The notes beneath the pieces are model-generated. The model did no database searches, had not been told where the DNA came from, and was given only the letters and a program-made list of their open reading frames with translations. DNA of 64,000 bases, taken from positions 20,417 to 84,416 of the IMG/VR virus record IMGVR_UViG_3300044993_000080; one strand, written 5' to 3'. Positions within the stretch are counted from its first letter, which is position 1. Each line of letters begins with the position of its first letter. Shown one piece after another: positions 1 through 64,000 of this stretch. This stretch comes from a virus. Both the position numbers and the translations under genes were made by a program.

Positions 1-441
1 TTCGCCGGTGAGCTTGCCCACGAATACCGAAACGCCGTCTGCTGCGGCTTCGATGCGCGCCACACTGCCGGTCTCGAAGCGGGTCTCGCTGTCCGTGACC
101 TCGAAGCCCTTGGCGGTGGCGGTGATGGTGTAGTCTTCGTAACCTCCCGCATCGAGCCACGCCTTGACAGCGTTCTCGTCAGCGAACTGGCTCTTCTGGA
201 ACTCGAACTGCATGATGCCGTAGCCTTTCGGTGCGATGGCCTCGACCTTGGCGCTTGCCTTCTGCTTGATCTTCATAGTCGGGTTCTCCGTGCCTGCCCC
301 GGACGCCGGAACGGCTGCGTCCATCTTGATTACTCGATAAGGTCGTTGGTTCGCTCCCGCCCGAACCTGCGAAACAAAGCTCGGGTCCGGGTTGCAGAGT
401 GCGGTCGCCTTGATCGTCCGCTTGATCGGCCTGATCTTCAT
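1..441 (-). CDS. Probable capsid scaffold/assembly protein (N-terminal part, runs off the window edge)
   Basis: Manual translation MKIRPIKRTIKATALCNPDPSFVSQVRAGANQRPYRVIK... stays open to base 1. The SFVS..GAN..P..VIK motif is typical of head-assembly genes next to XkdF-like proteases. Confidence 0.55.
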   Translation of the reverse strand, partial: MKIRPIKRTIKATALCNPDPSFVSQVRAGANQRPYRVIKMDAAVPASGAGTENPTMKIKQKASAKVEAIAPKGYGIMQFEFQKSQFADENAVKAWLDAGGYEDYTITATAKGFEVTDSETRFETGSVARIEAAADGVSVFVGKLTGE

Positions 442-453
442 GGTTCGCGCTCC

Positions 454-1044
454 CTAAACCAAATCGAAACGATGCGAGTGGCCGGAGACCTTCTCGGTCA
501 TCGTGCCGTGCTTGATGATGTGCGTGTGGCCGTCAGGCCCCGGCGACGTCATGCCGCGAACGACGCGGCCCCGATCATCGACCTGCACGAAAAACAAATG
601 CTCGTGATCCACACCCTTGATTGTGCGGGTCTTGCCCACGTGATCCCGGACCACGCTGCACTCGACCTCATATTCGACTAGGTTGACCATAGCCTCGAAG
701 CTGAAGCCGTTGAGGTCGCCCTTCAAGACGGCCTCCCACACCTCGTCTCTCGGGCACTTGACGCCCATAACCCATGCGCCTTCGGTGAAGTCCGGGTCGC
801 CAGCGCGGGCCACGAAACTCTCGATAGGGTAGGAGCCGTTCGGGATGTTGTCGTGGTTGGTGTCGATGACGTTGGCCAGATCAAGCTGCATGAACTTGTG
901 GGCCATCTCTTCGACGTGCTCGGGCAACATGAACTCACCATAAGTGTCGAGCACATTAGGCGCATAAACCTCCGCATACACAATGCGGCGATCAGCGTCG
1001 ATGCGCCGGATCATTGCCGTCATTTTGCGTGCTTCGGTTGTCAT
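454..1044 (-). CDS. XkdF-like putative prohead serine protease
   Basis: RRIVYAEVYAPNVLDTYGEF...H...ESF...WVMG...LNGFSFE pattern; located in the head module. Confidence 0.8.
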   Translation of the reverse strand: MTTEARKMTAMIRRIDADRRIVYAEVYAPNVLDTYGEFMLPEHVEEMAHKFMQLDLANVIDTNHDNIPNGSYPIESFVARAGDPDFTEGAWVMGVKCPRDEVWEAVLKGDLNGFSFEAMVNLVEYEVECSVVRDHVGKTRTIKGVDHEHLFFVQVDDRGRVVRGMTSPGPDGHTHIIKHGTMTEKVSGHSHRFDLV

Positions 1045-1143
1045 TACCCTACCCGCTTGGTGGTGAATGACGGCGTTTTATGCTGTCACGGTATGTGCGT
1101 CAAGTGCGCTTGCAACGGGTTGCAATATAGTTTGCCGCTACTA

Positions 1144-2103
1144 TTAGTAATCAACCGCAACAAGCCGGGACCGGCAATTGCCGTGAAGCGGCGGCACTGC
1201 AACACCCGCTGCGAGCATCTGCTCCGGGGTCAGTCCGGTCACGTCGCTGGCTTTCAACCATGGCGCTACAATTTTGATCTCGTCGCCTTGCGCAGCCGCC
1301 ACGCGATCCATGTATAGGCTCAAATCACCAATACGCCAGCGCGTGCCGTTAGTCGCCTGACAAATCTCGGATGTTCGGCTGTCGATGGTCGCCTGAAACA
1401 TCATGCCCGTAAAGCCGTATGCTTGCGCAGTCTTGATGTAGCCGTAATGGTAAGCACGCGATGCAGCGCCGTTGGCGACAAGGCTCCAGTAAGGAACACT
1501 GCGCAGCCGCCGATCCAGCAGCGCGCGGATTGCCCTCAACTGCTCACCGTCATTGGCGAGCCCATCGAGCACGGCGGCGTGCACTGCGTCTACCACGACT
1601 GGCATGACGTGCACGTTGAAATACTGGTTGGTGTAATACTTTGCGCTGGCACTCATCCCGTTGGTGATCTGTAACCGCTGAAGATCGGACAATAGCGGCC
1701 CGAACGCTATGTCGTGTTGGCCTAAGGTGATGATGTTCCACAAGGTCTGCCGGACACTGTTGTCGAGCCCACGTGGCCAATGCTGCGCCTGCCAGACCGC
1801 CCCGGCTGTCACCATGGCCGCTGTGATGTGTTGCTCATCGACATAGGTGCCGGACAGGGCCGCCTCCAAGTCGGGCTGGATAATGTCAGCTATTCGGACG
1901 GCGTTGTCGCTCAACTGCTGGGTAAGTTCGATCTCCCCATCAACGAACGGGGCATCGCCGGTCTCTTGCCTCAATACCCGGCGCAAGCCCGAATAATCCA
2001 CAACTGCGCGCTCCAGCCGCATCAACGTGATCCGGTCAAGAGCGTCCTCAGTCGCGTGGGTTCCGCAGCACCCGCAATTGATGTGCTCGGCGAAAAAGCT
2101 CAT
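1144..2103 (-). CDS. Head morphogenesis protein (SPP1 gp7 / Mu gpF-like)
   Basis: C-terminal D.RTS.IC and PPLHGNCRS motifs; directly downstream of the portal. Confidence 0.85.
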   Translation of the reverse strand: MSFFAEHINCGCCGTHATEDALDRITLMRLERAVVDYSGLRRVLRQETGDAPFVDGEIELTQQLSDNAVRIADIIQPDLEAALSGTYVDEQHITAAMVTAGAVWQAQHWPRGLDNSVRQTLWNIITLGQHDIAFGPLLSDLQRLQITNGMSASAKYYTNQYFNVHVMPVVVDAVHAAVLDGLANDGEQLRAIRALLDRRLRSVPYWSLVANGAASRAYHYGYIKTAQAYGFTGMMFQATIDSRTSEICQATNGTRWRIGDLSLYMDRVAAAQGDEIKIVAPWLKASDVTGLTPEQMLAAGVAVPPLHGNCRSRLVAVDY

Positions 2104-3935
2104 TGGACGGCCACCACCTGCTCTCGCGCCGGGTTGAAGTCGGCGGTCAGGTGAGAGCCCTCATCCAATGGACTGATGCGTGGTCTGGTTCGGGGTGGTG
2201 GGCTGACTTCGCGGTCCCGGTAGGAGGCCTGCTTGTTGGTTTGCAGCAATGTGGCCAAGTCACCCATGACGCGGCGGATCGCACGGCGTTTGCGCTGCGC
2301 GGTTTCCTCCTCTACTTCTTCTGCGCCTTCTGGTTCTTCATCACCTTCGGGGTCTTCCTCGAACTCCTCGGTTTCCTCGATGGCGGCCATGATCTCCTCG
2401 AAGCCCTTGATCTTACCGGCGGTGGCAAGCGCCCTCACCACCGCCCACGGGTAATTGCCCCACGGCTCGATAATCGTGGGGATGTCGAGCCCGAATTGTT
2501 CATTGGCTAGGCCGATAGCGACGTTCGGTGTCATCGCGCCGACTTCGTCAAACGCCCTCACGGCGCTGACGACCCCTTCCGGGTTGCTGATGCGCGGCGG
2601 GTTGGAACGGACCTCCCAATACTTAACGCCGTAAGGCCCCAGAATGTGTCGGTTGATGATGTCGTCCAGCACGGCCCGCTCCGGCCCGAATACTTGGCTC
2701 TCGGCGACCTCGTAGGCCACCTGTGCCGTGGAGCGGGTAAAGTCCTGTGAGTGGCCGGTAAAGAGCGCAGACAGCCGGAAGCTCGACCGCACTTTCTCCT
2801 GCTGTGCCTTGTCGTATTCGAGAAACTGCCCTTCCTTGATGCGCTCGCCTGCCAGTGGCTTCAGGTCCACTTTCGGGGCCGGAATGGTGCCATCCTTTGA
2901 CGCGGCGGTCTCATCACCCTCGACTTCGATGATGAGCACGCGGTTCTGGGCGGCGCGCCCACGGGCCGCTGTGACATGGCTTTCGATCTGCTCGATGGTG
3001 CCCGTCGCCAGCGTGCCACCGCTCACCAGCACGGCCATCGCCGGGATGGCGTTCTCCTTGAAGAAGTCAAGGTTGGTCAGTTCTGCCTGCCTTGATCCTT
3101 GAATGGCAACAAGATTGTTGAACCACCGGGGCAATCCGTAGTCCTGCCCCGGATAGTATTGCCTGACCATGATTATCTCGGTCGCGGTGTCCTCATACTT
3201 AAGGTTCTGCTCGACCTTGCCGTTGGTCGGGTTGATGTCTCGTGGGTCTCCGAACTCCTTGAAGTAAACCTTCTTGGTGCCGACAATCTGGACAAAGCGC
3301 CGGAAGTGGCGGCGGGTGACGGCGTTCGCCTTGCGCCCAAACTGATTGACTTCAGTGACAACCTGCACGGCCTCCTTCTCGCGGGTGGTAATCCGCATGG
3401 TGTGCGCCGGGATGTGGCCCATGAAAACAGGCAACTTGTCCTTGGTCCTGCCCACCTCGATGTAACTGAAGCCCAGACCCTCAATATCCCAGCGCAGCCG
3501 CTTGCGTAGCTCGACCAGTGAGTGCTCGGGGTGGATCGACCCCAGCAGGCTTTCAATGTTGGCCTTCTCAATTTGCGCGGCCTCAGTCTGCTCCTCACCG
3601 TCCGGCCCGACGTATTCGAGCCTCCAACCGTGGCCTTCGATGTTGATGACCATGGCTTCGATGCACTGACGCAAAATCGAGTTGTCGTTCGGCATCCGCA
3701 AGAGTGCTGCGAGGTTGACGGGAGGCGGCTGAATACGGAAGTCGCTCGCTCCCCCGACATCGTAGAGGTTATAAGTGCTGAACGGGTCCGGAATGGACTG
3801 CGAGAAGTCACCCCGCTGGACGGACTGAAGAATATCGTCCCCGTCCTGCGCGGTAGAACGACCCACGACATAAGTGCGGTCCCCTGCCTTACGACGTGCA
3901 CGTGTCCGGGCAGGCGGGTTGATCGTGACGGCCAT
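2100..3935 (-). CDS. Portal protein (PBSX-like family)
   Basis: 611 aa; YGLPRW, NLDFFKENAIP and MTPNVA motifs; head module context. Confidence 0.88.
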   Translation of the reverse strand: MAVTINPPARTRARRKAGDRTYVVGRSTAQDGDDILQSVQRGDFSQSIPDPFSTYNLYDVGGASDFRIQPPPVNLAALLRMPNDNSILRQCIEAMVINIEGHGWRLEYVGPDGEEQTEAAQIEKANIESLLGSIHPEHSLVELRKRLRWDIEGLGFSYIEVGRTKDKLPVFMGHIPAHTMRITTREKEAVQVVTEVNQFGRKANAVTRRHFRRFVQIVGTKKVYFKEFGDPRDINPTNGKVEQNLKYEDTATEIIMVRQYYPGQDYGLPRWFNNLVAIQGSRQAELTNLDFFKENAIPAMAVLVSGGTLATGTIEQIESHVTAARGRAAQNRVLIIEVEGDETAASKDGTIPAPKVDLKPLAGERIKEGQFLEYDKAQQEKVRSSFRLSALFTGHSQDFTRSTAQVAYEVAESQVFGPERAVLDDIINRHILGPYGVKYWEVRSNPPRISNPEGVVSAVRAFDEVGAMTPNVAIGLANEQFGLDIPTIIEPWGNYPWAVVRALATAGKIKGFEEIMAAIEETEEFEEDPEGDEEPEGAEEVEEETAQRKRRAIRRVMGDLATLLQTNKQASYRDREVSPPPRTRPRISPLDEGSHLTADFNPAREQVVAVQ

Positions 3936-3982
3936 CAGTGTCCTCGCGGGTTTGTAACCGGGGCACCATAATCGGGCATCGC

Positions 3983-5500
3983 TTACATATCAAGCTGCAC
4001 CCGCCTCTTGGCTCCCATGGTGCTTGTTGCAACGGGTTGCAAAACCCCACTCTCCGTGAACTGCAACTCGTTGGGCGGCAAATCCGCAAACAACTGGGTC
4101 AGGGTGTTGACGTGGTGATTATGCCCACTCCGCTTCGCATCCTTGCCAACGCTGGAGTAGTTGGACCCGCAAAGTATCACCCCGCCCGGTGCGTTGCGCA
4201 AGAGCACCGGGAAATTCTTGGTGCATACAGGAAAGTCGGGGCGACCATCCCACACGATCTTCGAGCGCAGATACTTGCGGCGGTGCATGGCGTGCTGAAG
4301 CGCGCTGGCGAAGTAGGTGTTAGACTGAATAGCGTGGGTGACGCGTGGGTCCATGCCGCGCTGTGGTGATAGGGGCGCGCTCTGGGTGCATTCGGCATCA
4401 GAGACAGCAACAGGAAGGATAAAAGCGACTTTGCACGTCTCAGCGATCCGCGTCCGCCACATGACGTGCTCGATGAATAGGAACCGATGGTAGCCGTTGC
4501 TGCGGTGGATCAGCACGTGATCGCCGCTATTCAGCACATCCTCGGCTCGCCGTCCGTAGCGCCCGTCCGGGAATGTGCGAAATGCCAGCAACCGCCCGGC
4601 GCACCCACTGACCTGTCTGTTGTCATATGCGTGCTCGACCGGGAACGGGGTGTTGTTGCGGTCTTCGAGCACGAGCCGCCGTTTGCTGTATCGGTGCTCT
4701 GCGCCCTTATCGCCCTTTACGTGACCCTGTGTCGCAGCCAGTGCGGCGCGGGCGGTGTTGACGGCTGACGCCCGTAAGTTGTTGTCCAGTTTTTCCTTGT
4801 GCAGTTCGCGGTTCGAATTGGCACACCATTTCTCGTATATATCCGAGATTACACACGTGAACCGACTATTGACCTGCATGTGGGTGTAGCCGACCTCGCG
4901 CGGCTCCAGCCACGGGTAGCGGGTGTCGTAAATGAGCGCCACCCAGTCGATATACCATAGAAGCTGGCCGTCCACTTCAACATCGCAGTCTTTAGGGTTG
5001 GAAATGTCAAAGTGGGCGACTAGGAAATCATAGGTTCGTATGTTTGTCCCGCCGATACATTGCGCCGCCGTCAATAGCTCGTCGTGACTGATTTCGGTAT
5101 AGACCACGGTGTCTTCGCCGCTGTCGTTCGGGATAGTGGAGAGCACCCGGACGATCTCTGCCTGAAGCCAATCGTCGTCTATCGAAAGCACAGGCACAAC
5201 CTGATCTTTGTGAACATCCTGCGTCATACGCCAGCCCTGAGGAATGTGCGGGAACTTGGCATCTTCGCCGGGCGCAAGATAGTAACAGATGCTGTGGCCC
5301 CAGTAGCCGTTATGGCCGCCAATGTTGTAGTGGGCTCGCCGCGCTTGCAGAACATGAACGTCGAGCACCGTGTAAGCCCCGTCGCAAACGGTCTCGTCTC
5401 CGATCCTGCTGAACTCGGGTCTGTAATGGAAGCGGCTGCTGCTCCAATCGCGTGTGTGCCGGACGTGGATGGGGTTAATACTGATACGCGCCAATTTCAA
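3983..5500 (-). CDS. Hypothetical protein, 505 aa
   Basis: Long ORF preceded by a promoter cassette and a GAGAGGAGA RBS. Confidence 0.7.
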   Translation of the reverse strand: MKLARISINPIHVRHTRDWSSSRFHYRPEFSRIGDETVCDGAYTVLDVHVLQARRAHYNIGGHNGYWGHSICYYLAPGEDAKFPHIPQGWRMTQDVHKDQVVPVLSIDDDWLQAEIVRVLSTIPNDSGEDTVVYTEISHDELLTAAQCIGGTNIRTYDFLVAHFDISNPKDCDVEVDGQLLWYIDWVALIYDTRYPWLEPREVGYTHMQVNSRFTCVISDIYEKWCANSNRELHKEKLDNNLRASAVNTARAALAATQGHVKGDKGAEHRYSKRRLVLEDRNNTPFPVEHAYDNRQVSGCAGRLLAFRTFPDGRYGRRAEDVLNSGDHVLIHRSNGYHRFLFIEHVMWRTRIAETCKVAFILPVAVSDAECTQSAPLSPQRGMDPRVTHAIQSNTYFASALQHAMHRRKYLRSKIVWDGRPDFPVCTKNFPVLLRNAPGGVILCGSNYSSVGKDAKRSGHNHHVNTLTQLFADLPPNELQFTESGVLQPVATSTMGAKRRVQLDM

Positions 5501-5550
5501 TCTCCTCTCGACACTGGCATATTGCCATAGCCTAGATTTATTGTCAAGCG
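5501..5550 (-). promoter_or_regulatory. Phage sigma70-type promoter cassette with shared leader
   Basis: TTGACA (5547-5542), 17 bp, CAATAT, then GTCGAGAGGAGA leader/RBS. Confidence 0.75.
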
Positions 5551-5553
5551 CAA

Positions 5554-6225
5554 TCAGTCGAGATTGATCTGGCGAGTGCTAGGCCTGACAGGCAAACGCC
5601 TTGCCGAGATATACCCTTGCTGCGTATTATTCATGGTCTCTGACCATGTTTTGCAGTTAGTGCCCCCCGCGCTGTCCATTAACCGGTTGACTACATCCGG
5701 CGTCTCCCGTGCGATGCGCAACAACACAGGGTCGTCTATCCTGCTTCCTACTTCGCCTGTCATGGCCCTGACCAGTCGAGAGAGCCCTGCGTGCTCTGAT
5801 GTGTGAACATAAATGAACTGGTCCGCCGCCGTGATAGCGAAAAAATGATTGTAGCCCTCCGTGTCTCGGAAGGTGTTCTCATTCCACTGCCCCACATGCG
5901 GTTGCGGCAACGCGCTCCACGATCTCTGGTGTTCCACGGACAACCAGATGACCGGCACGTCGGTGTCGATCATGTCCTGATCCGTAGGCTCTCGGTCGCT
6001 GACGACGATGACCTGCTTCGCGTCCTCAAACGCCAAGGGCATAGTATGCCGCCAATTCTCGCCCGCCACGTTGCGGTCCCGCAAGTCTTTCAACTCGGCT
6101 TCCTGCTGACCGCACTTCATCAAGAGCGCACGATACTTCCCCAGAATGCCTACCCCGGAATAAACCGTCATACCCGTGGCGATAACGAGACCCATCACTA
6201 ACCACGCGCTGACATCACCCATCAC
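5554..6225 (-). CDS. Hypothetical membrane-anchored protein
   Basis: N-terminal hydrophobic helix followed by a short coiled coil; start overlaps the upstream stop. Confidence 0.65.
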   Translation of the reverse strand: MMGDVSAWLVMGLVIATGMTVYSGVGILGKYRALLMKCGQQEAELKDLRDRNVAGENWRHTMPLAFEDAKQVIVVSDREPTDQDMIDTDVPVIWLSVEHQRSWSALPQPHVGQWNENTFRDTEGYNHFFAITAADQFIYVHTSEHAGLSRLVRAMTGEVGSRIDDPVLLRIARETPDVVNRLMDSAGGTNCKTWSETMNNTQQGYISARRLPVRPSTRQINLD

Positions 6226-6575
6226 TGCCGCTCCTTCGTCGCAAACTTCCCTCTGCCTGCATTAAACGGATAGTCTAGCGGGTGCTTGCTCTTGCCGGTT
6301 TTCGGGTCTCGCTCGTGCATCCACCTACGGAAATGAGCGTCGAACATGTAGCAGGGCAGTTGCGCGTTCGGAAACTTGGTCTGGTTCGGGTGTGGCACCT
6401 GCAACGTCACAACTGGCCATCCGAGCTTGCGAAGCTCGCTGCACCGAGCGTTGATGGCAAAACAGTTGTATTCGATGATGCTGCTAATCGGAGTGATCTT
6501 GTCGCCGGACAGCAAACCCATCAAAACACGCCACTGCTGGGTGCCCTCTTCGGGTAGTGGATTAGGGCGGGTCAC
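6222..6575 (-). CDS. Helix-turn-helix DNA-binding protein
   Basis: INARCSELRKLGWPV motif of small phage wHTH proteins; GTG start overlaps the upstream TGA. Confidence 0.65.
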   Translation of the reverse strand: MTRPNPLPEEGTQQWRVLMGLLSGDKITPISSIIEYNCFAINARCSELRKLGWPVVTLQVPHPNQTKFPNAQLPCYMFDAHFRRWMHERDPKTGKSKHPLDYPFNAGRGKFATKERQ

Positions 6576-6802
6576 AGGGGATACTCCAACCGCTTGAGGT
6601 AAGCCGCCGCATCGAGATGGGGACGACGAGTGCGCAACCAATGCACCCAATAGACGTCAATAGGCAACGGGGAGCGGTGAGGCCGGGGCGGCACGGGGCC
6701 GCGACTGCCGGATGCAAAAGGGAACGCCTTGCAGAAGGCGTCGAACGCATCGAGCACTTCGCAAGAGCTAGGAAGGCCAGCGGGAACAAAAGGTGCAGAC
6801 AT
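6572..6802 (-). CDS. Small hypothetical protein
   Basis: ATG follows a GTCGAGAGGAGA leader and a promoter (-35 at 6855-6850). Confidence 0.6.
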   Translation of the reverse strand: MSAPFVPAGLPSSCEVLDAFDAFCKAFPFASGSRGPVPPRPHRSPLPIDVYWVHWLRTRRPHLDAAAYLKRLEYPL

Positions 6803-6862
6803 ATCAAATCTCCTCTCGACCCTTACGGCCTAGCATAGCTGAGATTTGATGTCAACCCATGT

Positions 6863-6901
6863 AAAAAACGGCCCTGTCTCGCAGGGGGAGACAGGGCCGT
6901 T
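6863..6901 (-). terminator. Intrinsic terminator
   Basis: Perfect stem ACGGCCCTGTCTC/GAGACAGGGCCGT followed by a U6 tract on the minus strand. Confidence 0.85.
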
Positions 6902-6976
6902 CGTTTCGGCTAGTGGAAGGCGACACGAAACCTTGTCGAGAGGGAAACGTGCCTTTCTCAACACTCGCCTACTTAA
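6863..6976 (-). ncRNA. Predicted ~115-nt small RNA with an anti-leader loop
   Basis: Promoter TTGACA (7011-7006), 17 bp, TAACTT (6988-6983); no ORF; hairpin with loop UUUCCCUCUCGACAAGGUUU; ends in an intrinsic terminator. Confidence 0.6.
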
Positions 6977-7040
6977 GTCCCCAAGTTAGACTGGCAAACC
7001 CTGAATGTCAAGCGGGCTATGATGCAACCCGTTGCACGCT

Positions 7041-7349
7041 TTAAGCGTTGAGACGCTCCGCGATCCACGCGGCGGTCGATCCCCGGACATCCAAGTCGCC
7101 ATCCAACACCACGCAAATGCTGCGCCCTTGACTGTCGAAAACGTTGGGGCCGTCGCTGTGATAAGGCCCCCGCCCACGCTTGCGCCCCCCGGATTGTGAG
7201 GCCTCGACTGCACTGGTGTCCGGGGTCTCTTCCTCGGTTTCAAGTGCTGATGACGGCTCGGCGGCCACCACGCCCGTGGGACCTTCGATAGCTGCGGTGT
7301 CCGGGCGAGTGACGCGGGTGCGCGGGCTCGGGGTCTTGGTCTCGCTCAT
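7041..7349 (-). CDS. Hypothetical protein
   Basis: Strong AAGGAGGA RBS; N-terminal PSPRTRVTRP peptide. Confidence 0.65.
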   Translation of the reverse strand: MSETKTPSPRTRVTRPDTAAIEGPTGVVAAEPSSALETEEETPDTSAVEASQSGGRKRGRGPYHSDGPNVFDSQGRSICVVLDGDLDVRGSTAAWIAERLNA

Positions 7350-7424
7350 AATCTTCCTCCTTCGCTGTGGTGCTTGATACGCTGCCTATTAGCCGCCGTC
7401 CAGATTGATCGTCCGTGGGCGTTC

Positions 7425-7682
7425 TCACTGGCGGACAAGGGGGTCGCTTGCGAGCGCCGCTCTACCCGCTGCGGTGACGCTGTATGTCACTAGATTGTGC
7501 TTCACTTCATGACGGGACACGAAACCTCGTTCCCTCAATGATCGTAGTGCAGGAGCAACCCTGCTGGAAGCCTTGGCGCGCTCATGACCCAGAGCCAACC
7601 CCAGCAGGGTTGGTGTAAAACCGTCGCCGATTTGTTTTGCTGCCCGAAGTGCAGCTAATTCAGATTTCTTCAGCCTATCCAT
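7425..7682 (-). CDS. Winged-helix DNA-binding protein
   Basis: ALRSLRERGFV...YSVTAAGRAAL wing signature; GGAGGAG RBS; palindrome at 7725-7738 upstream. Confidence 0.7.
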   Translation of the reverse strand: MDRLKKSELAALRAAKQIGDGFTPTLLGLALGHERAKASSRVAPALRSLRERGFVSRHEVKHNLVTYSVTAAGRAALASDPLVRQ

Positions 7683-7742
7683 TTGCTCCTCCGTGGTCCG
7701 CCTATACTCATTGGTTGTGCGGGTTGCAACGAGTTGCAGCCG

Positions 7743-8429
7743 TCATAACATAACGCCCCCTTTGTCCGCGACATATAGCTTGGGTGACTGGATGCGCTGT
7801 TTACCCGCGCCTTCCAACGCGCTACGGATAAGCGCGATCCCTTCGTTTTCGTTCATTATCTCGCCGTGCCGCCAAACCTCGTAATCTACCCAGCGCTTGA
7901 TGTGCACTCGCCCGGTGTCATCGAGCCGGTAGTCGCTAACTGGGTATAGTTTGCGGTCCACCGCACGCGGCCACGTGATCGAATAACTATAGGACCGCGC
8001 CTGCACGAATACGACTGGCCGATCCGGCATGACGGTGTGGTCCACCGCAATGTCGAAGGGCACACCGTTCTTAGTGGCCGGTAGCCCGTCCAGCCGCTTC
8101 GTGTATTTCGGTGCGGCGAGGTAAGGGCAGACCTTGAGCGCGTAGCTGGAGCACTCGTGGTGCATAGGGCTGTCGATGTAGCAGCCGTGAGGGTGGAAAG
8201 CCGATAGCGGCCCTCCTACCCACCATAGGTCGCCGATCTCCAGCTCTCCGCCGCATATCGGGCAAAGCATTTCCTCCAACGCCTGCCACGACTTGCGATC
8301 ATCGTTGACCGTAAACAGCGGCTCCCCTGCGTTGTCACGCGCCACGTTCCATGGGATAGGGAAGCCCCGCCGATCTCTCGGCAGGTGCTCCATGCGTTCA
8401 GGGACAGGCACGTCCCACCACTTAAACAT
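7743..8429 (-). CDS. Hypothetical Cys/His (zinc-binding) protein
   Basis: CPICG and PMHHEC...CPYL motifs. Confidence 0.65.
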   Translation of the reverse strand: MFKWWDVPVPERMEHLPRDRRGFPIPWNVARDNAGEPLFTVNDDRKSWQALEEMLCPICGGELEIGDLWWVGGPLSAFHPHGCYIDSPMHHECSSYALKVCPYLAAPKYTKRLDGLPATKNGVPFDIAVDHTVMPDRPVVFVQARSYSYSITWPRAVDRKLYPVSDYRLDDTGRVHIKRWVDYEVWRHGEIMNENEGIALIRSALEGAGKQRIQSPKLYVADKGGVML

Positions 8430-9462
8430 GGCAATCGACCGCAACAAGGATCGTGTCCGGGTCCATGGCTTCGAGCCGGGCCATGATTTCGCGGTGCCAG
8501 TGCTTATTCTCACCGGCAACTACGGCGAACATCAGCATCTGGCCCTTCTCGTGCCAGCCGTCCTTATCGACCAAAGCAAAGGGCAGGACGGTCGTGGCGG
8601 CCTTGCGGAATACCACGTCATCACGCGGGCCGATCCAGTCGGTCACGCTGTCGAAAAAGTCAATGATCTTGCCCCCGGCCCAATGCTTTCTGTTTTTGTC
8701 GGTCGCGTCGAATGCCACGACTTCACGGGCCGCTACGATTGCGGGCTGCTGGTTGAATACCTTCCGGGCCGTGTCGTAATCAGAAGCATAGCGTTCTTTG
8801 ATAGTCTCCCACGTCTCGGGCTTGGGGTGCTGCGCCATCGCCGCGTGGATGTCGTCATAGTAACGTCCGTAACGCTCCGTGGCAGTCTCGATGCGCTGCT
8901 TGAACGGCCAATCGCCCAGCCGGATCGAGTTGCCGTCTCTGCGAAAGCCCTGAAGCGCAGCCGGGACGTTCGGGTTGTCCTCGGTGCCCTCCTCGCTGAA
9001 CATGCCGCTCCAGCGCCCGCCAATGACATACCAGTCCCACTTACGGTTCGGGTTGGTGCGGTTCACCACGCGGATGACCTCGTGCTCGCAGCCGACAACC
9101 TTGCCGTCATCGGCTGCGAGCTTGATCTGGAGCTTGGCTTTGGCCGGGCGAACTTCGATGTAGCCGTATTTGTGTTTACCGCTGATGTCCGGCGTCTCGC
9201 CTTCCATGACAAACTCCAGCCCGTAGTGGCTGCGCGCCCAGTCGGCGAAGCTCGTCACTTCCCCGCTGCGGGTCGTCGCGTATTCCCAGCTTGCGCGCGC
9301 CCCGTCGGTCTCGTCGACATCGACCACGTATTCGTTGTCTATGCCGGTGCACTCGAACTCGTGGTAAGGTGCGAGCATCGGGGCGATGGCCGCGCTCAGA
9401 TCGCCATTGGCCTCGGCCACCTTCTCTGGCGGCACCGCTACTATCACGACAAAATGCGACAT
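8422..9462 (-). CDS. Hypothetical phage protein
   Basis: NPNRKWDWYVIGGRW motif and C-terminal VDCH; AGGAG RBS. Confidence 0.7.
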   Translation of the reverse strand: MSHFVVIVAVPPEKVAEANGDLSAAIAPMLAPYHEFECTGIDNEYVVDVDETDGARASWEYATTRSGEVTSFADWARSHYGLEFVMEGETPDISGKHKYGYIEVRPAKAKLQIKLAADDGKVVGCEHEVIRVVNRTNPNRKWDWYVIGGRWSGMFSEEGTEDNPNVPAALQGFRRDGNSIRLGDWPFKQRIETATERYGRYYDDIHAAMAQHPKPETWETIKERYASDYDTARKVFNQQPAIVAAREVVAFDATDKNRKHWAGGKIIDFFDSVTDWIGPRDDVVFRKAATTVLPFALVDKDGWHEKGQMLMFAVVAGENKHWHREIMARLEAMDPDTILVAVDCHV

Positions 9463-9476
9463 TCATTCAACTCCTG

Positions 9477-10193
9477 TTATGGGTGGTGTCGGGTTTGACC
9501 CACTCCGGGTGCTTCGCCCTCTTCCATCTTGAGAGAGCCTTCATTCCAGCCTACCGGCCATCTAAAGGTGTCACTGTTGACGCCCCAGAGGTGGTATTGG
9601 TTAGCTGTATCCACCACGCGATCCTCGCATGGGTAGAGTTCGACGGCCTCGCAGTTCGGGCCTAGCAGTTCGTTCTTGATGCGCTGCATGTCCGCCCAGT
9701 GGGCGCGCAACGGCTTCTGGTCGTGGCGCTTGATTGACAGGTGCACCATCTCGATCACGCCACCTTCACCATCCATGGTGAGAGTGCGCCGGACCGCCAC
9801 GTGATACCGGGAATTGATGTAGTGCTCGTCTTCCATAGTCGTGAGGTAGATCGCGCGCATCTCTTCCATGGTCTTGCCGGACTTGGCACCTAGAATGCGA
9901 AAGCGCTCTTCCGCTCCGGCGGTGAAGAGCTGGCGCAGGTCTACGTCTGCGGGCTTGAATGGCGTCCATTCCGGGTCCGCGTCGAGCCGCCGCAGCCGCT
10001 CTCGGTAGAGGTCGTCGAGTATCCGCTCGTAATCCTGTGCCGGGCGCTGGCCAATCTCCGCGACGGCATACTTGAAGTCCTCGACCATCTCGGGGATATT
10101 CGAGTGCAGTCCGGCCACTACCGCCATAACACGGTCGATCTTTTCTTTCAGGTCTGCGTCGGTGAGCCCGCGCAAAATTTCGGGAGTAATCAC
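9477..10193 (-). CDS. Hypothetical phage protein
   Basis: HLSIKR..W.DMQRIKNEL.G...EAVELYP...HLW motif; coupled start/stop. Confidence 0.7.
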   Translation of the reverse strand: MITPEILRGLTDADLKEKIDRVMAVVAGLHSNIPEMVEDFKYAVAEIGQRPAQDYERILDDLYRERLRRLDADPEWTPFKPADVDLRQLFTAGAEERFRILGAKSGKTMEEMRAIYLTTMEDEHYINSRYHVAVRRTLTMDGEGGVIEMVHLSIKRHDQKPLRAHWADMQRIKNELLGPNCEAVELYPCEDRVVDTANQYHLWGVNSDTFRWPVGWNEGSLKMEEGEAPGVGQTRHHP

Positions 10194-10984
10194 AGCCTAA
10201 CCACCCTTCGTTTCGTATATGAGGTCGCGGAACCGGACGGTGCTTTGGGTTGCTTAGTTGCAACCGGGTGCAGCGCCACGGGCGGGTCATCATGGCCGTA
10301 GCCCAGCCGGGTCGCCCTGCGCGGAAGGTAAGGCTCCGGGCCGACCTGCGAACGATCCCAGTTGGCGTAGTGTGCACGGGACCACGTGTCTTCGGGATCA
10401 GCTTCAGCGCGGGCCTTGTCGCGCTCCAGCGCGACCATCAAAAGGTGAAGGCGAGGCACTTGACCCTCCGCCATGCTTTCGCGGCAAGCCCCCGCGTCAG
10501 TCCACCACGTGCCGCCTGCGAACAGGTAGAGGTATTCGCACCACGTCTCATTGTAGGCGTCCCAGAGGTCTGCGAAACTGGCATAGCTGCCCATCATGCG
10601 CTCGTAATCGCCTCTGTCCCGCCCGTAGAAACGACACATGCGGCTCTCAGGCATGGCGCTGATCTGGGCAAGCTCGTAGATAACGCGGCTGGGCTTGCCG
10701 TCTGTGTCGAGATACTGGCCCTTCTCTTCCAGAGACAGGGCGTCGAACTCGGCTCTGAAGTTACGCTTGATGTTAAAGCGCCACTCGAAGTCGTGCTTGA
10801 CGCCGATCACCTCACCCAACGATGACATATCACCGTGCCGGAACAGGTGCCGCGCGCCGTTGAAGCCGTGGTAATACTTCATCAGATACACGCCGTTGTA
10901 GGGCAGGTATCCGTCGCTGTGGCAATAGATCGCGTCGTAATGACCGTCCGGCTGGCGGATGGCTAGGCAACTGCGGGTGCTCAT
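10190..10984 (-). CDS. Hypothetical phage protein
   Basis: MSTRS...IYCHSDGY N-terminus; follows a promoter cassette (-35 at 11039-11034). Confidence 0.7.
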   Translation of the reverse strand: MSTRSCLAIRQPDGHYDAIYCHSDGYLPYNGVYLMKYYHGFNGARHLFRHGDMSSLGEVIGVKHDFEWRFNIKRNFRAEFDALSLEEKGQYLDTDGKPSRVIYELAQISAMPESRMCRFYGRDRGDYERMMGSYASFADLWDAYNETWCEYLYLFAGGTWWTDAGACRESMAEGQVPRLHLLMVALERDKARAEADPEDTWSRAHYANWDRSQVGPEPYLPRRATRLGYGHDDPPVALHPVATKQPKAPSGSATSYTKRRVVRL

Positions 10985-11035
10985 AATCAACTTCCTCTCG
11001 ACTAGGCGAGACTATGGCCTAGGCAAGATTTGTTG

Positions 11036-11605
11036 TCAAGCGATTTTTCGCAGTTTGTCCTTGTAATGTATCTCGATCTGAAGGGCGCTTTCCATGTAGA
11101 ACGGCCCCACACTGGTCGTAAAGTCCATTACGATTCTGCCGCCCACGATCTGGGTGATGCACTTCTGGGTCGCGTTGAGTTCATTGAAGTGCTCGATGAT
11201 GTGCTGCTCCAGTTCGAGATAACACTCGTCATCCATGAGCGCCCATTTAAGCAAAGTGCGCAGCGTGTATTCGTAAAAGAAGGCCGGGGCGGCATAGACG
11301 GGTAAGGCCCATTTGCGATCACCTGATCGGACCTTCCCATATTCCTCGACTACGCACTTGATCGTAGGCGAAAGCTCTTTCTTGTAGCGCGGGTCCAGCA
11401 CGACCGGGACTGGTAGTCTCGGGTCAGCGTAGCCCGCCTCTCGATACATAGTCCTGCCTGCCCCAGCAGGGACCCAATGCGCGTGATCCTCTAACGGTTG
11501 CTGACGTGCGGGCGGAATGACTGAGACTGGGGCCGGACGGCTACGAGCGCGCGGCGCTAAAGTGACGGGTGGGCGTGAGCGCGGCGGAGGTGAAACAACT
11601 GTCAT
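11036..11605 (-). CDS. Hypothetical protein
   Basis: GAGGAG RBS; promoter -35 at 11657-11652; Pro/Arg-rich N-terminus. Confidence 0.65.
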   Translation of the reverse strand: MTVVSPPPRSRPPVTLAPRARSRPAPVSVIPPARQQPLEDHAHWVPAGAGRTMYREAGYADPRLPVPVVLDPRYKKELSPTIKCVVEEYGKVRSGDRKWALPVYAAPAFFYEYTLRTLLKWALMDDECYLELEQHIIEHFNELNATQKCITQIVGGRIVMDFTTSVGPFYMESALQIEIHYKDKLRKIA

Positions 11606-11664
11606 GGGGCTCCTCTTTGTGAGTGCCCATAGTAAAGTAACCGGGATTTTACGTCAAGCGAAAC

Positions 11665-12066
11665 TTAGAGCAGACTGATGTTCCTGCACGCCTTGATTTT
11701 GAAGATCGAGTAATAGAGACCAACAAAACAAACGATCATAACGACCGCAAGCGGGACAAGACACAGCCCCAAGATGAACGGCTTGACGTAGGGCATGAGG
11801 TTGTCCAGCGTGTGAAACAAACTCAATGCTACGGCGGGTATAATCACCGTGGAAAGCGATGACAGCATGAACAGGATGAAGCGCCCTTGCCACGTCATAA
11901 AGATGTGACCCCCACGGACACAGAACCCTTGGGCTTTGCACTCTTTGCAGATGTTTCGCGCCTCTCCAATCTCGCGCTCCAATAACTGCATTACACTCGC
12001 CACCTTGGGTGTGGCCAAAACGGCCAAGCTGGGTAGTTTAATGAACCTCGACGCAATAATTGTCAA
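11665..12066 (-). CDS. Small two-TM membrane protein, lower GC
   Basis: Two hydrophobic segments, a CKEC motif and AT-richer codons than its neighbours. Confidence 0.55.
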   Translation of the reverse strand: MTIIASRFIKLPSLAVLATPKVASVMQLLEREIGEARNICKECKAQGFCVRGGHIFMTWQGRFILFMLSSLSTVIIPAVALSLFHTLDNLMPYVKPFILGLCLVPLAVVMIVCFVGLYYSIFKIKACRNISLL

Positions 12067-12137
12067 GTGCCTCAGGTTATGGCCACAGCCCTTGCAATAG
12101 CAACGGGTTGCAAATTACGGGTTCGTAAATCTTGGTC

Positions 12138-12485
12138 TCAATCACGGTCTTTCGGTTCCTCAATAAAGACTTCTGGGGTTCCGATTACCGCCCCTGTCGC
12201 CGCCGCAAAAGCGGTGACTGCTTCTTCCATGAGGAAAAGGATCGTGGCCCCGATGTCCGGTTGTCCGTCCGGAGCGATCTGGTTTGCGACCTGCTCCGAG
12301 GTAAAGCCCCGTGCTTCACCTACGAATATAGCTGCGGTGCGCAGCCGCTCCTCGCTAGTGATACTGATGTCCACCACGTAGGTGGCGATTGTGGCAGGCC
12401 CAGATACGACAATCGGGCGGGACCGCGCCCTGACTGCCACAGGCGTTGTCGCCCTCGCTGCACTGTGCTTTGCTTTGATGGTCAT
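12138..12485 (-). CDS. Hypothetical protein
   Basis: Operon-packed ORF. Confidence 0.6.
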   Translation of the reverse strand: MTIKAKHSAARATTPVAVRARSRPIVVSGPATIATYVVDISITSEERLRTAAIFVGEARGFTSEQVANQIAPDGQPDIGATILFLMEEAVTAFAAATGAVIGTPEVFIEEPKDRD

Positions 12486-12491
12486 ACATCA

Positions 12492-13241
12492 TCACCCCGT
12501 GTAGTATTTGCCGCCACTCCAGCGCTCCACAGTGCCGTCAGCCAACACCCGTTCGTAAAACTGGCCATCGTCGTCTAGTTCCCACTGCGACGCGTCCCGG
12601 ATGGCGGCCATGGCGAGCACCGCTGCGCGGTCTACCTCACCGGGCTCCAGCGCTTCCGCATATGCGTCCATGCCATCAGTCAGCGCCTTGCGCGGCATCA
12701 TCTCGCCAAAGGCTAAGAGGTTAGGGGTCCCGTGCTCTCTAAACCATGCAAGGTGGTTGGCGAGCGGTATGCTGATCCCCATGTAAACACACCGGGCACG
12801 GTATCCGGGAATGAGGTCACTCTCGGTCATGCTGTTGACGATAGACAGCCATGTCGGGTCTGACACTGATCCGTCAGGGTGCGTTACCCAAGCGTGATGC
12901 GTGGGCACCGACTGCTCCATACAGGCCCACCCCTCAGTGTATCGAAGCTCGCGGTGCTCAAGCGCCAACTGCATAGCGTTGGCAAAACAGTTGCCCGCTT
13001 TCATCTCCGGAAACGCGGACGCTGTGATTAACGCGGGTTTGGCTGTCGTGTTGAATAACACCATCTCCTCGGTGCACGAGTAGCGAAGCCGGAACGGCGG
13101 TGGCTGCCTCTGCACCATCTTGCGGCGCAACCACGTAGCTGCGGCAAGCTCCAACTTCAGAAACCGCACCAACAACTCCATGCGGTCTTCGGGCGGGGCA
13201 GTGAAGACCGAAGCATAATGCCGGAGCCCAGCGCCAATCAC
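12492..13241 (-). CDS. Hypothetical protein, possibly a transglutaminase-like fold
   Basis: GNCFANA, HHAWV and DPTW give a Cys-His-Asp arrangement. Confidence 0.5.
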   Translation of the reverse strand: MIGAGLRHYASVFTAPPEDRMELLVRFLKLELAAATWLRRKMVQRQPPPFRLRYSCTEEMVLFNTTAKPALITASAFPEMKAGNCFANAMQLALEHRELRYTEGWACMEQSVPTHHAWVTHPDGSVSDPTWLSIVNSMTESDLIPGYRARCVYMGISIPLANHLAWFREHGTPNLLAFGEMMPRKALTDGMDAYAEALEPGEVDRAAVLAMAAIRDASQWELDDDGQFYERVLADGTVERWSGGKYYTG

Positions 13242-13546
13242 GATCTCTTCACCAGCTTGACGCGGGCACCGCCGGTATAGGTGTAGGTCTTCTCAACTAC
13301 CCAGTCGTCGCCTGTGTGCTCCGACAGGATGTCGGCGACTTTGCGCGGCGTGAGCTTCGAGTGCTTCGCCAGTTCGGCGTGCGAAAACTCGATCTCGCGG
13401 ATCGCTACACTGGTATACATCAGGACGGTAACGTCCAGCCCGTGCGCGTCGCGGTAGTGAGCGATGATCTCGGCGGCCTCACGGTCACGCGCCTCCTCCA
13501 TCATCGCCTCTTCACGGTCTTCGTCGTATGTCCGGTCACAGTCCAT
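13238..13546 (-). CDS. Hypothetical protein
   Basis: Follows a promoter cassette (-35 at 13598-13593) and a GTCGAGAGGAGA leader. Confidence 0.65.
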   Translation of the reverse strand: MDCDRTYDEDREEAMMEEARDREAAEIIAHYRDAHGLDVTVLMYTSVAIREIEFSHAELAKHSKLTPRKVADILSEHTGDDWVVEKTYTYTGGARVKLVKRS

Positions 13547-13621
13547 TTTAGTCTCCTCTCGACATAAGAGGAATGGCATAGCCCGGATTTTATGTCAAGC
13601 AAAAGCTGTGGAAAACTACCG

Positions 13622-14008
13622 CTAATGCAGCGCCTCTCGGAGCAAACGAACCGCATGGTCCAACGTGTCTTCGTAGTCCCACCCCTCGATCTCGGTAAGA
13701 TGGTAGAACACGTCATCAGGCGAGTGGCACGACTGACCGCCGAACCATTCCTTGCACCGCTCGCAAGCAAGTAGCAGACCCTCCGAAGTCAGGCGGTGGT
13801 AGCCGTGAACGGATAACCGGATCATCTTGTCCGGCAAGACAAGTATGTTGGGGCTCGGTGCGTTCAGAAGATGACGAGGCATAGGGCGAATATTACCATC
13901 CACATCGCCAATGACGCCCCGAATATGACCCTGCCCCTGATATACAGCGGGTATTTCTTCATCTGCGACTTCGGGCAGTCTTCGCGCATGGGCCGCGTCC
14001 TTCTTCAT
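13622..14008 (-). CDS. Hypothetical protein
   Basis: ATGA overlap with the upstream gene. Confidence 0.55.
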   Translation of the reverse strand: MKKDAAHARRLPEVADEEIPAVYQGQGHIRGVIGDVDGNIRPMPRHLLNAPSPNILVLPDKMIRLSVHGYHRLTSEGLLLACERCKEWFGGQSCHSPDDVFYHLTEIEGWDYEDTLDHAVRLLREALH

Positions 14009-14517
14009 GCAATCCTGCTGTCGATAGGGTTGATATGTTGGTTATTGAGCCGTTCCCGCTCAAAGTCGTTCAACTCCTGTGGGATGTCGATCAAATAGGG
14101 CTCCCAAAGCTCGGGCGGTAGCTCGTAAGCCGGAAGGTGCGTCCAGCCCCAGTAAGCGGCCCGGGTGTAGCGGTGGATGCCGTCAATGATAAGGTGCTCG
14201 TCTGGTGTGTCGATACCAACGCCGGGCATGTGCGCGAGCAAGATCGGGTAGTTGCACACATCGTGCGCAGTGATGCGGTTCCAGCGGTGCGCCTCGATCC
14301 CACGATGCTGCATGGCGAACATGGTGAATGCCAGATCAATCGGGCACTGGATAATCGGAGGCGGTGCAGCCATCTTGGCGATTGCGTTATTGATGCGCTC
14401 GACCGCGAAGTGCCGGACTACGCCCGTCTTGTTGTCCACGTGGCTGAACACAACCTCACCCCGCACAGGGACGCCCTGTTCGTCGAACTCAAGGTCCAAT
14501 TCCCACCAGCGGATCAT
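14005..14517 (-). CDS. ParB/Sulfiredoxin-like domain protein
   Basis: YPILL...LIIDGIHR motif. Confidence 0.55.
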   Translation of the reverse strand: MIRWWELDLEFDEQGVPVRGEVVFSHVDNKTGVVRHFAVERINNAIAKMAAPPPIIQCPIDLAFTMFAMQHRGIEAHRWNRITAHDVCNYPILLAHMPGVGIDTPDEHLIIDGIHRYTRAAYWGWTHLPAYELPPELWEPYLIDIPQELNDFERERLNNQHINPIDSRIA

Positions 14518-14699
14518 GTGCGCACCGGTCGAAGATCGCCGCACAGTCGGCGCATAGCAAATTGAATGAACGCACGCTTCTCAGGGTTCGTCTCGGCCTC
14601 AAGCTCGACACGATAGCGTTCATAGCCTTCCAGTCGGCGCTGACGCTCCTGTTGGTTTTCGACCGGCTGTTGGGTCCCGTAGTTTCGAATGACGACCAT
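14514..14699 (-). CDS. Small hypothetical protein
   Basis: Follows a promoter cassette (-35 at 14753-14748) and an ATCGAAAGGGAGA leader. Confidence 0.6.
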   Translation of the reverse strand: MVVIRNYGTQQPVENQQERQRRLEGYERYRVELEAETNPEKRAFIQFAMRRLCGDLRPVRT

Positions 14700-15144
14700 G
14701 TCAGTTCTCCCTTTCGATAAGTGAAGACTGCCATAGGCTAGATTTGTTGTCAAGCGCCACGGTCTGGCTCGTCGAAAATGAGCGCCCGTGACGGGCGCGC
14801 TGCAATAGGTTGCAAGCACTTGGGTTCGACCTTCGGCGCGAAGGGCGTCCTTCGCCGCTTCGTCTGGTTTGGCGGGTCATTGGGTATCATGCGCCCATCA
14901 GGTGTGGGTGCTGATGCTCGACATCTCGGCGTTGCGATGTTGATTGCGGCTGGGTGGTGGCGCGGTCGCCTGCGTAGGCTCGCTCGGGCAACTCACGGGC
15001 GATCTCTCGCGGGTGTAGCCTAGCTCACGCCCTGCCTCTTCCATCAGGATCAGGACACGCCGGGTGGTGCGTGGGTTTGCGAGGCTTGCGGGGATCGATA
15101 CCAGACCCGGCATCACGCCACAACCTAGTTTTGATGCCAAGCCG

Positions 15145-15555
15145 TCACTCGGCGATGGGCGCGCGGGTCTTCTGGAGCCGGGCGTAGTTGGCCGCCCCGG
15201 TGTGGCCGCTGATGTAGGCGTCCTTGGCTGTGGTTTTGGCTGGGTCGCCACGATACTCGGCGCGGTTGTCCTCGCCCTTCTCGTAGTCCTCCCACCCGCG
15301 CCTGAAGTCGGTATTCCATCCACCCTTGTTAACCGGGCCTGCCGTGGTCTGCTCGATCTCGGGCTTGGGCGACTTGACGGGCTCCGGAGCAGGCTCGGGC
15401 TCTACCTTAACGACAGGTGCGGCCTCGGACGTTACAGGCGAGAGTTCCTTGGTCTTCGGCTTGGATGTGCGTTTGGGTGCGGATGTCTTTGCTGAGGCGG
15501 TCGCTGCCGTCTCGGTCTTCTGGGTCCGGGCGGGTGGGTTGGGTGCGTCCGACAT
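15145..15555 (-). CDS. Hypothetical Ala/Pro/Lys-rich protein
   Basis: GGAGG RBS; MSDAPNPPART N-terminus. Confidence 0.6.
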   Translation of the reverse strand: MSDAPNPPARTQKTETAATASAKTSAPKRTSKPKTKELSPVTSEAAPVVKVEPEPAPEPVKSPKPEIEQTTAGPVNKGGWNTDFRRGWEDYEKGEDNRAEYRGDPAKTTAKDAYISGHTGAANYARLQKTRAPIAE

Positions 15556-15807
15556 GGTGGCCTCCGTTGCAATGAGGGCACCACCCTTACGCCTGCTGGG
15601 TTTTATGGTCAAGCAATGTTCCGGGCCTGACCCTCTTTCTGACGCGCGGCCCACGCCAACGCGGCGGCGCTCGGTTTGCCTGCCGCGTTGGCGGCTTCGA
15701 GCGATGCCAGTAATTGCTTGGCGAGCCGCTTGCCCTCGGGCAACTGGATCACCATCCAACATGGCTGCGTCTTGCCCCGGTGCTCAGCGGTGGTCTCTAT
15801 ACGGAAC

Positions 15808-16584
15808 TCAAGCCCGCCGTGCCTCGATCTGCCCATTAGCACTGGCTGCAACTGCCCGATGCCTTCGAATATCCGGCAGTGCCCAATCTTGGTCCTGCGA
15901 GATAGACGCAATAATCGGTATGGGTCGTTGCAACGGGTTGCAGCCAATCGCTTCCTCGGGCTTTCCATAGTTGTCCTCTAACCAGTGGTTCCAAAAGTCC
16001 TTCGGCATGAAAGGCCGATACCATTCCGGGGGATCGAAACGTGGGTGCGCAACAGGTAACAGGCCGTCGCTGCTTGGTGGTGGCTCTTCGTAGCCGAGAT
16101 GGACCAGCTTCCAGTAAAGCCGCTGGTTGCTGTTCTGCTGCGCTTTCTGGGCGCGGCGGGTAGCGTGGTAGCGGACGTTTCTCTCTGCCACGTTGTCGGC
16201 CATCGACTGAGGCCTGACGTGCTCGATACATAATGAGTTGGGGTTGCCGTCCGGGGTGTGAGGACAGTAATGCCCTGCTGTGTCTGTGCCGAGGTCGAAC
16301 CCGTGAATATAGACGGCGCTCCAACGGTGAGCGAACCATCTGCGACCCTCGAACCAGAACGCGCCGTAGCGGGTATTGCAGCCTTGGCCTGATGTGGTGC
16401 CGCCCGTCCAGACGACGCATCCGGTCTCGGGTTCGAAGCGGCACTTAGACGCAAAACGCTCCAGTGCTGTCTTCGGTTTGCGACCCGCTGGTTCTTCGTA
16501 GCTGCCTGCTTGGGCTCGCGCTTGAAGAACTTCGCGCTCGGCTCCCCGACCGTCACAACCGCGCATTGCGTATCCACACCACAT
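15808..16584 (-). CDS. HNH endonuclease-like protein
   Basis: C..WTG..YG.F...AHR...H.C...N.LC..H.......N pattern; start uncertain. Confidence 0.7.
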   Translation of the reverse strand: MWCGYAMRGCDGRGAEREVLQARAQAGSYEEPAGRKPKTALERFASKCRFEPETGCVVWTGGTTSGQGCNTRYGAFWFEGRRWFAHRWSAVYIHGFDLGTDTAGHYCPHTPDGNPNSLCIEHVRPQSMADNVAERNVRYHATRRAQKAQQNSNQRLYWKLVHLGYEEPPPSSDGLLPVAHPRFDPPEWYRPFMPKDFWNHWLEDNYGKPEEAIGCNPLQRPIPIIASISQDQDWALPDIRRHRAVAASANGQIEARRA

Positions 16585-16781
16585 CGGAGTTTGTCATAGA
16601 ACACCCCATAGCTGATCCGATAGAATTGACTGCGCTTATAGTAGTAGCAGTCGCAGTTAGTCCAAGAATAAGTACTTGCTGCAAATTATGACACATCCTT
16701 TCTATACTGTCAACATGACATGAACGACTTTCATTGTCAAGCACCACTGCAACCCGTCGCAACGACCTACTCTTCGTTTTA

Positions 16782-17345
16782 TTAGGGTTGTAATGAGCGA
16801 GCGCGGCGCTCGAAATCGTATGCCTTGGTCTCGATGTGGGTCAGGACATCCGGGTTCCAGATGCAGCCACTGGCGCAATCCCACCCGTAATACCAGTTGC
16901 TAATCTGGTTGGTGATGTCACCCATCCCGCCCAGTCGGCAAGACCAGAAGTAATGGGCGATGACGATCCCGCCGAAGTCGCGGGCAACCCGGTCCCACTC
17001 TATGTTGTAGCGGGCGAACCGCGAGGAAAGCCGCACGTCCCTCGCATACTCGCGGTGGAAGGCGCACATCTCATCAAACTGGGTGATGAGCTTCACGCCG
17101 GACGTGTCGAGTTCGTAGGTGTGCACGAACTTCAGGCTGTCCAGTCCCCACCCCTCACTCTTGCACCATGTCGGCCAGTCGTGGTTGCTGTCCGGCACGC
17201 TGATCCACCCGCCCATGGGCTTACCCACTGGAGCCTCGCGCCCGTCTGGCAAGAAGTATCCACCTCCCTGTGGTTGCTGCTCCGGGGTGTAGCGCCGCTC
17301 CTCCCAATCGTAGGTCTCGGCCTTGGTGTATTTCTCGACAATCAC
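16782..17345 (-). CDS. Hypothetical phage protein
   Basis: KPMGGWIS and WYYGWDCASGCIW motifs. Confidence 0.65.
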   Translation of the reverse strand: MIVEKYTKAETYDWEERRYTPEQQPQGGGYFLPDGREAPVGKPMGGWISVPDSNHDWPTWCKSEGWGLDSLKFVHTYELDTSGVKLITQFDEMCAFHREYARDVRLSSRFARYNIEWDRVARDFGGIVIAHYFWSCRLGGMGDITNQISNWYYGWDCASGCIWNPDVLTHIETKAYDFERRARSLQP

Positions 17346-17349
17346 GTAG

Positions 17350-19140
17350 TCAGCCTTTCACGTGGTAGTGGTGTTCGACCGGCTTGTTGGGGTCGCCCCG
17401 GCCATTCGGATAGGTGCGCCACGTGCGCTTCGCGCCACAGTTCAAGCACTCCCATTTGTTGGGTTCGAACTCGGTCCACCATTCGCCGCCCGGCCCGTGA
17501 TCGCACAGGCCCTTGGCTTTGACCTCCCGGTAGCGCTTGTCGTGCACGAAATGACCGCGCACGGTGTGCCAGCCGACGTGGCGCTTCTCGCGGTCCTCAT
17601 CGTGCTCTCGGCTGATAAGCTGGACGCCGGGAGCCCGGTCGAGGTCTATGGTGACGATGCGGTGGGCATGAAGCGGTCGCTTGCCTTTGTGTGTGGAGCG
17701 CCAACGCCGGGGCACGTCCGTGTATTTGATAGCCTGATTGCTCGGCGTGTTGATCGCCAATAGCAGCGCCACGATGAGCGGCACGTCCCCGGCGAAGTGC
17801 CCATAGTAGATTTGCGATAGCAAGGCGGCTCCACCAGGGCCGGACAGGACGCCGAACCCGTGCTGCGCTCTAAGAGACAAGGCCACGTTGTCGCCTGCGA
17901 GGTCGAGCAACGTCTTGCCCATGTAAAAGCGATTGAGGTCCGCCCGCGTGCCGTTGATGCGTTCGATCTCACGCGCCAGCTTGTCCTGCGACGGCACAGT
18001 GTTGAGTTCGTAGTAGATCGGGCTCCACACAGGCGGCAAGCCGGGCGCTTGGCTGGCAACATAAACCCGACCTCCGGTGAATAAGAACCCTATGCGCTCG
18101 TCTACGTCCGGGCCCGACTGAGCTTGATTGAGTCCGAAGTGGTCAGCCCATACGATACTCGGCAACTCGATCCAACACTGCTCGAAAGGTGGTCGGGCAA
18201 ACTCGGCGTTTTGCGCAAGCTGCTCCGGGAAGGCGCTAACCGCTTCTGCAACCCGTTGCACGGCTGCGCTGTCGAGCACCATCTTCTCGACGTGCTTCAG
18301 CGTGTTCGTGAGGCGCTTGATCGTCTGGCCGGTGATGACCCGCTTCTGGTGGACCGGCGAGTGCACGATCTCGTCTGCCAGTGTCGGCCACTTCCATAGC
18401 TCGCCCTCGCCTTGCACGGGAACGGACATCAGGCTTTCCACCACATCAGCCGGGACCGGCGTGCCGTTGGCGACGAAGCGCCCCAGCAAGTCCCCCATGA
18501 AGCGATGCAGCGATGGGGTGACGGGCTTGTTGGCCTCCATCCGCTGAATGAACTCGCCCAGCATGTCACGCTCGTGGCGTAGGCTGTCCAGCGTCGCGCC
18601 GGGCAAGGTCTCAAGCTCGAAACCAGAGAACACCTTGCGCACCTGATCTTTGAGCGCAACGGTGATGGCGTCGATCTGCGCCTGCTCGGCAGCATCAGCG
18701 TCCACGGTGATCTCGACTTTGGCTTCCCAGTTCTCGGCCTCCAGACGGGCAATCTCTTCGTCCGTGAGGGAGCCGGGGTCGGCGTGGATTTTGTTCTCGA
18801 TGTCCCGATACCACTTGTCCTCGTGGTAGGGCGGCGGCATCCCGGTATCGCCGTGCACCAGTCGCAGGAACTTGGTTCGCTGGATATTGTCGCGGTCGAT
18901 GACGATTTCTGCCAGTGGCCGGGGCGTGCCCCTCTCGTGCTTGGCGAGATACTTGGCCGCAGCGCGTGGCGACATTATCTTGAAGCTCGGCGGCCCGCCG
19001 CCCACGATCTCTGTCTTGGTCAAGTCCAACGTCTCGTCATCGTGTATGATGCGAGGCCCGCCCTTGGCGTTGACCAGCACCGCGACCTTGCCAGTCGAAG
19101 CTCGGCGCTGACGGCGTGTCAACGGATCGCCGTCTGTCAT
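17350..19140 (-). CDS. Hypothetical protein, 596 aa
   Basis: Long ORF; C-terminal WHTVRGH and Cys motifs. Confidence 0.7.
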   Translation of the reverse strand: MTDGDPLTRRQRRASTGKVAVLVNAKGGPRIIHDDETLDLTKTEIVGGGPPSFKIMSPRAAAKYLAKHERGTPRPLAEIVIDRDNIQRTKFLRLVHGDTGMPPPYHEDKWYRDIENKIHADPGSLTDEEIARLEAENWEAKVEITVDADAAEQAQIDAITVALKDQVRKVFSGFELETLPGATLDSLRHERDMLGEFIQRMEANKPVTPSLHRFMGDLLGRFVANGTPVPADVVESLMSVPVQGEGELWKWPTLADEIVHSPVHQKRVITGQTIKRLTNTLKHVEKMVLDSAAVQRVAEAVSAFPEQLAQNAEFARPPFEQCWIELPSIVWADHFGLNQAQSGPDVDERIGFLFTGGRVYVASQAPGLPPVWSPIYYELNTVPSQDKLAREIERINGTRADLNRFYMGKTLLDLAGDNVALSLRAQHGFGVLSGPGGAALLSQIYYGHFAGDVPLIVALLLAINTPSNQAIKYTDVPRRWRSTHKGKRPLHAHRIVTIDLDRAPGVQLISREHDEDREKRHVGWHTVRGHFVHDKRYREVKAKGLCDHGPGGEWWTEFEPNKWECLNCGAKRTWRTYPNGRGDPNKPVEHHYHVKG

Positions 19141-19373
19141 CTGAACACCTTGGTCTTGGTGTTCGGGTGCACGCTGGCATGTGTGTTCAAGAACTCGGAC
19201 AACTGAATATCGTTGACCGGCACGTCGAACTCATCAACGATCACCATGTTGTTGTCGCGCTTGCCGCACGCGGCGGCCTCTGCCAACCTGCGGTTGCTGT
19301 CGCTAAACCACGCGACAAGTGCGGGCTCACGCGGATCGCCGATGTAGATGTGGCGAATAAGTTTCCGTGGCAT
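19137..19373 (-). CDS. Small hypothetical protein
   Basis: Operon-packed ORF. Confidence 0.55.
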   Translation of the reverse strand: MPRKLIRHIYIGDPREPALVAWFSDSNRRLAEAAACGKRDNNMVIVDEFDVPVNDIQLSEFLNTHASVHPNTKTKVFR

Positions 19374-19374
19374 G

Positions 19375-20043
19375 TCAAGCTCCCCACCCGTAGGACTTCT
19401 CGCAGACCGGGCCGATGCCCTTGGCGACGCTCTTTGGGTCCGTCAATTCGCGCCCGCAACAGCAGCAGACACCAAACTGCTTGCCGTAGGCGATAGCGGC
19501 GGTGTGCGGGTCTGCGCAGACCTTCAGGATCGCCTGTTCGGTCTCTTCGTCGCACTCGCGGTAGCTGCGAACGAACCGCCCTTCGTGGACTTTGCCGTAA
19601 TAGGTCCCATCGTGACGGCTCTTGACATAGACCGCGCCGGGGTTGCGGCTGCGAACGCCAGCCGGGCTGAAGGCGAAGTCGGCGAACCGCAGCTTGGGAT
19701 ACTTGATCCCTGCGTCCTTGGCCTTGGCGAATGCGGTCTCCAGCGCCGTGACTGAACAGGACGGCGCGCTCGCTTCTATCTTGCGGATCGCGTGAGTGCG
19801 CTCGGCGTCCTTGCGGATGCAGTTGTGGATGGCTGCGACCTGCCTTTCGGTCAAACTCCCGTAGCGGTGAAGCCCGGCATTGAGACTGCACGCAAAATCG
19901 AAGCCACGGCGTGATTTCTCCTCGATCCACGCCCATTCAGTCGGGTGTGCGTCTTTCCACGCCTGCACGACTGCGTGATCGGCGTTGGCCGGACGTGCGG
20001 GTGATGCGTGTTTCTGGTAGAAGCGGTTCTGGTAGTAAGTCAT
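19375..20043 (-). CDS. DUF6011-like zinc-finger protein
   Basis: C-terminal C..CGRELTDPKS...GIGPVC; follows a promoter cassette. Confidence 0.75.
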   Translation of the reverse strand: MTYYQNRFYQKHASPARPANADHAVVQAWKDAHPTEWAWIEEKSRRGFDFACSLNAGLHRYGSLTERQVAAIHNCIRKDAERTHAIRKIEASAPSCSVTALETAFAKAKDAGIKYPKLRFADFAFSPAGVRSRNPGAVYVKSRHDGTYYGKVHEGRFVRSYRECDEETEQAILKVCADPHTAAIAYGKQFGVCCCCGRELTDPKSVAKGIGPVCEKSYGWGA

Positions 20044-20119
20044 TTCAATCTCCCTTTCGACCCTCACACATTGGCCTAGGCGAGATTTTATGTCAAGCGG
20101 AAAGTTGCAACGGGTTGCA
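20041..20119 (-). promoter_or_regulatory. Promoter cassette with adjacent palindrome
   Basis: TTGACA (20096-20091), TAAAATCTCGCCTAGGC spacer, CAATGT, GTCGAAAGGGAGA leader; TGCAACGGGTTGCA at 20106-20119. Confidence 0.8.
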
Positions 20120-20213
20120 AATCTACTCTATCATCAGCGGGCGGTGTGAGCCCACTCACCGTCTTGCATGGAGCTTGCAGGGCACCGGGGCTCGATGTCA
20201 AGCGCCGGGGCCT

Positions 20214-20960
20214 TCACAAGACGATGGCCCTGCGCTTACGCCCATCATGAACAGGCTGGGCGACTTGCACGGGAGATGCGAGCCCGGTAAAGCCCGCGAT
20301 CCGGCACACGTAGCGGCAATACCCATACCCCTCAGTATTAACGAGGTAGTGGTCCCTGCCGCCGACCTGCACAATCAGTGTGGTGATGTTGTGCTTGTCA
20401 AACTCGGCCTGAACCGCTTCGGAAAAATCATCGCACGGCTCGTAGTTACTGCCTGACGGGAAAATCTCACGTCGATTGAGGATGGGAATGTAATGCCGCA
20501 AGATGGCGATCTGGTCCCACTCGATCTCTTCGTCAACGTCGCCCCAGCAAGACGGCTTGCGGTTAAAACAGGGCAGCGCGCCAATCTCACCAGCGAAGCG
20601 CCCGCTATAACCCAGTATGGCCTTGCGGACATCAAGCGCTGCATCCACGTGGTCTTGGGTAACAACATGCAGCGTCGGCGCTGCAAGGGGTTGCGGAACG
20701 GACGACTGAACCCGATCAGCTACATTGAAGAGCATGGCAAACCACTCAGCGTAGCTGACAACCTGAACCCCGTATAGAGCCGCTGCGCGTATTTTGCTGG
20801 TGCCACTATTAGGGTTGGCCGCCACAAGGTAGGTGACGTCGAAGTCCACCTTGTCCCGGACGTTGTGACCGGCTTGGGTCGTGAGTTGCTCCCACTGTTG
20901 GCGGGTGAGATGCTTGCCGCTTGGTGTGAAGCCCCGGCCCGTGAAAACGACTGTGCTCAT
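20214..20960 (-). CDS. BRCT-domain protein
   Basis: N-terminal VVFTG..R......G..V...V...TYLV.....SK...A...GV.VV..EW signature. Confidence 0.75.
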   Translation of the reverse strand: MSTVVFTGRGFTPSGKHLTRQQWEQLTTQAGHNVRDKVDFDVTYLVAANPNSGTSKIRAAALYGVQVVSYAEWFAMLFNVADRVQSSVPQPLAAPTLHVVTQDHVDAALDVRKAILGYSGRFAGEIGALPCFNRKPSCWGDVDEEIEWDQIAILRHYIPILNRREIFPSGSNYEPCDDFSEAVQAEFDKHNITTLIVQVGGRDHYLVNTEGYGYCRYVCRIAGFTGLASPVQVAQPVHDGRKRRAIVL

Positions 20961-20985
20961 CTATGGTCTCCATCTAGGGTGGCTG

Positions 20986-21543
20986 TCACGCACGTCTCCG
21001 TCTGGCAGGCGGATTGACCACTGGTTCTTGGGCTTTGGCAAGTTCGGCTCGACGCTGCGCGATGATCTCTTCCAGCATCTGAAAATGCGCGGGGTCAGTC
21101 AGACCCATCACCAGTTCCTGAAGCTGACTGCGGTTTTCGAGCGCGGCCATGGCGACTGCGCCCTCCCACGTCCGGGCACAAGCCGGGCACTGCTTGCCCT
21201 CGCTGATGCCCCGACGATTGCCGTGCCATTTGCTATCGCTGCCGTCGCGCAACGGATAAGGCTCCGCGCCAACTGCGAACTCGGGGATGGCGTCCGGGGC
21301 AGGCTTTGGCCTAGGCGGCAGGGAGATCGTCGAGTTGCCGCCCTTGACCTTCACCTGCCCCGGTTCCGTGTTATCGCCGCCTTGGGTGGCTGCGACTTCG
21401 GAAATGATCTGGTTGAAGGCGTTCGTCAGCCCGGCGTGGCTGGTGTCCACGTCCCAAGGACCGAATGATGCGCCCGTCGCCTTTGCGTCGCTCTGTGTGC
21501 GGGCGATGGTCAACGGGGTGGTATCGCAGCGATAGAACCTCAT
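20986..21543 (-). CDS. Hypothetical protein
   Basis: ATGA overlap; CPAC motif; C-terminal VNPPARRRRA. Confidence 0.65.
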   Translation of the reverse strand: MRFYRCDTTPLTIARTQSDAKATGASFGPWDVDTSHAGLTNAFNQIISEVAATQGGDNTEPGQVKVKGGNSTISLPPRPKPAPDAIPEFAVGAEPYPLRDGSDSKWHGNRRGISEGKQCPACARTWEGAVAMAALENRSQLQELVMGLTDPAHFQMLEEIIAQRRAELAKAQEPVVNPPARRRRA

Positions 21544-21767
21544 TGCGCCATCTCCCAGATGACCTGCTCGGCGATCTGCTCGATCCGCGCGGCGTCTGCT
21601 TCGTCCTGCGCGTCCCAGTCAAAGTCCAGTGCGTCCTCGATACCTGCGAGGTATGCGCCCTGCAACACGACCGGGATACCGGCTTCGCGCATGTGGGTGG
21701 TCAGGTCATGGAGCGGCGCGGTGTGCGCGGCGGCCTGACCGGCTTGGTATGCTTCTTCACGGGTCAT
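21540..21767 (-). CDS. Small hypothetical protein
   Basis: Follows a promoter cassette (-35 at 21822-21817). Confidence 0.65.
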   Translation of the reverse strand: MTREEAYQAGQAAAHTAPLHDLTTHMREAGIPVVLQGAYLAGIEDALDFDWDAQDEADAARIEQIAEQVIWEMAQ

Positions 21768-21942
21768 TTGACAATCTCCTACTCGACCATCATATGGTGG
21801 CCTAGGCGAGATTTTATGTCAAGCGGAAAAGTGCAACGCCCGTGCACCATCGCGGCAAATCATCTCGGGGCGCACGGGCCTAACTGGCTTGTGCGGCAGG
21901 AACTCGTGATCCCAATTAACCCATACCCCGTCTACGCGCCCG

Positions 21943-22095
21943 CTAGAAAGGTGCGAGACCGTGCCCTTCCAAATGACACGCTGGTTCTCCCGTGGTGATC
22001 GTGAATAAAGGACCGCCCCGGCTTCCGGTGTAAACGCTGAAAGTGACGCCCATGATCTGCGGCTCGGGCCGGGCGACAGGGCGGACGCGCGGCAT
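21943..22095 (-). CDS. Possible 50-aa peptide (MPRVRPVARPEPQ...)
   Basis: TAATG overlap with the upstream stop; below the ORF-track cutoff; translated manually. Confidence 0.35.
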   Translation of the reverse strand: MPRVRPVARPEPQIMGVTFSVYTGSRGGPLFTITTGEPACHLEGHGLAPF

Positions 22096-22484
22096 TACCC
22101 CTTGGTCAGCCATTCGTCCTTGCCCACGCGGCGAATATGCGTGCTCTTGAGTTGCGGGTATCGTCGCCTAAAGTGAGCCAACGCGCCAGCCATTGTAACA
22201 GCATCGCTGTAGAAGGCCGCCCTGCTGTCTTTCTCTGTAATGAAGTAGATTGCCCATCGGCGGGTGCCGTCATGCTCGTGGCCGTCTATCAGCGTCACTT
22301 TACCACCCGACATCGGCGGCTCCCATTGGTTGATAATGGCAAGATTGCGCATCTGCCCGGCGTCGAACACCTCAACCGTGCCAGTCGGTGATGTCACGCG
22401 CCAGCGGCTCTGCGCGAGCGGTTCGATAATGAAGCCCCGGCTTCGACAATGGGCGACTACGCTGTCCAGTTCATTCGTTGGCAC
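22095..22484 (-). CDS. Hypothetical protein
   Basis: GTG start with RBS; palindrome at 22546-22559 upstream. Confidence 0.6.
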   Translation of the reverse strand: MPTNELDSVVAHCRSRGFIIEPLAQSRWRVTSPTGTVEVFDAGQMRNLAIINQWEPPMSGGKVTLIDGHEHDGTRRWAIYFITEKDSRAAFYSDAVTMAGALAHFRRRYPQLKSTHIRRVGKDEWLTKG

Positions 22485-22635
22485 TTGCGACCCTTCAACC
22501 TTTCGCACCGTCGCTCTCGATGCTCTCGATGCTACCAAACCTGTCTGCAACCCGTTGCAGGACACGTCAAGTGAAACTCTTGATCCAGTCGGATAGGGTT
22601 CCCGGCGACTGACGAGCCCAACACAACAGACCTGC

Positions 22636-22827
22636 TCACGCTACGGTCCTTTCCGTCATCAGCACCATCATGGACGCGCGCTGCGCGATCTGGCCCACCG
22701 GCAGTCCGTTGGCGTGAGCGATAAACAGCGCGCCCGCCGCAATCTCGGTGAGCACATCCTGAAGCTCATCGAGTGTCTGGATATCCCGGACCCGCGACAT
22801 CATCGTCTCTATCAAAGGCCTGTCCAT
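22636..22827 (-). CDS. Small hypothetical protein
   Basis: TGATG overlap. Confidence 0.55.
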   Translation of the reverse strand: MDRPLIETMMSRVRDIQTLDELQDVLTEIAAGALFIAHANGLPVGQIAQRASMMVLMTERTVA

Positions 22828-23204
22828 CAATGGACACCCATCATGACGCGGCGGCACTTGTCGGCCATCAATTCCGGGTGGTCGAGCATGTCGAGCGTGG
22901 TGAAGTTGTTTTGTCCTCCCCTGTAGTCCTTGCGGCCATTGCAGGTGCGATAGAGGATGTCATTGCCCCGGCCCATGCACGACTGCGAGACCTGCACGTA
23001 GATGCGCTCGCCGTGCAGCGTGGTCTCTCCGGACACTGCCGGACCGGCCATGTTGGTGCGGATGTCGTAGCTGCCAGCGGGCAATCCTAGGTGCTGGGCT
23101 ACCTGCTTGAGCCGCGACTTGGCGGTGCGGTGGAATTTGCGTTTGTGGGCGTCTTCGTCAGCGGTGTAGCCCTGCACGGGCTTGTTCCAATCAAATGTCG
23201 GCAT
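22827..23204 (-). CDS. Hypothetical protein
   Basis: DIRTN.AGPAVSGE.TLH motif; follows a promoter cassette (-35 at 23259-23254). Confidence 0.7.
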   Translation of the reverse strand: MPTFDWNKPVQGYTADEDAHKRKFHRTAKSRLKQVAQHLGLPAGSYDIRTNMAGPAVSGETTLHGERIYVQVSQSCMGRGNDILYRTCNGRKDYRGGQNNFTTLDMLDHPELMADKCRRVMMGVH

Positions 23205-23268
23205 AGTCGCCACTCCTTCTCGATAGATCAGGTGTAGCGTAGCCGGGATTTTATGTCAAGCGGAAAGT

Positions 23269-23608
23269 GGGGCGCTTCTGTTTCCCGGTGCGCCCCGAAC
23301 CGATGTCAAGCGCAGTTAAGCGGCGAGACGAAGTGCAGTTTCCTGCGGGTTGTCGTTGGCATTTCTGCTAACTGTCCCGTCACGGTGGGCCAATCCGGGT
23401 CGCGTCTCTGTGTCCAGTCTGGCTGTCGATCCTGTTTCACCCCCGTCAAGAGCACCGCACCTACCCTCGCTTTCGCGTTTTTGCGCCCGAAGTAATCGCC
23501 CATGCACAGACTTTCCCTACCCGACGAGGTAGCAGCGACGCTCATGGTGGAGGTGGCGGGCACTGCCCCCGCGTCCAGCCGTTCCTTCGCAGGCCGTATA
23601 TCGACCAT
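23269..23608 (-). ncRNA. ssrA: Permuted two-piece tmRNA (alphaproteobacterial type), tag ANDNPQETALRLAA
   Basis: Acceptor piece ends CCCGCCACCTCCACCA at 23545; 100-nt intervening segment; coding piece starts GGGGGTGAAACAGGATCGAC at 23444; stem GGGGGTG/CACCTCC has the G3:U wobble; tag ORF 23360-23316; 3' hairpin 23269-23296. Confidence 0.93.
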
Positions 23609-23784
23609 AGACGCACAATAACCTACACCGGATTTGTAGTCAAACCCTGTTTGGCAAGTCCGTGCGCCCCCGCATACGGCGTTCGTTCCGAACCGGGTCT
23701 CGCTGATAGCCCTCGTGTGCAACGGGTTGCAGCGTGCTCGGTGTTCGGGTAAGCGTCCGGGTGTAATTCAATGGGAGCCCGGAC

Positions 23785-24060
23785 ATGGCCAAGATCACCC
23801 TGACTTTCTTCAAGCGCGCCGCCGCCGTGGATGGTGTGCCCTCTTCGGCTGGCGGCGCGCCCACGGGCCATGACAGCCTGACGGCGGCGGGCTCGGCAGA
23901 TGCCGCCCCTGCGGGATCGAAGCTCGTGCGGATCGCCACTGACACTGCCTTTACCAGCAATGTCTACGGGGCGGGCACTGAAACGCTCCACCCGGCCAAC
24001 TCGGCGGAGTTGTTCCCCGTGAAGGCCGGGCAGATCGTCACGTTCACTGCCGTGGCGTAA
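23785..24060 (+). CDS. Small beta-rich protein, possibly virion-associated
   Basis: GGGAG RBS and phage-like codon usage; the only convincing plus-strand gene. Confidence 0.65.
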   Translation: MAKITLTFFKRAAAVDGVPSSAGGAPTGHDSLTAAGSADAAPAGSKLVRIATDTAFTSNVYGAGTETLHPANSAELFPVKAGQIVTFTAVA

Positions 24061-24679
24061 GCTCTGGCGTCGCCTCATCGGCCTCTGCCTGATTGCCTGC
24101 CTGATTGCCGTCCGCAAGTGCCTTGGCCCACAGGGCAATGGCCTGCTGTTTGGAGCACGTGGGTGTCTTTTCCACGCATTGAAGGTATTGCTGCATCCCG
24201 GTGATGCTCACCGTAAGGTAGGCCAGCCGCTCGCCGTCCTTCATACCGGCGCTGTAGCCGCGCGGGTAAATGACGCCCACGCCGATCAGGATACCCGCGA
24301 CAAGCCCCAACGCGGCGGTCAGGATCGTCCCCTTGAGGTTGATTTTTGACGCGGTGAACGGCGTCGCACAGTCCAGAAACGCGAACTTGTCGTTGGTGGG
24401 CAAATCATCGAAGTCAGTGCAGCCAACCATGTTAGCTGCGTCGAGCGCCAGCAATTCGGCGTCCATCGACAGGCCTTCCTTGTCGTGGTCCGGTGCGTCT
24501 GGCACTGGCAACGGCTTGGCCTTCTTCTCGAAAGACGGCTTCTTCGCTGTGCGTGGCTTGGCCGAGGCTTTGGTTTTCGGTGCGTCGGATACGTTGGGCT
24601 TCTTCGCGGGCGGGCGCGTAATGCGCGGCTTGACGGAAGGGGCTTGGGCCTTTCTCACAGGTGTTTTCTTCTCGGTCAT
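24044..24679 (-). CDS. Hypothetical membrane protein with Lys/Pro-rich N-terminus
   Basis: One TM segment (ILTAALGLVAGILIGVGVIY). Confidence 0.65.
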   Translation of the reverse strand: MTEKKTPVRKAQAPSVKPRITRPPAKKPNVSDAPKTKASAKPRTAKKPSFEKKAKPLPVPDAPDHDKEGLSMDAELLALDAANMVGCTDFDDLPTNDKFAFLDCATPFTASKINLKGTILTAALGLVAGILIGVGVIYPRGYSAGMKDGERLAYLTVSITGMQQYLQCVEKTPTCSKQQAIALWAKALADGNQAGNQAEADEATPELTPRQ

Positions 24680-25005
24680 TTCTGTGTGTTCCTTTGCAGC
24701 TTGTTGGCGAGCCTCCTCATCGCGTTTTCTCCCAGTTCAGTTAGCCGGACCTCGCCTTTCCCGGCATCAAACTGAATGAGTTTGTGGCCACCACCTTCCG
24801 CCAGATAGGGGAGTTTGCGGATAATATGTAATTCCATAGTGTCGTAAATACTCTTGGCGAGCGAATACGGCAGGATAGCCCAATCATCTCCGCCCATGGT
24901 CTCCAGCGTGTCCCGACACGCCCTGCTGGCCGTAGGCGGGCATACCGCGATGCCCAGTGCGATCACCCCTCGCTGCACTGCGATGTCGCGTTCGTGTTCG
25001 TTCAT
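24676..25005 (-). CDS. Hypothetical protein (possible wHTH)
   Basis: Coupled ORF; VRLTELG wing-like motif. Confidence 0.55.
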   Translation of the reverse strand: MNEHERDIAVQRGVIALGIAVCPPTASRACRDTLETMGGDDWAILPYSLAKSIYDTMELHIIRKLPYLAEGGGHKLIQFDAGKGEVRLTELGENAMRRLANKLQRNTQK

Positions 25006-25304
25006 AGTCTCTTCTCTTCCTCAAGTAGCTGATCGTGTGCCCGCGCCAGAGCCTGCTGAATGCCCAACGGATACTTGGCCTCGACTGCGTAGGCGAAACC
25101 CTGTTGTAGCATAGCTCGCGCGAAGGCGATGAAGTCCTTGTGCGTGAGGCTGACCACATATGCCGCGATGCCGCCGGAGACAGCGCGGGTCAGTCCCAGT
25201 GCGTCCCCCGCCTCAATACTGTTGCCACTGAATGTCTCGAAGTGGATGATCGCCTCGTGGATCGCATCCTCCAGCGACTTGGTTTCCAGTATCTGCTCTG
25301 TCAT
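25002..25304 (-). CDS. Hypothetical protein
   Basis: ATGA overlaps at both ends. Confidence 0.6.
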   Translation of the reverse strand: MTEQILETKSLEDAIHEAIIHFETFSGNSIEAGDALGLTRAVSGGIAAYVVSLTHKDFIAFARAMLQQGFAYAVEAKYPLGIQQALARAHDQLLEEEKRL

Positions 25305-26032
25305 GTCTGTTTTCCTGCAACGGGTTGCACCGGTCTCGACCGGGCAGGTGGGTTGATCTCTGTGTCGGGGTTTTCATCACACCAATGCGCCACGGTCGAG
25401 TAGAGCCCTGCGCGGATGTATCTGCGAACGGCCTTCTTCTCCTCGACCGTGCGATGGCCTACCTGACGGTTGCACAGGGCGTGCGCCAAAACGAGGTTGT
25501 CGAGATTGTCGGTGCCCCCAAGGTGGCGCGCCAGCAAATGCTCGACCGTGGGCTTCATATCAGGATTGGTCTCGTCTTCAAGACAAGGCTGTCCGCAATA
25601 CCAGCATTCATCGCCGTCCCGCTCACGCAAGAGGTCTCTGGTTCTACGTGCCCACGATGGGCGCTTGGAGCCCGGTTCGCGTAGGCGCTTGCGCTCGGTC
25701 TCCTTCATCAGCTTCATGCGGCTCTGATCCGGGAAGGGTCTCCGGGCGACAAACAGGCTCCAGTGCATGGACGAGCAGCCGCTGAAAGTGACGCGCCCAT
25801 CATTCTTGCGCCATACTATGTGCGTCGCCGGGCGCTTGGCTTTGCCTCGTTGGGTCGCATCCCATGCGAGGTATCGCAACACCTCGAACTCGCTCTTCGT
25901 ATCAACGACCACCCCGCCGCCCGACTCGATCCATAACACGAAGTCCTTCAATCGAGCCCGGAAGGCGAGCGCCCGTGCCTCCTGATATTCGCTGGAGTTG
26001 CCATGCACGCTGGGTAATGCGCGGTTCTTCAT
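25301..26032 (-). CDS. HNH endonuclease
   Basis: RDGDECWYCG...TVEHL.....GG.D..DNLVLAH..CN. Confidence 0.85.
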   Translation of the reverse strand: MKNRALPSVHGNSSEYQEARALAFRARLKDFVLWIESGGGVVVDTKSEFEVLRYLAWDATQRGKAKRPATHIVWRKNDGRVTFSGCSSMHWSLFVARRPFPDQSRMKLMKETERKRLREPGSKRPSWARRTRDLLRERDGDECWYCGQPCLEDETNPDMKPTVEHLLARHLGGTDNLDNLVLAHALCNRQVGHRTVEEKKAVRRYIRAGLYSTVAHWCDENPDTEINPPARSRPVQPVAGKQT

Positions 26033-26112
26033 TCCTTGCTGTCCCTGCCCGGCGTGGGTGCCGTGAGGCGCACGTCGATCTCGGTCTTGGGAGCGCCGGG
26101 CCTCACCCGACC

Positions 26113-26478
26113 TCAGCCACGGTCCGGGCGTTGGGTGAGACACGACCCTGCGAGCGCCTGTATCTCGGCTTCGCTGATGCTGGCGGGGTTGCGCAGCGCA
26201 CGGGCGGCGATCTTGCCGACCTCTTCGGATGTCAGTTCGCCGGACGTGGGCAAGCGGCTCGGTTTCTCTTCTTCGCCCGCCTCGATCTTGGCTCCGTGCC
26301 GGGGCTCGACCGCGCCTGACAACAGGCACTGAATAACGGTCACGTCCTTGTGATCTGCCCGGAACTCGGCAAGCGCCTTTTCCATGTTGTTGGCGGTGTA
26401 ATAGACCCGCTTGTGGGTGGCGGTGTTTCGCTTGTCCGCGATGTGCGCGGGCATGAAGGTTATGACGTATTGTTCCAT
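26113..26478 (-). CDS. Hypothetical protein
   Basis: GGAGGT RBS. Confidence 0.6.
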   Translation of the reverse strand: MEQYVITFMPAHIADKRNTATHKRVYYTANNMEKALAEFRADHKDVTVIQCLLSGAVEPRHGAKIEAGEEEKPSRLPTSGELTSEEVGKIAARALRNPASISEAEIQALAGSCLTQRPDRG

Positions 26479-26505
26479 GATGTGGACCTCCACCTATGAT
26501 GCCCG

Positions 26506-26703
26506 TTATCTACCGCCTGCGTGATCCGGGCAATAGTGCTCCCACTGGCCGTTAATCTCATTCCTGCGGGTTCGCCAACGAGCCCTTTTAAGCTCCTCTC
26601 GGGCTTCCATGAAGTCGTCGGTCTCACACTCCACGATCTCGGCGCAACGCTTGCCGTCGCACTCGAAGTAAATGTCACCGTTGGGCTCGCGGGATACCGT
26701 CAC
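26506..26703 (-). CDS. Small zinc-ribbon protein
   Basis: CD...C and HYCP.H motifs. Confidence 0.6.
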   Translation of the reverse strand: MTVSREPNGDIYFECDGKRCAEIVECETDDFMEAREELKRARWRTRRNEINGQWEHYCPDHAGGR

Positions 26704-26774
26704 TGATCCGCCCCGACGTAAATACCTGCCTCAACTCTCTTGGTGGCTACCCCCCTGTTCGTAATGACGCTCAC

Positions 26775-27035
26775 TCACGTTGCGTTCCTTCTGTTGGCTT
26801 CGTCCATGGCGAGTGCCATGCCGAAGGCGGCCTGCTCGGCAGCGATCTTGGCGTCCACTGCGGCTTGCGACACTGCCCAGCATGTCTTCTCTACCATGCG
26901 TCCGAAGAACGGGCACTTGGTGCGGATAAGCTCTCCCCGGCGCACGGCGGCGTTGAGGGCACGCTTGGCGTCCGCGTCGATCTGCCCGATGTCGATGATC
27001 GGCTGCGTCTTGGCTACGGCCACCCAATCCGTCAT
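26775..27035 (-). CDS. Hypothetical protein
   Basis: ATGA overlap. Confidence 0.55.
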   Translation of the reverse strand: MTDWVAVAKTQPIIDIGQIDADAKRALNAAVRRGELIRTKCPFFGRMVEKTCWAVSQAAVDAKIAAEQAAFGMALAMDEANRRNAT

Positions 27036-27247
27036 ATGCGGTTGCCCCACGAACGGCTGTCAGTATCAGCCCGCCCTGACTGACTGGCGATCAGAGCGCG
27101 CATCTGCTTAATGTGCTTGCGCATGAAGGCCGGGTCATGGCGCAACTGGTTGTGAATACGATCACGCTGCTGGACGTGCCGGTAGGCTTGCATTTCGTCC
27201 ATACCGGTTTCGGCCATGATTTCCTGAATACGTGCTTCACGTGCCAT
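27032..27247 (-). CDS. Small hypothetical protein
   Basis: Follows a promoter cassette (-35 at 27299-27294) and a GTCGAGAGGAG leader. Confidence 0.65.
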   Translation of the reverse strand: MAREARIQEIMAETGMDEMQAYRHVQQRDRIHNQLRHDPAFMRKHIKQMRALIASQSGRADTDSRSWGNRI

Positions 27248-27326
27248 CTCAAACTCCTCTCGACTTGATAACGTTAGAATAGCGCACATTTATTGTCAAG
27301 AGGATAAACCTGCACCCGGTTGCAAG

Positions 27327-27357
27327 AAAAAGGGCCAGTCGTAAGACCGGCCCTTTT
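27327..27357. terminator. Intrinsic terminator, probably bidirectional
   Basis: AAAAAGGGCCAGTC-GTAA-GACCGGCCCTTTT. Confidence 0.8.
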
Positions 27358-27422
27358 GAAGTATGGGAGAGGATGCTTAAAGGCGCGTCCCTTATAGCAC
27401 GCCCACGCCGAAGTGCAAGACC

Positions 27423-28148
27423 TTACGGCGTGGTCGTGGTCACGTTGATCGTGCGGTTGACGGGCGCAGTCACACCATCGGTGATGACCGCGACAAAACT
27501 GAACGTGATGTTCGCACCGAAGGCTGGGGCGGTGAGCGCGAAATTGGGGGCCATGGTGAAAGTGACGCCGCCGATAACGACCTCGCGGTCGAGTTCCCAG
27601 TTCTTGCCGTCCACCGAAAGGACCGATAGGGTCTCCGTGGTGTTCTCGGCGTTGGTGACGCCCGAGAGCAAATTGATGTTGAATGCAGCGTCGTTGGCGA
27701 TGCTGTAGTTGAGCGGCGCAGCAACCGGCTGCGCACCCCGGTTCGTGGCCCAATCGTCAGCAAGATCGGACGGGTCCGGGATCGTGCTTTGGTTGTTGTC
27801 GGCGGCGAACTTCTGGAGCTTCGCAACAATGCGCTGGGCGCTCGGGAAATAGCCATTGTTCGACGCACTGACACTGGCGAGCGCGAAGTCGGCCAGTGCT
27901 TCCGCATCGGCGATGTAGTCGTCCCAGTCGGTGCCATCCGCATCGAGTTTGGCGAGTTGGGCGGTGCGCAGCTTCAGCAGTGCGAACGCTGCCAGCGCCA
28001 GCGCGTCGTCTGCCGGGATGATCGGCGGGTTGCGGTGCACGTCGCCCTTGACGAGTTTCGCCATGGTCGTGAGGTTGTGGTTGATAAGGAAACGGCGGGC
28101 GAGATATTCGACCGGCTGCTTCTGCGAGTTTACGGGGATCGTGACCAT
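27423..28148 (-). CDS. Putative virion protein with C-terminal Ig/cadherin-like domain
   Basis: C-terminal INLLSG...L.V.SV...TFSF..ITDG......I.V pattern; AGGAG RBS; own terminator. Confidence 0.55.
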   Translation of the reverse strand: MVTIPVNSQKQPVEYLARRFLINHNLTTMAKLVKGDVHRNPPIIPADDALALAAFALLKLRTAQLAKLDADGTDWDDYIADAEALADFALASVSASNNGYFPSAQRIVAKLQKFAADNNQSTIPDPSDLADDWATNRGAQPVAAPLNYSIANDAAFNINLLSGVTNAENTTETLSVLSVDGKNWELDREVVIGGVTFTMAPNFALTAPAFGANITFSFVAVITDGVTAPVNRTINVTTTTP

Positions 28149-28235
28149 GGCATGGCTCCTGTATGATGGAGACTACCCGCTACACCGTTGCAACGGGTTG
28201 CACGTGGTGTAGCAGGTCAGTGGCCGGATAGCAAG

Positions 28236-30236
28236 TCAACGGCGGCGGATGACCGCCTTGCGGCGGACTTGCTGCTTGCGGCGGCTGGCCGGAGGTGTGC
28301 GCTGGCGGTTCCCGTCACTGTCTGTAGTCTCCATGCCTGTGCGGATCAGGCGACTAGTCAGCGCTTCGTTGATAGCCCCTACTACACCGTCCGATACGTC
28401 CTTGGTGCCGCGCGGTGGATGGTCTACTTTGTTTTTGATCGGAAAGTGCTCTACCGTCTGCCACTCATACTTGAGCAATTCGCAGCCCGGCTGGATGTCT
28501 AACCGATCCTGATACAGGATGTCGCGGGCGGCCTCATACGGCGCGGTGCCCCGGTCCACACTCACCACGTCGCTGTGCACGCCGAACTTGCGCGTGATCT
28601 GAATGCTTTCTGCGGAACCGAACCCGTCGAACGTGAGGCTCTGAAGATTGACGCCATGTCTGGTGAGAGAAAGCACAAACTGCCGGACCCGCGCGATGTC
28701 GATCTCATTCATCACATCAGGCTGAATGCCGATAGCCGCTACCACGGTGAGCTTGGGCAGAACCTCGAACGTGCCGGGCTCGACATCGCTCTCCTGATTG
28801 ATCCATCCGTCATGCCGGACAATGCCGATCCCGCAACGGTCCTTGTTCTTGGACAAGTCAACGTGTGCAAAGTGCGGGCGGTCCCGGACGCGCTCTCCGG
28901 GTAAGTTGTCGATGATCCACTCCGGAAAGTCGTCTTCTGCCAGCACCCACTCGTCTTGTTTAACCCATGGTTTGAGCCCGCGCTCTTCACCGCGTTGAAT
29001 GGCATCTGTAATCTTGTTCTTCCGCCGAAAGAATGGCGTAATGGCATCGGTGGAAATCCCGATAACGTCTCGGAGCGCAGCATCGGGGTTTTTCTTGAAT
29101 TGCACCTTGTAGGGCATCGGCACTTTGTAAATAGTCGCATCAGCGGGGAAATGGACGCCCGGCTTCTCCCAGTCTTCCAGCACCCGGCTTCCGTATTCGT
29201 CGGTGCCCACCAGCAAGTCAAACGTGGCGTATCCGCCGTCTGCGAAGCGCGGGTTCTTGGCAAACTGGCTGTATCGCAGTGTTATGAAGTTCTTGGGTAT
29301 CGGATTTGCGCCGTGCCGCTCTTCCTCATAGATGCGCTCCATTTCGTCGATCTTGCGATCCAAGAAGTCGTTCTTGTAGCGGGTTGATGACACCGCGCTG
29401 ATCGAGCCTATGCTAACACCCTTTGTGGTAAATGAACGCTGGCGACGGCGTTCGATGTTGCTGAACACCTCTTCGGCCTGATCGTAATAGCCGCCCATGC
29501 CTTGCGCGCCGGGCACCTGCTTACTGTCTTCGATGATGGCCATGAAGTTAACCTCGTCCAGAATGGCCGCGAACACCGCCTGCCCAAGCAAACTCTGGAG
29601 ACTGGCCGCCGTGGGCACGATCTGGATGTTGCCTTCAAGCTCAAGCAGGCTCTCCAGCTTGTCGTTCCATCCTACCCACTTCTGGGTATATCTCATGCCG
29701 GTGAACATCTTGCGGAACGGCTGGTAAAGCACGCGCTTGGTGATCGTCGGACTGACACTCTGAAGCATCCCCACAATGGTCGTCATTGGTGTAAGCCCGA
29801 ATAGCCGCTGTGGTTGCTCATAGCACGTCAAGAGGTAGGTCTGGTAGGCCAGCGTCCCGGTGGAAAGATGCGACTTTCCCCAGCCGGTAGCGCCGCCTAG
29901 CAAATTGAGGTGAATGGGCTGCTCGCCAATGAGCACGTCCGGGTTCATCATCCTAAGCTCTTCGCGCAGCGTTGGCCAAATATCGTATTCGACCCCTGCA
30001 AGAAACTCCTTGCTCTCCACGAACTCGTCAATGGTAACAGGGGTGCGCCTCATCCGCCCGATAGCTTCAAAGAACGCCGGATTGTCGCGCAGGATAAGCT
30101 CTTCGGCGGCGTTCTTGAATATTGCAGCCTCGCGCGGAAAGCCGGACGCCAACGCGTGCGAATAGGCACGCTCGGCATCGAGCTTCAATTGGGTAAGACG
30201 GGATCGGTGCGATTTGTTGGTCTTGGCTAGGCTCAT
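28236..30236 (-). CDS. terL: Terminase large subunit
   Basis: Walker A GGATGWGKS, Walker B AAILDE, RNase-H-like HVDLS...TFDG...DHP..TKDVSD. Confidence 0.9.
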   Translation of the reverse strand: MSLAKTNKSHRSRLTQLKLDAERAYSHALASGFPREAAIFKNAAEELILRDNPAFFEAIGRMRRTPVTIDEFVESKEFLAGVEYDIWPTLREELRMMNPDVLIGEQPIHLNLLGGATGWGKSHLSTGTLAYQTYLLTCYEQPQRLFGLTPMTTIVGMLQSVSPTITKRVLYQPFRKMFTGMRYTQKWVGWNDKLESLLELEGNIQIVPTAASLQSLLGQAVFAAILDEVNFMAIIEDSKQVPGAQGMGGYYDQAEEVFSNIERRRQRSFTTKGVSIGSISAVSSTRYKNDFLDRKIDEMERIYEEERHGANPIPKNFITLRYSQFAKNPRFADGGYATFDLLVGTDEYGSRVLEDWEKPGVHFPADATIYKVPMPYKVQFKKNPDAALRDVIGISTDAITPFFRRKNKITDAIQRGEERGLKPWVKQDEWVLAEDDFPEWIIDNLPGERVRDRPHFAHVDLSKNKDRCGIGIVRHDGWINQESDVEPGTFEVLPKLTVVAAIGIQPDVMNEIDIARVRQFVLSLTRHGVNLQSLTFDGFGSAESIQITRKFGVHSDVVSVDRGTAPYEAARDILYQDRLDIQPGCELLKYEWQTVEHFPIKNKVDHPPRGTKDVSDGVVGAINEALTSRLIRTGMETTDSDGNRQRTPPASRRKQQVRRKAVIRRR

Positions 30237-30237
30237 G

Positions 30238-30966
30238 TCAAAGCTCGCCGACTATTTTCGACCCCGGCACCAGTCCGACACGTGGCTCCTGATAACCACC
30301 CTCAAGAAACCTCTGCGCCATCTCTTTCAGGACGTTCGCACTGCCGCTGTCTTCGTCGTCACTCACCAGCGGGGCTCGCATCGGCGTGCTCTCGAACAGC
30401 CCGGCGACCTGCAACAATCGCGCCATGTCCATGTTGCTCCGCAGGATGACCTCCAAGGCGCGCATCCTACGGTTCCAATTCTTTGCGTGGTTTCCGGACA
30501 AGGCTATCTCGCGCCATGCGACCGCGCGCGCTTCTTCCATCTCTGCGATCATTGGGCCAATGAAGTCGAAAGCATCGCGCCCCTTGGCCTGCTCTCTGAT
30601 CCTGCGGGTTAACTTTTCGCGCAACCACTTATAGGAGCCGTATGAGATATTCATCCGCTGGCAGATGACATTCACGGGCGTCTTGGCAAGCAAGAATTGA
30701 TGCAGTGTCGAGAGCAACACGTCTTGGCCCGCGTCTTTGTCAACGCGCGACATCGCGTCAGCTACATCCCGGACGTGAACCTGCGGGATGGAAGTCTCGC
30801 CCGTGGCAGGGTCTCGCACAGGCTGCATTGCGGGCGGACCATCCCAAGCGGCGAAGTGGCCGTTTTCGGGATCATCCATGGGGACCGGGCGCTGCGCTGT
30901 CCGGGCGCGCGAACGGGGCGGCGGGTCAGCCGCTGGCCTCACCCTGCGCCTCGGATTGATCGCCAC
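30238..30966 (-). CDS. Probable terminase small subunit
   Basis: Directly upstream of terL; HTH-like segment followed by a helical oligomerisation region. Confidence 0.6.
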   Translation of the reverse strand: MAINPRRRVRPAADPPPRSRARTAQRPVPMDDPENGHFAAWDGPPAMQPVRDPATGETSIPQVHVRDVADAMSRVDKDAGQDVLLSTLHQFLLAKTPVNVICQRMNISYGSYKWLREKLTRRIREQAKGRDAFDFIGPMIAEMEEARAVAWREIALSGNHAKNWNRRMRALEVILRSNMDMARLLQVAGLFESTPMRAPLVSDDEDSGSANVLKEMAQRFLEGGYQEPRVGLVPGSKIVGEL

Positions 30967-30987
30967 GACCTAGCCCCTGCCTAGGCT

Positions 30988-31527
30988 CTATGCCGTCTTC
31001 GGGCGTTTGCCGCTCCGGTCAGCCGGAACCCATGCCCGACTGTAGGCGTGATCCGGGATTTCGAGCTTCGTGAATACGCTTTCTTGCAGGAGCAAGTCGA
31101 TCTCGCTGCGGTCCGCGCCAAGCTCTTCGCACAACTGCGGGATCGGCACTGCGTGGTCTCGCACTAGGCTCGTGACAAGTTCGTGCATCCGGGCGGCGAC
31201 GTGCGATCCCTTAGCGCGATTGATGCGCACGGTCAGCATCTTGCGCTCGGCGTCGGTGATGTCGAGCACGGCGCACGGAACGGCAGTGCCGAACTTGGCG
31301 CGCAAGTCCTCGTCCACCTTGGCGAGTGTCGAACGGTGGAACCCGTCAATGATAAGGTAACGCCCGTTTGCAGTCTCGGCCACTAGGACCGGCTGTATCC
31401 AGCCTTGTTTGAGAAGCGATAGCTTCAGCAGCCGCATTTCCGGGCCAATGACCACATTGGGGTTGTAGTCGTTGGCGTCAAGAAGATCAACGTCGATCCA
31501 CTGGATGTTGTCGATAGGGTGGTTCAC
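30988..31527 (-). CDS. ParB/Srx-domain protein, IbrB/YbdM-like
   Basis: ANDYNPN, G.IQPV, IIDGFHR and T.R.NRAKG.H motifs. Confidence 0.85.
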   Translation of the reverse strand: MNHPIDNIQWIDVDLLDANDYNPNVVIGPEMRLLKLSLLKQGWIQPVLVAETANGRYLIIDGFHRSTLAKVDEDLRAKFGTAVPCAVLDITDAERKMLTVRINRAKGSHVAARMHELVTSLVRDHAVPIPQLCEELGADRSEIDLLLQESVFTKLEIPDHAYSRAWVPADRSGKRPKTA

Positions 31528-31617
31528 TGTCTATCCCTCTGTTCTGCTCCGGTGCAACGGGTTGCAAGCCGGGATGCTGCCGAGACTGATCTTCTTAGCC
31601 CGTGCCGGGCGTCCGCG

Positions 31618-32838
31618 TCAATTACAGCCCGCGCGTGCAGCGGCCTCAGCCTCAGCTTGCCGCTCGTAGTCGATCATACTCTGGTCCGGGTTCGAGTGCA
31701 CTTGGATACCTTTTTGCCAGTCTCCGCTCACCACCTTCTGGAACACGTGCAGGATCGGGTAGCCGAAGCACGCGCCTTTATCGCTGTATTTTCCCCTGCG
31801 CTTGTTGTTATTTTTGCTGATCCACGCCGTCTTGACGGCCTTGATCGCGCGCTCCCGATTTACCGGGTCGTCGATCTCGTCTTCGATGTAGCGGATAATC
31901 CCCTCGAAACTCTTGGGATACCGACTGATGACAGCGAAGCGATCCACGTCCTTCCAGTAGCGCTCGTGGGTAGCGACCTCAGGGAATACGTCTATGATCT
32001 GCTCGAAAAACTTGGGATACATGACCCGCAAGCGCTTCAAGTAGTTGTATGCTTTGTCGTGGAGCGGGGTCGAAACGCGCAGTGGAGCGCCAGCGAATAA
32101 CTCCTGCTCGTAAATTCGACAATAACTGATCCCCCGGTCATAGAAGTAGCGGAATACGTCCCGCTCACTCCAGTCGTAAATCACCTTGATGAAGTCACTG
32201 TCCTTAGCGCCGCCGCTGTCCCCCGCGATGTAATTGTAAGTGTTCTTGATTACGTTCGAGGCCCGGAACCGCATCAGGCTCTCTTGGGCTCGGATGCCGT
32301 TGAATACCCCGATCTTCCCTTTCCACCCCAGCTTCAGGTTGGTAAGCGCCTGCATCTCGTGCTGGTCGAGCGGCAAGTTCTCTGGGTGAAGCTGGCGGAT
32401 CGCACAAGAAGGCGGTTCCCGCAGATGCTTGCGGTTTACGTCCCACTGCACGTAGGGCAGGTGCTTACCCATGATGAAATAGTGCGACTTCATCGGCACG
32501 GCGAAGTAATGAAGCCGCCATTTTTCGGGTTCGTCATTGAGCTTCAGCACGAAGTCGATGACCTCTTGCGGGATAAGCTCTTCGTCGCGGAACACCACGT
32601 CAAGCGGCTGGGTCCACCCCATTTCGTCCATCACCTCGCGCACAAGGTGGAGCACGACTAGGCTGTCCTTACCACCCGAATAGGAGACAGCGCAGCGGTC
32701 GTAGATCGTCAGGCAATGCCTGATGCGCTTCTTCGCTTCGGTCAGCACATCGCTGTCGATATAATGGACGCGGTTCTCGGCGAAAACATGCGGGCGATCT
32801 GCGGGGGCGATAGCCCTCTCTGCCTCGTAGGACAGCAT
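31618..32838 (-). CDS. PAPS-reductase-family (PP-loop) protein, IbrA/YbdN-like
   Basis: SYSGGKDS, F.DEE, GIRAQES..R and IYDW...DV motifs. Confidence 0.88.
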   Translation of the reverse strand: MLSYEAERAIAPADRPHVFAENRVHYIDSDVLTEAKKRIRHCLTIYDRCAVSYSGGKDSLVVLHLVREVMDEMGWTQPLDVVFRDEELIPQEVIDFVLKLNDEPEKWRLHYFAVPMKSHYFIMGKHLPYVQWDVNRKHLREPPSCAIRQLHPENLPLDQHEMQALTNLKLGWKGKIGVFNGIRAQESLMRFRASNVIKNTYNYIAGDSGGAKDSDFIKVIYDWSERDVFRYFYDRGISYCRIYEQELFAGAPLRVSTPLHDKAYNYLKRLRVMYPKFFEQIIDVFPEVATHERYWKDVDRFAVISRYPKSFEGIIRYIEDEIDDPVNRERAIKAVKTAWISKNNNKRRGKYSDKGACFGYPILHVFQKVVSGDWQKGIQVHSNPDQSMIDYERQAEAEAAARAGCN

Positions 32839-32839
32839 G

Positions 32840-33592
32840 TCAGGCTGCCTCGACTTCGAGGTTGGCCGGGAAGCCCATGTCCGTCAGCAGCAATTGCAGG
32901 CGCTCGCCGTTCGTGCCCGCCAACGGGTAGCGGGTGCGCAGCACTGACAGCATGTGCGTGAAGCGATTGTAGGACAGGTCCGAAGCGAAGCGCAGCGACG
33001 TGCGGTGCACGGGCGGGATGTAACCGGCCCAAGCCTTGCGGTTCGCCCCGATCCCGTTGTCTTCGATCTTGGCGTCCGCACTGCCGGGTCCGGCGTCGCG
33101 CTCTTGGTATTCGCCGCCGTCCGGCGCGCTCCAGTTGTCCCCTGCAAAGGGCTCGCCCACGTCTCGCATACCGGGCATGAACAACACGTCCTCTTCGCTG
33201 AAGCCCAGCGATATGTAGTCGCCTGACCCGACATCGAGGCGCTTGAACTCCTCCGCCACTGCGGCCATGTCCATCGGCGTGATCTGTTGGATTTGGTTGT
33301 GGGCGATGGCATAGCCCTTGCGCTCGGCCTCATCAAGCGTGAGCACGATGCAGGGCACGTCCGTCATCCCAAGCTCGGTAGCCGCGTCGAAACGCCCATG
33401 GCCTTCCACGATCATGTAGTGGCCTCGGCGCGACGGGTGGCGCACCACGCCGATAGGGTCGAGAAACCCAAAGCGCCGGATACTGGCCATGATCTGGTTG
33501 ATATTGATCTCGTTGTGGGTGTTGACATTTTCGGGGTCAGGGACCAGCCGGTTAAGGGCGATCTGCTGGATGCGATCTTCAGACAGTGACAT
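32840..33592 (-). CDS. ParB N-terminal-domain protein
   Basis: SIRRFGF.DPI, IVEGHGR and IAHN motifs. Confidence 0.85.
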   Translation of the reverse strand: MSLSEDRIQQIALNRLVPDPENVNTHNEININQIMASIRRFGFLDPIGVVRHPSRRGHYMIVEGHGRFDAATELGMTDVPCIVLTLDEAERKGYAIAHNQIQQITPMDMAAVAEEFKRLDVGSGDYISLGFSEEDVLFMPGMRDVGEPFAGDNWSAPDGGEYQERDAGPGSADAKIEDNGIGANRKAWAGYIPPVHRTSLRFASDLSYNRFTHMLSVLRTRYPLAGTNGERLQLLLTDMGFPANLEVEAA

Positions 33593-34295
33593 GGGCCTGC
33601 TCCTTTTCAATATCGGGATCATCGGTATGGCCTGCCAGATAGTCAAGCGGGATGTCGCCGGGGAAAGCCGCTGCGAGCTCCGCATAGAGCACCGGATCGA
33701 CCTTGGCGATTGCGGCCATCAGGACTTCGCCGCCCATGGACTTTGCTGCGCCCTTGCGCACCTCTTCGGCCATGAAGGCACTGAACCGGGCCTTGTCTTC
33801 CTTGCTGTCCCACACCACGTCATAAGTCAGTGGTGCGCCATCAGCGGCGGTCGAGCCCTGCTCGGCTCGCTCCTCTGGGTCCCCAAAGTGAACGAATAGG
33901 TTGTCTACGATCTTGTCGCTGAAGCCCATATCCCCGAACGCAATGTCGTGGCCCTCTCCCACCAGCGATTGCAGAGTAGTGAATAGAGCACCAAAGTCAA
34001 AAGTCGATGTCAGCGCGATCTTGTTGTGCGCGATGCGGTAAAGGTCGAGATCGTCCGCACTGGCGTCGCTTATGACCAGCACGGGCACGTCCACCAGTTG
34101 AAGCCTTTGCGCGGCAAGCCACCTGCCGTGACCTTCGACAATGACCCCTTCGGGCGTGATTGCGATGGGGTCGTTGAAGCCAAATCGCGTGATTGACGCG
34201 GCGATTGCGGCCACGTCTTCATCATTGTGTTGCTTCGAGTTGGTCTCATAGGGCACGAGTTGATGAACCTCGCGCCGCTCCATTATCAGCTTCAT
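33579..34295 (-). CDS. ParB N-terminal-domain protein (paralogue)
   Basis: SITRFGF.DPI, IVEGHGR and RIAHNK motifs. Confidence 0.85.
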   Translation of the reverse strand: MKLIMERREVHQLVPYETNSKQHNDEDVAAIAASITRFGFNDPIAITPEGVIVEGHGRWLAAQRLQLVDVPVLVISDASADDLDLYRIAHNKIALTSTFDFGALFTTLQSLVGEGHDIAFGDMGFSDKIVDNLFVHFGDPEERAEQGSTAADGAPLTYDVVWDSKEDKARFSAFMAEEVRKGAAKSMGGEVLMAAIAKVDPVLYAELAAAFPGDIPLDYLAGHTDDPDIEKEQAHVTV

Positions 34296-34504
34296 GTCCG
34301 ATGCCTCCTGAACGGTTTCCGCCTCATAAACTGCGGGGCGGCCCGATGTCCAGTGTTGCAACGGGTTGCAGCGTAATTTCAGATGGGTGAGCCGGGATCG
34401 TCCTAGACCTGCCTCGAAGGGCTCTTGGGTCAGGCGTCCCGGCTCGCAAGCGGGGTGGGCGATCTTGGGGCCGTGGCCCGGTGCAGCGCCCGCGCTTGCT
34501 TATG

Positions 34505-34720
34505 TCAAACGAAACGCCGCAAACGACACGCCGCAACCCGTGACGCAACCCGTGACGCAATCGCATCTGCAATCGGGTCTTTGGCGCTCAATACTGCGGC
34601 GACCTCGCCTGCGGTGGCGACACCATTTTCGACCAGCTTCATCATCTCGACAATCTGGCGAGTGGTGTCTTTCTCGTGAACCATCTGGATGATGGCGATC
34701 TTGGTCTTCAGTTCGGTCAT
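34505..34720 (-). CDS. Small hypothetical protein
   Basis: Starts in a promoter/RBS cassette. Confidence 0.65.
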   Translation of the reverse strand: MTELKTKIAIIQMVHEKDTTRQIVEMMKLVENGVATAGEVAAVLSAKDPIADAIASRVASRVAACRLRRFV

Positions 34721-34777
34721 TTGAAATCTCCCTTTCGACCCCTTAATCATGGCTTAGGCGAGATTTTATGTCAAGCG
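34718..34777 (-). repeat. ~60-bp promoter-RBS-ATG direct repeat, copy 1
   Basis: Identical to 38167-38226; one mismatch to 40298-40357; related to 20041-20099. Confidence 0.9.
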
Positions 34778-34966
34778 GAAAGTTGCAACGGGTCGCAGAA
34801 ATCTAACTCTTGAGCTTGGTGTTATGCTTGGCCTTGAACGCCTCCCCCGCCTTGCAGTAGGCGCACGGCTTCTTCGTGGCGTATCCCTTCTGGCCTAGCG
34901 AGGCCGCCGCCCGGCCCCAACGCCAGCCCTTGTCGAGACAGTAAGCGCACGAAGCCGTAGGCTTGC

Positions 34967-35560
34967 TCATGGCGATACTTGACGGCGGCGTCCGCGCGGC
35001 TGGATCGGCGACAGCGCCGCTTCCGGGGGGCTCGGGAAGCTCCACAGTGCGTGGATGGGCTCTCTCAGGTCTCGGGCCTTGAACAGGTCGCGCCCCAGCC
35101 CGCACGCCGTGGCATAACTTGCCCAGAGTTCACCGTCCTTGGGGAGCCCGCGCGGATAAATGCGGTCGAAGCCCCAATTCCCCAGCACCTTGGTTGGGCT
35201 CATCACCAACATCGTGAACCACGCACCGTGCTGGTAGTGGTCATAGACGAGATCGAACCATGATCTGGGATCGGTGAAGCGGGCGTGCAACCGGGCGTGG
35301 GTGCGCTTGCTGACAGGATACCAGTCGCCCACGTTGCGGTAGTCTTCGAGATGGGTGAAGATGTAACCACTACCCCTCAAGTCGTCCGGGCGGCTGAAGC
35401 CGGTGATGCTGCATGTGTCCGGACTTCCGCGTTGGCGGCGCAAGATGCGCTGCGGTGGGTTGGTGGCGATGCGCTCTTCCCAACTGAAGCCGTTGTAGCG
35501 TCGGGACTTGGACAAGAGCTTGCCCGTGGCGAGGAGGTCGTTGATCGTTGCAATAGCCAT
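34967..35560 (-). CDS. Hypothetical protein, possibly a degenerate HNH fold
   Basis: H.EDY and H..LH.RF motifs. Confidence 0.55.
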   Translation of the reverse strand: MAIATINDLLATGKLLSKSRRYNGFSWEERIATNPPQRILRRQRGSPDTCSITGFSRPDDLRGSGYIFTHLEDYRNVGDWYPVSKRTHARLHARFTDPRSWFDLVYDHYQHGAWFTMLVMSPTKVLGNWGFDRIYPRGLPKDGELWASYATACGLGRDLFKARDLREPIHALWSFPSPPEAALSPIQPRGRRRQVSP

Positions 35561-35625
35561 GTATCAATGCTCGCATAAGCTGAGGGGTAAGTGAAGCCCG
35601 AACTCGCCATTCGGGCGGGTTCGGC

Positions 35626-36360
35626 TTAGTCGGCGGGCACCATCAGCACGGCGTCCTTATGTCGGAACACTTCACGCCATGTCGGGCCGAGTGCGTAGAT
35701 TTCCCGGTCCGTGTTATAGATCGGATGTGCGACCCGGTTCTTGTAGGGTCCGTATGCCCGGCCCTGCAATACGAGGTAGCGCACCCCGGCCTCACGTGCA
35801 GCCTCGCCAAACGCATGACCAGCCGGTTTCCAGATAGCTTCGGAGCGCGCCCACGGGTCTGCGTCCTCTGGGTGCTTCTTCGTAGCCCCTTCCTTCGCGT
35901 AGGTCGTGGCAAAGAGTTCTGACAGGACGCGCCGGGCAAGCCACGTAGTGAACCCCTGCTGCACCCATTCCCGCGCTTGGGCCCGAAACGCCTCACCCCG
36001 AACATCCAGCGGCACTGCGGCCATGGTCACGCCGGGGCACCGGGCGCGAAGGTGCATGTTGAACACCTCCACGCTGGGAGCATCGAGCTCTAGCCCTAGG
36101 CACTTGGTCCACCCCATCTGCACTGCCCGGATTGCCAGCATCCCATGGCAGGCCCCGAAGTCGATTGCGCCCGTGCGATCTGCGACGGGTATCTGCGCCA
36201 TGGCCACCGCCATTTGATCGTGAATAGCTGGAAGTGTGCCATCCGCGAGATAGGCGTCGATGTGCTTGAAATCGGCAAATACACTGCCATTGTGCTGCGG
36301 CTTCAGGGTCTCTTTAAGGCTCATACGATTGGCAATCCTTGGGTTCTGCCCTATCGGCAC
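35626..36360 (-). CDS. SAM-dependent methyltransferase-like protein
   Basis: Motif I IDFGACHG and acidic GLELD; own promoter (-35 TTGACT at 36425-36420). Confidence 0.7.
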   Translation of the reverse strand: MPIGQNPRIANRMSLKETLKPQHNGSVFADFKHIDAYLADGTLPAIHDQMAVAMAQIPVADRTGAIDFGACHGMLAIRAVQMGWTKCLGLELDAPSVEVFNMHLRARCPGVTMAAVPLDVRGEAFRAQAREWVQQGFTTWLARRVLSELFATTYAKEGATKKHPEDADPWARSEAIWKPAGHAFGEAAREAGVRYLVLQGRAYGPYKNRVAHPIYNTDREIYALGPTWREVFRHKDAVLMVPAD

Positions 36361-36604
36361 ATTGAGTTGGTTTTATGGGTGGCGTCAGGTCTCTCTACGA
36401 TAACGTAGCGTGGATTTTAAGTCAACGCGCGGGTTCGCAAATCAGGTCTCTGATCTGCATGTTATCTAGAGCAGGTTGTGCGGATTGTGTCTGTAGCGCC
36501 AGTGGTGCTTGGCCAGTCGGCCACACTTGTCCGGGGCGAATGGGCGCGGTCTTTGCGGCACTGATGCTTTGGTGCTTTCGGAGCCGGTGGTGTATGTTCG
36601 AGCT

Positions 36605-36916
36605 TCACCGACCCATCTCTTCGCGCCACTGCATAGCAACCCGTTGCAGGGTCTGGACTGCGAGCGCGAAATCCTTGTTAGTTTCGATCTTGGCGGGCGC
36701 AGCTTTGAGCGCGTGGAATACCGTGCTGCTGTTGTATCCGAAGCGCCGGGCGATCCGATTGCGAGACCATCCGTGCTCTTTCAGGACATACCAGACAGCA
36801 TGGCGCGCTTCGATCATCTCGCTCTCTTGGCTCTTGGTAATCTTGCGCACACCATAGAACGCCGCCGCGCTCGTGGTCAGGCGATCAGAAAGTGCGACGG
36901 GTAGGCCGTCATTCAT
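36605..36916 (-). CDS. DnaA C-terminal (domain IV)-like HTH protein
   Basis: ARH..WY.L...G.S...IARRFG.N.STV.HA matches the DnaA domain IV pattern. Confidence 0.75.
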   Translation of the reverse strand: MNDGLPVALSDRLTTSAAAFYGVRKITKSQESEMIEARHAVWYVLKEHGWSRNRIARRFGYNSSTVFHALKAAPAKIETNKDFALAVQTLQRVAMQWREEMGR

Positions 36917-37040
36917 GCGCTTCCCGCCTCTCTAGGTTCCATGTCGCGGCCCACCCATCCATAGTCCTGATTGAACACCGTGCGTCGGTGCATGGTGCTG
37001 GCGGCGGGGAATGCCTCGTCATCGCAACCCGTTGCAAGTG

Positions 37041-37304
37041 TCATGCCCTGAACTCCCCTGTGATCGTGCGGCGGCGATTGATGTCGCGGACGGCCTGCAC
37101 CATCACCCGGCTGTCCGGCCCCAACTCGAACGGTCCGTAGAGCGTGACCTCTTGCCGGGTGCCGACCGGGCGCGGGATGCCCCTCGCAAAGCTGAGGGCA
37201 CCCGGCATCGCTGCTTTGGCGCTGTCGGCCTCGATCATCGTTTGCTCAAACCAGACCGAGCCATTGTCAGGCTTGTTCTCGACACTGGCGACATAGAACA
37301 TCAT
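37041..37304 (-). CDS. Hypothetical protein
   Basis: Coupled ORF. Confidence 0.55.
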   Translation of the reverse strand: MMFYVASVENKPDNGSVWFEQTMIEADSAKAAMPGALSFARGIPRPVGTRQEVTLYGPFELGPDSRVMVQAVRDINRRRTITGEFRA

Positions 37305-37741
37305 CGCTGGACCCCCACGATTTCGATAGCCTGCACGTCACCGCGCGCCACCGCCATGTGGGCGATGTGTGGGTATGTTGTCGCCAGCGGGAATACCCAC
37401 TCCATCTCGGAGCCATCGTTGAAGATGACATTCACGGTAATACGGTCCGTGTCATTCAAGTCGATGGGGTCCGGCACGTCGGTCATCTGGATGCACCGTG
37501 CGATGCTTTCGGGTGTGTGAGTTACAATCATCGGTCGTGTCTCCTCTGGCTCAAGGTTGTGAGGCATGATAGATACCAGCGGCGTGAGTTGGTTCGTCTC
37601 GCCGGGCGCGCGATCCAGCCGGACAAACACAAACCCGCTTTCAGACATACCTTCTACAGCCCCGGTGCGCCCGGTGTAGGTGGAGAGCCCGGTGCCAATA
37701 TACCGGACGCGGGCTCCGTAGGTTACGGCCTCGGGTGCCAT
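37301..37741 (-). CDS. Hypothetical protein with SH3/KOW-like N-terminus
   Basis: GARVRY......GRTG.V......V.V.LD. Confidence 0.55.
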   Translation of the reverse strand: MAPEAVTYGARVRYIGTGLSTYTGRTGAVEGMSESGFVFVRLDRAPGETNQLTPLVSIMPHNLEPEETRPMIVTHTPESIARCIQMTDVPDPIDLNDTDRITVNVIFNDGSEMEWVFPLATTYPHIAHMAVARGDVQAIEIVGVQR

Positions 37742-38169
37742 CAGTCAGCACTCACGAGGCGGACGGTGGCACCAGATGCGATCTGGAACGACTTCGGGAT
37801 GCCGTAGAGATCAGCGGCCTTTTCAGTGACCCAGTAGAGATTGTTTTTGCGATTGCGGTTAAAGCTGGCGTCGCGCTTGATCGAGCCGTTGTAGTAAATC
37901 TTGTCGAACGCGGCCTCGCCAAGATGCTCCAGAATGTCGATCTGATCCACTGCGCGGTTGTTGCGCAAAAAGTGAGCGATCTCGTCGTCAGTCGGCTTCG
38001 ACTGGCGGACCTTGCGACCGGCGTAGTCGGTGATGAAATCAGCCTCTTCGACCACCGGCAGATAGGTCGCGGTGACGGCTGCGCACAGGATTTTGGCTGC
38101 GCGGCTGTTGGCCTGAGCCTCGCGCTTGACGCGACGGTTGGCAATTTGGCGGGCGGTAAGTTTGGTCAT
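37741..38169 (-). CDS. Hypothetical protein
   Basis: Starts in a promoter/RBS cassette. Confidence 0.7.
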   Translation of the reverse strand: MTKLTARQIANRRVKREAQANSRAAKILCAAVTATYLPVVEEADFITDYAGRKVRQSKPTDDEIAHFLRNNRAVDQIDILEHLGEAAFDKIYYNGSIKRDASFNRNRKNNLYWVTEKAADLYGIPKSFQIASGATVRLVSAD

Positions 38170-38226
38170 TTGAAATCTCCCTTTCGACCCCTTAATCATG
38201 GCTTAGGCGAGATTTTATGTCAAGCG
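38167..38226 (-). repeat. ~60-bp promoter-RBS-ATG direct repeat, copy 2
   Basis: Minus strand: CGCTTGACATAAAATCTCGCCTAAGCCATGATTAAGGGGTCGAAAGGGAGATTTCAAATG. Confidence 0.9.
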
Positions 38227-38273
38227 AAAAAACGATATTTAACGTCGATTTTGCAACAAGTTGCAAGAGTTGA

Positions 38274-38663
38274 TTAACTCTTTCGAGCGTCCACAATCTT
38301 GCCCCAGTCTGCCCGCGTCTTGTTTTTGTGGCAAATCTTGCACCGGGTCCGCAAGTTGCTCGGTTGCCAGTGTTCGGGCCTATTGGCGAGCCGCAAAGGC
38401 GTATCGTGATCGGCTTCCCAATCATCGGTGATTTGGCCGCAATCGCAGCACTTGCCCTTATCGCGGCCCCACAGAAAACGCCGGGTAACGGCGGGGTCGC
38501 TCATTATCTTCCACCTGACTAGACATAGCTGATGCCAGCGGCGGCGGGTCTGGATCATCCCACCCTCGGTGATTGGCTCTCCGCACATCCGGCACCATCC
38601 GGGCCTTGCGCTCTCGTAAAACGGTGGGCGGGGTGGACGACGGTGAACCTGCTTCCGCGTCAT
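38274..38663 (-). CDS. HNH endonuclease
   Basis: RDKGKC..CG...EADH..P......NL...C..CH..KT. Confidence 0.85.
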   Translation of the reverse strand: MTRKQVHRRPPRPPFYESARPGWCRMCGEPITEGGMIQTRRRWHQLCLVRWKIMSDPAVTRRFLWGRDKGKCCDCGQITDDWEADHDTPLRLANRPEHWQPSNLRTRCKICHKNKTRADWGKIVDARKS

Positions 38664-38908
38664 ACCACGATGGCCCGTGCTTCCTCCCGGCATAGCATCT
38701 CGGGCCGGACCGGGCGGTTGGTCTTGTGGGGTAGGAACTCGTAGTCCCAGTCAACCCATACGGCTCCGACGCGTTCGCTGGAAAGATGCGAGACCCTGCC
38801 GTGCCACACGACCCTCTGTCCCCTCCGCTTGGCGAGGATAGAGGTCACTAGACAAGGCTCGACCGTGCGAACGCGCATACCCGGCTGGAAGTCTTCTCGG
38901 TCCATCAC
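38660..38908 (-). CDS. Small SH3-like hypothetical protein
   Basis: F.PGMRVR...G.V......V.VDWD. Confidence 0.55.
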   Translation of the reverse strand: MMDREDFQPGMRVRTVEPCLVTSILAKRRGQRVVWHGRVSHLSSERVGAVWVDWDYEFLPHKTNRPVRPEMLCREEARAIVV

Positions 38909-39870
38909 ATATCCAGTGGTGAGCGAATGTTCTTGAATGAAGGGAAGCGCGGGGCCTTCTGCGCGCCGTGCGGCTTGTGTCTGTAGGTCAAGATCGCGCT
39001 CCCAATGTAGCGGTCCCGGTTCTCCCAGAACTCTTTGCCCATAGCGTGGTCAAATCCCGTCCCGCAGTCGAACTCGACCCCTGTGAGCCGGTCCCGGCAC
39101 TTCCACGCGCCTAGCCGCCCCAGAGGCCGCCGTGCGTCAACCGTGGACGCCCGCTCTAGGAACCCCTGCTCGTTGCGCACACCCTCGTTAGTGTTCTCGA
39201 ATGCCTCGACCGCTCCGATGATGTCGGCTTCGGAAGTCGCCCACGCAGTGAGCCGCATCAAGCCCTGTTCCTTTACAGTCGAGCGCCCGAACTTGTAGGG
39301 CGCATCCAGCCTGCGGTAAACTAGGCCTTCCAGCCGCTGCTCGACAACCCAACGCCGCTCTACATGATCCACCTGCTCCTGTGAGCGGCAAACGGTAAAC
39401 GGCACGATGTCAACCCACTCGGGCACCCGGCGGTCTGCCACCATCGCCTCGATGTGCTTGCGGCGATCCCGAAAGGGCATATCGCGGTCGATGCCGTTCT
39501 CGGGCGTCGGTTGGATGTCGAACAGATACCAGCGCAACTTCGGAGTGTAGGCTACCGTCATCACTGCGCTCGTAGTGCGGTTGCAAAGCCACTGGCCGCC
39601 CGGATCGAATACACCGTCCGTATCGGTGATAAACTCACCGTCGAGCCCGTCGAGATTGAAGCCTGCGTCGTGCGCCATACTGAACATGTGGTTGAGATAG
39701 CGATTGGGGAACGCCTTCAGGCGGCGGGTGAAGGGCTTCGCGTGGCGGCACAAGCCACGCACTCCGTCCACCTTGCCGGTGACGCCGATGGGCCACGTGA
39801 TCTGGCTGGGGTCCGGCGCGGTAGCGGCAAGCATGGGGTGTCCCGGAAACTTATCAGTAGGCGCAGTCAC
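38905..39870 (-). CDS. Minimal ATP-dependent DNA ligase (Chlorella-virus-ligase type)
   Basis: KVDGVR (motif I), LDGE, FDI, EGLVYR, YKFGRST, GTGF and PRFP.F. Confidence 0.88.
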   Translation of the reverse strand: MTAPTDKFPGHPMLAATAPDPSQITWPIGVTGKVDGVRGLCRHAKPFTRRLKAFPNRYLNHMFSMAHDAGFNLDGLDGEFITDTDGVFDPGGQWLCNRTTSAVMTVAYTPKLRWYLFDIQPTPENGIDRDMPFRDRRKHIEAMVADRRVPEWVDIVPFTVCRSQEQVDHVERRWVVEQRLEGLVYRRLDAPYKFGRSTVKEQGLMRLTAWATSEADIIGAVEAFENTNEGVRNEQGFLERASTVDARRPLGRLGAWKCRDRLTGVEFDCGTGFDHAMGKEFWENRDRYIGSAILTYRHKPHGAQKAPRFPSFKNIRSPLDM

Positions 39871-40100
39871 GAGACCTTCTCCTTCATCTTGGTAGCGAAC
39901 GCGATCCCGCCAGCTACCCACTGCTCGTGGGCCATGTCGCTGAAGCGCGGGCACATCACGCTCTGTGTTTCAAAAGCCCCGGTAGGTCCGTCGATGTCAT
40001 CGAACTCGTAGTAGTGGTAGCCATCACCCCGGTATAGCCTCACCTCCGGGTGCCCTGCCGCCGCGATGGCCTTGGTGACAGTGTGAACGCCGCGTGCCAT
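39867..40100 (-). CDS. Small hypothetical protein
   Basis: Coupled ORF; L.RG.GY.Y motif. Confidence 0.6.
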   Translation of the reverse strand: MARGVHTVTKAIAAAGHPEVRLYRGDGYHYYEFDDIDGPTGAFETQSVMCPRFSDMAHEQWVAGGIAFATKMKEKVS

Positions 40101-40300
40101 CAGGCGAACTCGGCCACGAGACAGGCAAGCTCTTCGTCCATGTCGATCATGCGGCTCCAGTCATCTTCCGACAGGTGCTCGCGCTGATCGTCGCTGATCC
40201 ACGGATAGGCTTGCGACAGGTGGATGATGTCCCCGTCCGCGTTGCGTTGGAGCGCGGCAAACTCGGCATCGGTGAACTGCTCGGTGCGGTCATCAAACAT
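40100..40300 (-). CDS. Small acidic protein
   Basis: Starts in a promoter/RBS cassette; Asp/Glu-rich. Confidence 0.65.
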   Translation of the reverse strand: MFDDRTEQFTDAEFAALQRNADGDIIHLSQAYPWISDDQREHLSEDDWSRMIDMDEELACLVAEFA

Positions 40301-40357
40301 TTGAAATCTCCCTTTCGACCCCTCAATCATGGCTTAGGCGAGATTTTATGTCAAGCG
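40298..40357 (-). repeat. ~60-bp promoter-RBS-ATG direct repeat, copy 3
   Basis: One substitution relative to copies 1 and 2; palindrome variant at 40363-40376. Confidence 0.9.
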
Positions 40358-40390
40358 AAAACCGCAACGGGTTGCAAGGTTTCATTAACG

Positions 40391-40426
40391 AAAACCGCCG
40401 CCTCTCCCAGCCGGAAAGGCGGCGGC
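40391..40426 (-). terminator. Intrinsic terminator
   Basis: CCGCCGCCT stem followed by a U tract on the minus strand. Confidence 0.7.
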
Positions 40427-40455
40427 TCTGCTTCGTTACGACCGGAAGGTGGCCC

Positions 40456-41715
40456 CTACGCGGTCGCTTCGGTGACTTTGGGTTCTTCGACTTCCGCCCC
40501 AGCGTCGAACTCGAACTCGCTGCCGTCCGCATCGACATAGCTGATCTTCTGGAGACCAAACTTGGCGGCCATCAATTCGAGCGTGTCTTCGAGCGAGAGG
40601 TCCGTGCCGGTTCCGGTGCCGCGCCAGTCGCCGCAGATGTATATCAGCGCCTTGTTCAGGTCCTGCTCGCCGATCTGGGTCTGCGCTTCCTTGAGGGCTT
40701 CGTTGACCGTGTTGGCGTCCTCTTCGGCGATCTTGAAGGTGAACGTGGTCAGTTGCACCGTCTCGTTCTGACCGCGCGTCGTGACCTTGTAGGACTTCTT
40801 GATGTGCGCGATCAACTCGTCCCGCGTCATCTCGTCGGCCTTCTTGGTCAGCTTGTCGAAGTCGCGCTTCAGTTCCGCCGCGTCGATGCGCGCCAGTTCC
40901 TTGAGCTTCGACCACCCGATGCTGGCGAGCGACGCTTCGTCCGCGCCGATCATGGCGAACTTGACGTAAATCTTCATCAGGTAGTCGGCCTTGCGCGGCT
41001 CGATACCCAGCGTCTCGCGGACGTAACTCTCGAAGCCCTTGCTGCCGTCGTAGCCCAACGATTTGTAGGCCCCGGTCTCACGGATATGGCGCAAGACGCC
41101 GCCCAGCGTGAAATCGGTCTGCTCGGCACGATCCACCAGCGCCTTGGCGGCTTCCAGTGCATCCTGCTCGGACAGGATTTCCTTGACGCTGGCGAGGTCC
41201 GCGATTTCGGTAACGGCGGTCGCCTTGATTTCGGCCTTGGGTTCCGTCTTGGCGGCGGCCTTGGTGTTCGCCTTGGTGTTCGCCTTGGACTTGGCCTTCG
41301 GAGACGCCTTGGCAGGCCCGGCAGCGGCGGCTCCGGCTTTCGCCTTGGCAGTCGCCTTGGACTTCGCAGCCGGTTTCGCTTCGACCACCTCTTCGACTTC
41401 GACCGCCTCCTCGACTTCGACCGCCTCCTCGACCGCCTCCTCGACTTCGCCTTCGTCATCGAGTTCTGCGAGTTCCAGCTCTTCGGGGAACACGCGCTCG
41501 GCATACTTGGGCGTGCCGTCATCATTCAGGATGTCGTTGCCTTCATCATCGACGGCTACCACCACGATGTCCGCTTCGTTTTCGAAGCGTTCGATCCGCA
41601 CGGGCATATCCGCTTCAAGGACGGTCTCCTGACCTTCCTCGATTTGGGCGTAGCCCTTGAAAATCGCGTAGCCGTTGACCTTGAAGCCAGCGGCGATTGC
41701 AGGATGTTCTGCCAT
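40456..41715 (-). CDS. Putative nucleoid-associated/DNA-binding protein
   Basis: Acidic EEAVE repeats, a histone-like Ala/Lys tract and an HTH-like FESYV...LGI..RKA..LM; own promoter and terminator. Confidence 0.6.
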   Translation of the reverse strand: MAEHPAIAAGFKVNGYAIFKGYAQIEEGQETVLEADMPVRIERFENEADIVVVAVDDEGNDILNDDGTPKYAERVFPEELELAELDDEGEVEEAVEEAVEVEEAVEVEEVVEAKPAAKSKATAKAKAGAAAAGPAKASPKAKSKANTKANTKAAAKTEPKAEIKATAVTEIADLASVKEILSEQDALEAAKALVDRAEQTDFTLGGVLRHIRETGAYKSLGYDGSKGFESYVRETLGIEPRKADYLMKIYVKFAMIGADEASLASIGWSKLKELARIDAAELKRDFDKLTKKADEMTRDELIAHIKKSYKVTTRGQNETVQLTTFTFKIAEEDANTVNEALKEAQTQIGEQDLNKALIYICGDWRGTGTGTDLSLEDTLELMAAKFGLQKISYVDADGSEFEFDAGAEVEEPKVTEATA

Positions 41716-41843
41716 TTTCTCACTCCGTTTATCTGACCCTTAGGTCAACCTAGGCCCGCTCTCCTCTCGGCAACGGGCCTGCACACAATAGGCAAAACGA
41801 CATTTTATGTCAAGCGAAACTGCAACCCGTTGCAAGCGCAGGG

Positions 41844-42416
41844 TCACACCATCAACTCGACAGCGGCTAGGGCATCTTTTTGGGGAGAGGTGAGACTGAA
41901 CGCATCACCATGTAGAAACGCTCCGATTAAGATGCTGACACACGCTGCGTCTGCTTCGTCCTCTTGCTCGACCGATATGCCGTAACGCTGGCGCAAATGC
42001 AAGCGCACTTCCTTCTTGGGTGTGTTGCCCTTGCAAGTTATGAACTTCTTCACGGTCGTGGGCGTCCCTATGTAAGACACAACGCCGCGCTCCAGTAGCT
42101 CCAGCTTGGCAACCCCGCCCCACTCTCCGAGTGCGTGGTGCCGGGATGTGGACCCAAACGAGTAACCCTCAACACCTCCGATGACTTTGCCCGTCCAGCA
42201 AACATTGCAGTCCAGCACCCGGCGCATCCGGTCCCGTAGGTCTCGCAGACGGTGAGTGCCGCGAAGTGGCGAGGCAATTGAGAAAGTCTCGATATGGCCG
42301 TCTTTATAGACAGCGATGCCCGTGTTGGTCAGCGATAAGTCCAACCCGATAATCGTCTCGGAAAGCCGGGGGAGACCCGACTGTATTGGCCGGGTGCGAG
42401 GGCGCGGGCTCGTCAT
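41844..42416 (-). CDS. RuvC-like Holliday junction resolvase
   Basis: IIGLDLSLT.TG, VEGYS, KK..T.KGN..K and DEADA. Confidence 0.85.
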   Translation of the reverse strand: MTSPRPRTRPIQSGLPRLSETIIGLDLSLTNTGIAVYKDGHIETFSIASPLRGTHRLRDLRDRMRRVLDCNVCWTGKVIGGVEGYSFGSTSRHHALGEWGGVAKLELLERGVVSYIGTPTTVKKFITCKGNTPKKEVRLHLRQRYGISVEQEDEADAACVSILIGAFLHGDAFSLTSPQKDALAAVELMV

Positions 42417-43444
42417 GGCAAGCTGAAGCACAGGTTGGCTCGCTTGCACCCCTTGGCGCGGGTGCATGTCGGCGTTACGCATGGTCTGGGCAAAAGGCGT
42501 CGATCTAGGTTGGCTTCCTTGATGCGCTGCGCGGCTGCGAACATCGCGTCGATCTGCGGTTGCCACTGTTCCCAATGGACGTGGTATTCCTTATAGACAG
42601 CACGGGTGCCGCCGAACTTAAAGTCCTTTCGGCCATAGACGATAATGGCTATGTCCATCACCGGATAACCCATCAACTTGTAAAGGTGACGGTATCCGAG
42701 AACCTGCAACACGTGGTCTGCCAACGGGCTCTTGAGCGCGTCGAACTGGTCCTTGGCCATGCTCTTGATTTCTACGGGCAGATAGAAACCCATTTCAATC
42801 AACGTGAAGTCCGGGGAGCCAACTACGGCAGCCTCGTGGTCAATCAATAGCGGCTCGCGGTAATACTCAAGGTGCCCCCAGCACGTCCCACACGTGCGCG
42901 TGGCGGGATAGCTACCCACGTGCTCCGAATGGCCGCACCTGCATACCCATTTACCGTGGACGCCATGGAAAGCTCGCGCCTTGATCGCGCTCTCTCGGAT
43001 GTGCTTTTCGACCGCCCGGCCTATCGCCCAGATAATCTTCATGCCGCCACTCACTGTCTCGTGGATGGGCACGCCGTGCTGGCGACTGATTGTCTGTTCA
43101 CGCTCACACACTCCGATCAGGCTGGAAAGGTGCGTGTATCCGTATTCGTTGCCCCCAGAGCGAGTGATGCGCGGATTGGCGTCCCCAGAGCCGACAAGCC
43201 GGGTAACATGCTCCGGATCAAGCTGCGGCTGGCTTCGGGTAATTTGTCGGACGTCCGGCGTGGGTAAGTCATCCGCGCTGCGCGACAGGACCGGGGCGCG
43301 GATGGTTGTGGGTTCCCGGGTAGTGACGATCCGGGGAGTGGGCGGCTCGTAAGGCATCATGTGCTTAATGTGCTTAGGGCCATGCACCGGGTCTTCGCGG
43401 ACCGGGAAGGGCGAGTGTCGTGTGAAGCGCTCAAAAAGGCTCAC
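42413..43444 (-). CDS. Cas4-like PD-(D/E)XK exonuclease
   Basis: N-terminal C.R, GSPD, VEIKS, Q...Y and a C-terminal Cys cluster. Confidence 0.75.
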   Translation of the reverse strand: MSLFERFTRHSPFPVREDPVHGPKHIKHMMPYEPPTPRIVTTREPTTIRAPVLSRSADDLPTPDVRQITRSQPQLDPEHVTRLVGSGDANPRITRSGGNEYGYTHLSSLIGVCEREQTISRQHGVPIHETVSGGMKIIWAIGRAVEKHIRESAIKARAFHGVHGKWVCRCGHSEHVGSYPATRTCGTCWGHLEYYREPLLIDHEAAVVGSPDFTLIEMGFYLPVEIKSMAKDQFDALKSPLADHVLQVLGYRHLYKLMGYPVMDIAIIVYGRKDFKFGGTRAVYKEYHVHWEQWQPQIDAMFAAAQRIKEANLDRRLLPRPCVTPTCTRAKGCKRANLCFSLP

Positions 43445-43806
43445 TTTGCACCCCGTTGCAAAAGCACGTCGAGAACCCATGTTTCCATGACTAGCACGGT
43501 CTTCGGGCTCCGGGACGTGTTATCAATCTCGATCTCCATAACTGGCACCTCGCCTGCCTGAAGCGCGGCGGTCTCAATCTTCTCGATCATGTCGAGCGTC
43601 ACGCTGAAACTCTTAGCCTTAGTCGTCTTGCACTCGATCCGGCTAATCCTCTTGATCCTCACATCGCCCTTCTCGAAGTCACCAGCGCCCGATGCCTTTG
43701 TGACGTTCCCTCCCACGCGCCGCGCCGTGCTGCGCTCCTGCTTGCGGGATCGGTGAACGCTGGGGTGCTGGCCCTTCAGGCGCTTCGGCAGTCGAAGGTC
43801 ACTCAC
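43441..43806 (-). CDS. PD-(D/E)XK nuclease / Hjc-like resolvase
   Basis: QE...SGA...KGDV...IECKTT. Confidence 0.75.
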   Translation of the reverse strand: MSDLRLPKRLKGQHPSVHRSRKQERSTARRVGGNVTKASGAGDFEKGDVRIKRISRIECKTTKAKSFSVTLDMIEKIETAALQAGEVPVMEIEIDNTSRSPKTVLVMETWVLDVLLQRGAK

Positions 43807-44906
43807 AGATAGCTCCGGCTCTTACCCTTGCTGACGCGGTAATCACCAATCAACTCATGCTTGGTCTGCTCGAAAAAGTCGAGGTCGCTGTAGAAATAAT
43901 CTGCGATGTCCTGAAGCCGTCCAAACTTCTGGTCCAGATTGCGAATACGCCAACTGGAGCCCCCGCCTGTAACCGCACCTACCGCCTTGGCCCATGTCAC
44001 CACGGCGCGAGCGTCATCAATGAAGCCTTGCCCCAACGGGTGTTCCGGGTTTCGCACCATCAGGAACTCACCCTCACGAGCAGCAACCCCGACCTTGTTT
44101 TTCTTGATTGTAAAGGCGTGTTCGTTGTAATTGATCTGCTGGTGGCCAGCTTCGTCGCGGCCTTCCTGTTCCTTGTTCTTGAACTCGATCTTGACCCCTG
44201 CGAGGTAGTGCTGCGCCAACCCGCCCGGCAACACTCGCGGGTCCCCTCGAAATACACCGATCTTGTTGCGCCACTGATTGACAAGATACAGGGCAACGCG
44301 GTGCCCACGATGGCGCTCGGCGATAAAGTCCGATTGCACAACTGAACAGAAACGCGCAATCAACTTGGCTTGTGTGCCAACATCCGCGTCCTCGAAGCTC
44401 TTTTCCTTGACCGCTTTCGGGATCAGCCCCGCAAGGCTATCCACCATGACCGTGCTCACCTCTTTGGACTTTACCACGGCGCAAGCGATGTCGAGCGCCT
44501 GCTCCCCGTTCTCCGGCTGAACTAGGACAAGCTCTTCATTATTGATGCCGTGCACCGCACCCCAGTCCGGCATGTAAGTGCCTTCGATGTCGATCAGCAC
44601 CGCCCGGCGGTCTGGGTATTTCTTCTGTGACTGGCCAATGAACTTGTAGCCCATAGTGGACTTGCCGCTGTGCTCCCATCCATAGCCCAGCGTCGCAAGT
44701 CCTTCCGGCAAGCCGCCCAGTAGTGAGATGTCGAGCGCAAATATCCCTGTTGGTGTGTGCTTCCACTCCGGCTGCATGTCGGCGGTCGTGATGACGCCCG
44801 CACCATATGCCTTGGTGGTAGCTACTATGGTTTCGGCAAGCTCCCCCGTAATGATAGGTCCGCTGGTCTTGGGTCGTGAACGTGTGCGCGGCGCGGGCGA
44901 TGTCAT
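43803..44906 (-). CDS. recA: RecA/UvsX-like recombinase
   Basis: TG..ALD..L.GGLP.G, G.EHSGKST, ID.E, VDSLA, NQ.R.KIG and PGG. Confidence 0.9.
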   Translation of the reverse strand: MTSPAPRTRSRPKTSGPIITGELAETIVATTKAYGAGVITTADMQPEWKHTPTGIFALDISLLGGLPEGLATLGYGWEHSGKSTMGYKFIGQSQKKYPDRRAVLIDIEGTYMPDWGAVHGINNEELVLVQPENGEQALDIACAVVKSKEVSTVMVDSLAGLIPKAVKEKSFEDADVGTQAKLIARFCSVVQSDFIAERHRGHRVALYLVNQWRNKIGVFRGDPRVLPGGLAQHYLAGVKIEFKNKEQEGRDEAGHQQINYNEHAFTIKKNKVGVAAREGEFLMVRNPEHPLGQGFIDDARAVVTWAKAVGAVTGGGSSWRIRNLDQKFGRLQDIADYFYSDLDFFEQTKHELIGDYRVSKGKSRSYL

Positions 44907-45250
44907 GCGATTGGGGCTCCCGGTTGGTGGCGTGTGATTTGCGCGACGGGCGGCTCGCCCATGTCAGGTTCAGCACCGTTGACGATCTCGTCGATCAGGC
45001 TACTGGCGTAGTCTACGGTTTCCCGAACGTCCTCTTCATTGGGTAGGCAAGGTAAGTCCACCCGGACCTCGATCTTCATAAACTCGAAGTCATTGCTCAT
45101 CCTGCGGGTCGATGTCATACCGACTGCAACCCGTGCGACGTGCGGCGTCTCGAAGTCCGGGACCGGGACGCGGCGTTCCCGCTCTTCCGGCGCGCGACCA
45201 TAGGCCGTTCTACGCACCATCACGGTTCCGGGGTCAGGGCGCTCACTCAC
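44903..45250 (-). CDS. Hypothetical protein
   Basis: GTGA/ATGA overlaps. Confidence 0.6.
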   Translation of the reverse strand: MSERPDPGTVMVRRTAYGRAPEERERRVPVPDFETPHVARVAVGMTSTRRMSNDFEFMKIEVRVDLPCLPNEEDVRETVDYASSLIDEIVNGAEPDMGEPPVAQITRHQPGAPIA

Positions 45251-45786
45251 AGAATACTGCTCCTCTTGCGAGCGTCGGCAACTGCTGCGCGGGTAGCGTC
45301 GATGGCTTCGGCGTGGTCTCGGCGAAAATAATGAAGGTCTGCCAGAAACCAACCAAGCGTGTTGACGATAGCCTTGGCTTCGAGAGCCGTATAAACATCC
45401 ACCCACTGCCGCTCGTGCCCGGGGTTGCGGCCCTTGACCATTGCAGCCGGGATGCGACCATCAGCCGCCCACTGGCGGACCTGCTTTTCCGGGCGCTGGA
45501 ATATCCGGGCAAGCTCCTCTTTCGTGAAGGTGAGCACCTTGGGTTTGCCGGGGCGAGACATCAATTCCCGCATGGTGCCCGCGCAGTTTTCGCCCGGCTC
45601 CAACATATGAGCGTTGTTGCGGGGATCGAACGGCTTGTTGACGCCCGCCGCCTTGCGGTATCCGTTCCGGGCTTGCTGGTTCGCAGCCGCCCGATACTCG
45701 GGGTCCGTCCTGTATCGCTTCTTGCGCCGCTTGTTGCGCTCGTCATACCACCCGCCCGTGTAAGGGCCGCGATTTTCGGTAGCCAT
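45247..45786 (-). CDS. MerR/excisionase-like HTH protein
   Basis: FT..ELA..F......VRQW...GRIP; GAGGAG RBS. Confidence 0.6.
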   Translation of the reverse strand: MATENRGPYTGGWYDERNKRRKKRYRTDPEYRAAANQQARNGYRKAAGVNKPFDPRNNAHMLEPGENCAGTMRELMSRPGKPKVLTFTKEELARIFQRPEKQVRQWAADGRIPAAMVKGRNPGHERQWVDVYTALEAKAIVNTLGWFLADLHYFRRDHAEAIDATRAAVADARKRSSIL

Positions 45787-45796
45787 GTCTGTCTCC

Positions 45797-48217
45797 TCAC
45801 AGTTTACCATGGATCACGCGACACTCGGGGTCCGCGCTCCATTCCCGCAGTCGGGACTGGTAATAGCGCATTGACATATAATCTCCAACATCAACCATCG
45901 AAATATAGAGTGCCTTTTCCTTTCCGGGGAATGGGCGGCGCACGCGACCGCGCACCTGTTTGTCCTTGGCCTGCGGCGTCAAGGTTATAAGCGCGTCGAG
46001 CCGGGGTTCGTCGATCCCTTCCTTGAAGCACCCGTAGGTATTGCCGGTTATGAATACCGCCCCATTTCTCCGGGCGACCCACGTGCTGTTTTCTACTACC
46101 GGGCACCACATCGTGCCTGTATAATGCTTGTTCCTGACGATAAACCTGTTGCTCCACGTCAGGAGCCTGTCTTTCTTGGACAAGGAAATATTGACTTTAC
46201 CGTCTTCGCGCTCGCCTTTGGTGGCCCTAAATCCGCAGCGCATGGCTAGCACCTGAAACCAGTCTGCTGTTGGGCCGTCAACCTGCGTAAACGCCAACCT
46301 TCCGTCGCCGCTGTTTCGGGTATGACCGTCGCCTTGCAACAGCCCCCAGAACAAGGCTTCCGCTTCTCCTTGCGGGAGCGCCAACAGGTCCGCATTCAAT
46401 TCCTTTGTCGGCGACAGACGTAACAAGACATCCGCTGATCCGTTGACGATACGCCACCTTACGGTGCCGTCGCTCTCCACCCAGCGTGAATGGAACAAGC
46501 GAAGTTCTTGCAAGAGAAAATCAACCCTCGCCACCTTATGCGGGTTAACAACACCGCTTTGGCTCAAGGTGATGTTGTTGCCCGCGTAGGAGCCTTCTGC
46601 GATGATCCACCCCATAAGTTCAGCAAGTCGAAGCCCGATGCTCTCTCTTTCCGGGTAAACAACCGGGGCGTGCAAAATGAACCTATACTGGGAGTTAAGA
46701 TCGCGCGCCTCTACGACCTTCCGTTCACCGGTGTAGCGATGATCCACCACGTTCCGGTGGTTCCATGTCATCATCACGTTGCCCATGCTGGGGCTGTCGA
46801 TCAAACAGGCGTCTTGGTTGTAATCGTAAGCCGCGACATGCTGCAACGGCTGATATTCGACTATGTCGCGTTCGACATTATACGAAGCGATCAACTCACC
46901 GGGTTCCAGCGTGTCGTAAGTTTTCCACCCGGCCAGCGTCAGGCACTCGGTCTGGTCGTCTACACATGCGAATACCACGTCGCTCTGGGTCTTGGCCCGG
47001 TCGAACTCCTCGCGGGTGATCTTCACCTTGCGCTGGAGTTGCTTGACAATTCGATTGCCCTTCTGAACCTCACGAAACACGTGCCGCTCGGCGGTGCATT
47101 GGCCGCACGCCTCGCGGGGCACGCCCATCTGGATAGCCATCTCCATGACCTCCTGAACATGGGCGACATGCTCGCCAATCGCCAGCACCTTCCGGCCTGC
47201 CTTCCACAGCCGATAGACCATCGTGGCTAGGGTGCGGTTACGCTGCCAGTCCTGTGTGAGCTTCTTGATCCTGAAGCCATGGTCGCTCTTTCTCTTGCCC
47301 GTCTTCTTGTCCGGCTGGAGCGGCGGTATAGCAGCCATCCGCCCGCCGTCATCGTAGTTGAGCGTGTAGATGTCGCACTCGACGGCGGTGGCTTCGCTGC
47401 GCACCTTGATCGGGCCGATGTGCCAGAAGATCGCGCGGTCGCTGCCGTCCGAACGCTCGGGCGTAGCGGACAGGCCCACGCGGTAGCGCGCCGGGAATAG
47501 CGCAGTCGTCATGGCAAGTTCCGGGGTTCCTAGCCTGTGGCACTCGTCCGCAATGACCATGCCGATGCTCTCGTAAAACTCGTTCGGGTAGCGACGCTGC
47601 CCTAGGCTCTTCATCATGCAGAGAACCCAGTCGCGGGTCTTCCACTGGCACGTGTCGCTCTGGACGATGCCAATGCGGTCTTCGGACACGCCTAACTTGT
47701 CGATCAATTCCCTGCGCCACTGGTCCAGCAAGCGCTCCAACGGGACTAGGATCGCAGTCTTGCGCCCGAATAGCCGGGCGTTGCGGGCTCCCACCACGGT
47801 CTTGCCAGACCCGGTGGTGGCGTAGGCGATGAAGTGTTCGTGTGCCTGCGTCGCCGCTTCCATGTCCGCCATGAACTTGGCCTGCTTCAGCGGTTCCTTC
47901 ACGGCGGGGTGGTTCGGGTCCGGCATGAGCCCTACGGGGTCGAGCATCGCCGCGCCAAGCGTGCGCTGGTCGTCAACCCTGAGCCAAGGCCAGCGCAGCA
48001 TTCCGTAGGAACGGGGAACGCCTAGGTAGCCCTGATCCGGCAAGTCCTTATACATGAAGATCGGCGTGTCGCCCTTGTCGCGGGGCTTCCACGTCAGTTG
48101 TCTCTTCTCGCGCTCGATTTCCTGCTGGCCCCGGAAAGCCTCATAGGGGACATACATCCAACCCGCGATAATAGCAGGGCGGATGCGTGTTATGACTTCA
48201 GGTGATGGCGCACTCAT
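45797..48217 (-). CDS. SF2 DExH helicase (UvsW-like) containing an intein
   Basis: TGSGKT, DECH, SATP.R.DG, EGID and Q..GR..R; interrupted by an intein. Confidence 0.9.
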   Translation of the reverse strand: MSAPSPEVITRIRPAIIAGWMYVPYEAFRGQQEIEREKRQLTWKPRDKGDTPIFMYKDLPDQGYLGVPRSYGMLRWPWLRVDDQRTLGAAMLDPVGLMPDPNHPAVKEPLKQAKFMADMEAATQAHEHFIAYATTGSGKTVVGARNARLFGRKTAILVPLERLLDQWRRELIDKLGVSEDRIGIVQSDTCQWKTRDWVLCMMKSLGQRRYPNEFYESIGMVIADECHRLGTPELAMTTALFPARYRVGLSATPERSDGSDRAIFWHIGPIKVRSEATAVECDIYTLNYDDGGRMAAIPPLQPDKKTGKRKSDHGFRIKKLTQDWQRNRTLATMVYRLWKAGRKVLAIGEHVAHVQEVMEMAIQMGVPREACGQCTAERHVFREVQKGNRIVKQLQRKVKITREEFDRAKTQSDVVFACVDDQTECLTLAGWKTYDTLEPGELIASYNVERDIVEYQPLQHVAAYDYNQDACLIDSPSMGNVMMTWNHRNVVDHRYTGERKVVEARDLNSQYRFILHAPVVYPERESIGLRLAELMGWIIAEGSYAGNNITLSQSGVVNPHKVARVDFLLQELRLFHSRWVESDGTVRWRIVNGSADVLLRLSPTKELNADLLALPQGEAEALFWGLLQGDGHTRNSGDGRLAFTQVDGPTADWFQVLAMRCGFRATKGEREDGKVNISLSKKDRLLTWSNRFIVRNKHYTGTMWCPVVENSTWVARRNGAVFITGNTYGCFKEGIDEPRLDALITLTPQAKDKQVRGRVRRPFPGKEKALYISMVDVGDYMSMRYYQSRLREWSADPECRVIHGKL
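46040..46966 (-). mobile_element. Intein (309 aa) with LAGLIDADG homing endonuclease
   Basis: Starts CVDDQTECLT, block B TWNHR, ends FITGN followed by Thr; LAGLIDADG-like LMGWIIAEGS and FWGLLQGDG; flanks rejoin as VVFA-TYG. Confidence 0.9.
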
Positions 48218-48287
48218 AGATCATGCAACCCGTTGCAAGGTAAGGACCAAGCGCACGTTGTCAGTGCCCCAATGACGATAATGCGCC

Positions 48288-49421
48288 CTAGAATGGCAAA
48301 TCGTCGTCGAGGTCGTCGAGGCTCGGGCCACCTGCCACGGGGGGCTGATAGCGCGATCCACCCCACTGACCGCCCTCGGTGCCGGTAGCCGCGCCCACAG
48401 GTGCCGGAACACCGTTCGCGTAGCGCGCCCGAAGGTCCGCGCCGCTCGGTTTGTGCAGGAACTCTGCATACCTGAACGGGTGCATCATGTGGTCCGCTTC
48501 GGCGATCTTCTCGCCCTCACGGGTGATTTTCGGCTCCCACATGCCCTGACCCTTGATGTAGTTTTCGATAGCTTCGTCATCGAACCGCCCGACAAAGGAA
48601 GGCTTGCCCATTTGCGGGTCGTATCGGTCCCTCCGCGTCATCGTAAGCTGGATGCCGCGCAAGGTGCCATGCTCGCGCAACAGTTCGTGGAAAAACGGAT
48701 GGTCGCCTGCGAGCGGTGCCATCAGTTCCTTGGTGATCGGGATGTGCTGTCCGGCCTTCGGACCTCGCTTGTAGGTGAACCCGTTGATGTTGAGCACCGT
48801 CAGGAGCATAACGAACTGGCTGGGGCGCTCGCCATTGGGCGGGCAAAGCGGGCAACTGTCATGCTCTTTCGGGCACGGCTCGTAGATGTCCCAGAAACCA
48901 GTGCGCGGATTGCGCAGCACGTGCTCCCAGTAGATCGGGCCGGGCTTGCTGTCGAGGATAATGACATCCGCCTGATGTCGATCCGGGTATTCTGGGCTTG
49001 GTGGGATCAGGCCGAAACGGATAGGCCAGTAACCGCGCGCGCGTTTCTGTTCGCGCTCCTCTTCCTTCCGTGCGGCGATTTCGGCGGCTTTGGCGGCAGC
49101 TTCGTCACCCGAATAAGTCCACGAGAGGTCGTCGGTATCACCGCCCTGTTCAACGTCTGCGACCTGTGGCTCTTCGACTTTCGAAGCTGCTGCCATAGCT
49201 GCACGCTGCGCGGCGGTCAGGATGCCAGCGGGTTTGGCCGGTGCATTATTCATGACGGTCTCGGGCCGGGCGTGGGCAGTTGCCTTCGGAGCCGCCGCCT
49301 GATCGACCTTCCGTTCGGGCCCTGACGCGGAAGTCTTAGGTTTGATGCGCAGCTTGGGCGTTGCGGCGGCAGTCGTGGGCTTGACGAGCGCAGTGCCTGC
49401 CGTGACTTTCTTGAAGGGCAT
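48288..49421 (-). CDS. Probable single-stranded DNA-binding protein (gp32-like)
   Basis: EH...C......CPLC zinc motif and acidic DDLDDDLPF tail; replication context. Confidence 0.7.
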   Translation of the reverse strand: MPFKKVTAGTALVKPTTAAATPKLRIKPKTSASGPERKVDQAAAPKATAHARPETVMNNAPAKPAGILTAAQRAAMAAASKVEEPQVADVEQGGDTDDLSWTYSGDEAAAKAAEIAARKEEEREQKRARGYWPIRFGLIPPSPEYPDRHQADVIILDSKPGPIYWEHVLRNPRTGFWDIYEPCPKEHDSCPLCPPNGERPSQFVMLLTVLNINGFTYKRGPKAGQHIPITKELMAPLAGDHPFFHELLREHGTLRGIQLTMTRRDRYDPQMGKPSFVGRFDDEAIENYIKGQGMWEPKITREGEKIAEADHMMHPFRYAEFLHKPSGADLRARYANGVPAPVGAATGTEGGQWGGSRYQPPVAGGPSLDDLDDDLPF

Positions 49422-49436
49422 CGTGTTTGGCTCCTG

Positions 49437-49850
49437 TCAGGGTGCTTGGTTGGTAATCTGGGGGTAGCTGAAGGTTTCGCTCTGTTCAACTACTGCACCG
49501 CAGTAGGCTAGCGCGTCGAGCACCTCAATGATCCGTGCGGCAGGGCCGATCTGGAACCCCTGCTGGATCAACGTGAATTGGTTGTGCCGGACGCCTTGCT
49601 GTAGGAACGCGCAACCATTGGCTTCCATGGCTACCATCAATTCTCGCTCTTCGTAAAACGCTGAAATGACGATCCGTCTGCGCTTCGTGTCGCGGGGCAT
49701 CTCTTCCCCTAGCGTATGTGCCGGACGTGGCGCGGGTTGTTCGTCAAAGTAGAGGTGTGCAACCCCTTTGGTGCGCAAGGCAAGCCAAATCTGCCTCGCG
49801 TCGGCATCAGACACGCCGTGTGTAATGTTGTAGCGGGTTAAACGGTCCAT
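49437..49850 (-). CDS. Hypothetical protein
   Basis: Operon-packed ORF. Confidence 0.55.
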   Translation of the reverse strand: MDRLTRYNITHGVSDADARQIWLALRTKGVAHLYFDEQPAPRPAHTLGEEMPRDTKRRRIVISAFYEERELMVAMEANGCAFLQQGVRHNQFTLIQQGFQIGPAARIIEVLDALAYCGAVVEQSETFSYPQITNQAP

Positions 49851-49859
49851 AGGTGATTG

Positions 49860-50909
49860 TTACCTTGACCGGCTTTTTTTGTCAAGCCATCGCTGTGACT
49901 GCCCTTGAAGCTGCGCCGTCCGGACCATGTGCTGAAGCTGCTCGAACGTCAGATCGTCAGGGTCTGAAACACCTTGTGGATAGAGCGGCAAGGCGACGGG
50001 CACCTCTTCGGATAGAACGTCGATCAAACCTCCGCCCGCGAAATAACCGGGCCGCTCCTCTGTTGCCTCGTGCCACGTACCGAATAAGCACTGATCGCCC
50101 GCCTTATCCGGGTCCACCAGCGGCAAAACCGTGCAACCATGGCGCTTCAGGATAGCTTCCTTTTCCGGGGTAAGGCTGGAGCCTAGTAGCGCGCCGATGT
50201 CCACGATCTCTTCGGCCCCTATCTCATGCATCCGGGCGTATGCGATCAGGCCCTCAACTATCAGCTTGGGCACGCCGGGTCTCCAGCGTTCCTCGCCCAA
50301 AATGAGGTGTCGCTTGGGAAGTCCTGCGTAATCGAGAATACGCGGCTCGTGGTTAGGGATGACGGTGCGCCCGCTCCACCCGAACAGGCGGCCTTCACCG
50401 TCGCGCACCGGGAATACAATGCGCCTCTTCTCCGGGTCGAACTCCAGCCCCAGCTTCTCGCACGTAGGCCGGGTGATGCGGCGGGACAGGACGTAACGCT
50501 TCGCCTCGTTATGATCCGCGATGGGCTCGAAAAGCCCCTCGAACAATACCTCGTCTAGGGGCTCTGGGGACGGGTCCGGCCTGAAGTGATTGTCGAACGC
50601 CGGGATGGTGGCTCCGAGCAGGTCGTATTGATCGGCCTCGCGGATAAGCTCGTCATAATCGGTGTGGCGGTAGTGCCCCAACATCCGAATGAGAGTGCTG
50701 ATGCGGCCCTGCGAGTGACAGGCCGGGCACTTGAAGGCGCTGATGCCGCCCTCTTCAGTCTTGACCGCCATGCCCCGGCTGCGGTCCATCCCGCTCCGGT
50801 GACGGTATGGAGCGAAGAGGCAAGAGATATGTGACCACCCCGCGTCGTTTGGTGGCGGAAGCTGTGCGCCGATCTTGGCGAACACTCGCCGAAGTTGGTC
50901 GTAGGTCAC
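49860..50909 (-). CDS. DNA primase (DnaG-like)
   Basis: Zinc finger C....H...C..C, RIVFP, GR and TOPRIM IVEG / DPDKAG. Confidence 0.85.
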   Translation of the reverse strand: MTYDQLRRVFAKIGAQLPPPNDAGWSHISCLFAPYRHRSGMDRSRGMAVKTEEGGISAFKCPACHSQGRISTLIRMLGHYRHTDYDELIREADQYDLLGATIPAFDNHFRPDPSPEPLDEVLFEGLFEPIADHNEAKRYVLSRRITRPTCEKLGLEFDPEKRRIVFPVRDGEGRLFGWSGRTVIPNHEPRILDYAGLPKRHLILGEERWRPGVPKLIVEGLIAYARMHEIGAEEIVDIGALLGSSLTPEKEAILKRHGCTVLPLVDPDKAGDQCLFGTWHEATEERPGYFAGGGLIDVLSEEVPVALPLYPQGVSDPDDLTFEQLQHMVRTAQLQGQSQRWLDKKSRSR

Positions 50910-50912
50910 GGC

Positions 50913-51350
50913 TCAACGACGCGCCTTGATCGACAGGTCCGCTTCCTTCGGTGTGGTGTCGATGCACCCGGCCATGACGTTCGTGCCACACACCCTCTTC
51001 ACACTGGTCATCGGAGCCGAGACGGCTTCGAGAAACTGGTCCAGCGTAATCTCGCCAGCGGCGATCTTGGCGTAGAGCTTGCGAACGTTGATGGTCTCGG
51101 TCTGACCACCTTCGATAATCGCGTCAAACGTCTTGCCGCCTTCCTCGAAGGTGAAGGTCGAAATTTTCGCCGCCAGCATTGCCTTATGGCACTGGAGCTT
51201 GCTCTCCTTCTCGATCTTGGCGGCTGCGTTCTTCTGGATATTGGCGCGAGCGAACCTGCGCGCCTCGATCTCGTAAACGGGCATAGCCGGAGCGGCCTGC
51301 ACGTTGGTGGCGCGACGGCGCGGGGCGGGGTTGGTAGCACGTGTGGTCAT
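50913..51350 (-). CDS. Hypothetical protein
   Basis: Follows a promoter (-35 at 51413-51408) and an ATCGAGAGGGAG leader. Confidence 0.7.
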   Translation of the reverse strand: MTTRATNPAPRRRATNVQAAPAMPVYEIEARRFARANIQKNAAAKIEKESKLQCHKAMLAAKISTFTFEEGGKTFDAIIEGGQTETINVRKLYAKIAAGEITLDQFLEAVSAPMTSVKRVCGTNVMAGCIDTTPKEADLSIKARR

Positions 51351-51447
51351 AACTCAATACTCCCTCTCGATAGTAGGTTAGTAGATCATAGCGTGGCTAA
51401 CTTTTTATGTCAACCCGGTCATTTCGGGCTTGCAACCGGTTGCAGCG

Positions 51448-54378
51448 TCAAGTGCTGACTAATACCCTCTGGCGGGGCCGGGGGTTGACCACTGGCAATC
51501 CGTCGAAAAGAGGCACGTCACCGCGTATGAACCGCTCGTAGGCTTCGTCCTCGTTGTTGTTCCACCACTCCGGCTTCTCGACCCAGCCATTGAGGTATTC
51601 GTCCTCGATACCCTTGTCCGCGTTGCCGGGGATGTAGAGTTGGCCCTCTGCGGTCTTCTTCACTTCTGTGGTCTCGGCAAGGTTCATCCCGAACTCAAGG
51701 TCCGCGCCGAAGGGCAATGGTGCGCGAATACCGAACCACTCTTCGAGTGGTGGGTTCTCCATAATCCATGCCAGCCAACCCATGCACTGATCCCTGTAGC
51801 GGGGGTCCACTTCGCAGATGATCTGATCGTGCACGAAACCAACCGGGCGGATCAGGCGTGGATCGGCCTGTGCCGCGAGCCGTGCGATGGCGATGACGCC
51901 CAAATCCGAACCAAACCGCTGGATCGGTGCGTTGATCGCCTGCCGGACAGCGCTGCTGCTGATACTCCAATCGTCGCTCCATACTGCCGGAAGGTGGCGG
52001 CGTCCGCCGTGCAGCGTGTTGACGTATCCATGCTGCCTGACGAAATGCTCGACTTCGGCGTGCCACGGCAAGAGCTTGTATTTATCGAAAAACAGGTCGC
52101 GGGTCTCGCGGGCTTCGCGCTCGGTGTAGTCCACCCCGTATTGCGTCTTGGCGTAAGTCTGGAACGTGCTCCACTGCGCGCCGTAAATGAAGCCGAAGTT
52201 GACGGCCTTGGCCCTGAAACGCTGGAGCTTCTGCACGTCCTTGGGGAGCGCCTGGAACTGCTCGACAGTGATACGCATCACCGCCGCTGCGGTCGCTTCG
52301 TGAATGTCGCCCCCGGTATTGTAAATCCGCAGCATTTCCTTTTCCATCGCGCTCCACGCGGTCAGGCGAAGCTCGATCTGCGACATATCGGCAGCGATGA
52401 GCACCTTACCCGCGCTGGCCTTGATGAGGCGTAGGAAGCCCTTGGCGAAGTTGCCCCGCTTGGGAAAGTTTTGGCCGTTTGGCTCTTGACTGTTGGTCCG
52501 GGAAGTGTTGGTCCTGAAGTTGTAGGACGGGTAAATCTTCTCCTCACCCGTGTGGTCGTTGGCAGGCTTGATGTATTTATAGAACCCGTCAATGTAGGTG
52601 TTCTTGAGCTTCTGCGCTTTCTTGAAGTCAATGAACCGGCGCACGAACTCTCCCGCCTTGTCCTTCCTGTCCGTGAAGTAGGGCAGGTGGTCTTTGGTGC
52701 TGACGCTCGGCACGCGCTGCTCCGGTGCGAGTTTGGCGGTGGACTTGGTAAAAACCACTGGCTTCAGTGAGAAACCGTCGGCACTGAACAGAATGTCCTG
52801 CACAAAGGCGTCGCGGCTGAACTTCGCACCCTTCGGGTCCATGAGATACTTGCGCCGGACGGCGGCGGGCACCATGCGGAATAGGGCGCGCTCCTCATCC
52901 TTCAGCCACTGGTCCACCTCGTCTCGATATTCGTCGAGTGCGTGACGGTCGATACACTGGCCAAAGCTCTCGATCCGCTTGGCGAAGCTGATGAGGCCGC
53001 GCATCTGCACGTTCTTGTAGAGGAAAAACTGGCCGGGCTCGCGGCGCAACATCGGGTAAAGTGCACGTGCCAGTCGATAAGTGGCGTCCGGATCACCGCC
53101 CGCGTAGCTCAACATGCCGGGCCTGACGATGTGGCCGTTTTCATTCACTTCGTCGAACGGCGGCACTTCAAGCATGTTGCCCTTGTCCACCGTCCTATTG
53201 AACAGGTCGCTGTAGCCAGATAGCGGCGGGACGTAAACGCGCACACAGTCGTCGAGACTGTAGCTCATCATATTCTCGTTGACCGCACGGGTCATCAACT
53301 CGGTGTCGTGCTCCCAACCCTGCACGTCGATCCCGAGCCCGTAACGCATTGAGCCGTCGTCATACTTGAAGTTATGACCCATCTTCCGGACTGTGGCATC
53401 CTCCATCAGCGTCTTGATCTGACGAAGAAGCGCCCGCATCGACTGCGGCGTCATGTGGATGCCATTGGCCTCGAACGCCCCACGGTGTCGCTCGTAGTAG
53501 TTCCATGAGACAGGGCAAACGATAGACAAGCCGGGGCCGGTGCTGATCTGGACGGTGTAAACCTCGAAGTCCGGGGCGCGGAAGTTTAGCCCACTGGTTT
53601 CGGTATCGACCGCAATCATGCCCGGCTTGTTGTCGAGCAGGCGCTGGATGTCCGTCTCCCAGCGATAGTCCACATCGGTGGTCTGAAGACTGGTGTTGTC
53701 GAAGTCGCCTTCCTTGAGCCGGTTGAGTGTGCCAAGGTCCGCGTCGAACACTGGCATGTAGTCGGGCTGCTTGGTGCACAGCTTCGGCGATAGGACGGGG
53801 AACACTAGCCGGTCGTTGAACCCGGTCACAGCAACACCTCGGGCCTTGGTGATCTTCACCGCCCTGCCCAACATGACGCGGGTAGCAAGCTCGCCGCACG
53901 TCACCACGGCGCGCGGGTTGATCTTCTCAACCCAATCGCGCAGCCGCTCCTCGAACTGCTTCACGTGATCCCATTTGCGTTTGGCGCTCGACAGGTCAGA
54001 TTGCTTGATCGGGGAGCACAGCGTGATGAATTGGAAGTCGTTCTCGACAAAACCCTGCTCGCTGGCGCGCTTCGCAAACCACACAAGCTGGTCTTTCGTC
54101 ATCGGAAGACCCTCCTGCATCGCTTGGATCGTCGGGCTATCGCAGATGACTAGGATTGGCGCATCCGGCTGCCCTCGGCGCGGGAAGGGGAACGTCTCAG
54201 GCGTCGGCGGGGCGTAGTTGTGCTCGTTAATTGTCCGGGCGCGGATGGCATGTCCGTTGCTCTCGAACTGCGCCGCTGCAACGGGTTGCACGGGCGAGCG
54301 GACTATGGACCGTGCCACATCGTCAACGATAGGCGACCTCGCAATGCCGTTCTTGATATTTCTCGGGATAATTGTCAC
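51448..54378 (-). CDS. Family A DNA polymerase with N-terminal UDG-like domain and 3'-5' exonuclease
   Basis: Exo DTETSG, HNFKYD and YA..D; polymerase motifs DMSQIELR, AKAVNFG.IYG and VHDQ. Confidence 0.92.
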   Translation of the reverse strand: MTIIPRNIKNGIARSPIVDDVARSIVRSPVQPVAAAQFESNGHAIRARTINEHNYAPPTPETFPFPRRGQPDAPILVICDSPTIQAMQEGLPMTKDQLVWFAKRASEQGFVENDFQFITLCSPIKQSDLSSAKRKWDHVKQFEERLRDWVEKINPRAVVTCGELATRVMLGRAVKITKARGVAVTGFNDRLVFPVLSPKLCTKQPDYMPVFDADLGTLNRLKEGDFDNTSLQTTDVDYRWETDIQRLLDNKPGMIAVDTETSGLNFRAPDFEVYTVQISTGPGLSIVCPVSWNYYERHRGAFEANGIHMTPQSMRALLRQIKTLMEDATVRKMGHNFKYDDGSMRYGLGIDVQGWEHDTELMTRAVNENMMSYSLDDCVRVYVPPLSGYSDLFNRTVDKGNMLEVPPFDEVNENGHIVRPGMLSYAGGDPDATYRLARALYPMLRREPGQFFLYKNVQMRGLISFAKRIESFGQCIDRHALDEYRDEVDQWLKDEERALFRMVPAAVRRKYLMDPKGAKFSRDAFVQDILFSADGFSLKPVVFTKSTAKLAPEQRVPSVSTKDHLPYFTDRKDKAGEFVRRFIDFKKAQKLKNTYIDGFYKYIKPANDHTGEEKIYPSYNFRTNTSRTNSQEPNGQNFPKRGNFAKGFLRLIKASAGKVLIAADMSQIELRLTAWSAMEKEMLRIYNTGGDIHEATAAAVMRITVEQFQALPKDVQKLQRFRAKAVNFGFIYGAQWSTFQTYAKTQYGVDYTEREARETRDLFFDKYKLLPWHAEVEHFVRQHGYVNTLHGGRRHLPAVWSDDWSISSSAVRQAINAPIQRFGSDLGVIAIARLAAQADPRLIRPVGFVHDQIICEVDPRYRDQCMGWLAWIMENPPLEEWFGIRAPLPFGADLEFGMNLAETTEVKKTAEGQLYIPGNADKGIEDEYLNGWVEKPEWWNNNEDEAYERFIRGDVPLFDGLPVVNPRPRQRVLVST

Positions 54379-55658
54379 GCCCCGCTCCACTCGTCTCCGA
54401 TAGGCTGCTCGCCTATGTGTCCGTTCCAATTCCCGTTCTCGTCTTCCGCCACAGGCTCGTCGTCGATCTCGTCCATGTTGAACGGCTCGAACTCAAAGCG
54501 GGTCAGGAAGCTCAGATGATCCGGGCCATGACGGTTCTTCAAAACCGCGATGCGTCGACGTGATCTCTCAAACGGCGCTGGTCCTCGCCTCATCCCCAAC
54601 ACAAGGCTGGAGACCTGCCCCACTACGTCCGTTCCGCCGATTTGCGACAGGTCCATATCTTCGTCTTGGGTGCTGGAGCGATTGAACTGAACTGTCTGCA
54701 AAATGGGTTTGTTCCGACGCAAGGCGAGCCCCTTGATCTCGGTGGCGGTGTCGGCCAGTGCCTCCCACCTCTTGCCCTTGTAGCGCTTGTCGCTCGGTTG
54801 CAAAAGGTAGCTGGCGTCAATGCAAACAAAATCCGGGCTGTGCTCTTGAATAAATGCGCTGACATCTGCAACGCTCTTGGTCAGGTCGCCCACTAGCATG
54901 GTAAAGGGCGGAAGCCCGCGCACCCGATCCATGGCGGCCTGCACCGCATCTTCGCCCCATTGCGACATGCGACCTCGGAGCATGAAATCGGGGTTGACCC
55001 CGGTGAGCATAGCCATGACACGGCGTGCGGTCTCCACTGCCGTCATCTCCATACTGACGAAGGCAATACTTGCCCCTCGCTGCCAAGCCCGGACAGCGGC
55101 GCGGGTAATGGCGTTGCTCTTGCCAATACCGGGCCGGGCCACGATGCTGCCAACGTCGCCATTGCGCAGTCCGCCCGTGATGTTGTCTAAGAACTCCCAG
55201 CCGTAAGACATTCCCTGAAGACCGGGCGAACTTCGGGCGATTTGATAGGTTTCCCACGCCTCTTGCAAAGCGTCTGCCAGTGTGCAGGTGTCCTGCTGAA
55301 CATCAACGCTCGAAATAATCATGGCAATCTCCCGGAATAACTCCCGGACCCGCTCCATGTTATTCGCCTGAAGCGCCTGATGCAGCGCGTTCTGGCGCTC
55401 CGAGTAAGCGCTGTAAACCGCGCGGTCTGATAGGCGCTGAAGGTGATAATCGACCGGACCGGTGGCTGCCGGGGTCGCCATGTTATTTTCAAGCATGACG
55501 GCGTAATCGGGCAACTGCCCGTAGCGCGTCAGGAACGCCATCACGAAGTCAAAGGTGCGGTGCTCTTCCTCAGTGAATAGCTCGCGCCGGGCGGACATGA
55601 ACTCACTGCGCGCCCCGTTGTCGATGCACGCCCGGATAAAGGTGAGCCCGGCGCTCAT
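54375..55658 (-). CDS. dnaB: DnaB-like replicative helicase
   Basis: ARPGIGKS, SMEM, ID..YL, Q.NR and KNRHG. Confidence 0.9.
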   Translation of the reverse strand: MSAGLTFIRACIDNGARSEFMSARRELFTEEEHRTFDFVMAFLTRYGQLPDYAVMLENNMATPAATGPVDYHLQRLSDRAVYSAYSERQNALHQALQANNMERVRELFREIAMIISSVDVQQDTCTLADALQEAWETYQIARSSPGLQGMSYGWEFLDNITGGLRNGDVGSIVARPGIGKSNAITRAAVRAWQRGASIAFVSMEMTAVETARRVMAMLTGVNPDFMLRGRMSQWGEDAVQAAMDRVRGLPPFTMLVGDLTKSVADVSAFIQEHSPDFVCIDASYLLQPSDKRYKGKRWEALADTATEIKGLALRRNKPILQTVQFNRSSTQDEDMDLSQIGGTDVVGQVSSLVLGMRRGPAPFERSRRRIAVLKNRHGPDHLSFLTRFEFEPFNMDEIDDEPVAEDENGNWNGHIGEQPIGDEWSGA

Positions 55659-56218
55659 CTCGGTTCCATCGCTTTGAGGCCCGTCGGCGTCACCCGCTCA
55701 AGGTGTTCACTGATGAACTCGATCATCTCGCCGGTCCAGTAGCAGTTCGGCATCTCGGCCATCGCGGTGTCCTCTTCGATAGCCAGTTGCAAGAATATCG
55801 CCTTGCCGTTCTCGTGGCGTCGGCGGATAGTGTATTCGACCTCGGCGGCAACGCTGTCATGCAACGGGTTGCCGCGATTGGTGTCTTGGGCGTTGAGCAC
55901 GACCAGAACATCCGCGTCCATCACTTGCTCCCGAAACTCTGGGTCATTGATTAGCCCGCGCATCCTCACCAGCGGCACTACCTTACACCCCACTCCATTG
56001 ATGTGAAGCCCGCGCGCCAGCATGATGATCGCATCCGTCATGCCGATCCCGTGAAAGGCTACGCCCTGTCCTTGCCGAATGGCCTTGCCCCGGCGCTTGA
56101 GGTATTCAAGCATCCCCGCGCCATGCTTCACGTCCCCCAACATGAGGTCGTGGTATCGCCTGCCGATCCCCGCCTCGAATAGAGACAGGCGGACTTCGCT
56201 GGACAGCCCTTCATTCAT
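55655..56218 (-). CDS. Degenerate DnaC/IstB-like helicase loader
   Basis: Between initiator and DnaB; AGI..RY N-terminus and AAA-like strand order, but no GxGKT. Confidence 0.55.
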   Translation of the reverse strand: MNEGLSSEVRLSLFEAGIGRRYHDLMLGDVKHGAGMLEYLKRRGKAIRQGQGVAFHGIGMTDAIIMLARGLHINGVGCKVVPLVRMRGLINDPEFREQVMDADVLVVLNAQDTNRGNPLHDSVAAEVEYTIRRRHENGKAIFLQLAIEEDTAMAEMPNCYWTGEMIEFISEHLERVTPTGLKAMEPR

Positions 56219-57518
56219 CAAACGGGTTCTTCGTGCTGACCATTGGGGCGGATAGAGGAACAAACTCAGGGTCGTTTGCAACGGGTTGCAGTTTCACCCG
56301 GTTTCTAGCGCGTATCTCTTGCGCGGCAATCGACCGGGGGTGCACAGGGGCCTTTCCGCCAAACTCGGCCAACCGTTCGGCCTGCTTGAGCTTGATGTCT
56401 GCGGCGCGAGACCGAGCGCGCACCTTGATCTCGCGGACCCGCATCTCGTCTCGAAGTTCGGCGATGGCGTGGCGCTTGGCGAACTCGGCGGTGGCCTGCT
56501 CGAAGGTCATCCCTCGGGCCATCATCCGCTCGATCTCAGTCCGCTCTTCGGCACTGGCCCACTCTTCCAACTTACCTTCTCCCCAGCACTCGGCAAACTG
56601 GTCAATCATGGCAACATAAAAGTTGAAGGCCGGAACGGCTGGTGGTGGGTTCTTTGTCATCCACTTAAACTGCTTCCGCATGATCTGGGTCCAGTTGCGC
56701 ACGGCCCAGTCGGTGAAGTCAATGAAGCTGATCTGGCGAAAGTTGGCCCAACCACTGGCGAGCCTCTTGGCCTGCCCCTTCTCCCTGCCGGTCCATACAG
56801 GTTCGACCACGTCCGGAAAGGTCTCGCGCAGTGCGTCGCGCCATGCAGCCTCTACGCCCCCGGACGTGGCGCGCTGACTACGGACTTTGAGCCGGGTGGC
56901 CTTGGCTTCTGCGTGGCTGGCCACGGTCCGCTCGATTGTTGCCCGGATAGTCGAAACGGGGTTTGGGGGCTCGCGGTCCGAAGAGGCCGCGTTACCTGTC
57001 CTTTGATTACCTGTATAGGGATTACCTGTATATTGGGTCTCTGTGAGAGACACCCTCGTCTCTGTGAGAGACACCCTCGTCTCTGTGAGAGACACCCTTT
57101 CCGACTTGCAACCGGTTGCATCTTTCTTCAATCGCTTCGGCAGATTAAGTGCCATCTTCGGGCTCCAATCGAGGCGGACACTGTAGTGGGTTTTGTCAGG
57201 ATTGAAAGCGTCGGCACGACGGCGGATCATCCCGCGCCCCTCCAGTGAGGACAACACACGATATAGCTTGGGGCGGCTAAGATTGAGGGGACCATTGACC
57301 TTGTCGCCCCGTAAGAGCCGCCCGGCGCTGAACTGCGCCTCGGTCCGTCCCCACCCAACCGTGCGGTCAACGATAGCTGAAAGCACTCGAAACTCATACG
57401 GGTCCAAGTGCTCGGCCCACTCTCGATTGAGCTTCTGGTAGATCATCAGCTTCGACTGAAGTGAAGAATAATCGTCATCGGAGCCCAAGCTAGGGAACTC
57501 CAGCACCTTGGCTGACAT
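56211..57518 (-). CDS. Replication initiator (lambda O-like, N-terminal wHTH)
   Basis: I.DRT.GW.R....S......G....LS........L...G.I pattern; internal iteron array. Confidence 0.75.
   Translation of the reverse strand: MSAKVLEFPSLGSDDDYSSLQSKLMIYQKLNREWAEHLDPYEFRVLSAIVDRTVGWGRTEAQFSAGRLLRGDKVNGPLNLSRPKLYRVLSSLEGRGMIRRRADAFNPDKTHYSVRLDWSPKMALNLPKRLKKDATGCKSERVSLTETRVSLTETRVSLTETQYTGNPYTGNQRTGNAASSDREPPNPVSTIRATIERTVASHAEAKATRLKVRSQRATSGGVEAAWRDALRETFPDVVEPVWTGREKGQAKRLASGWANFRQISFIDFTDWAVRNWTQIMRKQFKWMTKNPPPAVPAFNFYVAMIDQFAECWGEGKLEEWASAEERTEIERMMARGMTFEQATAEFAKRHAIAELRDEMRVREIKVRARSRAADIKLKQAERLAEFGGKAPVHPRSIAAQEIRARNRVKLQPVANDPEFVPLSAPMVSTKNPFDE
56991..57120. repeat. Candidate replication origin
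   Basis: GTCTCTGTGAGAGACACCCTC at 57037, 57058 and 57079; TTACCTGT at 56992, 57007 and 57022; TGCAACCGGTTGCA at 57107-57120. Confidence 0.8.
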
Positions 57519-57652
57519 ATAATAACCCTGTCTGTCGCCGCCGATTATTCGGCTGTTCTGTAAATCAAGTTGAAAAACTTATGTAATGAAAACCCAGAAC
57601 TAGGTAAAGCCCCTACATATAGGGCCTTGACATGGGGTAAACTACTAGAAAG

Positions 57653-58039
57653 TCAGAATTGACCTTTCAGGCGAAGTGCGTCGAGATATGCGATCTCGAC
57701 CTTAACCGCTTCATCATACTCGGCGAACAATAGCACATCATCGCCGTTGTGGTCCCGCGCCCAGCCGGACGGGGCGAGTGCCGTGAGCTTGTCGCCTGCG
57801 CGGTCAGCGCGCCAGCTTTCGGGCTGGCTGTTGCGAAAGGCGCTGAAGGTCAGTTTGCCGCGCCCGGCCTCTTGCAGCACGTCAATAAACCATGCTTGAC
57901 GCTCGGCGTCCCACTCGATCAGAGACGCGCGCTTGATGTCCGCCTTGCCGAACTGGCGAAGGTCCAGCCCTTGGCCGGGCTTGCGCTGAAGGCCGGACAT
58001 GGAACCGTCCCGGCCAATGGTGATTACCTGCCTGTGCAT
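57653..58039 (-). CDS. Hypothetical protein of the AAA/DUF1257 module
   Basis: I.RAS.IEW......W..D motif; GGGAG RBS. Confidence 0.65.
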   Translation of the reverse strand: MHRQVITIGRDGSMSGLQRKPGQGLDLRQFGKADIKRASLIEWDAERQAWFIDVLQEAGRGKLTFSAFRNSQPESWRADRAGDKLTALAPSGWARDHNGDDVLLFAEYDEAVKVEIAYLDALRLKGQF

Positions 58040-58104
58040 ATGGGTTCTCCCCCAGAAACGAACGGGGCGGGGCTCCCGTGAGAGACACCCGCCGCGCCCA
58101 GTTG

Positions 58105-58305
58105 TTACCAGCCCTGCTCGATCTGCGTTTCCGCGCTCTGCGAGTATTCGGGCTTGTATTCGCGGTCCCCTGCGTTGGGCTTGCCGCCCGCCAGCGCCTG
58201 CTCGATATGGGCGGTAGCTGCTTCACACGAGTTGCCCACGAACCCTTCAGCTTCGACCTTCTTGTTTCCCATGGGGTCGATGGTGATCTTGATTTTCTGA
58301 TCCAT
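58105..58305 (-). CDS. DUF2997-like protein
   Basis: I.I.IDP.G...VEAEGF.G.SC..AT..IE.AL...KPEY. Confidence 0.8.
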   Translation of the reverse strand: MDQKIKITIDPMGNKKVEAEGFVGNSCEAATAHIEQALAGGKPNAGDREYKPEYSQSAETQIEQGW

Positions 58306-58332
58306 GATATGCGTTCCTTGTTGGTAGCGCGA

Positions 58333-58788
58333 TCAAACGACGGCGAGAATGATCTGGACGTTACCGTCCGCATCGACATCGCAGCTTTCGATGACATGCC
58401 CAGCAGCCATGGCTGCGTTCATGGCGACGTGCTTGCCGTATTCCTGCAAAAACCGCCCGATCTGGTGCTGGGTGTATTCTTGCGAAGCGTAGGCGGCGGT
58501 GCCGGGCACCGGGCACGTCGCGCCAAGGTAGCGCCCCACGTGACCCTGATAGACATCGAGCACGGGCTCATAGTTGCCCTCAGCATTGCGCTTCAAGCCG
58601 ACATCGTATGCACCGTCGAGTTTCAGCACGAGGTCGCATGTTTCCACGCTATCGTAGCCGTGGACGCGCGGCTTGGCGTTCTCGACAATGCGAACGTTGA
58701 TGCCCTGCGAATTGAGGCTTGCGACGGCCTGACGAACTGCGCCGAGATCGGTGATGACGATCCCCGACAACTTGGTAACGTGACTCAT
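58333..58788 (-). CDS. DUF1257-like protein
   Basis: MSH.T.....TD..A...A..., YDVG.......Y....D and G...Q.Y. Confidence 0.75.
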   Translation of the reverse strand: MSHVTKLSGIVITDLGAVRQAVASLNSQGINVRIVENAKPRVHGYDSVETCDLVLKLDGAYDVGLKRNAEGNYEPVLDVYQGHVGRYLGATCPVPGTAAYASQEYTQHQIGRFLQEYGKHVAMNAAMAAGHVIESCDVDADGNVQIILAVV

Positions 58789-58872
58789 AGTTGATACTCC
58801 CTTCTTCCATCGGCCCTCTGCCGACTGGGTATGTTGAACCTAACCTGCCAGACATTTTATGTCAAGCAACAT

Positions 58873-59514
58873 CTAGAGCTTGAGCGCTCTACCGCGCCGG
58901 GTGGAGATCACTTGGACCTCTTCACCATCATGGGTCCGCACGATCTCCACTTTGGTCTTGGCCGGTGCACGGCGCTCCGGCGCAATCTGCTCCCTGATGA
59001 ACACCGCCCGGACCTTATCGGGCTTGGCCAATTGCAGGTCTTGTGCGTGTATGGGGATACGGGCGGCCCCGGCCTCTCGCAGCGAAACGACATCGAACCG
59101 ACCCTCGACAATGACAGCGGCGTTAGTGGACTGCCTGCTGTCGATCCTGCGAAGCTGCAACCGTTGCAAAGGCCCATCCTCTCGCGCCCGTATAAACACC
59201 ACGCCTTCCTCAATGAAGGGCCGGGAGCCGAACCGCGTCTTGCGTCGCCCATAGACCCGCAAAATCGCCCCCTCGGGCACGTTGAAGTTGCCGTCCCAGT
59301 AGGAACCTTGCTCTCGCACGCCTGTCGTGCTGGCAGGTAAGTAGGAAGGACGCGACTGCTCTGTGATGTGTTGACGGTTCTTGGCGGCTTCGCTGATAAA
59401 TACACCCTTGCCGCCCGGCACCTCGAACTTGGTCTGTGGTTCCAGCGTGACTATCAGCGCCGCGCTGCCCTCTTTGAAGGTTTCCGAACCTGTGATGCAC
59501 CTTATGAATGGCAT
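58873..59514 (-). CDS. Hypothetical protein
   Basis: ORF with RBS; C-terminal RRGRALKL. Confidence 0.65.
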   Translation of the reverse strand: MPFIRCITGSETFKEGSAALIVTLEPQTKFEVPGGKGVFISEAAKNRQHITEQSRPSYLPASTTGVREQGSYWDGNFNVPEGAILRVYGRRKTRFGSRPFIEEGVVFIRAREDGPLQRLQLRRIDSRQSTNAAVIVEGRFDVVSLREAGAARIPIHAQDLQLAKPDKVRAVFIREQIAPERRAPAKTKVEIVRTHDGEEVQVISTRRGRALKL

Positions 59515-59534
59515 GTCATATTCCTGAATAGGGT

Positions 59535-59574
59535 GTCCGGCTGGCATCACTTATCGAGAGGGTGCCAGCCGGAC
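59535..59574 (-). promoter_or_regulatory. Intergenic hairpin displaying an anti-leader loop
   Basis: 12-bp perfect stem GTCCGGCTGGCA/TGCCAGCCGGAC; minus-strand loop CCCUCUCGAUAAGUGA; no U tract. Confidence 0.65.
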
Positions 59575-59612
59575 TAAGCGGTGTGAAGGGAGATCACACA
59601 CACCGCCTGTTC

Positions 59613-61316
59613 TTACTCGGCAGGGTCAGTGTCGTCCCTGCTCAGGTTGGTCGCACGTATCTGCTGGCCGTCCACGAGGTGCACGGGCTTGCGGACGCGA
59701 CGCCTTGGTTGGATACGGGCTTCAGTCGAACGAGAGGCCGGGCGGGCGTTTTGCTCCGCCCATACTCTCATAGCTTCGAATTGCTCTGCGAACGCCTCGG
59801 ATAGCGGGCGCATAGTCGAAAGCTGCTCCGCGATTAGGTTGCCGTCCACCTGCCGCCCGGTGACAAACGCCTTAATTTTGGCGTCCTTGACTGCGGCCTC
59901 GATCTCGGCGGGCACAAACCCATCGGAGCCCGCGACTGCCGCCGCAAGGTTCTCCACGGTGTCCGGGTCCACCTTGCGCTTCCGCAAGTGGATTTTGATG
60001 ACCTCTTCGCGCTCCGCATCGTCCGGCACGGTGACGCTGAACACTTCGTCCAGTCGGCCCCGGCGTAGGAACTCGGCGGGCAAGTTATTGGTGCGGTTGG
60101 CCGTGGCAACCCAGAAGATCGGCGATGAACTTTCCTGCATGTGGGTAAGGATAGCCCCCAGCACGCGCTGGCTGATACCGCTGTCTCCGCCACTGCCAAG
60201 CTGGAACGCCTTGTCCACCTCGTCGAGCATGACTACGCAAGGTGCCATGGCGTCGAGCATTTTCAGGGCTGCGCGCACACGCTCTTCCGAACTGCCGACA
60301 ATCCCGTGGAACACTCGGCTCACGTCGAACTTGATAAGGGGAAGTCCCAGCTTGGCCGCCGCTGCTTTGGCGACAAGGCTCTTGCCGGTGCCGGGCGGTC
60401 CAATCAGAGCGATGCCCTTCGGGGCCTCGATCCCAGCGTCTGCGGCCTCTTGGCCGAAGCACCCGGCCCGCTCGTCCAGCCATTCCTTGAGATTGTCGAG
60501 CCCACCGATCTCGTCCATGTTGGCGCTCGGCATGACTTCCAGCACTTCGGAGCGCTTGACTACCTCGACCTTGACCTTCAGCACTTCGCGGGCGATCTCG
60601 TCACCGGACAGATTGGGGAGCTTGGTCTTGTGGGTGACGAGCGCTCGCGCCAGCGCAGTCTCGAACTCGTGCGCCGACATACCGGACCCCGCCGCAATGA
60701 TGTGCTGGCGGTCGTCATTGGTGAGACAGGGCTTCTTGTCGCGCGGCAAGTCGCGGATTTGCTCATCGAGCATGGTGCCCAATTCGGCGAAGCTCGGCGG
60801 GTCGAAGTCGAGGATCGTCACGTCGTCCTCAAGCTCGTTCGGAAGCTGATAGCCGGGCGGTGTCAGCAGGATCAGGCGCTTGGCATCGGCTTCGACACCG
60901 TAGCTGAAGCTGCGCGCGTATTCCTTGATGGCCTGCAACATCGAAGGCTGCACGCCACCCTGCTTGATCCAGTGCTGTGGATACATATAGACGTAGAACC
61001 CGCCGCCCATGTCGGAAGCTCCGTTGTCATTCAGGCCCTCAATCTTCTGAAGCGCCATGTTTGGGTCTTTGGTGCCGTCCGGTTCTTCCTGACGACCATC
61101 TGCTTTGAAGCAGGTCCAGCCATTCAGGACGGTCCACAACCAAAGCGGCATCTTCTGCGCAAATGAGAGCGCTTTGATGCTGTCCAGTGCGCGGTAAGGC
61201 TCGCGGGTCCGGCATACGACGACGCCGACTGCTGCGTTGTGCAGCACATTGAGGTTGGCGCGAAACAGGTCCGCATTGCGGACACTTGCCTGCTCGGTAG
61301 TCATTGATGTGGTCAC
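59613..61316 (-). CDS. Ycf46-like AAA+ ATPase
   Basis: Degenerate N-terminal AAA; IGGLDNLK.W, GPPGTGKS, LDEVDK, ATAN and RRGRLDE; follows a promoter cassette (-35 at 61388-61383). Confidence 0.9.
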   Translation of the reverse strand: MTTSMTTEQASVRNADLFRANLNVLHNAAVGVVVCRTREPYRALDSIKALSFAQKMPLWLWTVLNGWTCFKADGRQEEPDGTKDPNMALQKIEGLNDNGASDMGGGFYVYMYPQHWIKQGGVQPSMLQAIKEYARSFSYGVEADAKRLILLTPPGYQLPNELEDDVTILDFDPPSFAELGTMLDEQIRDLPRDKKPCLTNDDRQHIIAAGSGMSAHEFETALARALVTHKTKLPNLSGDEIAREVLKVKVEVVKRSEVLEVMPSANMDEIGGLDNLKEWLDERAGCFGQEAADAGIEAPKGIALIGPPGTGKSLVAKAAAAKLGLPLIKFDVSRVFHGIVGSSEERVRAALKMLDAMAPCVVMLDEVDKAFQLGSGGDSGISQRVLGAILTHMQESSSPIFWVATANRTNNLPAEFLRRGRLDEVFSVTVPDDAEREEVIKIHLRKRKVDPDTVENLAAAVAGSDGFVPAEIEAAVKDAKIKAFVTGRQVDGNLIAEQLSTMRPLSEAFAEQFEAMRVWAEQNARPASRSTEARIQPRRRVRKPVHLVDGQQIRATNLSRDDTDPAE

Positions 61317-61391
61317 GATATTCTCCCTGTAGGTGTCCCTCTCGATTAGGACAGCCCGCAACCTAGGCTAGGCTAGATTTTATGTCAAGCG

Positions 61392-61428
61392 AAAAGAGGG
61401 CCACGCCCTGTGGTAGAGCGCGGCCCTA
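61392..61428 (-). terminator. Probable terminator after the lysis cassette
   Basis: AGGGCCGCGC...GCGTGGCCCT followed by CTTTT on the minus strand. Confidence 0.6.
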
Positions 61429-61504
61429 TAGGATCAACTTGACTGCCTTGATGGTCGCAACAGGGTAACGTCCTAGGCGGCTATCGACATAGCACCGCGC
61501 CGGG

Positions 61505-61816
61505 TCACTGACAACCAAAAGTCGCTGCTTCCAGTTGGTCCGCGTGGTTCATTCGTCGTCCTGCCTGCACCCGGACAGCCTCTGCCTTAGCTCCGGGTGC
61601 CAGCGCCCGCCACTGCTCTTCCGAGATCGTATCCCGCATCGGGATTACAGGTGTCGGGCGCTCACCCACTCCGTCGCCGTCCGTGTCCGGCAAGCACCCG
61701 ACTGCGACTGGCACATAGACCTCGACCGGCACTTCTTCGATCACGGTCCGGGTCGTGGTGCACCCGGCGAGTGCCAGCGCCGCGATCAGGCTAGAAGCCG
61801 TTACGGTAAAGCGCAT
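61505..61816 (-). CDS. Outer-membrane spanin (Rz1-like lipoprotein)
   Basis: Signal peptide with LAGC lipobox; Pro-rich; overlaps the i-spanin 3' end. Confidence 0.8.
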   Translation of the reverse strand: MRFTVTASSLIAALALAGCTTTRTVIEEVPVEVYVPVAVGCLPDTDGDGVGERPTPVIPMRDTISEEQWRALAPGAKAEAVRVQAGRRMNHADQLEAATFGCQ

Positions 61817-62345
61817 CCAATACCTCCTGCATCTGGCGAAGCTCCTCTTGGTCGCTACGCGGCTGGGTTCGGGTTGCCGATTTCTGCGCTTCGGCGATCC
61901 AGCGATCACGTTGGCGGGTAAGGGACTGCACCTCCCTGATCTGTCGGGCCGACTGAGCGCGCATCCGCTCGGTCTCTTCGTTAAGGCGGCGGACCTCACG
62001 GGTTTGGGTCTCGGCAGTCGTCTTGTAGCCATCTCGCTCACGCCGGGCGATTGCTCGTTCGGTGATAATGGTGCGGACTTCACTGACGATTTTCTTGCGG
62101 TCGACCTTATCGCCGCCGTTCGCAGCCGCGATGATCTGCGCTACTTCGTCGAGCCGCCCGTTGGCCACATCCCGGTCGCTGGTAGCTTTCCACCACATGA
62201 AACCGCAAACAAGCAGGACGCCTGCGCCAATGCCTGCAATGACCCGCAGGCTCAATAGGCCCGTCGCTCCGGCGATGACAGCGCCCGCGCCTTGCTTAAC
62301 GCGAGCCGCTATCGTGTTTTCGGCAAATCTGCCCACGATGCCCAT
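61791..62345 (-). CDS. Inner-membrane spanin (Rz-like)
   Basis: N-terminal TM followed by a long coiled coil; follows the endolysin. Confidence 0.75.
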   Translation of the reverse strand: MGIVGRFAENTIAARVKQGAGAVIAGATGLLSLRVIAGIGAGVLLVCGFMWWKATSDRDVANGRLDEVAQIIAAANGGDKVDRKKIVSEVRTIITERAIARRERDGYKTTAETQTREVRRLNEETERMRAQSARQIREVQSLTRQRDRWIAEAQKSATRTQPRSDQEELRQMQEVLDALYRNGF

Positions 62346-63193
62346 TAGTCGAGCCCGTTGCTTCGGTTGTTGAAGCGCTTCCAGATGATGTAAGCTGACA
62401 GCGCGAAAATGATGAAACCAAGCGCCGTTGAAAGCCACGCTAGGTGCTGCAACTTGTCTGCTTCGCCCTGAAGATCGCGCATCGAACTGGTGGCTGTCAT
62501 CAGGCCCTCAACCGTGATGGGAGCCGCCACTACACTTCCGGTGACTGCGCCAACGATGCCCTTGCTGCTGGTAAGGGGTTTCGGCGGGTCCGGCTCAACC
62601 CGCTTACTGACGTCGGCGATGTATGTCCGCTCTTTTACAGGAACCTCTACCGGTCGCATGTAAAGCGAAGCCTCTTCGGCACGGCGTCGGGTCAAGCCGC
62701 GCATTACGCGCCCGCCCGCTTTGTTCCACAAAGCGAACTGCGCAGCCGCACCTTCATAATCGCCCGCCCTGTGCTTTTTCAGCAACGTGGAGCCCCCTAG
62801 TCCCCTGCCCCGGATACGCGGATTTCCCAACCCCACGTTGTAGGCGAATAGAACCAGTGCGTCGAACTGATTTTGGTTGGTCTCGGCCCCGCCTTGGATC
62901 AGGCGCATTACGCCGCGCTCGAACTTGTCGATGTCTGCATCGAACAGCGCTTCGGCCTTCTGGCGGGTGATGCGCATACCCAGTGCCAGCGGGACGCCGT
63001 CGAGCGTGCCTGTGTGACCCCAGCCAATCGTGGGACGTCCAGCGTCGTCGATGTATGTTTCGAGCGCGGGTTCGCCGCTCTTGAGAACGATCAGGCGATT
63101 ACCCTGCATCCGCCCGCCCGTCTCGTAGCGCTTCAGGATAGCGCGACCTTCATCCGATAGCCTCACTTTGACCTCCACTGCTGCCAAGACCAT
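62345..63193 (-). CDS. Endolysin, GH24 lysozyme with C-terminal membrane segment
   Basis: E...Y.D..G..TIGWGHT, QFDAL..F.YNVG, STLLK and GL.RRR.EE. Confidence 0.9.
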   Translation of the reverse strand: MVLAAVEVKVRLSDEGRAILKRYETGGRMQGNRLIVLKSGEPALETYIDDAGRPTIGWGHTGTLDGVPLALGMRITRQKAEALFDADIDKFERGVMRLIQGGAETNQNQFDALVLFAYNVGLGNPRIRGRGLGGSTLLKKHRAGDYEGAAAQFALWNKAGGRVMRGLTRRRAEEASLYMRPVEVPVKERTYIADVSKRVEPDPPKPLTSSKGIVGAVTGSVVAAPITVEGLMTATSSMRDLQGEADKLQHLAWLSTALGFIIFALSAYIIWKRFNNRSNGLD

Positions 63194-63238
63194 GTATCAG
63201 GTTCTCACTACACAGGGAAGCCTGCAACGGGTTGCAAA

Positions 63239-63517
63239 TTACTGTAGCAACGCGGACCCGCCCAGTTTAATCCCCATACCCAGCAAGAGCGCGCCGAATA
63301 GTGCGGTAGTCAGGAACTTGACGATGGCTTGAAGAGCGGACTTTCGCACCTCTTTCCACGACGCCATCAACTTCCGAAGCTCGCGCAAATCCTCGCCCGC
63401 GTTCTCGTCTTCGAGACCTAGTTCCTTCAGCGCACGCCGGGCTCCAGCCGCTGCCGCCCGATCAAGGGCGTTGTCGAACTCTTCCTTGGTCATGCTCATT
63501 GGCACGCTAGATGACAT
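63239..63517 (-). CDS. DUF6127-like / putative holin
   Basis: A..GA.RAL..LGL.D..A..D..ELR.L..W and a C-terminal TM; upstream of the endolysin. Confidence 0.6.
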   Translation of the reverse strand: MSSSVPMSMTKEEFDNALDRAAAAGARRALKELGLEDENAGEDLRELRKLMASWKEVRKSALQAIVKFLTTALFGALLLGMGIKLGGSALLQ

Positions 63518-63626
63518 GGCGACGCAACCCTTTACCAGACGAGCCGTGCTCTAACAGCGATGACATAACCCCGTCAACGGGTTCAGACCCTGCCCGCATC
63601 AAGATGGTTACGCGGGCCATCAGGCA

Positions 63627-64000
63627 CTACGGCTGAACGTCCATCAGGATCAGTTCATCCAGATTGGTTATGAACATGAACACGCGGTTCACGCCCGTCA
63701 GGCTGCGCCGAAGAACAAGTGCTCCGTTGCCATTGAGGCCTACCCATCCGTGCTCATTTCCGCTGTAGCGTGGCTTCCATGAAGTCCCTTTGATCTTGGC
63801 TGTCTCAAGCAACGTCTCCGGCACGAACCGCTCAAACCTGCGAACCGCAATGGTGTCGCCTACCAGAACCGTCGCCGGGTTCACCGTGACAATGAAGTCC
63901 GGGTCGCGCTGCCACTGCATCAGCCAATCGACCAGCGGCTTGAACCGCAAGCCGGTCTGGATGCTTTCGCGCCACAGCTTGTTTCCGGGGATGCCGGTCA
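63627..64000 (-). CDS. C-terminal part of a hypothetical protein
   Basis: Frame stays open to the window end. Confidence 0.5.
   Translation of the reverse strand, partial: TGIPGNKLWRESIQTGLRFKPLVDWLMQWQRDPDFIVTVNPATVLVGDTIAVRRFERFVPETLLETAKIKGTSWKPRYSGNEHGWVGLNGNGALVLRRSLTGVNRVFMFITNLDELILMDVQP

Follow-up and report, generated by a model that had tools for sequence, protein, structure and literature searches.

The palindrome TGCAAC-NN-GTTGCA recurs along a phage genome as what may be sites on double-stranded DNA at which a symmetric (dimeric) DNA-binding protein of the ParB/KorB type, encoded by the phage itself, docks; we give this reading about an even chance. The observations behind this proposal are the enrichment, phage specificity and symmetry of the palindrome, its even spacing, the conservation of its positions and codons, its division into dialects by clade, and two proteins, by their occurrence and their folds. 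The DNA analysed (the window, a 64-kb stretch) is part of an 84.4-kb phage that is a distant relative of Rhizobium phage L338C. We found no description of a phage-wide palindrome system in the published literature as searchable.

Enrichment, symmetry and dialects of the palindrome

The window contains 32 matches with at most one mismatch, comprising 21 exact and 11 one-mismatch copies, all of them where an earlier note on this DNA had placed them. Dinucleotide-preserving shuffles (n=100) gave a mean of 0.01 exact copies (largest 1) and of 0.16 matches with at most one mismatch (largest 3), in agreement with the note's estimate of far less than one copy per 64 kb. The full record (84,416 bases) carries 23 exact copies and none of the backwards-read control pattern. 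A spacer scan of the whole genome revealed enrichment only for the inverted arrangement with a 2-nt spacer; the 1-nt version occurs three times, and other spacers and the everted order are absent.

The centre dinucleotide is not oriented on the coding strand (12 CC vs 5 GG, P 0.14), and an RNA hairpin formed by the palindrome would be weak (-2.1 to -2.5 kcal/mol). These properties, together with the symmetry of the motif, fit a dimeric protein on double-stranded DNA, as the earlier note had proposed. The data support the conclusion that the palindrome is a sequence-specific, symmetric signal at the level of DNA. They single out none of the roles that the note had offered for such a site (stoperator, genome organiser or ParB loading site), and its comparison with mycobacteriophage L5 fails because L5 stoperators are by definition asymmetric and oriented, whereas the phage palindromes are neither.

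Seven relatives carry 15-48 exact copies each and no copy of the reversed control pattern. Across a wide range of related phages of 80-110 kb there is one 14-letter palindrome per 2-3 kb, and the core TGCAA-N4-TTGCA appears, as dialects, in six remoter phages of Agrobacterium, Rhodobacter, Rhizobium, Stenotrophomonas, Aeromonas and Pseudomonas. The dialect tracks phage clade and not host: Rhizobium phages L338C and RHph_Y1_11 differ, Stenotrophomonas phage DLP5 and Rhodobacter phage RcZahn (which has only 9 sites) have TGCAAT-NN-ATTGCA in common, and Aeromonas phage HJ05 uses TGCAAC-NN-GTTGCA, as does the clade studied here. Four large plasmids of the L338C host (2,395,140 bases) hold no exact copies and three one-mismatch copies, vs two for the control. 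By comparison with these host plasmids the palindrome is phage-specific and is not a host motif. Thus, the motif has come through two tests that might have refuted it, since it is not a host repeat, as the note had considered, and it is conserved at synonymous positions (see below).

Placement of the sites

Sites in the window are given below, with strand only where a neighbouring feature defines it.

1111..1124: exact palindrome; on the minus strand, TTGACG-17-TAAAAC lies 7 nt and the prohead protease start 66 nt downstream
4028..4041: exact palindrome; within the final 60 nt of ORF 3983-5500, 92 nt upstream of the portal start
7023..7036: exact palindrome; TTGACA-17-TAACTT lies 11 nt downstream, the next 372 nt lacking an ORF
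7725..7738: exact palindrome, centre TC; right half overlaps the -35-like box of TTGCAA-17-TATAGG, 42 nt upstream of an 85-aa winged-helix (wHTH) ORF
10259..10272: one-mismatch copy; 3′ end of ORF 10190-10990, the next gene starting 65 nt downstream
12099..12112: one-mismatch copy, intergenic; gene 11665-12066 starts 32 nt downstream
14801..14814: one-mismatch copy; terminator-like hairpin (14798-14782) directly after it, minus strand
15929..15942: exact palindrome; within weakly supported ORF 15808-16584
16748..16761: one-mismatch copy; TTGACA-17-CATGTT lies 7 nt downstream
18247..18260: exact palindrome; deep within 596-aa gene 17350-19140
20106..20119: exact palindrome; head of a repeated promoter-leader cassette (CTTGACATAAAATCTCGCC...GGGAG...ATG), ahead of a DUF6011 gene
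22546..22559: exact palindrome; 5′ edge of ORF 22095-22565
23718..23731: exact palindrome; followed 81 nt downstream by the phage tmRNA gene (23225-23637, minus strand)
25316..25329: exact palindrome; within the last 30 nt of an HNH gene, the ATG of gene 25002-25304 lying 11 nt downstream
27311..27324: one-mismatch copy; flanked by a hairpin with T-run and by TTGACA-17-TAACGT (11 nt downstream)
28189..28202: exact palindrome; gene 27423-28148 starts 40 nt downstream
31553..31566: exact palindrome; ParB_N-C starts 25 nt downstream, and likewise (21 nt) in relatives G002 and L338C
34357..34370: exact palindrome; overlaps the 5′ end of the ParB_N-A ORF (33579-34361)
34784..34797: one-mismatch copy; head of a promoter-leader cassette (TTGACA-17-CATGAT)
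36635..36648: one-mismatch copy; 3′ end of 103-aa HTH ORF 36605-36916
37023..37036: one-mismatch copy; 106 nt upstream of the same 103-aa HTH ORF
38252..38265: exact palindrome, centre TT; a promoter-leader cassette has its -35 box about 33 nt downstream
40363..40376: one-mismatch copy; head of a promoter-leader cassette (TTGACA-17-CATGAT)
41821..41834: exact palindrome; TTGACA-17-TATTGT lies 7 nt and the gp074-like gene 105 nt downstream
43447..43460: one-mismatch copy; overlap of exonuclease and Holliday-junction resolvase genes
48224..48237: exact palindrome; the RAD25-like helicase ATG lies 6 nt downstream
51431..51444: exact, fully symmetric copy, centre CG; just past the DNA polymerase stop, TTGAC boxes on both sides
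54277..54290: exact palindrome; 5′ part of the DNA polymerase gene (in L338C, a palindrome lies 49 nt into gp058)
55860..55873: one-mismatch copy; within ORF 55655-56281
56277..56290: exact palindrome; start of ORF 55655-56281, in the 3′ end of the gp055-like gene
57107..57120: exact, fully symmetric copy; within the gp055-like gene, three iterons 9 nt away
59156..59168: 13-bp variant with 1-nt spacer (TGCAAC-N-GTTGCA); within the gp051-like gene
63223..63236: exact palindrome; the lysozyme gene starts 29 nt downstream

With up to one mismatch allowed, the mean gap is 2,185 bases, in line with the spacing of mostly 1-4 kb noted earlier, and the coefficient of variation is 0.59 vs 0.96 for random placement (P 0.0002). 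Six of six genomes proved to be evenly spaced by this measure (0.46-0.65 vs 0.91-0.97, P <=0.018), and in L338C the evenness persists when one site per spacer is enforced (0.65 vs 0.96, P 0.0016). Sites are concentrated between genes. In L338C, 36 of 54 are wholly intergenic vs 8.7% expected (P 1e-25) and 36 of the 87 intergenic spacers contain a site; in the window, 17 of 32 fall wholly outside called genes, again vs 8.7% expected (P 1e-10). No spacer holds more than one.

Positions are conserved across genomes, even within genes, where rare codons are used. Of the genomes compared, 5/5 have a site upstream of the prohead protease gene and 4/5 have one upstream of the portal gene, and a site lies within 8 nt of the RAD25-like helicase start in 4/5. 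Intragenic copies are read in different frames, as had been reported for the window (the 18 in L338C split 12, 4 and 2 over the three frames). One intragenic site retains the codons TTG/CTG CAA CNG GTT GCA in five genomes whose proteins are 43-55% identical, for which the chance given the peptide is approximately 0.0016 per lineage. This retention of the motif at synonymous positions in relatives upholds the earlier claim that selection acts on the DNA.

Sites are found 7-11 nt upstream of -35 boxes in 9/38 cases in this genome, 9/34 in G002, 14/54 in L338C and 10/56 in relative G001, and overlap with a -35-like box was seen once, at 7725. Sites of phage JP1 lie between the -10 box and the Shine-Dalgarno sequence, and those of DLP5 adjoin the Shine-Dalgarno sequence. 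Placement relative to promoters therefore differs from site to site and from genome to genome, which is compatible with a repressor or roadblock but not with a contact activator.

Candidate readers of the palindrome

Two families of ParB/KorB-like proteins are candidates for reading the palindrome.

40456..41715, minus strand: gp074-like gene, 419 aa; small N-terminal domain, long A/E/K-rich linker, conserved C-terminal domain
32840..33592, minus strand: ParB_N-B gene (PF02195), 250 aa as called in the protein collection; its ParB_N family is common to the whole phage group
33579..34361, minus strand: ParB_N-A paralogue ORF, 260 aa
30988..31527, minus strand: ParB_N-C paralogue, 179 aa; 54-73% identity across the TGCAAC clade

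The gp074-like family is present in 13/13 motif-bearing genomes. An AF2 model of its C-terminal domain (pLDDT 85.2) finds its best structural matches in the DNA-binding domains of ParB, Spo0J, KorB, SopB and VirB (Z 7.1-4.2), and ParB-family domains account for 8 of the best 25 structural rows. Individual scores are 7.1 for 6s6h, 7.0 for 1vz0 (rmsd 2.4 over 88 residues), 5.9 and 5.5 for KorB (8qa8 and 1r71), 4.6 for SopB, 4.4 for P1 ParB and 4.2 for VirB. A Z of about 7 is below the tool's caution line of 8, and a helical Raf1 domain scores similarly (Z 6-7). Foldseek returned no match to the model at E <=0.001, and the family profile had no sequence match in the PDB. The modelled domain thus appears to resemble the ParB/KorB DNA-binding domain weakly. 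A palindrome lies no more than 103 nt upstream of the gp074-like ORF in 9/10 genomes, RcZahn among them; chance would give 0.06-0.36 per 650 nt. Against a link with the motif, Vibrio phage vB_VcaS_HC has a gp074-like gene and no dispersed palindrome.

The ParB_N family is likewise found in 13/13 motif-bearing genomes (the RcZahn match is weak, E 4.5e-4), and it was not found in vB_VcaS_HC, the only motif-less relative compared, so that its correlation with the motif rests on a single negative genome. No close orthologue of ParB_N-C was found in G001. In PaMx31 the ParB_N and gp074-like genes are adjacent. The AF2 model of ParB_N-B (pLDDT 73.3) aligns structurally with the CTP-binding N-domain of KorB, a plasmid repressor (8qa8_A, Z 14.4, rmsd 2.2 over 131 residues); the score for PadC is Z 14.1. 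At the position of the canonical ParB motif GERR, these proteins have G-H-G-R or G-F-H-R, which makes their use of CTP uncertain. The earlier note's pointer to ParB-like proteins gains support, but the fold most like a ParB/KorB DNA-binding domain belongs to the gp074-like protein, which it had not named.

Alternative readings and proposed function

The sites could instead be the operators to which a small, ordinary transcription factor of the phage binds, one with no relation to ParB that would shut off or time many transcription units in the way that a global repressor with many operators does, as at the CIR sites of phiC31. We consider this unlikely. Two proteins come into question.

7425..7682, minus strand: 85-aa wHTH ORF, weak PadR-type match (PF03551, E 4e-4, below the family cut-off)
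45247..45810, minus strand: 187-aa protein with an excisionase/MerR-type HTH (HTH_17)

Site 7725, directly ahead of the 85-aa gene, has a geometry typical of autorepression, and about one-quarter of sites flank sigma-70-type promoters in four genomes. However, among five relatives searched, all with the identical motif, only G002 has a homologue of the 85-aa protein. The clade conserves the HTH_17 protein, which occurs also in HJ05, PaMx31 and vB_VcaS_HC, but its profile has no match in JP1, RcZahn, RHph_Y1_11 or DLP5, and its predicted recognition helix differs between genomes that carry the same motif. Furthermore, a simple operator set is not expected to produce even spacing and conserved sites deep within genes.

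Genome organisation or maintenance with no primary role in transcription would account for those two features, with the sites covering the chromosome as centromere-like elements or as condensation or packaging anchors. The plasmid-prophage N15 has several dispersed centromere sites, and ParB_N proteins are at hand. Moreover, the DLP5 report (PMC5834331) describes that relative as temperate and replicating as a phagemid. Against this reading, a ParA-type ATPase was found in 0/5 genomes (the control was positive in 14/14), which argues against a classical partition role. Also, the 25-50 sites far exceed what partition needs, and they are drawn strongly to gene starts and promoters rather than to any tolerated place. 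We regard it as quite improbable.

The palindrome is very unlikely to act as a single-stranded hairpin, either in RNA (for processing, stability or translation) or in ssDNA (for priming or replication). Many copies do adjoin a Shine-Dalgarno sequence or start codon (7 in L338C, and others in DLP5 and JP1), spacers of 1 and 2 nt would both give similar 5-bp hairpins, and the gap size is near the length of an Okazaki fragment. Nevertheless, the hairpin would be only marginally stable, all stem positions are fixed with no co-variation, the centre is not oriented with transcription, and many copies precede a -35 box. At positions 6 and 9 the change between clades stays symmetric even though these positions could not pair across a 2-nt loop.

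Equally remote is the box of a conserved host factor exploited by phages. The core is common to phages of alpha- and gammaproteobacteria, and its JP1 version, TGCAAACGTTTGCA, resembles a LacI/PurR-type box, but most dialects lack the central CG of such boxes, and both the lack of exact copies in the host plasmids and the clade-bound dialects speak against it. There is similarly little to recommend the idea that a phage DNA-modification or nuclease system, for example the ParB_N/PAPS-reductase/methyltransferase cluster, targets the motif: a PAPS-reductase-domain gene sits between ParB_N genes and DLP5 DNA is reported as heavily modified (4/36 enzymes cut; PMC5834331), but no such gene was detected in seven palindrome carriers (G001, JP1, RcZahn, RHph_Y1_11, DLP5, HJ05 and PaMx31), and a modification target needs no enrichment, even spacing or tie to gene starts.

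Besides the points against it given above, docking of a ParB/KorB-type protein faces the enrichment of the 1-nt-spacer variant in L338C (12 copies) and RHph_I4 (7 copies), which is not expected of a rigid dimer. The phagemid lifestyle reported for DLP5 is in its favour. Under this reading, the gp074-like protein, the ParB_N protein, or perhaps both acting together would recognise TGCAA-N4-TTGCA. Docking points would head the transcription units, with no spacer between genes holding more than one, and a few would occupy fixed intragenic places. Neither an integrase nor a recognisable immunity repressor was found among the proteins of this phage that were scanned, and a lysogenic or carrier state therefore stays hypothetical. 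Much as KorB controls transcription on plasmid RK2 from its OB operators, the docked complex would control transcription across the genome; maintaining or organising the phage DNA in a carrier state might be a further role.

Form of the palindrome and its spread among phages

The 21 exact copies of the palindrome TGCAAC-NN-GTTGCA that the earlier note had counted in the window are all present at the positions it gave (mean of 0.01 in 100 dinucleotide-preserving shuffles). Likewise, the 11 near-copies it had listed are all found among the 32 copies with at most one mismatch (shuffles: mean 0.16, largest 3). Across the genome as a whole, the inverted order with a 2 nt spacer is the sole enriched arrangement, with 23 copies; a 1 nt spacer occurs three times, and neither the other spacers from 0 to 8 nt nor the everted order yields a single copy. 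The site is therefore a 14 bp palindrome of strict inverted order and fixed spacer, within the compact 13–16 bp size range of ParB/KorB operators. The flanks vary from site to site, with the exception of five near-identical promoter-leader cassettes; it is the 14-mer itself that is conserved and not a larger repeat unit. A REP- or MITE-like repeat was rejected, since flanks past the core are conserved only in these five cassettes.

The virus record of which the window is part is 84,416 bases long and has a 127-base terminal repeat. By rough gene calls drawn from third-codon-position GC, the minus strand carries nearly all of the window's genes. In gene order and in its proteins (25–65% identity), the genome resembles Rhizobium phage vB_RleS_L338C (L338C), and the two have in common capsid, protease, portal, terminase and tail genes, RecA, DnaB, primase, DNA polymerase and three ParB_N proteins. 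Outside the window, one region of the record stands apart:

C1 186-1967, plus strand, 593-aa ORF followed by three small ORFs, no Pfam match

The codon-position GC of this ORF is unusual (first position 0.75), and it may encode a glycine-rich fibre protein or may be no gene.

The same palindrome is abundant in related phage genomes and absent from them in the reversed order. The GC content of the relatives ranges from 49.6% to 61.8%, which points to several different hosts.

Exact copies of the palindrome in related phage genomes
G001 (96 kb): 48; reversed control 0
G002 (93 kb): 28; reversed control 0
G003 (85 kb): 29; reversed control 0
G004 (37-kb fragment): 15; reversed control 0
L338C (110 kb): 47; reversed control 0
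RHph_I4 (108 kb): 45; reversed control 0

A common host repeat or host transcription factor box, which the earlier note had named as the reading that would undo its own, is an unlikely source of these copies, to judge from the plasmids of the L338C host. The four large plasmids pRL9–pRL12 of this host, Rhizobium johnstonii 3841 (2,395,140 bases), contain no exact copy and three copies with one mismatch (control 2). A search of genome contigs with the capsid protein and ParB_N-C, one of the three ParB_N paralogues, found no relative.

A de novo count of gapped palindromes over whole genomes, together with a pattern search of further records, revealed that more distant capsid relatives (39–49% identity) carry variants of a core TGCAA-N4-TTGCA.

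Variants of the palindrome in more distant phages
Agrobacterium JP1: TGCAAA-NN-TTTGCA, 33 copies
Stenotrophomonas DLP5: TGCAAT-NN-ATTGCA, 27 copies
Rhodobacter RcZahn: TGCAAT-NN-ATTGCA, 8 copies
Rhizobium RHph_Y1_11: TGCAA-N4-TTGCA, 15 copies
Aeromonas HJ05: TGCAAC-NN-GTTGCA, 16 copies
Pseudomonas PaMx31: TGCAA(G/A)CG(C/T)TTGCA, 30 copies

The variable position shifts symmetrically on both arms (C/G, A/T, T/A) and tracks phage clade, not host. Neither Vibrio phage vB_VcaS_HC nor Bacillus phage 0105phi7-2 has a copy of any core variant, and the de novo scan of vB_VcaS_HC found no other dispersed palindrome. The palindrome is a genuine feature that originates with the phages, is kept by selection and occurs across a wide group of them.

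Placement of the sites

The sites favour the spaces between genes. In the deposited annotation of L338C, 36 of 54 sites (at most one mismatch) are wholly intergenic versus 8.7% of positions (P 1e-25), and 36 of its 87 spacers of at least 14 nt are occupied by a site. Similarly, 17 of the 32 sites in the window lie wholly outside called genes where 8.7% are expected (P 1e-10), and most of the remainder are within about 100 nt of a gene end. Gaps between sites (at most one mismatch) are also more even than random in all six genomes, with coefficients of variation of 0.46–0.65 versus 0.91–0.97 and P values from <0.0002 to 0.018. In L338C this evenness survives a control that allows at most one site per spacer (0.65 versus 0.96, P 0.0016). 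The closest pair among this genome, G001, G002 and L338C is found in G001:

C1 34468-34481 and 34506-34519 of G001, two palindromes 38 bp apart that straddle the start of a ParB_N gene

Individual positions are conserved between genomes compared at roughly 45% protein identity. A site lies upstream of the protease gene in five of five genomes, upstream of the portal gene in four of five, at the start codon of the RAD25-like helicase gene in four of five, and upstream of ParB_N-C in three of the four genomes that have this gene. Within the gp026-like gene, a site occurs at identical codons (TTG/CTG CAA CNG GTT GCA) in G001, G002, G003, L338C and also RHph_I4; with this peptide encoded by L338C codon usage, the motif would arise by chance with a probability of about 0.0016 in each lineage. 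Because these codons are kept across five genomes, the palindrome is conserved at synonymous positions, as selection on the DNA, proposed in the earlier note, would require. In this genome the site has been lost together with its peptide.

Many sites stand close to expression signals. Specifically, a TTG(A/C)C box occurs within 16 nt past the palindrome on the coding strand, mostly at 7–11 nt, more often than on the opposite side of the site, which served as the control.

Sites with a TTG(A/C)C box downstream versus on the opposite side
This genome: 9/38 versus 1
G002: 9/34 versus 0
L338C: 14/54 versus 2
G001: 10/56 versus 1
G003: 1/31 versus 0

A stricter −35/−10 test gave 7/38 in this genome, 8/34 in G002, 16/54 in L338C, 15/54 in RHph_I4 and 9/56 in G001, compared with 1–2% at random positions; in G003, JP1 and DLP5 it gave only 1/31 to 1/37. 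By arithmetic, the palindrome centre is near −50 at such promoters. Elsewhere the arrangement differs. The site at 7725 overlaps a −35-like box, the site at 27311 comes after a terminator, many JP1 sites lie between a −10-like box and a Shine-Dalgarno sequence, and DLP5 sites abut the Shine-Dalgarno sequence, with L338C sites of this kind 11–17 nt from the ATG. Placement so varied fits a repressor, roadblock or loading site better than an activator that touches RNA polymerase. Readings as sigma-54 or ECF-type promoters were dropped on spacing and symmetry, by inspection only, and a simple promoter and terminator scan of window 1-20000 gave signal at the level of shuffles.

The five promoter-leader cassettes share the form CTTGACATAAAAT..., a 17 nt spacer, a CATGAT-type −10 and then GGGGTCGAAAGGGAGAT...ATG, at these approximate window positions:

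20040-20119, promoter-leader cassette
34720-34797, promoter-leader cassette
38170-38265, promoter-leader cassette
40300-40376, promoter-leader cassette
41750-41834, promoter-leader cassette

A comparable set in L338C, TTGACAAAGGATCGGTTC...GTTAGATT, stands about 64 nt from the ATG.

Could the element act as RNA or as a hairpin? L338C carries 12 copies of a 13 bp form with a 1 nt spacer, TGCAAC(A/T)GTTGCA, whose centre is always A or T (positions 8269, 16755, 23492, 26500, 27175, 33685, 37329, 90812, 93381, 96199, 98614 and 105535); 10 are intragenic by the annotation, and one stands at the head of an ordinary promoter cassette. RHph_I4 is likewise enriched for the 1 nt spacer form, with seven copies, and a hairpin would tolerate this change of spacer more easily than a rigid dimer. 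However, the best RNA fold of the versions in this clade is a 5 bp stem of −2.1 to −2.5 kcal/mol, and the stem positions are all fixed, with no co-variation. Furthermore, the centre is unoriented relative to transcription, with CC:GG at 12:5 on the coding strand (P 0.14). A fully symmetric, self-complementary CG centre is present in two exact copies in the window and three in the whole genome. We consider action as RNA or hairpin unlikely. A Rho-independent terminator was rejected, as the sites form no stable stem-loop and are followed by no common T-run.

Two further loci in the window have a palindrome close by:

23225-23637, minus strand, permuted two-piece tmRNA gene (ARAGORN), tag peptide ANDNPQETALRLAA ending in a stop
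57037-57098, three perfect 21 bp tandem repeats (unit GTCTCTGTGAGAGACACCCTC) within the gp055-like gene

A palindrome is located 81 nt upstream of the tmRNA gene, and the ORF at 23306-23722 is probably spurious because ARAGORN calls the tmRNA there. The gp055-like gene has a weak match to TrmB-type winged-helix proteins, and its tandem repeats lie 9 nt from the palindrome at 57107. In phage lambda, origin iterons lie within the initiator gene O; by this analogy, the repeats look like origin iterons within a putative initiator gene.

Candidate reader proteins

Profiles built from clade orthologues were searched against all genomes for families that accompany the palindrome. Those present in all 13 motif-bearing genomes include the structural families capsid, protease, portal and large terminase, and the replication and recombination families RecA, DnaB, primase, polymerase, helicase, exonuclease, RuvC-like protein and Holliday-junction resolvase. 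The same distribution holds for a gp32-type SSB, a CDC48-type AAA+ protein, a ParB_N protein and a gp074-like protein. Of all these families, only the ParB_N and gp074-like proteins have folds associated with the recognition of specific DNA sites.

30988-36360, minus strand, three ParB_N paralogues (ParB_N-A, -B and -C) and a PAPS-reductase-domain protein, directly upstream of the terminase genes
40456-41715, minus strand, gp074-like protein, 419 aa

All three paralogues match PF02195, the ParB N-terminal, CTPase-type domain, and ParB_N resembles Noc in sequence (E 3e-8). The predicted model of ParB_N-B (pLDDT 73.3) aligns with KorB residues 52-192 at Z 14.4 (rmsd 2.2, 131 residues) and with PadC at Z 14.1. 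The alignment stops at KorB residue 192, after which come a disordered stretch and a small C-terminal unit; a ribbon-helix-helix reading of this C-terminus was dropped, with no Pfam support and just one match at Z 2.7. The canonical nucleotide-binding arginine motif of ParB proteins is GERR. The pocket motif of the ParB_N family is an invariant E-G-(H)-G-R, with G-F-H-R in the C paralogue.

For the C-terminal domain of the gp074-like protein (model pLDDT 85.2), a wide structural search placed ParB-family DNA-binding domains on top, in 8 of the best 25 matches.

Structural matches of the gp074-like C-terminal domain
ParB-parS 6s6h: Z 7.1
Spo0J 1vz0: Z 7.0 (rmsd 2.4, 88 residues)
KorB 8qa8: Z 5.9
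KorB-operator 1r71: Z 5.5 (for it and 8qa8, KorB residues 151-252)
SopB: Z 4.6
P1 ParB: Z 4.4
VirB: Z 4.2

These scores are middling, as a Z below 8 need not mean more than a shared arrangement, and a helical Raf1 domain reaches the same level (Z 6–7). Foldseek returned no match to the model at E ≤0.001, and the family profile found none among PDB sequences. In terms of predicted models, ParB_N-B and the gp074-like protein correspond to adjoining parts of KorB, residues 52-192 and 151-252.

Genomic context also links the two proteins to the sites. In 9 of 10 genomes, the gp074-like ORF is preceded by a palindrome at a distance of no more than 103 nt (0.06–0.36 expected per 650 nt); in HJ05 and PaMx31, the stretch that matches this family also has a site about 100–150 nt upstream. 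Two ParB_N genes come immediately after the gp074-like gene in PaMx31. No ParB_N protein was detected in vB_VcaS_HC, the single motif-less genome in this comparison, which keeps gp074-like, SSB, helicase and AAA+ proteins without a lattice of sites. A ParA-type ATPase (PF13614) was detected in none of five genomes (control positive 14/14). This result, the pocket motif unlike GERR and the site-less vB_VcaS_HC with its gp074-like protein weigh against the two proteins as readers.

Other proteins of the window were weighed as readers:

7425-7682, minus strand, 85-aa winged-helix ORF behind the site at 7725
45247-45810, minus strand, HTH_17 protein
48288-49421, minus strand, gp064-like protein, 377 aa

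Conservation of the HTH_17 protein within the clade does not extend to its predicted recognition helix, which differs between genomes with an identical motif, and the profile of the protein has no match in four outgroups. The 85-aa ORF, a weak PadR match, is too narrowly distributed for a general reader, with a homologue in one of five relatives. The conserved gp064-like protein combines a zinc-type H..C..C..C motif with the tail DLDDDVPF at its C-terminus (family consensus); from this motif and tail it reads as a gp32-like SSB with a host-SSB-like tip, and it was set aside. The AAA+ protein, of CDC48/FtsH type, is not a DNA binder, and the gp054-like protein has no informative entry in the protein atlas. 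About 60 window proteins were scanned against Pfam, PHROGs and NCBIfam, which returned no clear regulator, no integrase and no immunity repressor.

A weak methyltransferase-like ORF lies near the cluster of ParB_N and PAPS-reductase genes. No PAPS-reductase gene was detected in G001 or in any of the more distant phages with the motif, seven genomes in all, which means that a modification system based on this gene cannot be a requirement. The window also encodes an ATP-dependent DNA ligase and two HNH endonucleases:

38905-39954, 25301-26329 and 38274-38693, minus strand, ORFs for the ligase and the two HNH endonucleases

This ligase has no homologue in close relatives and matches DLP5 at 30% identity.

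Taken together, we conclude that the sites very probably dock a symmetric DNA-binding protein encoded by the phage. We give an even chance to the proposal that ParB_N, the gp074-like protein or both together act as this reader.

A fuller model, which we put forward tentatively and think rather improbable as a whole, is a ‘split KorB’ that acts as a chromosome-wide clamp. Siphoviruses of 80–110 kb that infect alpha- and gammaproteobacteria would encode the halves of a ParB/KorB protein apart: the ParB_N proteins would carry the nucleotide-switch N-domain, and the domain that reads the site would be part of the gp074-like protein. Both proteins would load at 25–50 evenly spaced palindromes and then coat or silence the whole phage chromosome. 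Such a chromatin-like control layer would operate without ParA, and could underlie carrier or phagemid states.

Comparison with described systems

KorB and its OB operators on the IncP plasmid RK2 are the nearest described system. In both cases copies of a compact palindrome are scattered through a mobile genome with variable distances to promoters, a ParB-family protein is encoded, and the folds are alike, those of the phage proteins being known from predicted models. The phages differ in having 23–48 sites per 84–110 kb, whereas RK2 has about 12 OB sites. Their N-domain-like and DNA-binding-domain-like folds are apparently in separate proteins, the latter a middling match (Z 7.1–5.5), the pocket motif is G-H-G-R, and no ParA/IncC-type ATPase was detected (PF13614, five genomes). 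KorB is a ParB-family, CTP-dependent sliding clamp and global repressor that loads at dispersed OB palindromes and represses promoters near and far, and its OB core is TTTAGCGGCTAAA rather than the phage TGCAAC-NN-GTTGCA (PMC11790492). We class the lattice with ParB/KorB-type site arrays, with a candidate reader.

Chromosomal parS sites are few and cluster around the origin; they act together with ParA, and their half-sites are ordered the opposite way to those of the phage palindrome. The likeness of the phage sites to ParB-parS and Noc-NBS (structures 6s6h, 1vz0 and 7nfu) lies in palindromes of 14–16 bp and in the ParB-type HTH reading predicted for the phage. The phage sites differ in forming a genome-wide lattice without a detected ParA.

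The earlier note had suggested a stoperator-like regulator, and this comparison holds for the many sites and their short intergenic spacers (36/54 and 36/87 in L338C). It fails on asymmetry and orientation. Stoperators are oriented with transcription, whereas the phage sites are palindromic with an unoriented centre (12:5, P 0.14), and no immunity repressor was identified among the roughly 60 window proteins scanned. The stoperators of Cluster A mycobacteriophages are asymmetric sites of a monomeric repressor, and share with the phage array a large number of repressor-type sites over the genome, largely in short intergenic spacers (PMC9283540). Cluster O mycobacteriophages have some 30–31 copies of a 17 bp dyad-symmetric repeat of reportedly unknown function; this too is a short dyad-symmetric sequence along a siphovirus genome, conserved within the cluster (PMC6439249, PMC4351075). 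It differs in that sequence, host phylum and phage lineage are unrelated.

A literature search found no published description of the palindrome array, supplements and the L338C genome paper lying outside its coverage. The R. capsulatus phage paper makes no mention of the palindrome, and the DLP3 and DLP5 papers mention no palindrome, inverted repeat or TGCAAT. The motif-bearing DLP5 is described as a temperate phage that replicates as a phagemid and has heavily modified DNA (PMC5834331).

The recurrence of TGCAA-N4-TTGCA every 2–4 kb would offer a simple sequence marker by which to recognize phages of this group in metagenomes. Should a phage ParB/KorB-like system use the sites as docking points, they would constitute a genome-wide regulatory or organizing layer common to cultured phages of Rhizobium, Agrobacterium, Rhodobacter, Stenotrophomonas, Aeromonas and Pseudomonas. 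Such a layer would take CTP-switch and ParB biology beyond plasmids and chromosomes, into phages of lytic or phagemid type, and might explain how DLP5-like phagemids persist without a classical partition ATPase.

Follow-up and report, generated by a model that had tools for sequence, protein, structure and literature searches.

A standard leader met by complementary anti-leader loops: a candidate RNA-pairing device in a phage genome

A 20-nt loop in the untranslated 3' end of a phage operon is complementary to the leader shared by the promoter cassettes of the same phage, and this complementarity probably reflects a selected RNA-pairing device. Tentatively, and with a confidence that stays somewhat short of even, the best explanation is an anti-leader RNA able to act in trans, released by a terminator either from a promoter of its own or from the 3' end of the upstream mRNA. 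Such an RNA would make up the structured 3' end of the operon headed by the 11039 cassette, and would probably also be made separately from a TTGACA-17-TAACTT promoter as a species of about 115 nt, with both forms ending at the same terminator. Its apical loop would pair with the 5'-terminal leader and Shine-Dalgarno sequence (GUCGARAGGR) of cassette mRNAs, masking the ribosome-binding site, so that the first gene of each operon would be translated less and its mRNA would perhaps be less stable. The outcome would be negative feedback on the cassette regulon. The discrete RNA species, its actual pairing, its action in trans and the resulting repression are all what we infer from sequence.

The window analysed here, 64,000 nucleotides long, spans bases 20417-84416 of one phage contig (G000) of 84,416 bp. 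It has a GC content of about 0.59, carries practically all of its long open reading frames on the minus strand, and codes for an alpha-type tmRNA, a portal, a virion structural protein, a DNA polymerase, a helicase, a UvsX-like recombinase and an AAA ATPase. The runs that contain the phage are exclusively DNA metagenomes from hot springs or microbial mats, and contigs from four DNA runs of one sample, compared over positions 4000-10000, showed no variants in the stretch. The tmRNA type, together with a Paracoccus contig among the relatives, points to an alphaproteobacterial host.

Promoter cassettes in this phage follow a recurrent form, TTGACA followed after about 30 nt by NCGARARG, which occurs 14 times, with one variant, GTCGAGTAGGAG, near 21787. 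The original prediction had proposed that a single loop is the reverse complement of the leader behind most of these promoters; every leader coordinate that it named was recovered, and the GUCGARAGGR leaders of the 14 cassettes, and that of the variant, have their complement in the loop. The leader motif is strongly over-represented and strand-biased. GTCGAGAGGR matches six times in G000 (five on the minus strand and one on the plus strand, at 6935-6944) against 0.37 expected, a count reached in none of 100 shuffles, and TCGARAGGGA matches eight times (seven minus; one plus, at 6936-6945) against 0.34 expected. The start codon lies 14-20 nt past the T of the motif (NCGA; mostly TCGA) in 23 of the 26 cassettes of G000 and its relative G001, which is the spacing to be expected of a Shine-Dalgarno sequence. 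The exceptions are 61345, where the true Shine-Dalgarno sequence and a GTG stand 20-29 nt further downstream, 41770, with an ATG 55 nt after the motif, and position 79263 of G001, with an ATG ahead of it. Since the start codon lies elsewhere at these three sites, the motif would primarily be the 5' end of cassette transcripts; from the -10 spacing, we infer that transcription starts at the G of GUCGA or immediately ahead of it. The idea that an early class of genes would be silenced did not hold, because cassettes also precede the portal and virion operon, which comprises structural genes.

The elements predicted for the candidate RNA are all present on the minus strand: TTGACA, a 17-bp spacer, TAACTT, the GGCACG/CGUGUC hairpin with its loop, and a strong terminator (Table 1). 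A palindrome identical to the one upstream of the candidate -35 box also lies 7-11 nt ahead of TTGACA in cassettes 41813, 40354, 34774 and 20096. The -10 boxes of 15 cassettes score between 2/6 and 5/6, a range that includes TAACTT. The candidate promoter lacks the AAAT(C/G) spacer motif of the cassettes, and a consensus promoter scan did not include TTGACA-17-TAACTT among its listed promoters. The minimum free energy (MFE) fold of 6978-6863 consists of the hairpin and terminator as originally described, at -49 kcal/mol (z -5.13; none of 200 shuffles as stable), with most of the stability signal coming from the terminator; the 77-nt 5' hairpin domain alone is not stabler than shuffles (z -1.12; 23 of 200 fold as well).

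Strong terminators are few in this phage, each standing just ahead of a cassette (61397, 40394, 27331 and 6868). Because the candidate terminator belongs to this operon-end type, the stretch can also be read as the 178-nt 3' UTR of the 11039 operon, making a separate gene unneeded. The anti-leader then sits 96-108 nt past the stop codon of the last gene of that operon. Only tmRNA families reached the Rfam gathering score in the window, and an Rfam E-value scan of 6700-7150 returned Pxr as its best match, at 24 bits against a threshold of 80 bits, with the others, including the C4 antisense RNA family, not near threshold.

Table 1. Features of the candidate stretch, its possible pairing partners and the anti-leader pair of the AAA-ATPase gene. 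Positions refer to the window.
Feature	Position	Strand	Remarks
Stop codon of the upstream 102-aa gene	7043-7041	minus	from sequence
Palindrome TGCAAC-GG-GTTGCA	7036-7023		11 nt upstream of the -35 box; from sequence
-35-like TTGACA	7011-7006	minus	cassette-type flanks cgcTTGACAt; perfect hexamer
-10-like TAACTT	6988-6983	minus	17-nt spacer; 3/6 against TATAAT, with A2 and T6
Hairpin GGCACG/CGUGUC	6953-6948 / 6927-6922	minus	G-U pair 6952/6923; in MFE and centroid folds
20-nt loop UUUCCCUCUCGACAAGGUUU	6947-6928	minus	from sequence and fold
Anti-leader UCCCUCUCGACAA	6933..6945	minus	complement of GUCGAGAGGGA-type leader
Intrinsic terminator	6902-6863	minus	15-bp stem 6902-6866, 7-nt loop, U6; -24.6 kcal/mol
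Next cassette	6855-6810	minus	TTGACA 6855-6850, leader GTCGAGAGGAG 6820-6810, ATG 6802 (76-aa gene); possible cis target in read-through RNA
Cassette with leader GTCGAGAGGAA	10992..11039	minus	heads the operon whose 3' UTR contains the anti-leader; possible 5'-3' partner
Second anti-leader hairpin	59535..59574	minus	after the AAA-ATPase gene; perfect 12-bp stem, 16-nt loop CCCUCUCGAUAAGUGA, no U tract
Leader AUCGAGAGGG of the AAA-ATPase gene	61337..61346	minus	cognate partner of the 59535-59574 loop
AAA leader/loop pair, G000			AUCGAGAGGG/CCCUCUCGAU
AAA leader/loop pair, G004 (Paracoccus contig)			GUCGAACGG/CCGUUCGAC
AAA leader/loop pair, G002			UCGAAAGG/CCUUUCGA; second pair GAGGGUACC/GGUACCCUC by the stop codon

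Counted over the whole genome, leader complements are not enriched, with 15 sites against 13.2 in shuffles at k=9 and 6 against 3.3 at k=10. Between the genes of G000, 10-mer complements give three matches against 0.42 expected, a level reached by 10 of 1000 shuffles; these represent two independent sites, the candidate, which is counted twice as two overlapping 10-mers, and the hairpin behind the AAA-ATPase gene. A duplex scan of the whole genome with the loop, taken over about 3,500 non-overlapping windows, places 12 of the 14 cassette leaders among its top 26, with energies of -18 to -23.5 kcal/mol. The leader of the 11039 operon is the best-ranked of them, at -23.5 kcal/mol. The top duplex match of the loop falls inside the tmRNA gene.

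Folding predictions place the anti-leader in an accessible position, with an unpaired probability of 0.72 in the 116-nt RNA and 0.83 in the 181-nt 3' UTR, and with opening energies of 3.4 and 0.6 kcal/mol, respectively. The complement of the loop, GUCGAGAGGGAAA, equals the consensus of all leader variants and not any single leader, which is as expected for, and favours, a general trans-acting pairing partner; the loop:leader duplex energies behind this consensus comparison are not comparable across leaders of unequal length. Within its own mRNA, the Shine-Dalgarno sequence of the 6819 leader is by prediction largely paired beforehand (unpaired probability 0.11), a point against the preferred reading.

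The complete relative G001 shares the cassettes. This 93,409-bp IMG/VR contig, which has terminal repeats and a GC content of 0.50, is co-linear with G000 genome-wide, with 60.5% identity in the portal and 82.6% in the structural protein. The comparison at the candidate site is with G001, the sole cassette-bearing relative read across the region, and that at the sister site, the AAA gene, is with four relatives, one of which (G003) is weak. In IMG/VR, a gapped cassette pattern matched only G001 and a 7.8-kb fragment that ends short of the candidate region. A portal search found nearer relatives at 81%, 68% and 64-68% identity on contigs of 92-97 kb; portal scans found a single locus among metagenome contigs and a single one among genome contigs, neither with the cassette, and scans with the 310-aa virion structural protein and the AAA protein found further relatives, none of them with a cassette. 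G002, G003 and G004 (the Paracoccus contig) are more distant than G001 and lack a multi-copy cassette. Behind their orthologues of the 102-aa gene, G002 and G004 have a terminator in the spacer and no convincing anti-leader, and a reverse TCGAAAGG copy at 8031 of G002 lies within that orthologue and was taken as chance. The 'phages' collection gave no match to G000 by megablast, blastn or tblastn, the 505-aa protein had zero matches in IMG/VR, and a 17-nt cassette word gave only three matches, all low-GC and judged to be chance.

G001 has 12 cassettes, ten with the leader GTCGAAAGGG and two with ACGAAAGGG. Its syntenic 3' UTR carries CCCUUUCGACAA, matching its own leader GUCGAAAGGG, and the covariation of loop and leader that had been proposed as a check in related phages is found here: a C-to-U change in the loop accompanies a G-to-A change in the leader between G000 and G001. 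Among 12-mers common to the two UTRs, the anti-leader scores best, with 11 of the 12 bases of CCCUCUCGACAA (6944-6933) matching, and alignment of the two 3' UTRs outside this 12-mer gave no meaningful similarity. Intergenic anti-leader runs of at least 12 nt number two in G001 against 0.006 expected, with none of 1000 shuffles reaching this, a count that omits an 11-mer forming a third site, which lay under a spurious 52-aa ORF. Judged from these sequences, the comparison shows loop/leader complementarity at the candidate to be under selection.

The two G001 sites outside the AAA locus differ in layout. Site 1 lies directly behind the orthologue of the 102-aa gene; here CCCUUUCGACC pairs over 13 bp with the leader that follows, GGUCGAAAGGG, in a helix enclosing the -35 and -10 boxes of the next cassette (z -6.6; 0 of 200 shuffles). 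Site 2, the 11-mer, reads CCCTTTCGACAA and lies in the long 3' UTR that precedes the orthologous wHTH gene and its cassette. There, a TTGACA stands 79 nt ahead of the anti-leader and is followed after 17 nt by TCCGGT, with no TAnnnT box; no classic terminator hairpin lies near the copy, and the anti-leader is predicted to be mostly locally paired (unpaired probability 0.22).

The second anti-leader of G000 follows the AAA-ATPase gene, whose true start is GTG 61316 with its own Shine-Dalgarno sequence. The loop of this hairpin complements the leader of that same gene, and the hairpin is also a plus-strand match to the leader motif. The corresponding spacer of G001 contains a hairpin whose stem is unrelated and whose loop, CCCUUUCGUCAAUUGU, together with two 5' stem bases (UUCCCUUUCGUC), forms a perfect 12-nt complement of the variant AAA leader GACGAAAGGGAA. 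Compensating changes keep the hairpin in G001, G002 and G004, and the match in G003 is weak, at 8 nt with half of it in the stem. Among 2000 shuffles in tests of the 5'-3' complementarity, the numbers were 3 for G000, 0 for G001, 76 for G002, 71 for G003 and 10 for G004, and in a cross-genome matrix the cognate leader/loop pair was the longest or joint longest in all five rows. A test of 13 AAA loci detected no complementarity at loci outside the clade, with 108-818 of 1000 shuffles equalling the observed value at 9 of the 13; the clade members gave 1 (G001), 14 (G002), 15 (G004) and 73 (G003) per 1000. By sequence comparison, this covariation is of a kind that only pairing explains, either as RNA pairing or as a strict DNA inverted repeat. 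Its context, mid-operon with no promoter and no U tract, suggests that the AAA anti-leader acts in cis. With this hairpin and the three G001 sites, the candidate is therefore not the sole anti-leader, and the contexts of these other copies point to cis pairing.

The trans-acting silencer originally proposed thus stands in part. The complementarity is real, predicted to be accessible, conserved and covarying, and the candidate has a cassette-like -35 box and palindrome with a -10 box in range; however, the terminator also ends the upstream operon, the -10 box is weak and not conserved in G001, and the other copies look cis. On this evidence, we lean slightly towards a trans-capable RNA over readings in which the element is no free regulator and acts only on RNAs that carry it, a possibility that is serious and, on balance, doubtful. 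In one cis form, the element pairs back with the 5' leader of the 4-kb operon to which it belongs, giving a 5'-3' bracket of the icaR/hbs type like that of the AAA gene, whose bracket is specific to its own leader and covaries among relatives; at the candidate, though, the complement to the own-operon leader GTCGAGAGGAA amounts to just 9 bp, a 1-nt bulge and three further pairs, no better than to other leaders. In the other form, read-through RNA sequesters the Shine-Dalgarno sequence of the 76-aa gene, which would then be translated only from its own cassette promoter, in the manner of the T4 genes e, soc, 49 and I-TevI. Site 1 of G001 speaks for this, since its 13-bp anti-leader:leader hairpin with the -35 and -10 boxes inside has exactly the layout of T4 gene e (PMC3014915), and site 2 adds a copy without a visible promoter of its own, yet the read-through fold there leaves the downstream leader unpaired with the anti-leader. 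In G000, the MFE and centroid folds of the 264-nt read-through RNA both pair the anti-leader with the next leader; this support depends on length, as the pair probability drops to at most 0.01 when longer downstream sequence is folded, and a strong terminator separates the two arms. A purely cis element also gives no role to the cassette-like -35 box and palindrome within the UTR.

Other readings dispense with RNA pairing. It is improbable that GTCGARAGGG is a protein-binding or initial-transcribed promoter element whose inverted copy is either one more binding site or a remnant left by the inverted duplication of part of a cassette, with RNA complementarity as a by-product. The distance from motif to -10 box is fixed even where the motif is not a Shine-Dalgarno sequence (61345; 79263 in G001), G001 contains the palindromic arrangements CCCTTTCGACC-N16-GGTCGAAAGGG and CCTTTCGA-CAA-TCGGAAGG, and the loop behind the AAA gene agrees with the 14717 cassette at 15 of 16 nt, in a match that extends upstream of the likely start site, which points to an origin by inverted duplication. 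Yet four of the five anti-leader copies lie in hairpin loops that are kept while the stems differ completely between phages, minority leaders (GACGA in G001, GUCGAACGG in G004) are matched by complementary loop changes that a protein site would not need, and the start-codon spacing in most cassettes is that of a Shine-Dalgarno sequence. Chance, in the sense of an ordinary 3' UTR and terminator with a fortuitous 10-nt complement of an SD-rich motif, is very unlikely. It would agree with the genome-wide frequency of 9-10-nt complements, with the unremarkable stability of the 5' hairpin and with the 42 of 1000 G001-UTR shuffles that share some 11/12 12-mer with the G000 UTR, but the shared 12-mer is precisely the anti-leader, differing only at the base where the leaders differ, intergenic enrichment occurs in both genomes, and the clade holds a second conserved leader/loop pair. 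A small plus-strand gene is scarcely credible: the plus strand does read GTCGAGAGGGAAAC-GTG in frame with the ORF 6913..7044, so that GTG 6949 behind GAGAGGGAAAC would open a 31-aa ORF to 7044, but there is no plus-strand promoter between terminator and motif, all other genes are on the minus strand, and G001 has no start codon after the inverted motif and does not conserve the ORF.

The preferred reading, a trans-capable anti-leader RNA, can be extended to a phage-wide translational governor, in which one standard leader on about 15 operons is met by co-evolving anti-leader loops, one released as a small terminated RNA and others embedded in mRNAs, jointly titrating or closing cassette ribosome-binding sites in trans and in cis. 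This broader scheme seems to us rather unlikely. If true, one short RNA-RNA code, and not proteins such as T4 RegA/RegB, would control translation for most operons of the phage, offering a compact control principle that could be transplanted. By our analysis, the logic of anti-Shine-Dalgarno RNAs is already known from icaR, T4 gene e and P1 c4, and the new part would be the standard leader met by anti-leader loops. In the open-access literature, including a 2025 review of phage sRNAs, no phage was found with a standard leader matched by anti-leader RNA loops.

Several described systems share individual features with the phage sites. The icaR mRNA of Staphylococcus aureus is described as having a long 3' UTR whose C-rich anti-SD motif pairs with the Shine-Dalgarno region of the 5' UTR (PMC3868564), and Bacillus subtilis hbs shows a long-range contact of 14 bp joining its 5' and 3' UTRs (PMC5737220). 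The bracket of the AAA gene has an equal layout, with a 3' UTR anti-SD facing its own 5' SD region. Unlike these, the phage leader is common to about 15 operons, so one 3' UTR motif could reach many mRNAs, and the candidate loop fits the leader consensus and not its own leader. If correct, the covarying AAA bracket would strengthen the case for 5'-3' UTR pairing in phage mRNAs, with evidence that is comparative and not experimental. The T4 genes e, soc, 49 and I-TevI have their Shine-Dalgarno sequences sequestered in long early transcripts, with a promoter inside the structure (PMC3014915). There, an arm complementary to the Shine-Dalgarno sequence precedes an internal promoter, closing the read-through RNA and leaving the promoter-initiated RNA open, a layout identical at G001 site 1; in G000, by contrast, the arm lies 90 nt ahead of the -35 box, a strong terminator stands between arm and target, and the predicted pairing is not robust.

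Phage RNAs with loops that pair at or near a ribosome-binding site are represented by the c4 antisense RNA of P1 and P7 and the CI RNA of P4, which are made from the same strand as their targets (PMC12197685, PMC3632133), as the candidate would be. Each of these controls one immunity operon, and the candidate has no sequence or structure similarity to them in Rfam. In descriptive terms, the start-associated sequence (SAS) of Cluster K mycobacteriophages comes nearest, a standard asymmetric motif over the Shine-Dalgarno sequence of many genes with a lone reverse copy, for which the authors left a protein or an RNA partner open (PMC3203893). No pairing role was found proposed for the reverse copy in that paper outside its supplementary figures. 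The SAS is a 13-bp motif, GGGATAGGAGCCC, located 3-7 bp before start codons in phages of another host phylum and not tied to promoters, so that GTCGARAGGR, similarly placed with respect to start codons, is an analogue and not a member. An anti-leader mechanism, if true, would give a testable account of such start-associated motifs with a lone reverse copy in unrelated phages, so far unexplained. Small terminated RNAs with C/U-rich loops that pair with the Shine-Dalgarno regions of several mRNAs are also known in bacteria, as in staphylococcal RsaE and the alphaproteobacterial cuckoo/CCUCCUCCC RNAs (PMC4615179 for the latter). These are host RNAs acting on generic Shine-Dalgarno sequences, whereas the candidate seed reaches the phage-specific UCGA of the leader.

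The AAA-ATPase gene of the phage (G000) lies between its own 5' leader and, on the 3' side, a hairpin with a loop complementary to that leader. Compensating changes in this leader/loop pair were found across G000, the co-linear 93-kb relative G001, and the more distant relatives G002 and G004. In G002 and G004, the gene has a second complementarity, which joins the SD region with bases adjoining the stop codon; the leader/loop complementarity was not found in nine more distant AAA loci. The loop of the first hairpin 3' of the gene complements AAGGGAGAU within GAAAGGGAGAU-type leaders as well as AGGGAGA in the true SD of the AAA gene, and a 9-mer complement like this one is at chance expectation genome-wide.

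Chance may well explain the best genome-wide duplex partner of the loop of the putative anti-leader RNA (-24.7 kcal/mol), which lies inside the phage-encoded tmRNA gene.

Features discussed and their locations
Feature	Genome	Location	Sequence
AAA gene 5' leader and 3' hairpin region	G000	window 61314-61346 and 59535-59620	
AAA leader/3' loop regions	G001	L046 and L028	
AAA leader/3' loop regions	G002	L039 and L054	
AAA leader/3' loop regions	G003	L040 and L057	
AAA leader/3' loop regions	G004	L038 and L048	
First hairpin 3' of AAA gene	G000	window 59580-59609	stem GCGGUGUG/CACACCGC; loop UGUGAUCUCCCUU
Alpha-type (permuted) tmRNA	G000	window 23225-23661	tag ANDNPQETALRLAA
Duplex partner in tmRNA gene	G000	window ~23534	
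Promoter-enclosing helix	G001	L004 5815-5915	CCCUUUCGACC
Apparent wHTH gene start	G001	L004 7086-7160	TCGAAAGGG
Strong terminators	G000	window 61397, 40394, 27331, 6868	

In G001, CCCUUUCGACC is predicted to form a 13-bp helix with the following gene's leader/SD (z -6.6), and the hairpin encloses the -35 and -10 of that gene. The modelled hairpin is a T4 gene e-like device, and the promoter used would decide translation. The apparent start codon of the G001 wHTH gene is an ATG 3 nt upstream of TCGAAAGGG, a placement supported by the conserved N-terminal TRPNP. This ATG lies about 7 nt downstream of the -10 box; the mRNA may be leaderless, and the "leader" motif would then be coding sequence.

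Throughout the window, the palindrome TGCAAC-NN-GTTGCA, probably an operator-like site, often stands 7-11 nt 5' of TTGACA. Relatives without the TCGARAGG cassette carry it too, with 2-7 copies at each locus (L005, L006, L007, L009 and L036), and it therefore predates the cassette. The genome's few strong intrinsic terminators each lie directly 5' of a promoter cassette, an arrangement that punctuates operons with a terminator and then a promoter.

What the first reader, a model, noticed from the sequence alone, without database searches (positions are those of the whole stretch)
59535..59574. Second anti-leader loop, inside the AAA-ATPase operon
Seen: a perfect 12-bp stem with no U tract whose minus-strand loop is CCCUCUCGAUAAGUGA. 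It is a perfect 10-nt complement of AUCGAGAGGG, which is the leader of this operon (61346-61337) and of the 50913-51350 gene. It also matches 15/16 nt of the cassette at 14709-14724. The 6.9 kb RNA ends ...CGAC (matching G-start leaders) and this one ...CGAU (matching A-start leaders). Inference: a second antisense element, acting either in cis by folding back on its own leader or as a processed RNA. Two unrelated stems carrying the same anti-motif argue against chance.
Basis: partly seen in the sequence, partly recalled or inferred. Interest (0 to 1): 0.75.

Follow-up and report, generated by a model that had tools for sequence, protein, structure and literature searches.

The report
Phage RNA hairpin mirroring its own leader
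Between two genes of an uncultured phage sits an RNA hairpin whose exposed loop is the exact mirror of the start-of-message sequence of its own operon, and related phages change loop and leader together, so the two most likely pair to control how much protein the message yields.

Summary
On the minus strand at 59535-59574 a perfect 12-bp stem carries the 16-nt loop CCCUCUCGAUAAGUGA. No U tract follows. It lies between an AAA+ ATPase gene and the next gene of the same two-gene operon.

The loop is a perfect 10-nt complement of AUCGAGAGGG in the operon's own 5' leader and in one other leader. It matches a third leader at 15 of 16 positions. These three leaders are its three best predicted targets among 16,878 sense-strand windows.

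The main new evidence is covariation. Four related phages (55-64% ATPase identity) also have a hairpin after the ATPase gene whose loop complements their own, different, ATPase leader. All 45 core pair cells are paired, and 5 of 9 positions changed on both sides. Two further phages carry the complement of their own standard ribosome-site cassette instead.

I read this as a selected RNA-RNA contact between leader and intercistronic hairpin. It most likely limits ATPase translation or tunes mRNA stability. Whether it acts in cis or in trans, and in which direction, is not resolved. No RNA data exist.

It works like cuckoo/CcsR anti-SD hairpins and icaR-type pairing within one mRNA, but belongs to no known family. 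Unchecked notes from this scan report similar anti-leader hairpins at 6.9 kb in this genome and in other phages.

The parts
59535..59574 (-). HP2, the anti-leader hairpin. It has a perfect 12-bp stem and a 16-nt loop.
   Evidence: z -5.65.
59547..59562 (-). HP2 loop, CCCUCUCGAUAAGUGA. The first 10 nt complement AUCGAGAGGG.
   Evidence: The duplex scan gives leaders as its top 3 targets.
59578..59606 (-). HP1, the neighbouring hairpin (8-10 bp stem). Its 13-nt loop UGUGAUCUCCCUU contains AUCUCCCUU. That 9-mer complements AAGGGAGAU, the SD of four standard leaders, and 7 nt of it (UCUCCCU) complement the ATPase SD AGGGAGA.
   Evidence: By duplex energy the loop is not leader-specific.
59515..59534 (-). 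Spacer and ribosome-binding site (AGGAA) of the downstream gene. CACCCTATTC is identical in relative L002.
61337..61346 (-). Leader site A, AUCGAGAGGG, in the operon's own 5' UTR at -30 to -21 from the GTG. It is a perfect 10-nt partner of the HP2 loop.
61322..61328 (-). Shine-Dalgarno AGGGAGA of the ATPase gene. It complements 7 nt of the HP1 loop.
   Evidence: read directly from the sequence.
61360..61388 (-). Operon promoter of the standard cassette type: TTGACA, 17 nt, TAGGTT.
59613..61316 (-). AAA+ ATPase gene (567 aa, PF00004, phrog_8638), first gene of the operon.
58873..59514 (-). Second gene of the operon (213 aa, no family). It is conserved next to the ATPase gene in relatives.
51362..51371 (-). 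Second perfect 10-nt target, in the leader of the 50913-51350 gene.
14709..14724 (-). Leader UCACUUAUCGAAAGGG of a 61-aa gene (14514-14699). It complements the whole loop at 15 of 16 positions and is the best duplex energy in the genome (-22.8 kcal/mol).
6936..6945 (-). Sister anti-leader motif CCCUCUCGAC, in the loop of the 6.9-kb promoter-to-terminator RNA. That RNA is a separate finding.

Best explanation
The hairpin is a selected RNA element in the intercistronic region of the two-gene AAA+ ATPase operon of an alphaproteobacterial-type siphophage. It is transcribed as part of the operon mRNA; I found no promoter or terminator of its own.

Its stem holds a 16-nt loop open. The first 10 nt of that loop base-pair with AUCGAGAGGG near the 5' end of the same operon's leader. 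The loop of the neighbouring hairpin HP1 can pair with the Shine-Dalgarno sequence 8 nt further on. The order of the two sites fits antiparallel pairing.

The contact may form within one mRNA molecule or between copies of it. I think it most likely masks the ribosome-loading region of the ATPase cistron. That would limit ATPase translation, or change the fate of the mRNA 5' end, while the downstream gene keeps its own free ribosome-binding site just after the hairpin.

Shown here: the structure, the complementarity, its specificity for leaders, and co-evolution of loop and leader in relatives. Inferred: that the RNA pairs in vivo, that the result is repression, and that the own leader is the main target.
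For: 1. Anatomy. The hairpin is intergenic, on the sense strand, strongly folded, and has no U tract.

2. Target specificity. Among 16,878 sense-strand windows, the loop's three best duplexes are all promoter leaders: -22.8, -21.8 and -20.3 kcal/mol, against a mean of -7.2 (sd 2.7). The own leader ranks third.

3. Covariation. The own leader versus the own post-ATPase IGR gives 10 nt (window), 12 nt (L002/G001: GACGAAAGGGAA with UUCCCUUUCGUC), 9 nt (L004/G002: GUCGAACGG with CCGUUCGAC), 8 nt (L008/G003) and 11 nt (L037: UACGGAAGGAG with CUCCUUCCGUA). Cross-phage combinations give 4-9 nt.

4. Shuffles of the IGR reaching the observed length: 8, 1, 15, 80 and 0 of 2000 for those five. The sixth locus, G004, gives 232 of 2000 and is not significant. 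Fisher combined over all six gives 5e-9.

5. Same-length windows elsewhere in each genome reaching the observed length: 12 of 3365, 4 of 3725, 36 of 3842, 135 of 3399 and 342 of 4357. Fisher combined gives 1.5e-6.

6. Pair table. 45 of 45 core cells are paired in five phages, and 5 of 9 positions changed on both sides. Sliding the partner gives 18-26 of 45.

7. The targets are private to the operon. In G003 TCGAAAGG occurs once on the sense strand, in the ATPase leader. In G001 the loop matches the ATPase-type GAC variant, not the common GUC leaders. In G002 GTCGAACGG occurs in one leader and one coding site.

8. Second sites in antiparallel order. In the window, the HP1 loop faces the SD. In G003, GUACCCUC directly after the stop codon complements the own SD region GAGGGUAC.

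9. Stem sequences differ between phages but always pair. In L002 the sense strand has G.U pairs, which would be mismatches on the other strand.

10. Plausibility. aSD-like 8-mers placed hundreds of nt downstream pair with the RBS, block translation and promote decay in B. subtilis (PMC12697547, abstract read).
Against: - There is no RNA evidence of any kind; no RNA run holds this sequence.
- In G003 the own leader ranks only 57th by duplex energy, and in G004 107th.
- In G004 and RHph_I4 the clean loop complement (10-11 nt) is to the standard RBS cassette GGAGAACCAC and to the next gene's leader. The match to the ATPase leader is only 8 nt and lies half in a weak stem.
- In the window the best energy is with the 14709 leader, not the own leader.
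- In G002 and G003 site A starts only 6-7 nt after the -10 box. It would sit at the very 5' end of the mRNA, and if the transcript starts further downstream it would not be in the RNA at all.
- The HP1 loop is not leader-specific by energy.
- General 9- and 10-mer complements of leaders are not enriched genome-wide: 164 against 289 and 153 in the controls.
- The genomes are related, so the combined p-values overstate independence. The pair frames were chosen from the best complement.
Confidence: 0.6

Rival explanations
1. A trans-acting anti-leader regulator. The hairpin acts on other phage messages, either embedded in the operon mRNA or cut out of it. It would repress the subset with A-start or GAGAGGG leaders (genes at 51350 and 14699). 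Together with HP1 and the 6.9-kb RNA it would form a small network that times early-gene translation. This does not exclude the best explanation.
For: - The two best duplex energies in the window are with other leaders (14709 and 51362).
- The whole 16-nt loop matches the 14709 leader at 15 of 16 positions.
- In G004 and RHph_I4 the loop complements the standard cassette GGAGAACCAC, which precedes 11 genes.
- HP1's AUCUCCCUU complements four standard leaders.
- CcsR RNAs are cut from a 3' UTR with RNase E involved in the processing (PMC8034643, abstract and section headings seen).
Against: - In G002 and G003 the target sequence exists in only one leader, the operon's own.
- In G001 the loop follows the ATPase-specific GAC variant.
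- Part of the 14709 match (UCACUUA) probably lies at or before that promoter's transcription start. That match may therefore reflect common descent rather than function (inference).
- No promoter, terminator or processing signal marks out a separate RNA.
Confidence: 0.25
2. A DNA-level operator. The 10-bp motif is a binding site for a phage regulator protein. It would be present at the start of certain transcription units and, inverted, between the two genes. Leader and loop would then co-vary because both track the protein's specificity.
For: - The motif overlaps or closely follows the predicted transcription start (6-13 nt after the -10 box), a usual place for an operator.
- Covariation between genomes is also expected for two sites of one protein.
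Against: - It gives no reason for a 9-13 bp inverted repeat that directly flanks the site in every phage, with a different sequence in each.
- It does not explain the G.U pairs that exist only on the sense strand.
- It does not explain why the loop follows a leader variant private to the operon within one genome (G001, G003).
- It does not explain the second, antiparallel site facing the SD.
- The genome already has an obvious operator candidate: the TGCAAC-NN-GTTGCA palindromes beside its promoters.
Confidence: 0.07
3. A purely structural hairpin, such as a relic terminator, a 3'-end stabiliser or a processing site at an old transcription-unit boundary. Its loop complementarity would have no function and would be left over from an inverted copy of a leader cassette.
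For: - More distant relatives have a terminator plus a promoter at this position (L048, L052, L054, L055).
- G004 and RHph_I4 have a weak U tract and a promoter after the hairpin.
- The plus strand of the loop resembles the 14709 cassette beyond the pairing core, including TGGCA.
Against: - A neutral relic would not keep perfect 8-12 nt complementarity while both partners change at 5 of 9 positions across phages whose ATPases differ at 36-45% of residues.
- The hairpin has no U tract in the window.
Confidence: 0.06
4. A plus-strand feature. An antisense transcript, or a small plus-strand gene, would use the leader-like sequence as its own ribosome-binding site.
For: - On the plus strand the loop reads as a leader (TCACTTATCGAGAGGG).
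- A GTG-started 80-codon frame begins at 59562.
- In G004 one sense-strand anti-cassette copy really is the RBS of an opposite-strand gene.
Against: - I saw no plus-strand promoter; the region's genes and cassette promoters are on the minus strand.
- The GTG directly abuts the motif.
- The frame runs antisense through the ATPase gene.
- In L002 the corresponding frame stops after 5 codons (read).
Confidence: 0.02

Closest known systems
Cuckoo / CcsR small RNAs of Alphaproteobacteria (PMC4615179 and PMC8034643; abstracts and section headings seen)
   Same: - Two to four adjacent hairpins with variable stems.
- Each shows a C/U-rich anti-SD-type motif in its loop.
- CcsR RNAs lie downstream of a protein gene and are processed from its 3' UTR.
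- The lineage is the same as this phage's presumed hosts.
   Different: - The defining loop motif CCUCCUCCC is absent; the loops here are CCCUCUCGAUAAGUGA and UGUGAUCUCCCUU.
- The upstream gene is an AAA+ ATPase, not ccaF (DUF1127).
- There is no Rfam hit.
- The loop is tailored to a phage-private leader and co-varies with it.
- The location is intercistronic, not a 3' UTR.
icaR mRNA 5'UTR-3'UTR pairing in Staphylococcus aureus (PMC3868564) and the hbs 5'/3'-UTR interaction in B. subtilis (PMC5737220). For both I saw only the title and the start of the abstract.
   Same: A sequence downstream of the coding region of the same mRNA pairs with the 5' leader or SD region. This controls translation or ribonuclease access.
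   Different: - Here the downstream partner sits in a hairpin loop between two cistrons of a phage operon.
- In the window, the main target site lies 8 nt upstream of the SD.
- No RNase III or RNase Y/J1 involvement can be tested.
- Those cases have experimental proof; this one has none.
Long-range aSD-like sequences in bacterial mRNAs (Gill et al. 2025 preprint, PMC12697547; abstract read)
   Same: Pyrimidine-rich sequences far downstream pair with the RBS, inhibit initiation and promote decay.
   Different: That work describes such sequences as depleted from natural genes, that is, selected against. Here one is conserved, displayed in a loop, and co-evolves with its leader, so it appears to be used deliberately.
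c4 antisense RNA of phages P1 and P7. [quoted passage not shown] The mechanism is recalled, because the paper is not held.
   Same: As recalled: a phage antisense RNA is co-transcribed with its target in one operon. Its loops pair with the target's ribosome-binding region. Loop-target covariation between P1 and P7 sets immunity specificity.
   Different: - c4 lies upstream of its target and is cut out by RNase P (recalled).
- Here the element lies 1.75 kb downstream of its target.
- No processing is known here.
- There is no sequence or structural similarity.
Anti-leader hairpins noted earlier by this scan: at 6.9 kb in this genome (e1-6136374) and in other uncultured phages (e1-5337001, e1-5364454, e1-5966480, e1-6083456, e1-5811705). 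These are unchecked AI notes.
   Same: - A hairpin loop that is the exact complement of the phage's private leader/RBS tag.
- It lies behind an early gene, in one case behind an ATPase gene.
- Loop and leader change together in relatives.
   Different: - Here the best-matching target is the operon's own leader, and in several relatives that target is unique in the genome. This points to self-targeting rather than a global early-gene switch.
- I did not see those loci and cannot say whether they are homologous.

Membership tests
Cuckoo / CcsR RNA family | Two to four adjacent hairpins with variable stems (PMC4615179 abstract) | tested here: met
   Two adjacent hairpins, HP1 and HP2, lie in the 98-nt spacer.
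Cuckoo / CcsR RNA family | Every hairpin loop carries CCUCCUCCC (PMC4615179 abstract) | tested here: not met
   The loops are UGUGAUCUCCCUU and CCCUCUCGAUAAGUGA. Loops in L037 and L043 contain CCUCCUUCCG, which is not the motif either.
Cuckoo / CcsR RNA family | Match to a curated Rfam model | tested here: not met
   No family reaches its gathering score anywhere in the window except tmRNA. At E up to 10 in 59300-59800 there are only two chance-level hits, at 15.3 and 13 bits against cut-offs of 45 and 44.
Intra-mRNA anti-RBS pairing (icaR type) | The downstream segment of the same transcript is complementary to the own 5' leader or SD region | tested here: met
   10 nt to site A, plus 7 nt from HP1 to the SD. 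No promoter cassette lies between 61388 and 58865. The single transcript is inferred.
Intra-mRNA anti-RBS pairing (icaR type) | Pairing shown in vivo or in vitro, with an effect on translation or decay | not testable with these tools
   No RNA run is listed. The phage is uncultured.
Processed phage antisense RNA (P1 c4 type) | A stable small RNA is released from the operon transcript | not testable with these tools
   No RNA data. No tRNA-like or RNase P-type structure was found by ARAGORN or Rfam.
Intrinsic (Rho-independent) terminator | A GC-rich stem followed directly by a U tract | tested here: not met
   The stem is followed by ACCCUAUUCAGG. The hairpin is absent from the terminator scan of 50000-64000.
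Double-stranded DNA operator | The sequence motif alone explains conservation, and no strand-specific structure is needed | tested here: not met
   Flanking inverted repeats of different sequence occur in all eight phages that carry the element. G.U pairs occur only on the sense strand in L002 and L004. Protein binding was not tested.

The most novel reading that the evidence does not exclude
These phages may run a protein-free RNA address system. Each transcription unit would start with a short private address in its leader, and hairpin loops inside operons would carry the matching anti-address.

The ATPase-operon spacer would then be a two-channel regulator. HP1 would face the standard ribosome-site cassette of the early genes. 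HP2 would face the operon's own address. Together they would set both a self-limiting dose of the ATPase and the timing of a defined subset of other messages.

Because loop and leader drift together, the system would be private to each phage, much like an immunity specificity. Combined with the other anti-leader hairpins noted by this scan in unrelated phages, this would be a widespread and undescribed layer of phage gene control.
Probability: 0.3. Interest if true: 0.8.

Novelty: new variant of a known kind. Interest (0 to 1): 0.65.

Why it matters
Control of phage gene expression after transcription is mostly known from proteins and from a few antisense RNAs. Here sequence alone gives unusually strong comparative evidence that a phage uses a hairpin loop inside an operon to touch its own 5' leader. 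The evidence is compensatory change at 5 of 9 pair positions in five phages.

Recent work treats downstream anti-SD-like sequences as harmful accidents that genes avoid (PMC12697547, abstract). This would be a case where one is kept, displayed and tuned.

The idea can be tested directly, because cultivable Rhizobium phages (L338C, RHph_I4) are the nearest named relatives and RHph_I4 carries a variant of the element. If the self-targeting reading holds, it also offers a simple design rule for setting the ratio of two proteins made from one message.

Tried and rejected
- RNA evidence: no RNA holder is listed for 58800-61500. Contigs of four DNA runs laid on 59400-61450 showed no variant letters. 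Only the run that may be the source covers the hairpin. Nothing follows from this.
- A consensus fold of six hairpins failed. MAFFT aligned them by loop sequence, the stems fell out of register, and 0 pairs were predicted. Stem conservation therefore rests on the single folds.
- A general count of 9- and 10-mers complementary to any of 16 leaders (48-nt frames) is not above controls: 164 against 289 and 153 for 9-mers, and 42 against 85 and 33 for 10-mers. The signal is confined to the leader core and to two loci.
- The HP1 loop is not leader-specific by energy. The standard leaders rank only 7th to 9th. I keep HP1 as a weak second site.
- Leaders are not significantly structured, so a kissing-loop model is not supported. 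Z-scores are +0.79 to -0.44, except L037 at -2.24.
- Rfam gave nothing.
- Pfam and PHROGs gave no family for the downstream gene or for the two other target genes.
- A single-protein scan with the downstream protein found no viral locus.
- Relatives without the element: L005/L006/L038, L007, L009, L039, L042, L048, L052, L054, L055, L056, L057 and L059. They have a short spacer, a plain hairpin, or a terminator plus promoter. I read these by eye or by longest complement, and did not fold all of them.
- In all, 8 of 20 distinct relatives' loci inspected carry an anti-leader or anti-cassette hairpin. L043 is counted even though its leader lies off the contig.
- Of the 39 loci, seven were loci already held. 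Of the 32 new ones I inspected 7 (L048, L052, L054-L057, L059). L085 and L086 were not inspected.
- A plus-strand ORF, a terminator and a DNA operator were considered; see the rivals.
- Literature: searches found no description of a phage hairpin loop complementary to the phage's own standard leader. This holds only for the held library and those terms. Supplementary files were not consulted.
- Looking up the L002 spacer in earlier findings by sequence gave nothing.
Full report
WHAT THE WINDOW IS

The window is bases 20417-84416 of an 84.4-kb virus record with direct terminal repeats. It is about 59% G+C, and its genes lie almost all on the minus strand. It carries an alphaproteobacterial-type tmRNA.

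Its nearest named relatives are Rhizobium siphophages (L338C, P11VFA, RHph_I4), at 68-69% nucleotide identity over the ATPase gene. One relative (L004/G002) is the same stretch as a contig in a Paracoccus assembly. The host is therefore probably an alphaproteobacterium; this is an inference.

THE OBSERVATION

On the minus strand the sequence reads GTCCGGCTGGCA, then CCCTCTCGATAAGTGA, then TGCCAGCCGGAC, at 59574-59535, followed by ACCCTATTCAGGAATATGAC and ATG.
- It is a perfect 12-bp stem with a 16-nt loop and no U tract. The terminator scan does not list it.
- It folds at -26.4 kcal/mol with z -5.65.
- It is one of four perfect stems of 12 bp or more among the 36 hairpins found on the sense strand of the whole genome.
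- It lies in the 98-nt spacer between an AAA+ ATPase gene (61316-59613; PF00004, phrog_8638) and a 213-aa gene of no known family (59514-58873).
- The next cassette promoter lies at 58865 and the previous one at 61388. The two genes therefore form one operon and the hairpin is inside it.
- A second hairpin, HP1 (59606-59578), sits just 5' of it. The whole spacer folds with z -4.4.

THE LEADERS

The phage uses a standard promoter-leader cassette: TTGACATAAAATCT..GCCTA.., a -10 box, then a short leader such as GGGGUCGAAAGGGAGAUUUCAAAUG. A pattern search found 17 copies on the minus strand of the genome, and leaders could be assigned to 16 of them.

The leader core UCGA(A/G)AGGG is the 5' end of the message and runs into the Shine-Dalgarno sequence.

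The loop's first 10 nt are the exact complement of AUCGAGAGGG. This 10-mer occurs twice on the sense strand, both times in leaders: the hairpin's own operon (61346-61337) and the 51350-50913 gene. The full 16-nt loop matches the leader at 14724-14709 at 15 of 16 positions.

A duplex-energy scan of the loop against all 16,878 30-nt windows of the sense strand puts these three leaders first, second and third: -22.8, -21.8 and -20.3 kcal/mol, against a mean of -7.2 (sd 2.7). Three further leaders are in the top 12.

IS IT MORE THAN CHANCE WITHIN THIS GENOME?

- CCCTCTCGA occurs 4 times against 0.68 expected.
- On the sense strand the anti-core CCCT[CT]TCG occurs three times. Two of these are in intergenic hairpin loops (this one and the 6.9-kb RNA) and one is in a coding region.
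- The own leader (45 nt) against the own spacer gives a 10-nt complement. This is reached by 8 of 2000 shuffles and by 12 of 3365 same-length windows elsewhere in the genome.
- Not every measure is positive. A broad count of 9- and 10-mers complementary to any leader frame is at control level.

RELATIVES: THE DECISIVE EVIDENCE

I collected ATPase relatives from IMG/VR, metagenomes, genomes and GenBank phages. I inspected the leader and the post-ATPase spacer in 20 distinct loci. Eight carry a hairpin with an anti-leader or anti-cassette loop, and all eight have 55% or more ATPase identity to the window.

Four of them have a hairpin whose loop complements their own, different, ATPase leader:
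- L002/G001: leader GACGAAAGGGAA, loop UUCCCUUUCGUC (12 nt).
- L004/G002: leader GUCGAACGG, loop CCGUUCGAC (9 nt).
- L008/G003: leader UCGAAAGG, loop CCUUUCGA (8 nt).
- L037: leader UACGGAAGGAG, loop CUCCUUCCGUA (11 nt).

Cross-phage combinations give only 4-9 nt.

Shuffles reaching the observed value are 1, 15, 80 and 0 of 2000 for these four. Genome-window controls for G001, G002 and G003 are 4 of 3725, 36 of 3842 and 135 of 3399. Combining all six loci by Fisher's method, including the non-significant G004, gives 5e-9 by shuffles. Five genomes by windows give 1.5e-6. The phages are related, so these figures overstate independence.

What matters more is the pattern. When leaders and loops are put in register on the shared CG, all 45 cells of nine core pairs in five phages are paired (44 Watson-Crick, one G.U). 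Five of the nine positions carry changes on both sides: A-U, G-C and U-A at the first; U-A and A-U at the second; A-U and G-C; G-C and A-U; A-U and C-G. Sliding the partner by 1-3 nt gives 18-26 of 45. The frame was taken from the best complement, so full pairing is partly by construction. The compensatory differences between phages are not.

All hairpins fold, with z from -1.95 to -5.65. Their stems have unrelated sequences, and L002 has G.U pairs that exist only on the sense strand. The loops of the window, L002 and L008 are visibly homologous: CCCUCUCGAUAAGUGA, CCCUUUCGUCAAUUGU and (U)CCCUUUCGAUGAAUGG.

WHICH LEADER IS THE TARGET?

Several facts point to the operon's own leader.
- In G003, TCGAAAGG occurs once on the whole sense strand, in the ATPase leader.
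- In G002, GTCGAACGG occurs in that leader and in one coding site.
- In G001 the ordinary leaders read GUCGAAAGGG, but the ATPase leader reads GACGAAAGGGAA. The loop follows the ATPase variant, which has only one other copy, 1.4 kb downstream of the hairpin.
- By duplex energy the own leader is the third-best distinct site in G000, G001 and G002.

A second contact in the right orientation also appears.
- In the window, the HP1 loop contains UCUCCCU, facing the ATPase SD AGGGAGA.
- In G003, the spacer begins with GUACCCUC, facing the own SD region GAGGGUAC. That word precedes a start codon nowhere else in G003.
- In both cases the 5' element of the spacer faces the 3' site of the leader, as antiparallel pairing requires.

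Against an exclusive self-target:
- The own leader ranks 57th in G003 and 107th in G004.
- In the window the best energies are with two other leaders.
- HP1's AUCUCCCUU is a perfect 9-nt complement of the four standard leaders.
- In G004 and RHph_I4 the clean loop complement (GUGGUUCUCC) is to the standard cassette GGAGAACCAC, which precedes 11 genes. It fits the leader of the next gene best (11 nt), and that gene has its own promoter there.
- Those two phages also have an 8-nt complement to the ATPase leader that differs by one compensated base: ACCACGAA with UUCGUGGU, against ACCACGAG with CUCGUGGU. It lies half in a weak stem and is not significant on its own (232 of 2000).

The common denominator is that the loop addresses a leader of the ATPase module. 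Action in trans on other leaders cannot be excluded and may coexist.

MECHANISM

I commit to an RNA-level contact between the intercistronic hairpin loops and the 5' leader of the same operon. Most likely it masks the ribosome-loading region. In the window, site A is at -30 to -21 and the HP1 site lies on the SD. The contact would limit ATPase translation or alter 5'-end-dependent decay, while the downstream gene keeps a free RBS 8 nt after the hairpin.

- Shown: structure, complementarity, leader specificity, covariation.
- Inferred: a single transcript, pairing in vivo, and the direction of the effect.

That such contacts work over hundreds of nucleotides is reported for B. subtilis (PMC12697547, abstract read).

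The rivals are ranked in the report sections: a trans-acting regulator, a DNA operator, a relic structural hairpin and a plus-strand feature. The DNA operator fails to explain the flanking stems, the sense-only G.U pairs and the operon-private variants.

COMPARISON WITH KNOWN SYSTEMS

The element works like the cuckoo/CcsR RNAs of Alphaproteobacteria: adjacent hairpins with anti-SD loops, processed from a 3' UTR (PMC4615179 and PMC8034643, abstracts and section headings seen). It lacks their defining CCUCCUCCC loops and their gene context, and has no Rfam match, so it is not a member.

It also works like icaR-type and hbs-type pairing between the 5' and 3' UTRs (PMC3868564 and PMC5737220; title and start of abstract seen). 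From recall, it resembles the P1/P7 c4 antisense RNA.

Five literature searches turned up no description of a phage loop that mirrors the phage's own standard leader.

Earlier unchecked notes of this scan describe the sister element at 6.9 kb in this genome and comparable anti-leader hairpins in other uncultured phages. The theme therefore recurs in the scan. What this locus adds is the intra-operon, self-addressed arrangement and a clean covariation series.

VERDICT

This is a new variant of a known kind (anti-RBS RNA pairing). The comparative evidence is strong and there is no experimental evidence.

Noticed in passing
window 23225-23661 (-): A phage-encoded alphaproteobacterial-type (permuted, two-piece) tmRNA with tag ANDNPQETALRLAA. 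A cassette promoter (-35 at 23259) starts the next gene just downstream of it.
   Followed up: no
window, upstream of many cassette promoters (e.g. 40363, 38252, 34784, 20106, 7023): The palindrome TGCAAC-NN-GTTGCA sits just upstream of the -35 box of many promoters. It also occurs in relatives G001, G002 and G004. It is a better candidate for a protein operator than the leader motif.
   Followed up: partly
G001 (record behind L002), oriented 77968-78040: Here the anti-leader sequence UCCCUUUCGACC lies in the spacer of a promoter, 16 nt upstream of its own leader GGUCGAAAGGGA, and forms a 12-bp inverted repeat with it. Read-through transcripts would have this leader locked, while transcripts from the promoter itself would not.
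   Followed up: partly
window 6936-6945 and 59547-59562; G001 oriented 79063 and 18271: Within each genome the two anti-leader loops also agree outside the pairing core: CCCUCUCGA(C/U)AAG in the window and CCCUUUCG(A/U)CAAU in G001. This suggests duplication or gene conversion between the two loci, or a further constraint on the loop.
   Followed up: no
window 59515-59534; L002 5781-5800: The 10 nt after the hairpin (CACCCTATTC, overlapping the last stem base) are identical in the window and in L002, although the ATPases are only 64% identical. L004 has CACCATATC. This may be a processing or standby site in front of the downstream RBS.
   Followed up: no
L037 1975-1999: The ATPase leader of L037 can fold so that GUUCUCC pairs with its own SD GGAGAAC (-9.4 kcal/mol, z -2.24). 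This local anti-SD comes in addition to the distant loop.
   Followed up: no
window 58333-61316; L087 1478-4309: The gene order AAA+ ATPase, then a roughly 213-aa protein of unknown family, then a DUF1257 protein is conserved from the window to Rhizobium phage RHph_I4. The function of this module is unknown.
   Followed up: partly
L003 5700-5760 and L087 3210-3240: An 8-nt complement between the ATPase leader and a spacer hairpin differs by one compensated base between the two phages: ACCACGAA with TTCGTGGT, against ACCACGAG with CTCGTGGT. It is suggestive only.
   Followed up: partly
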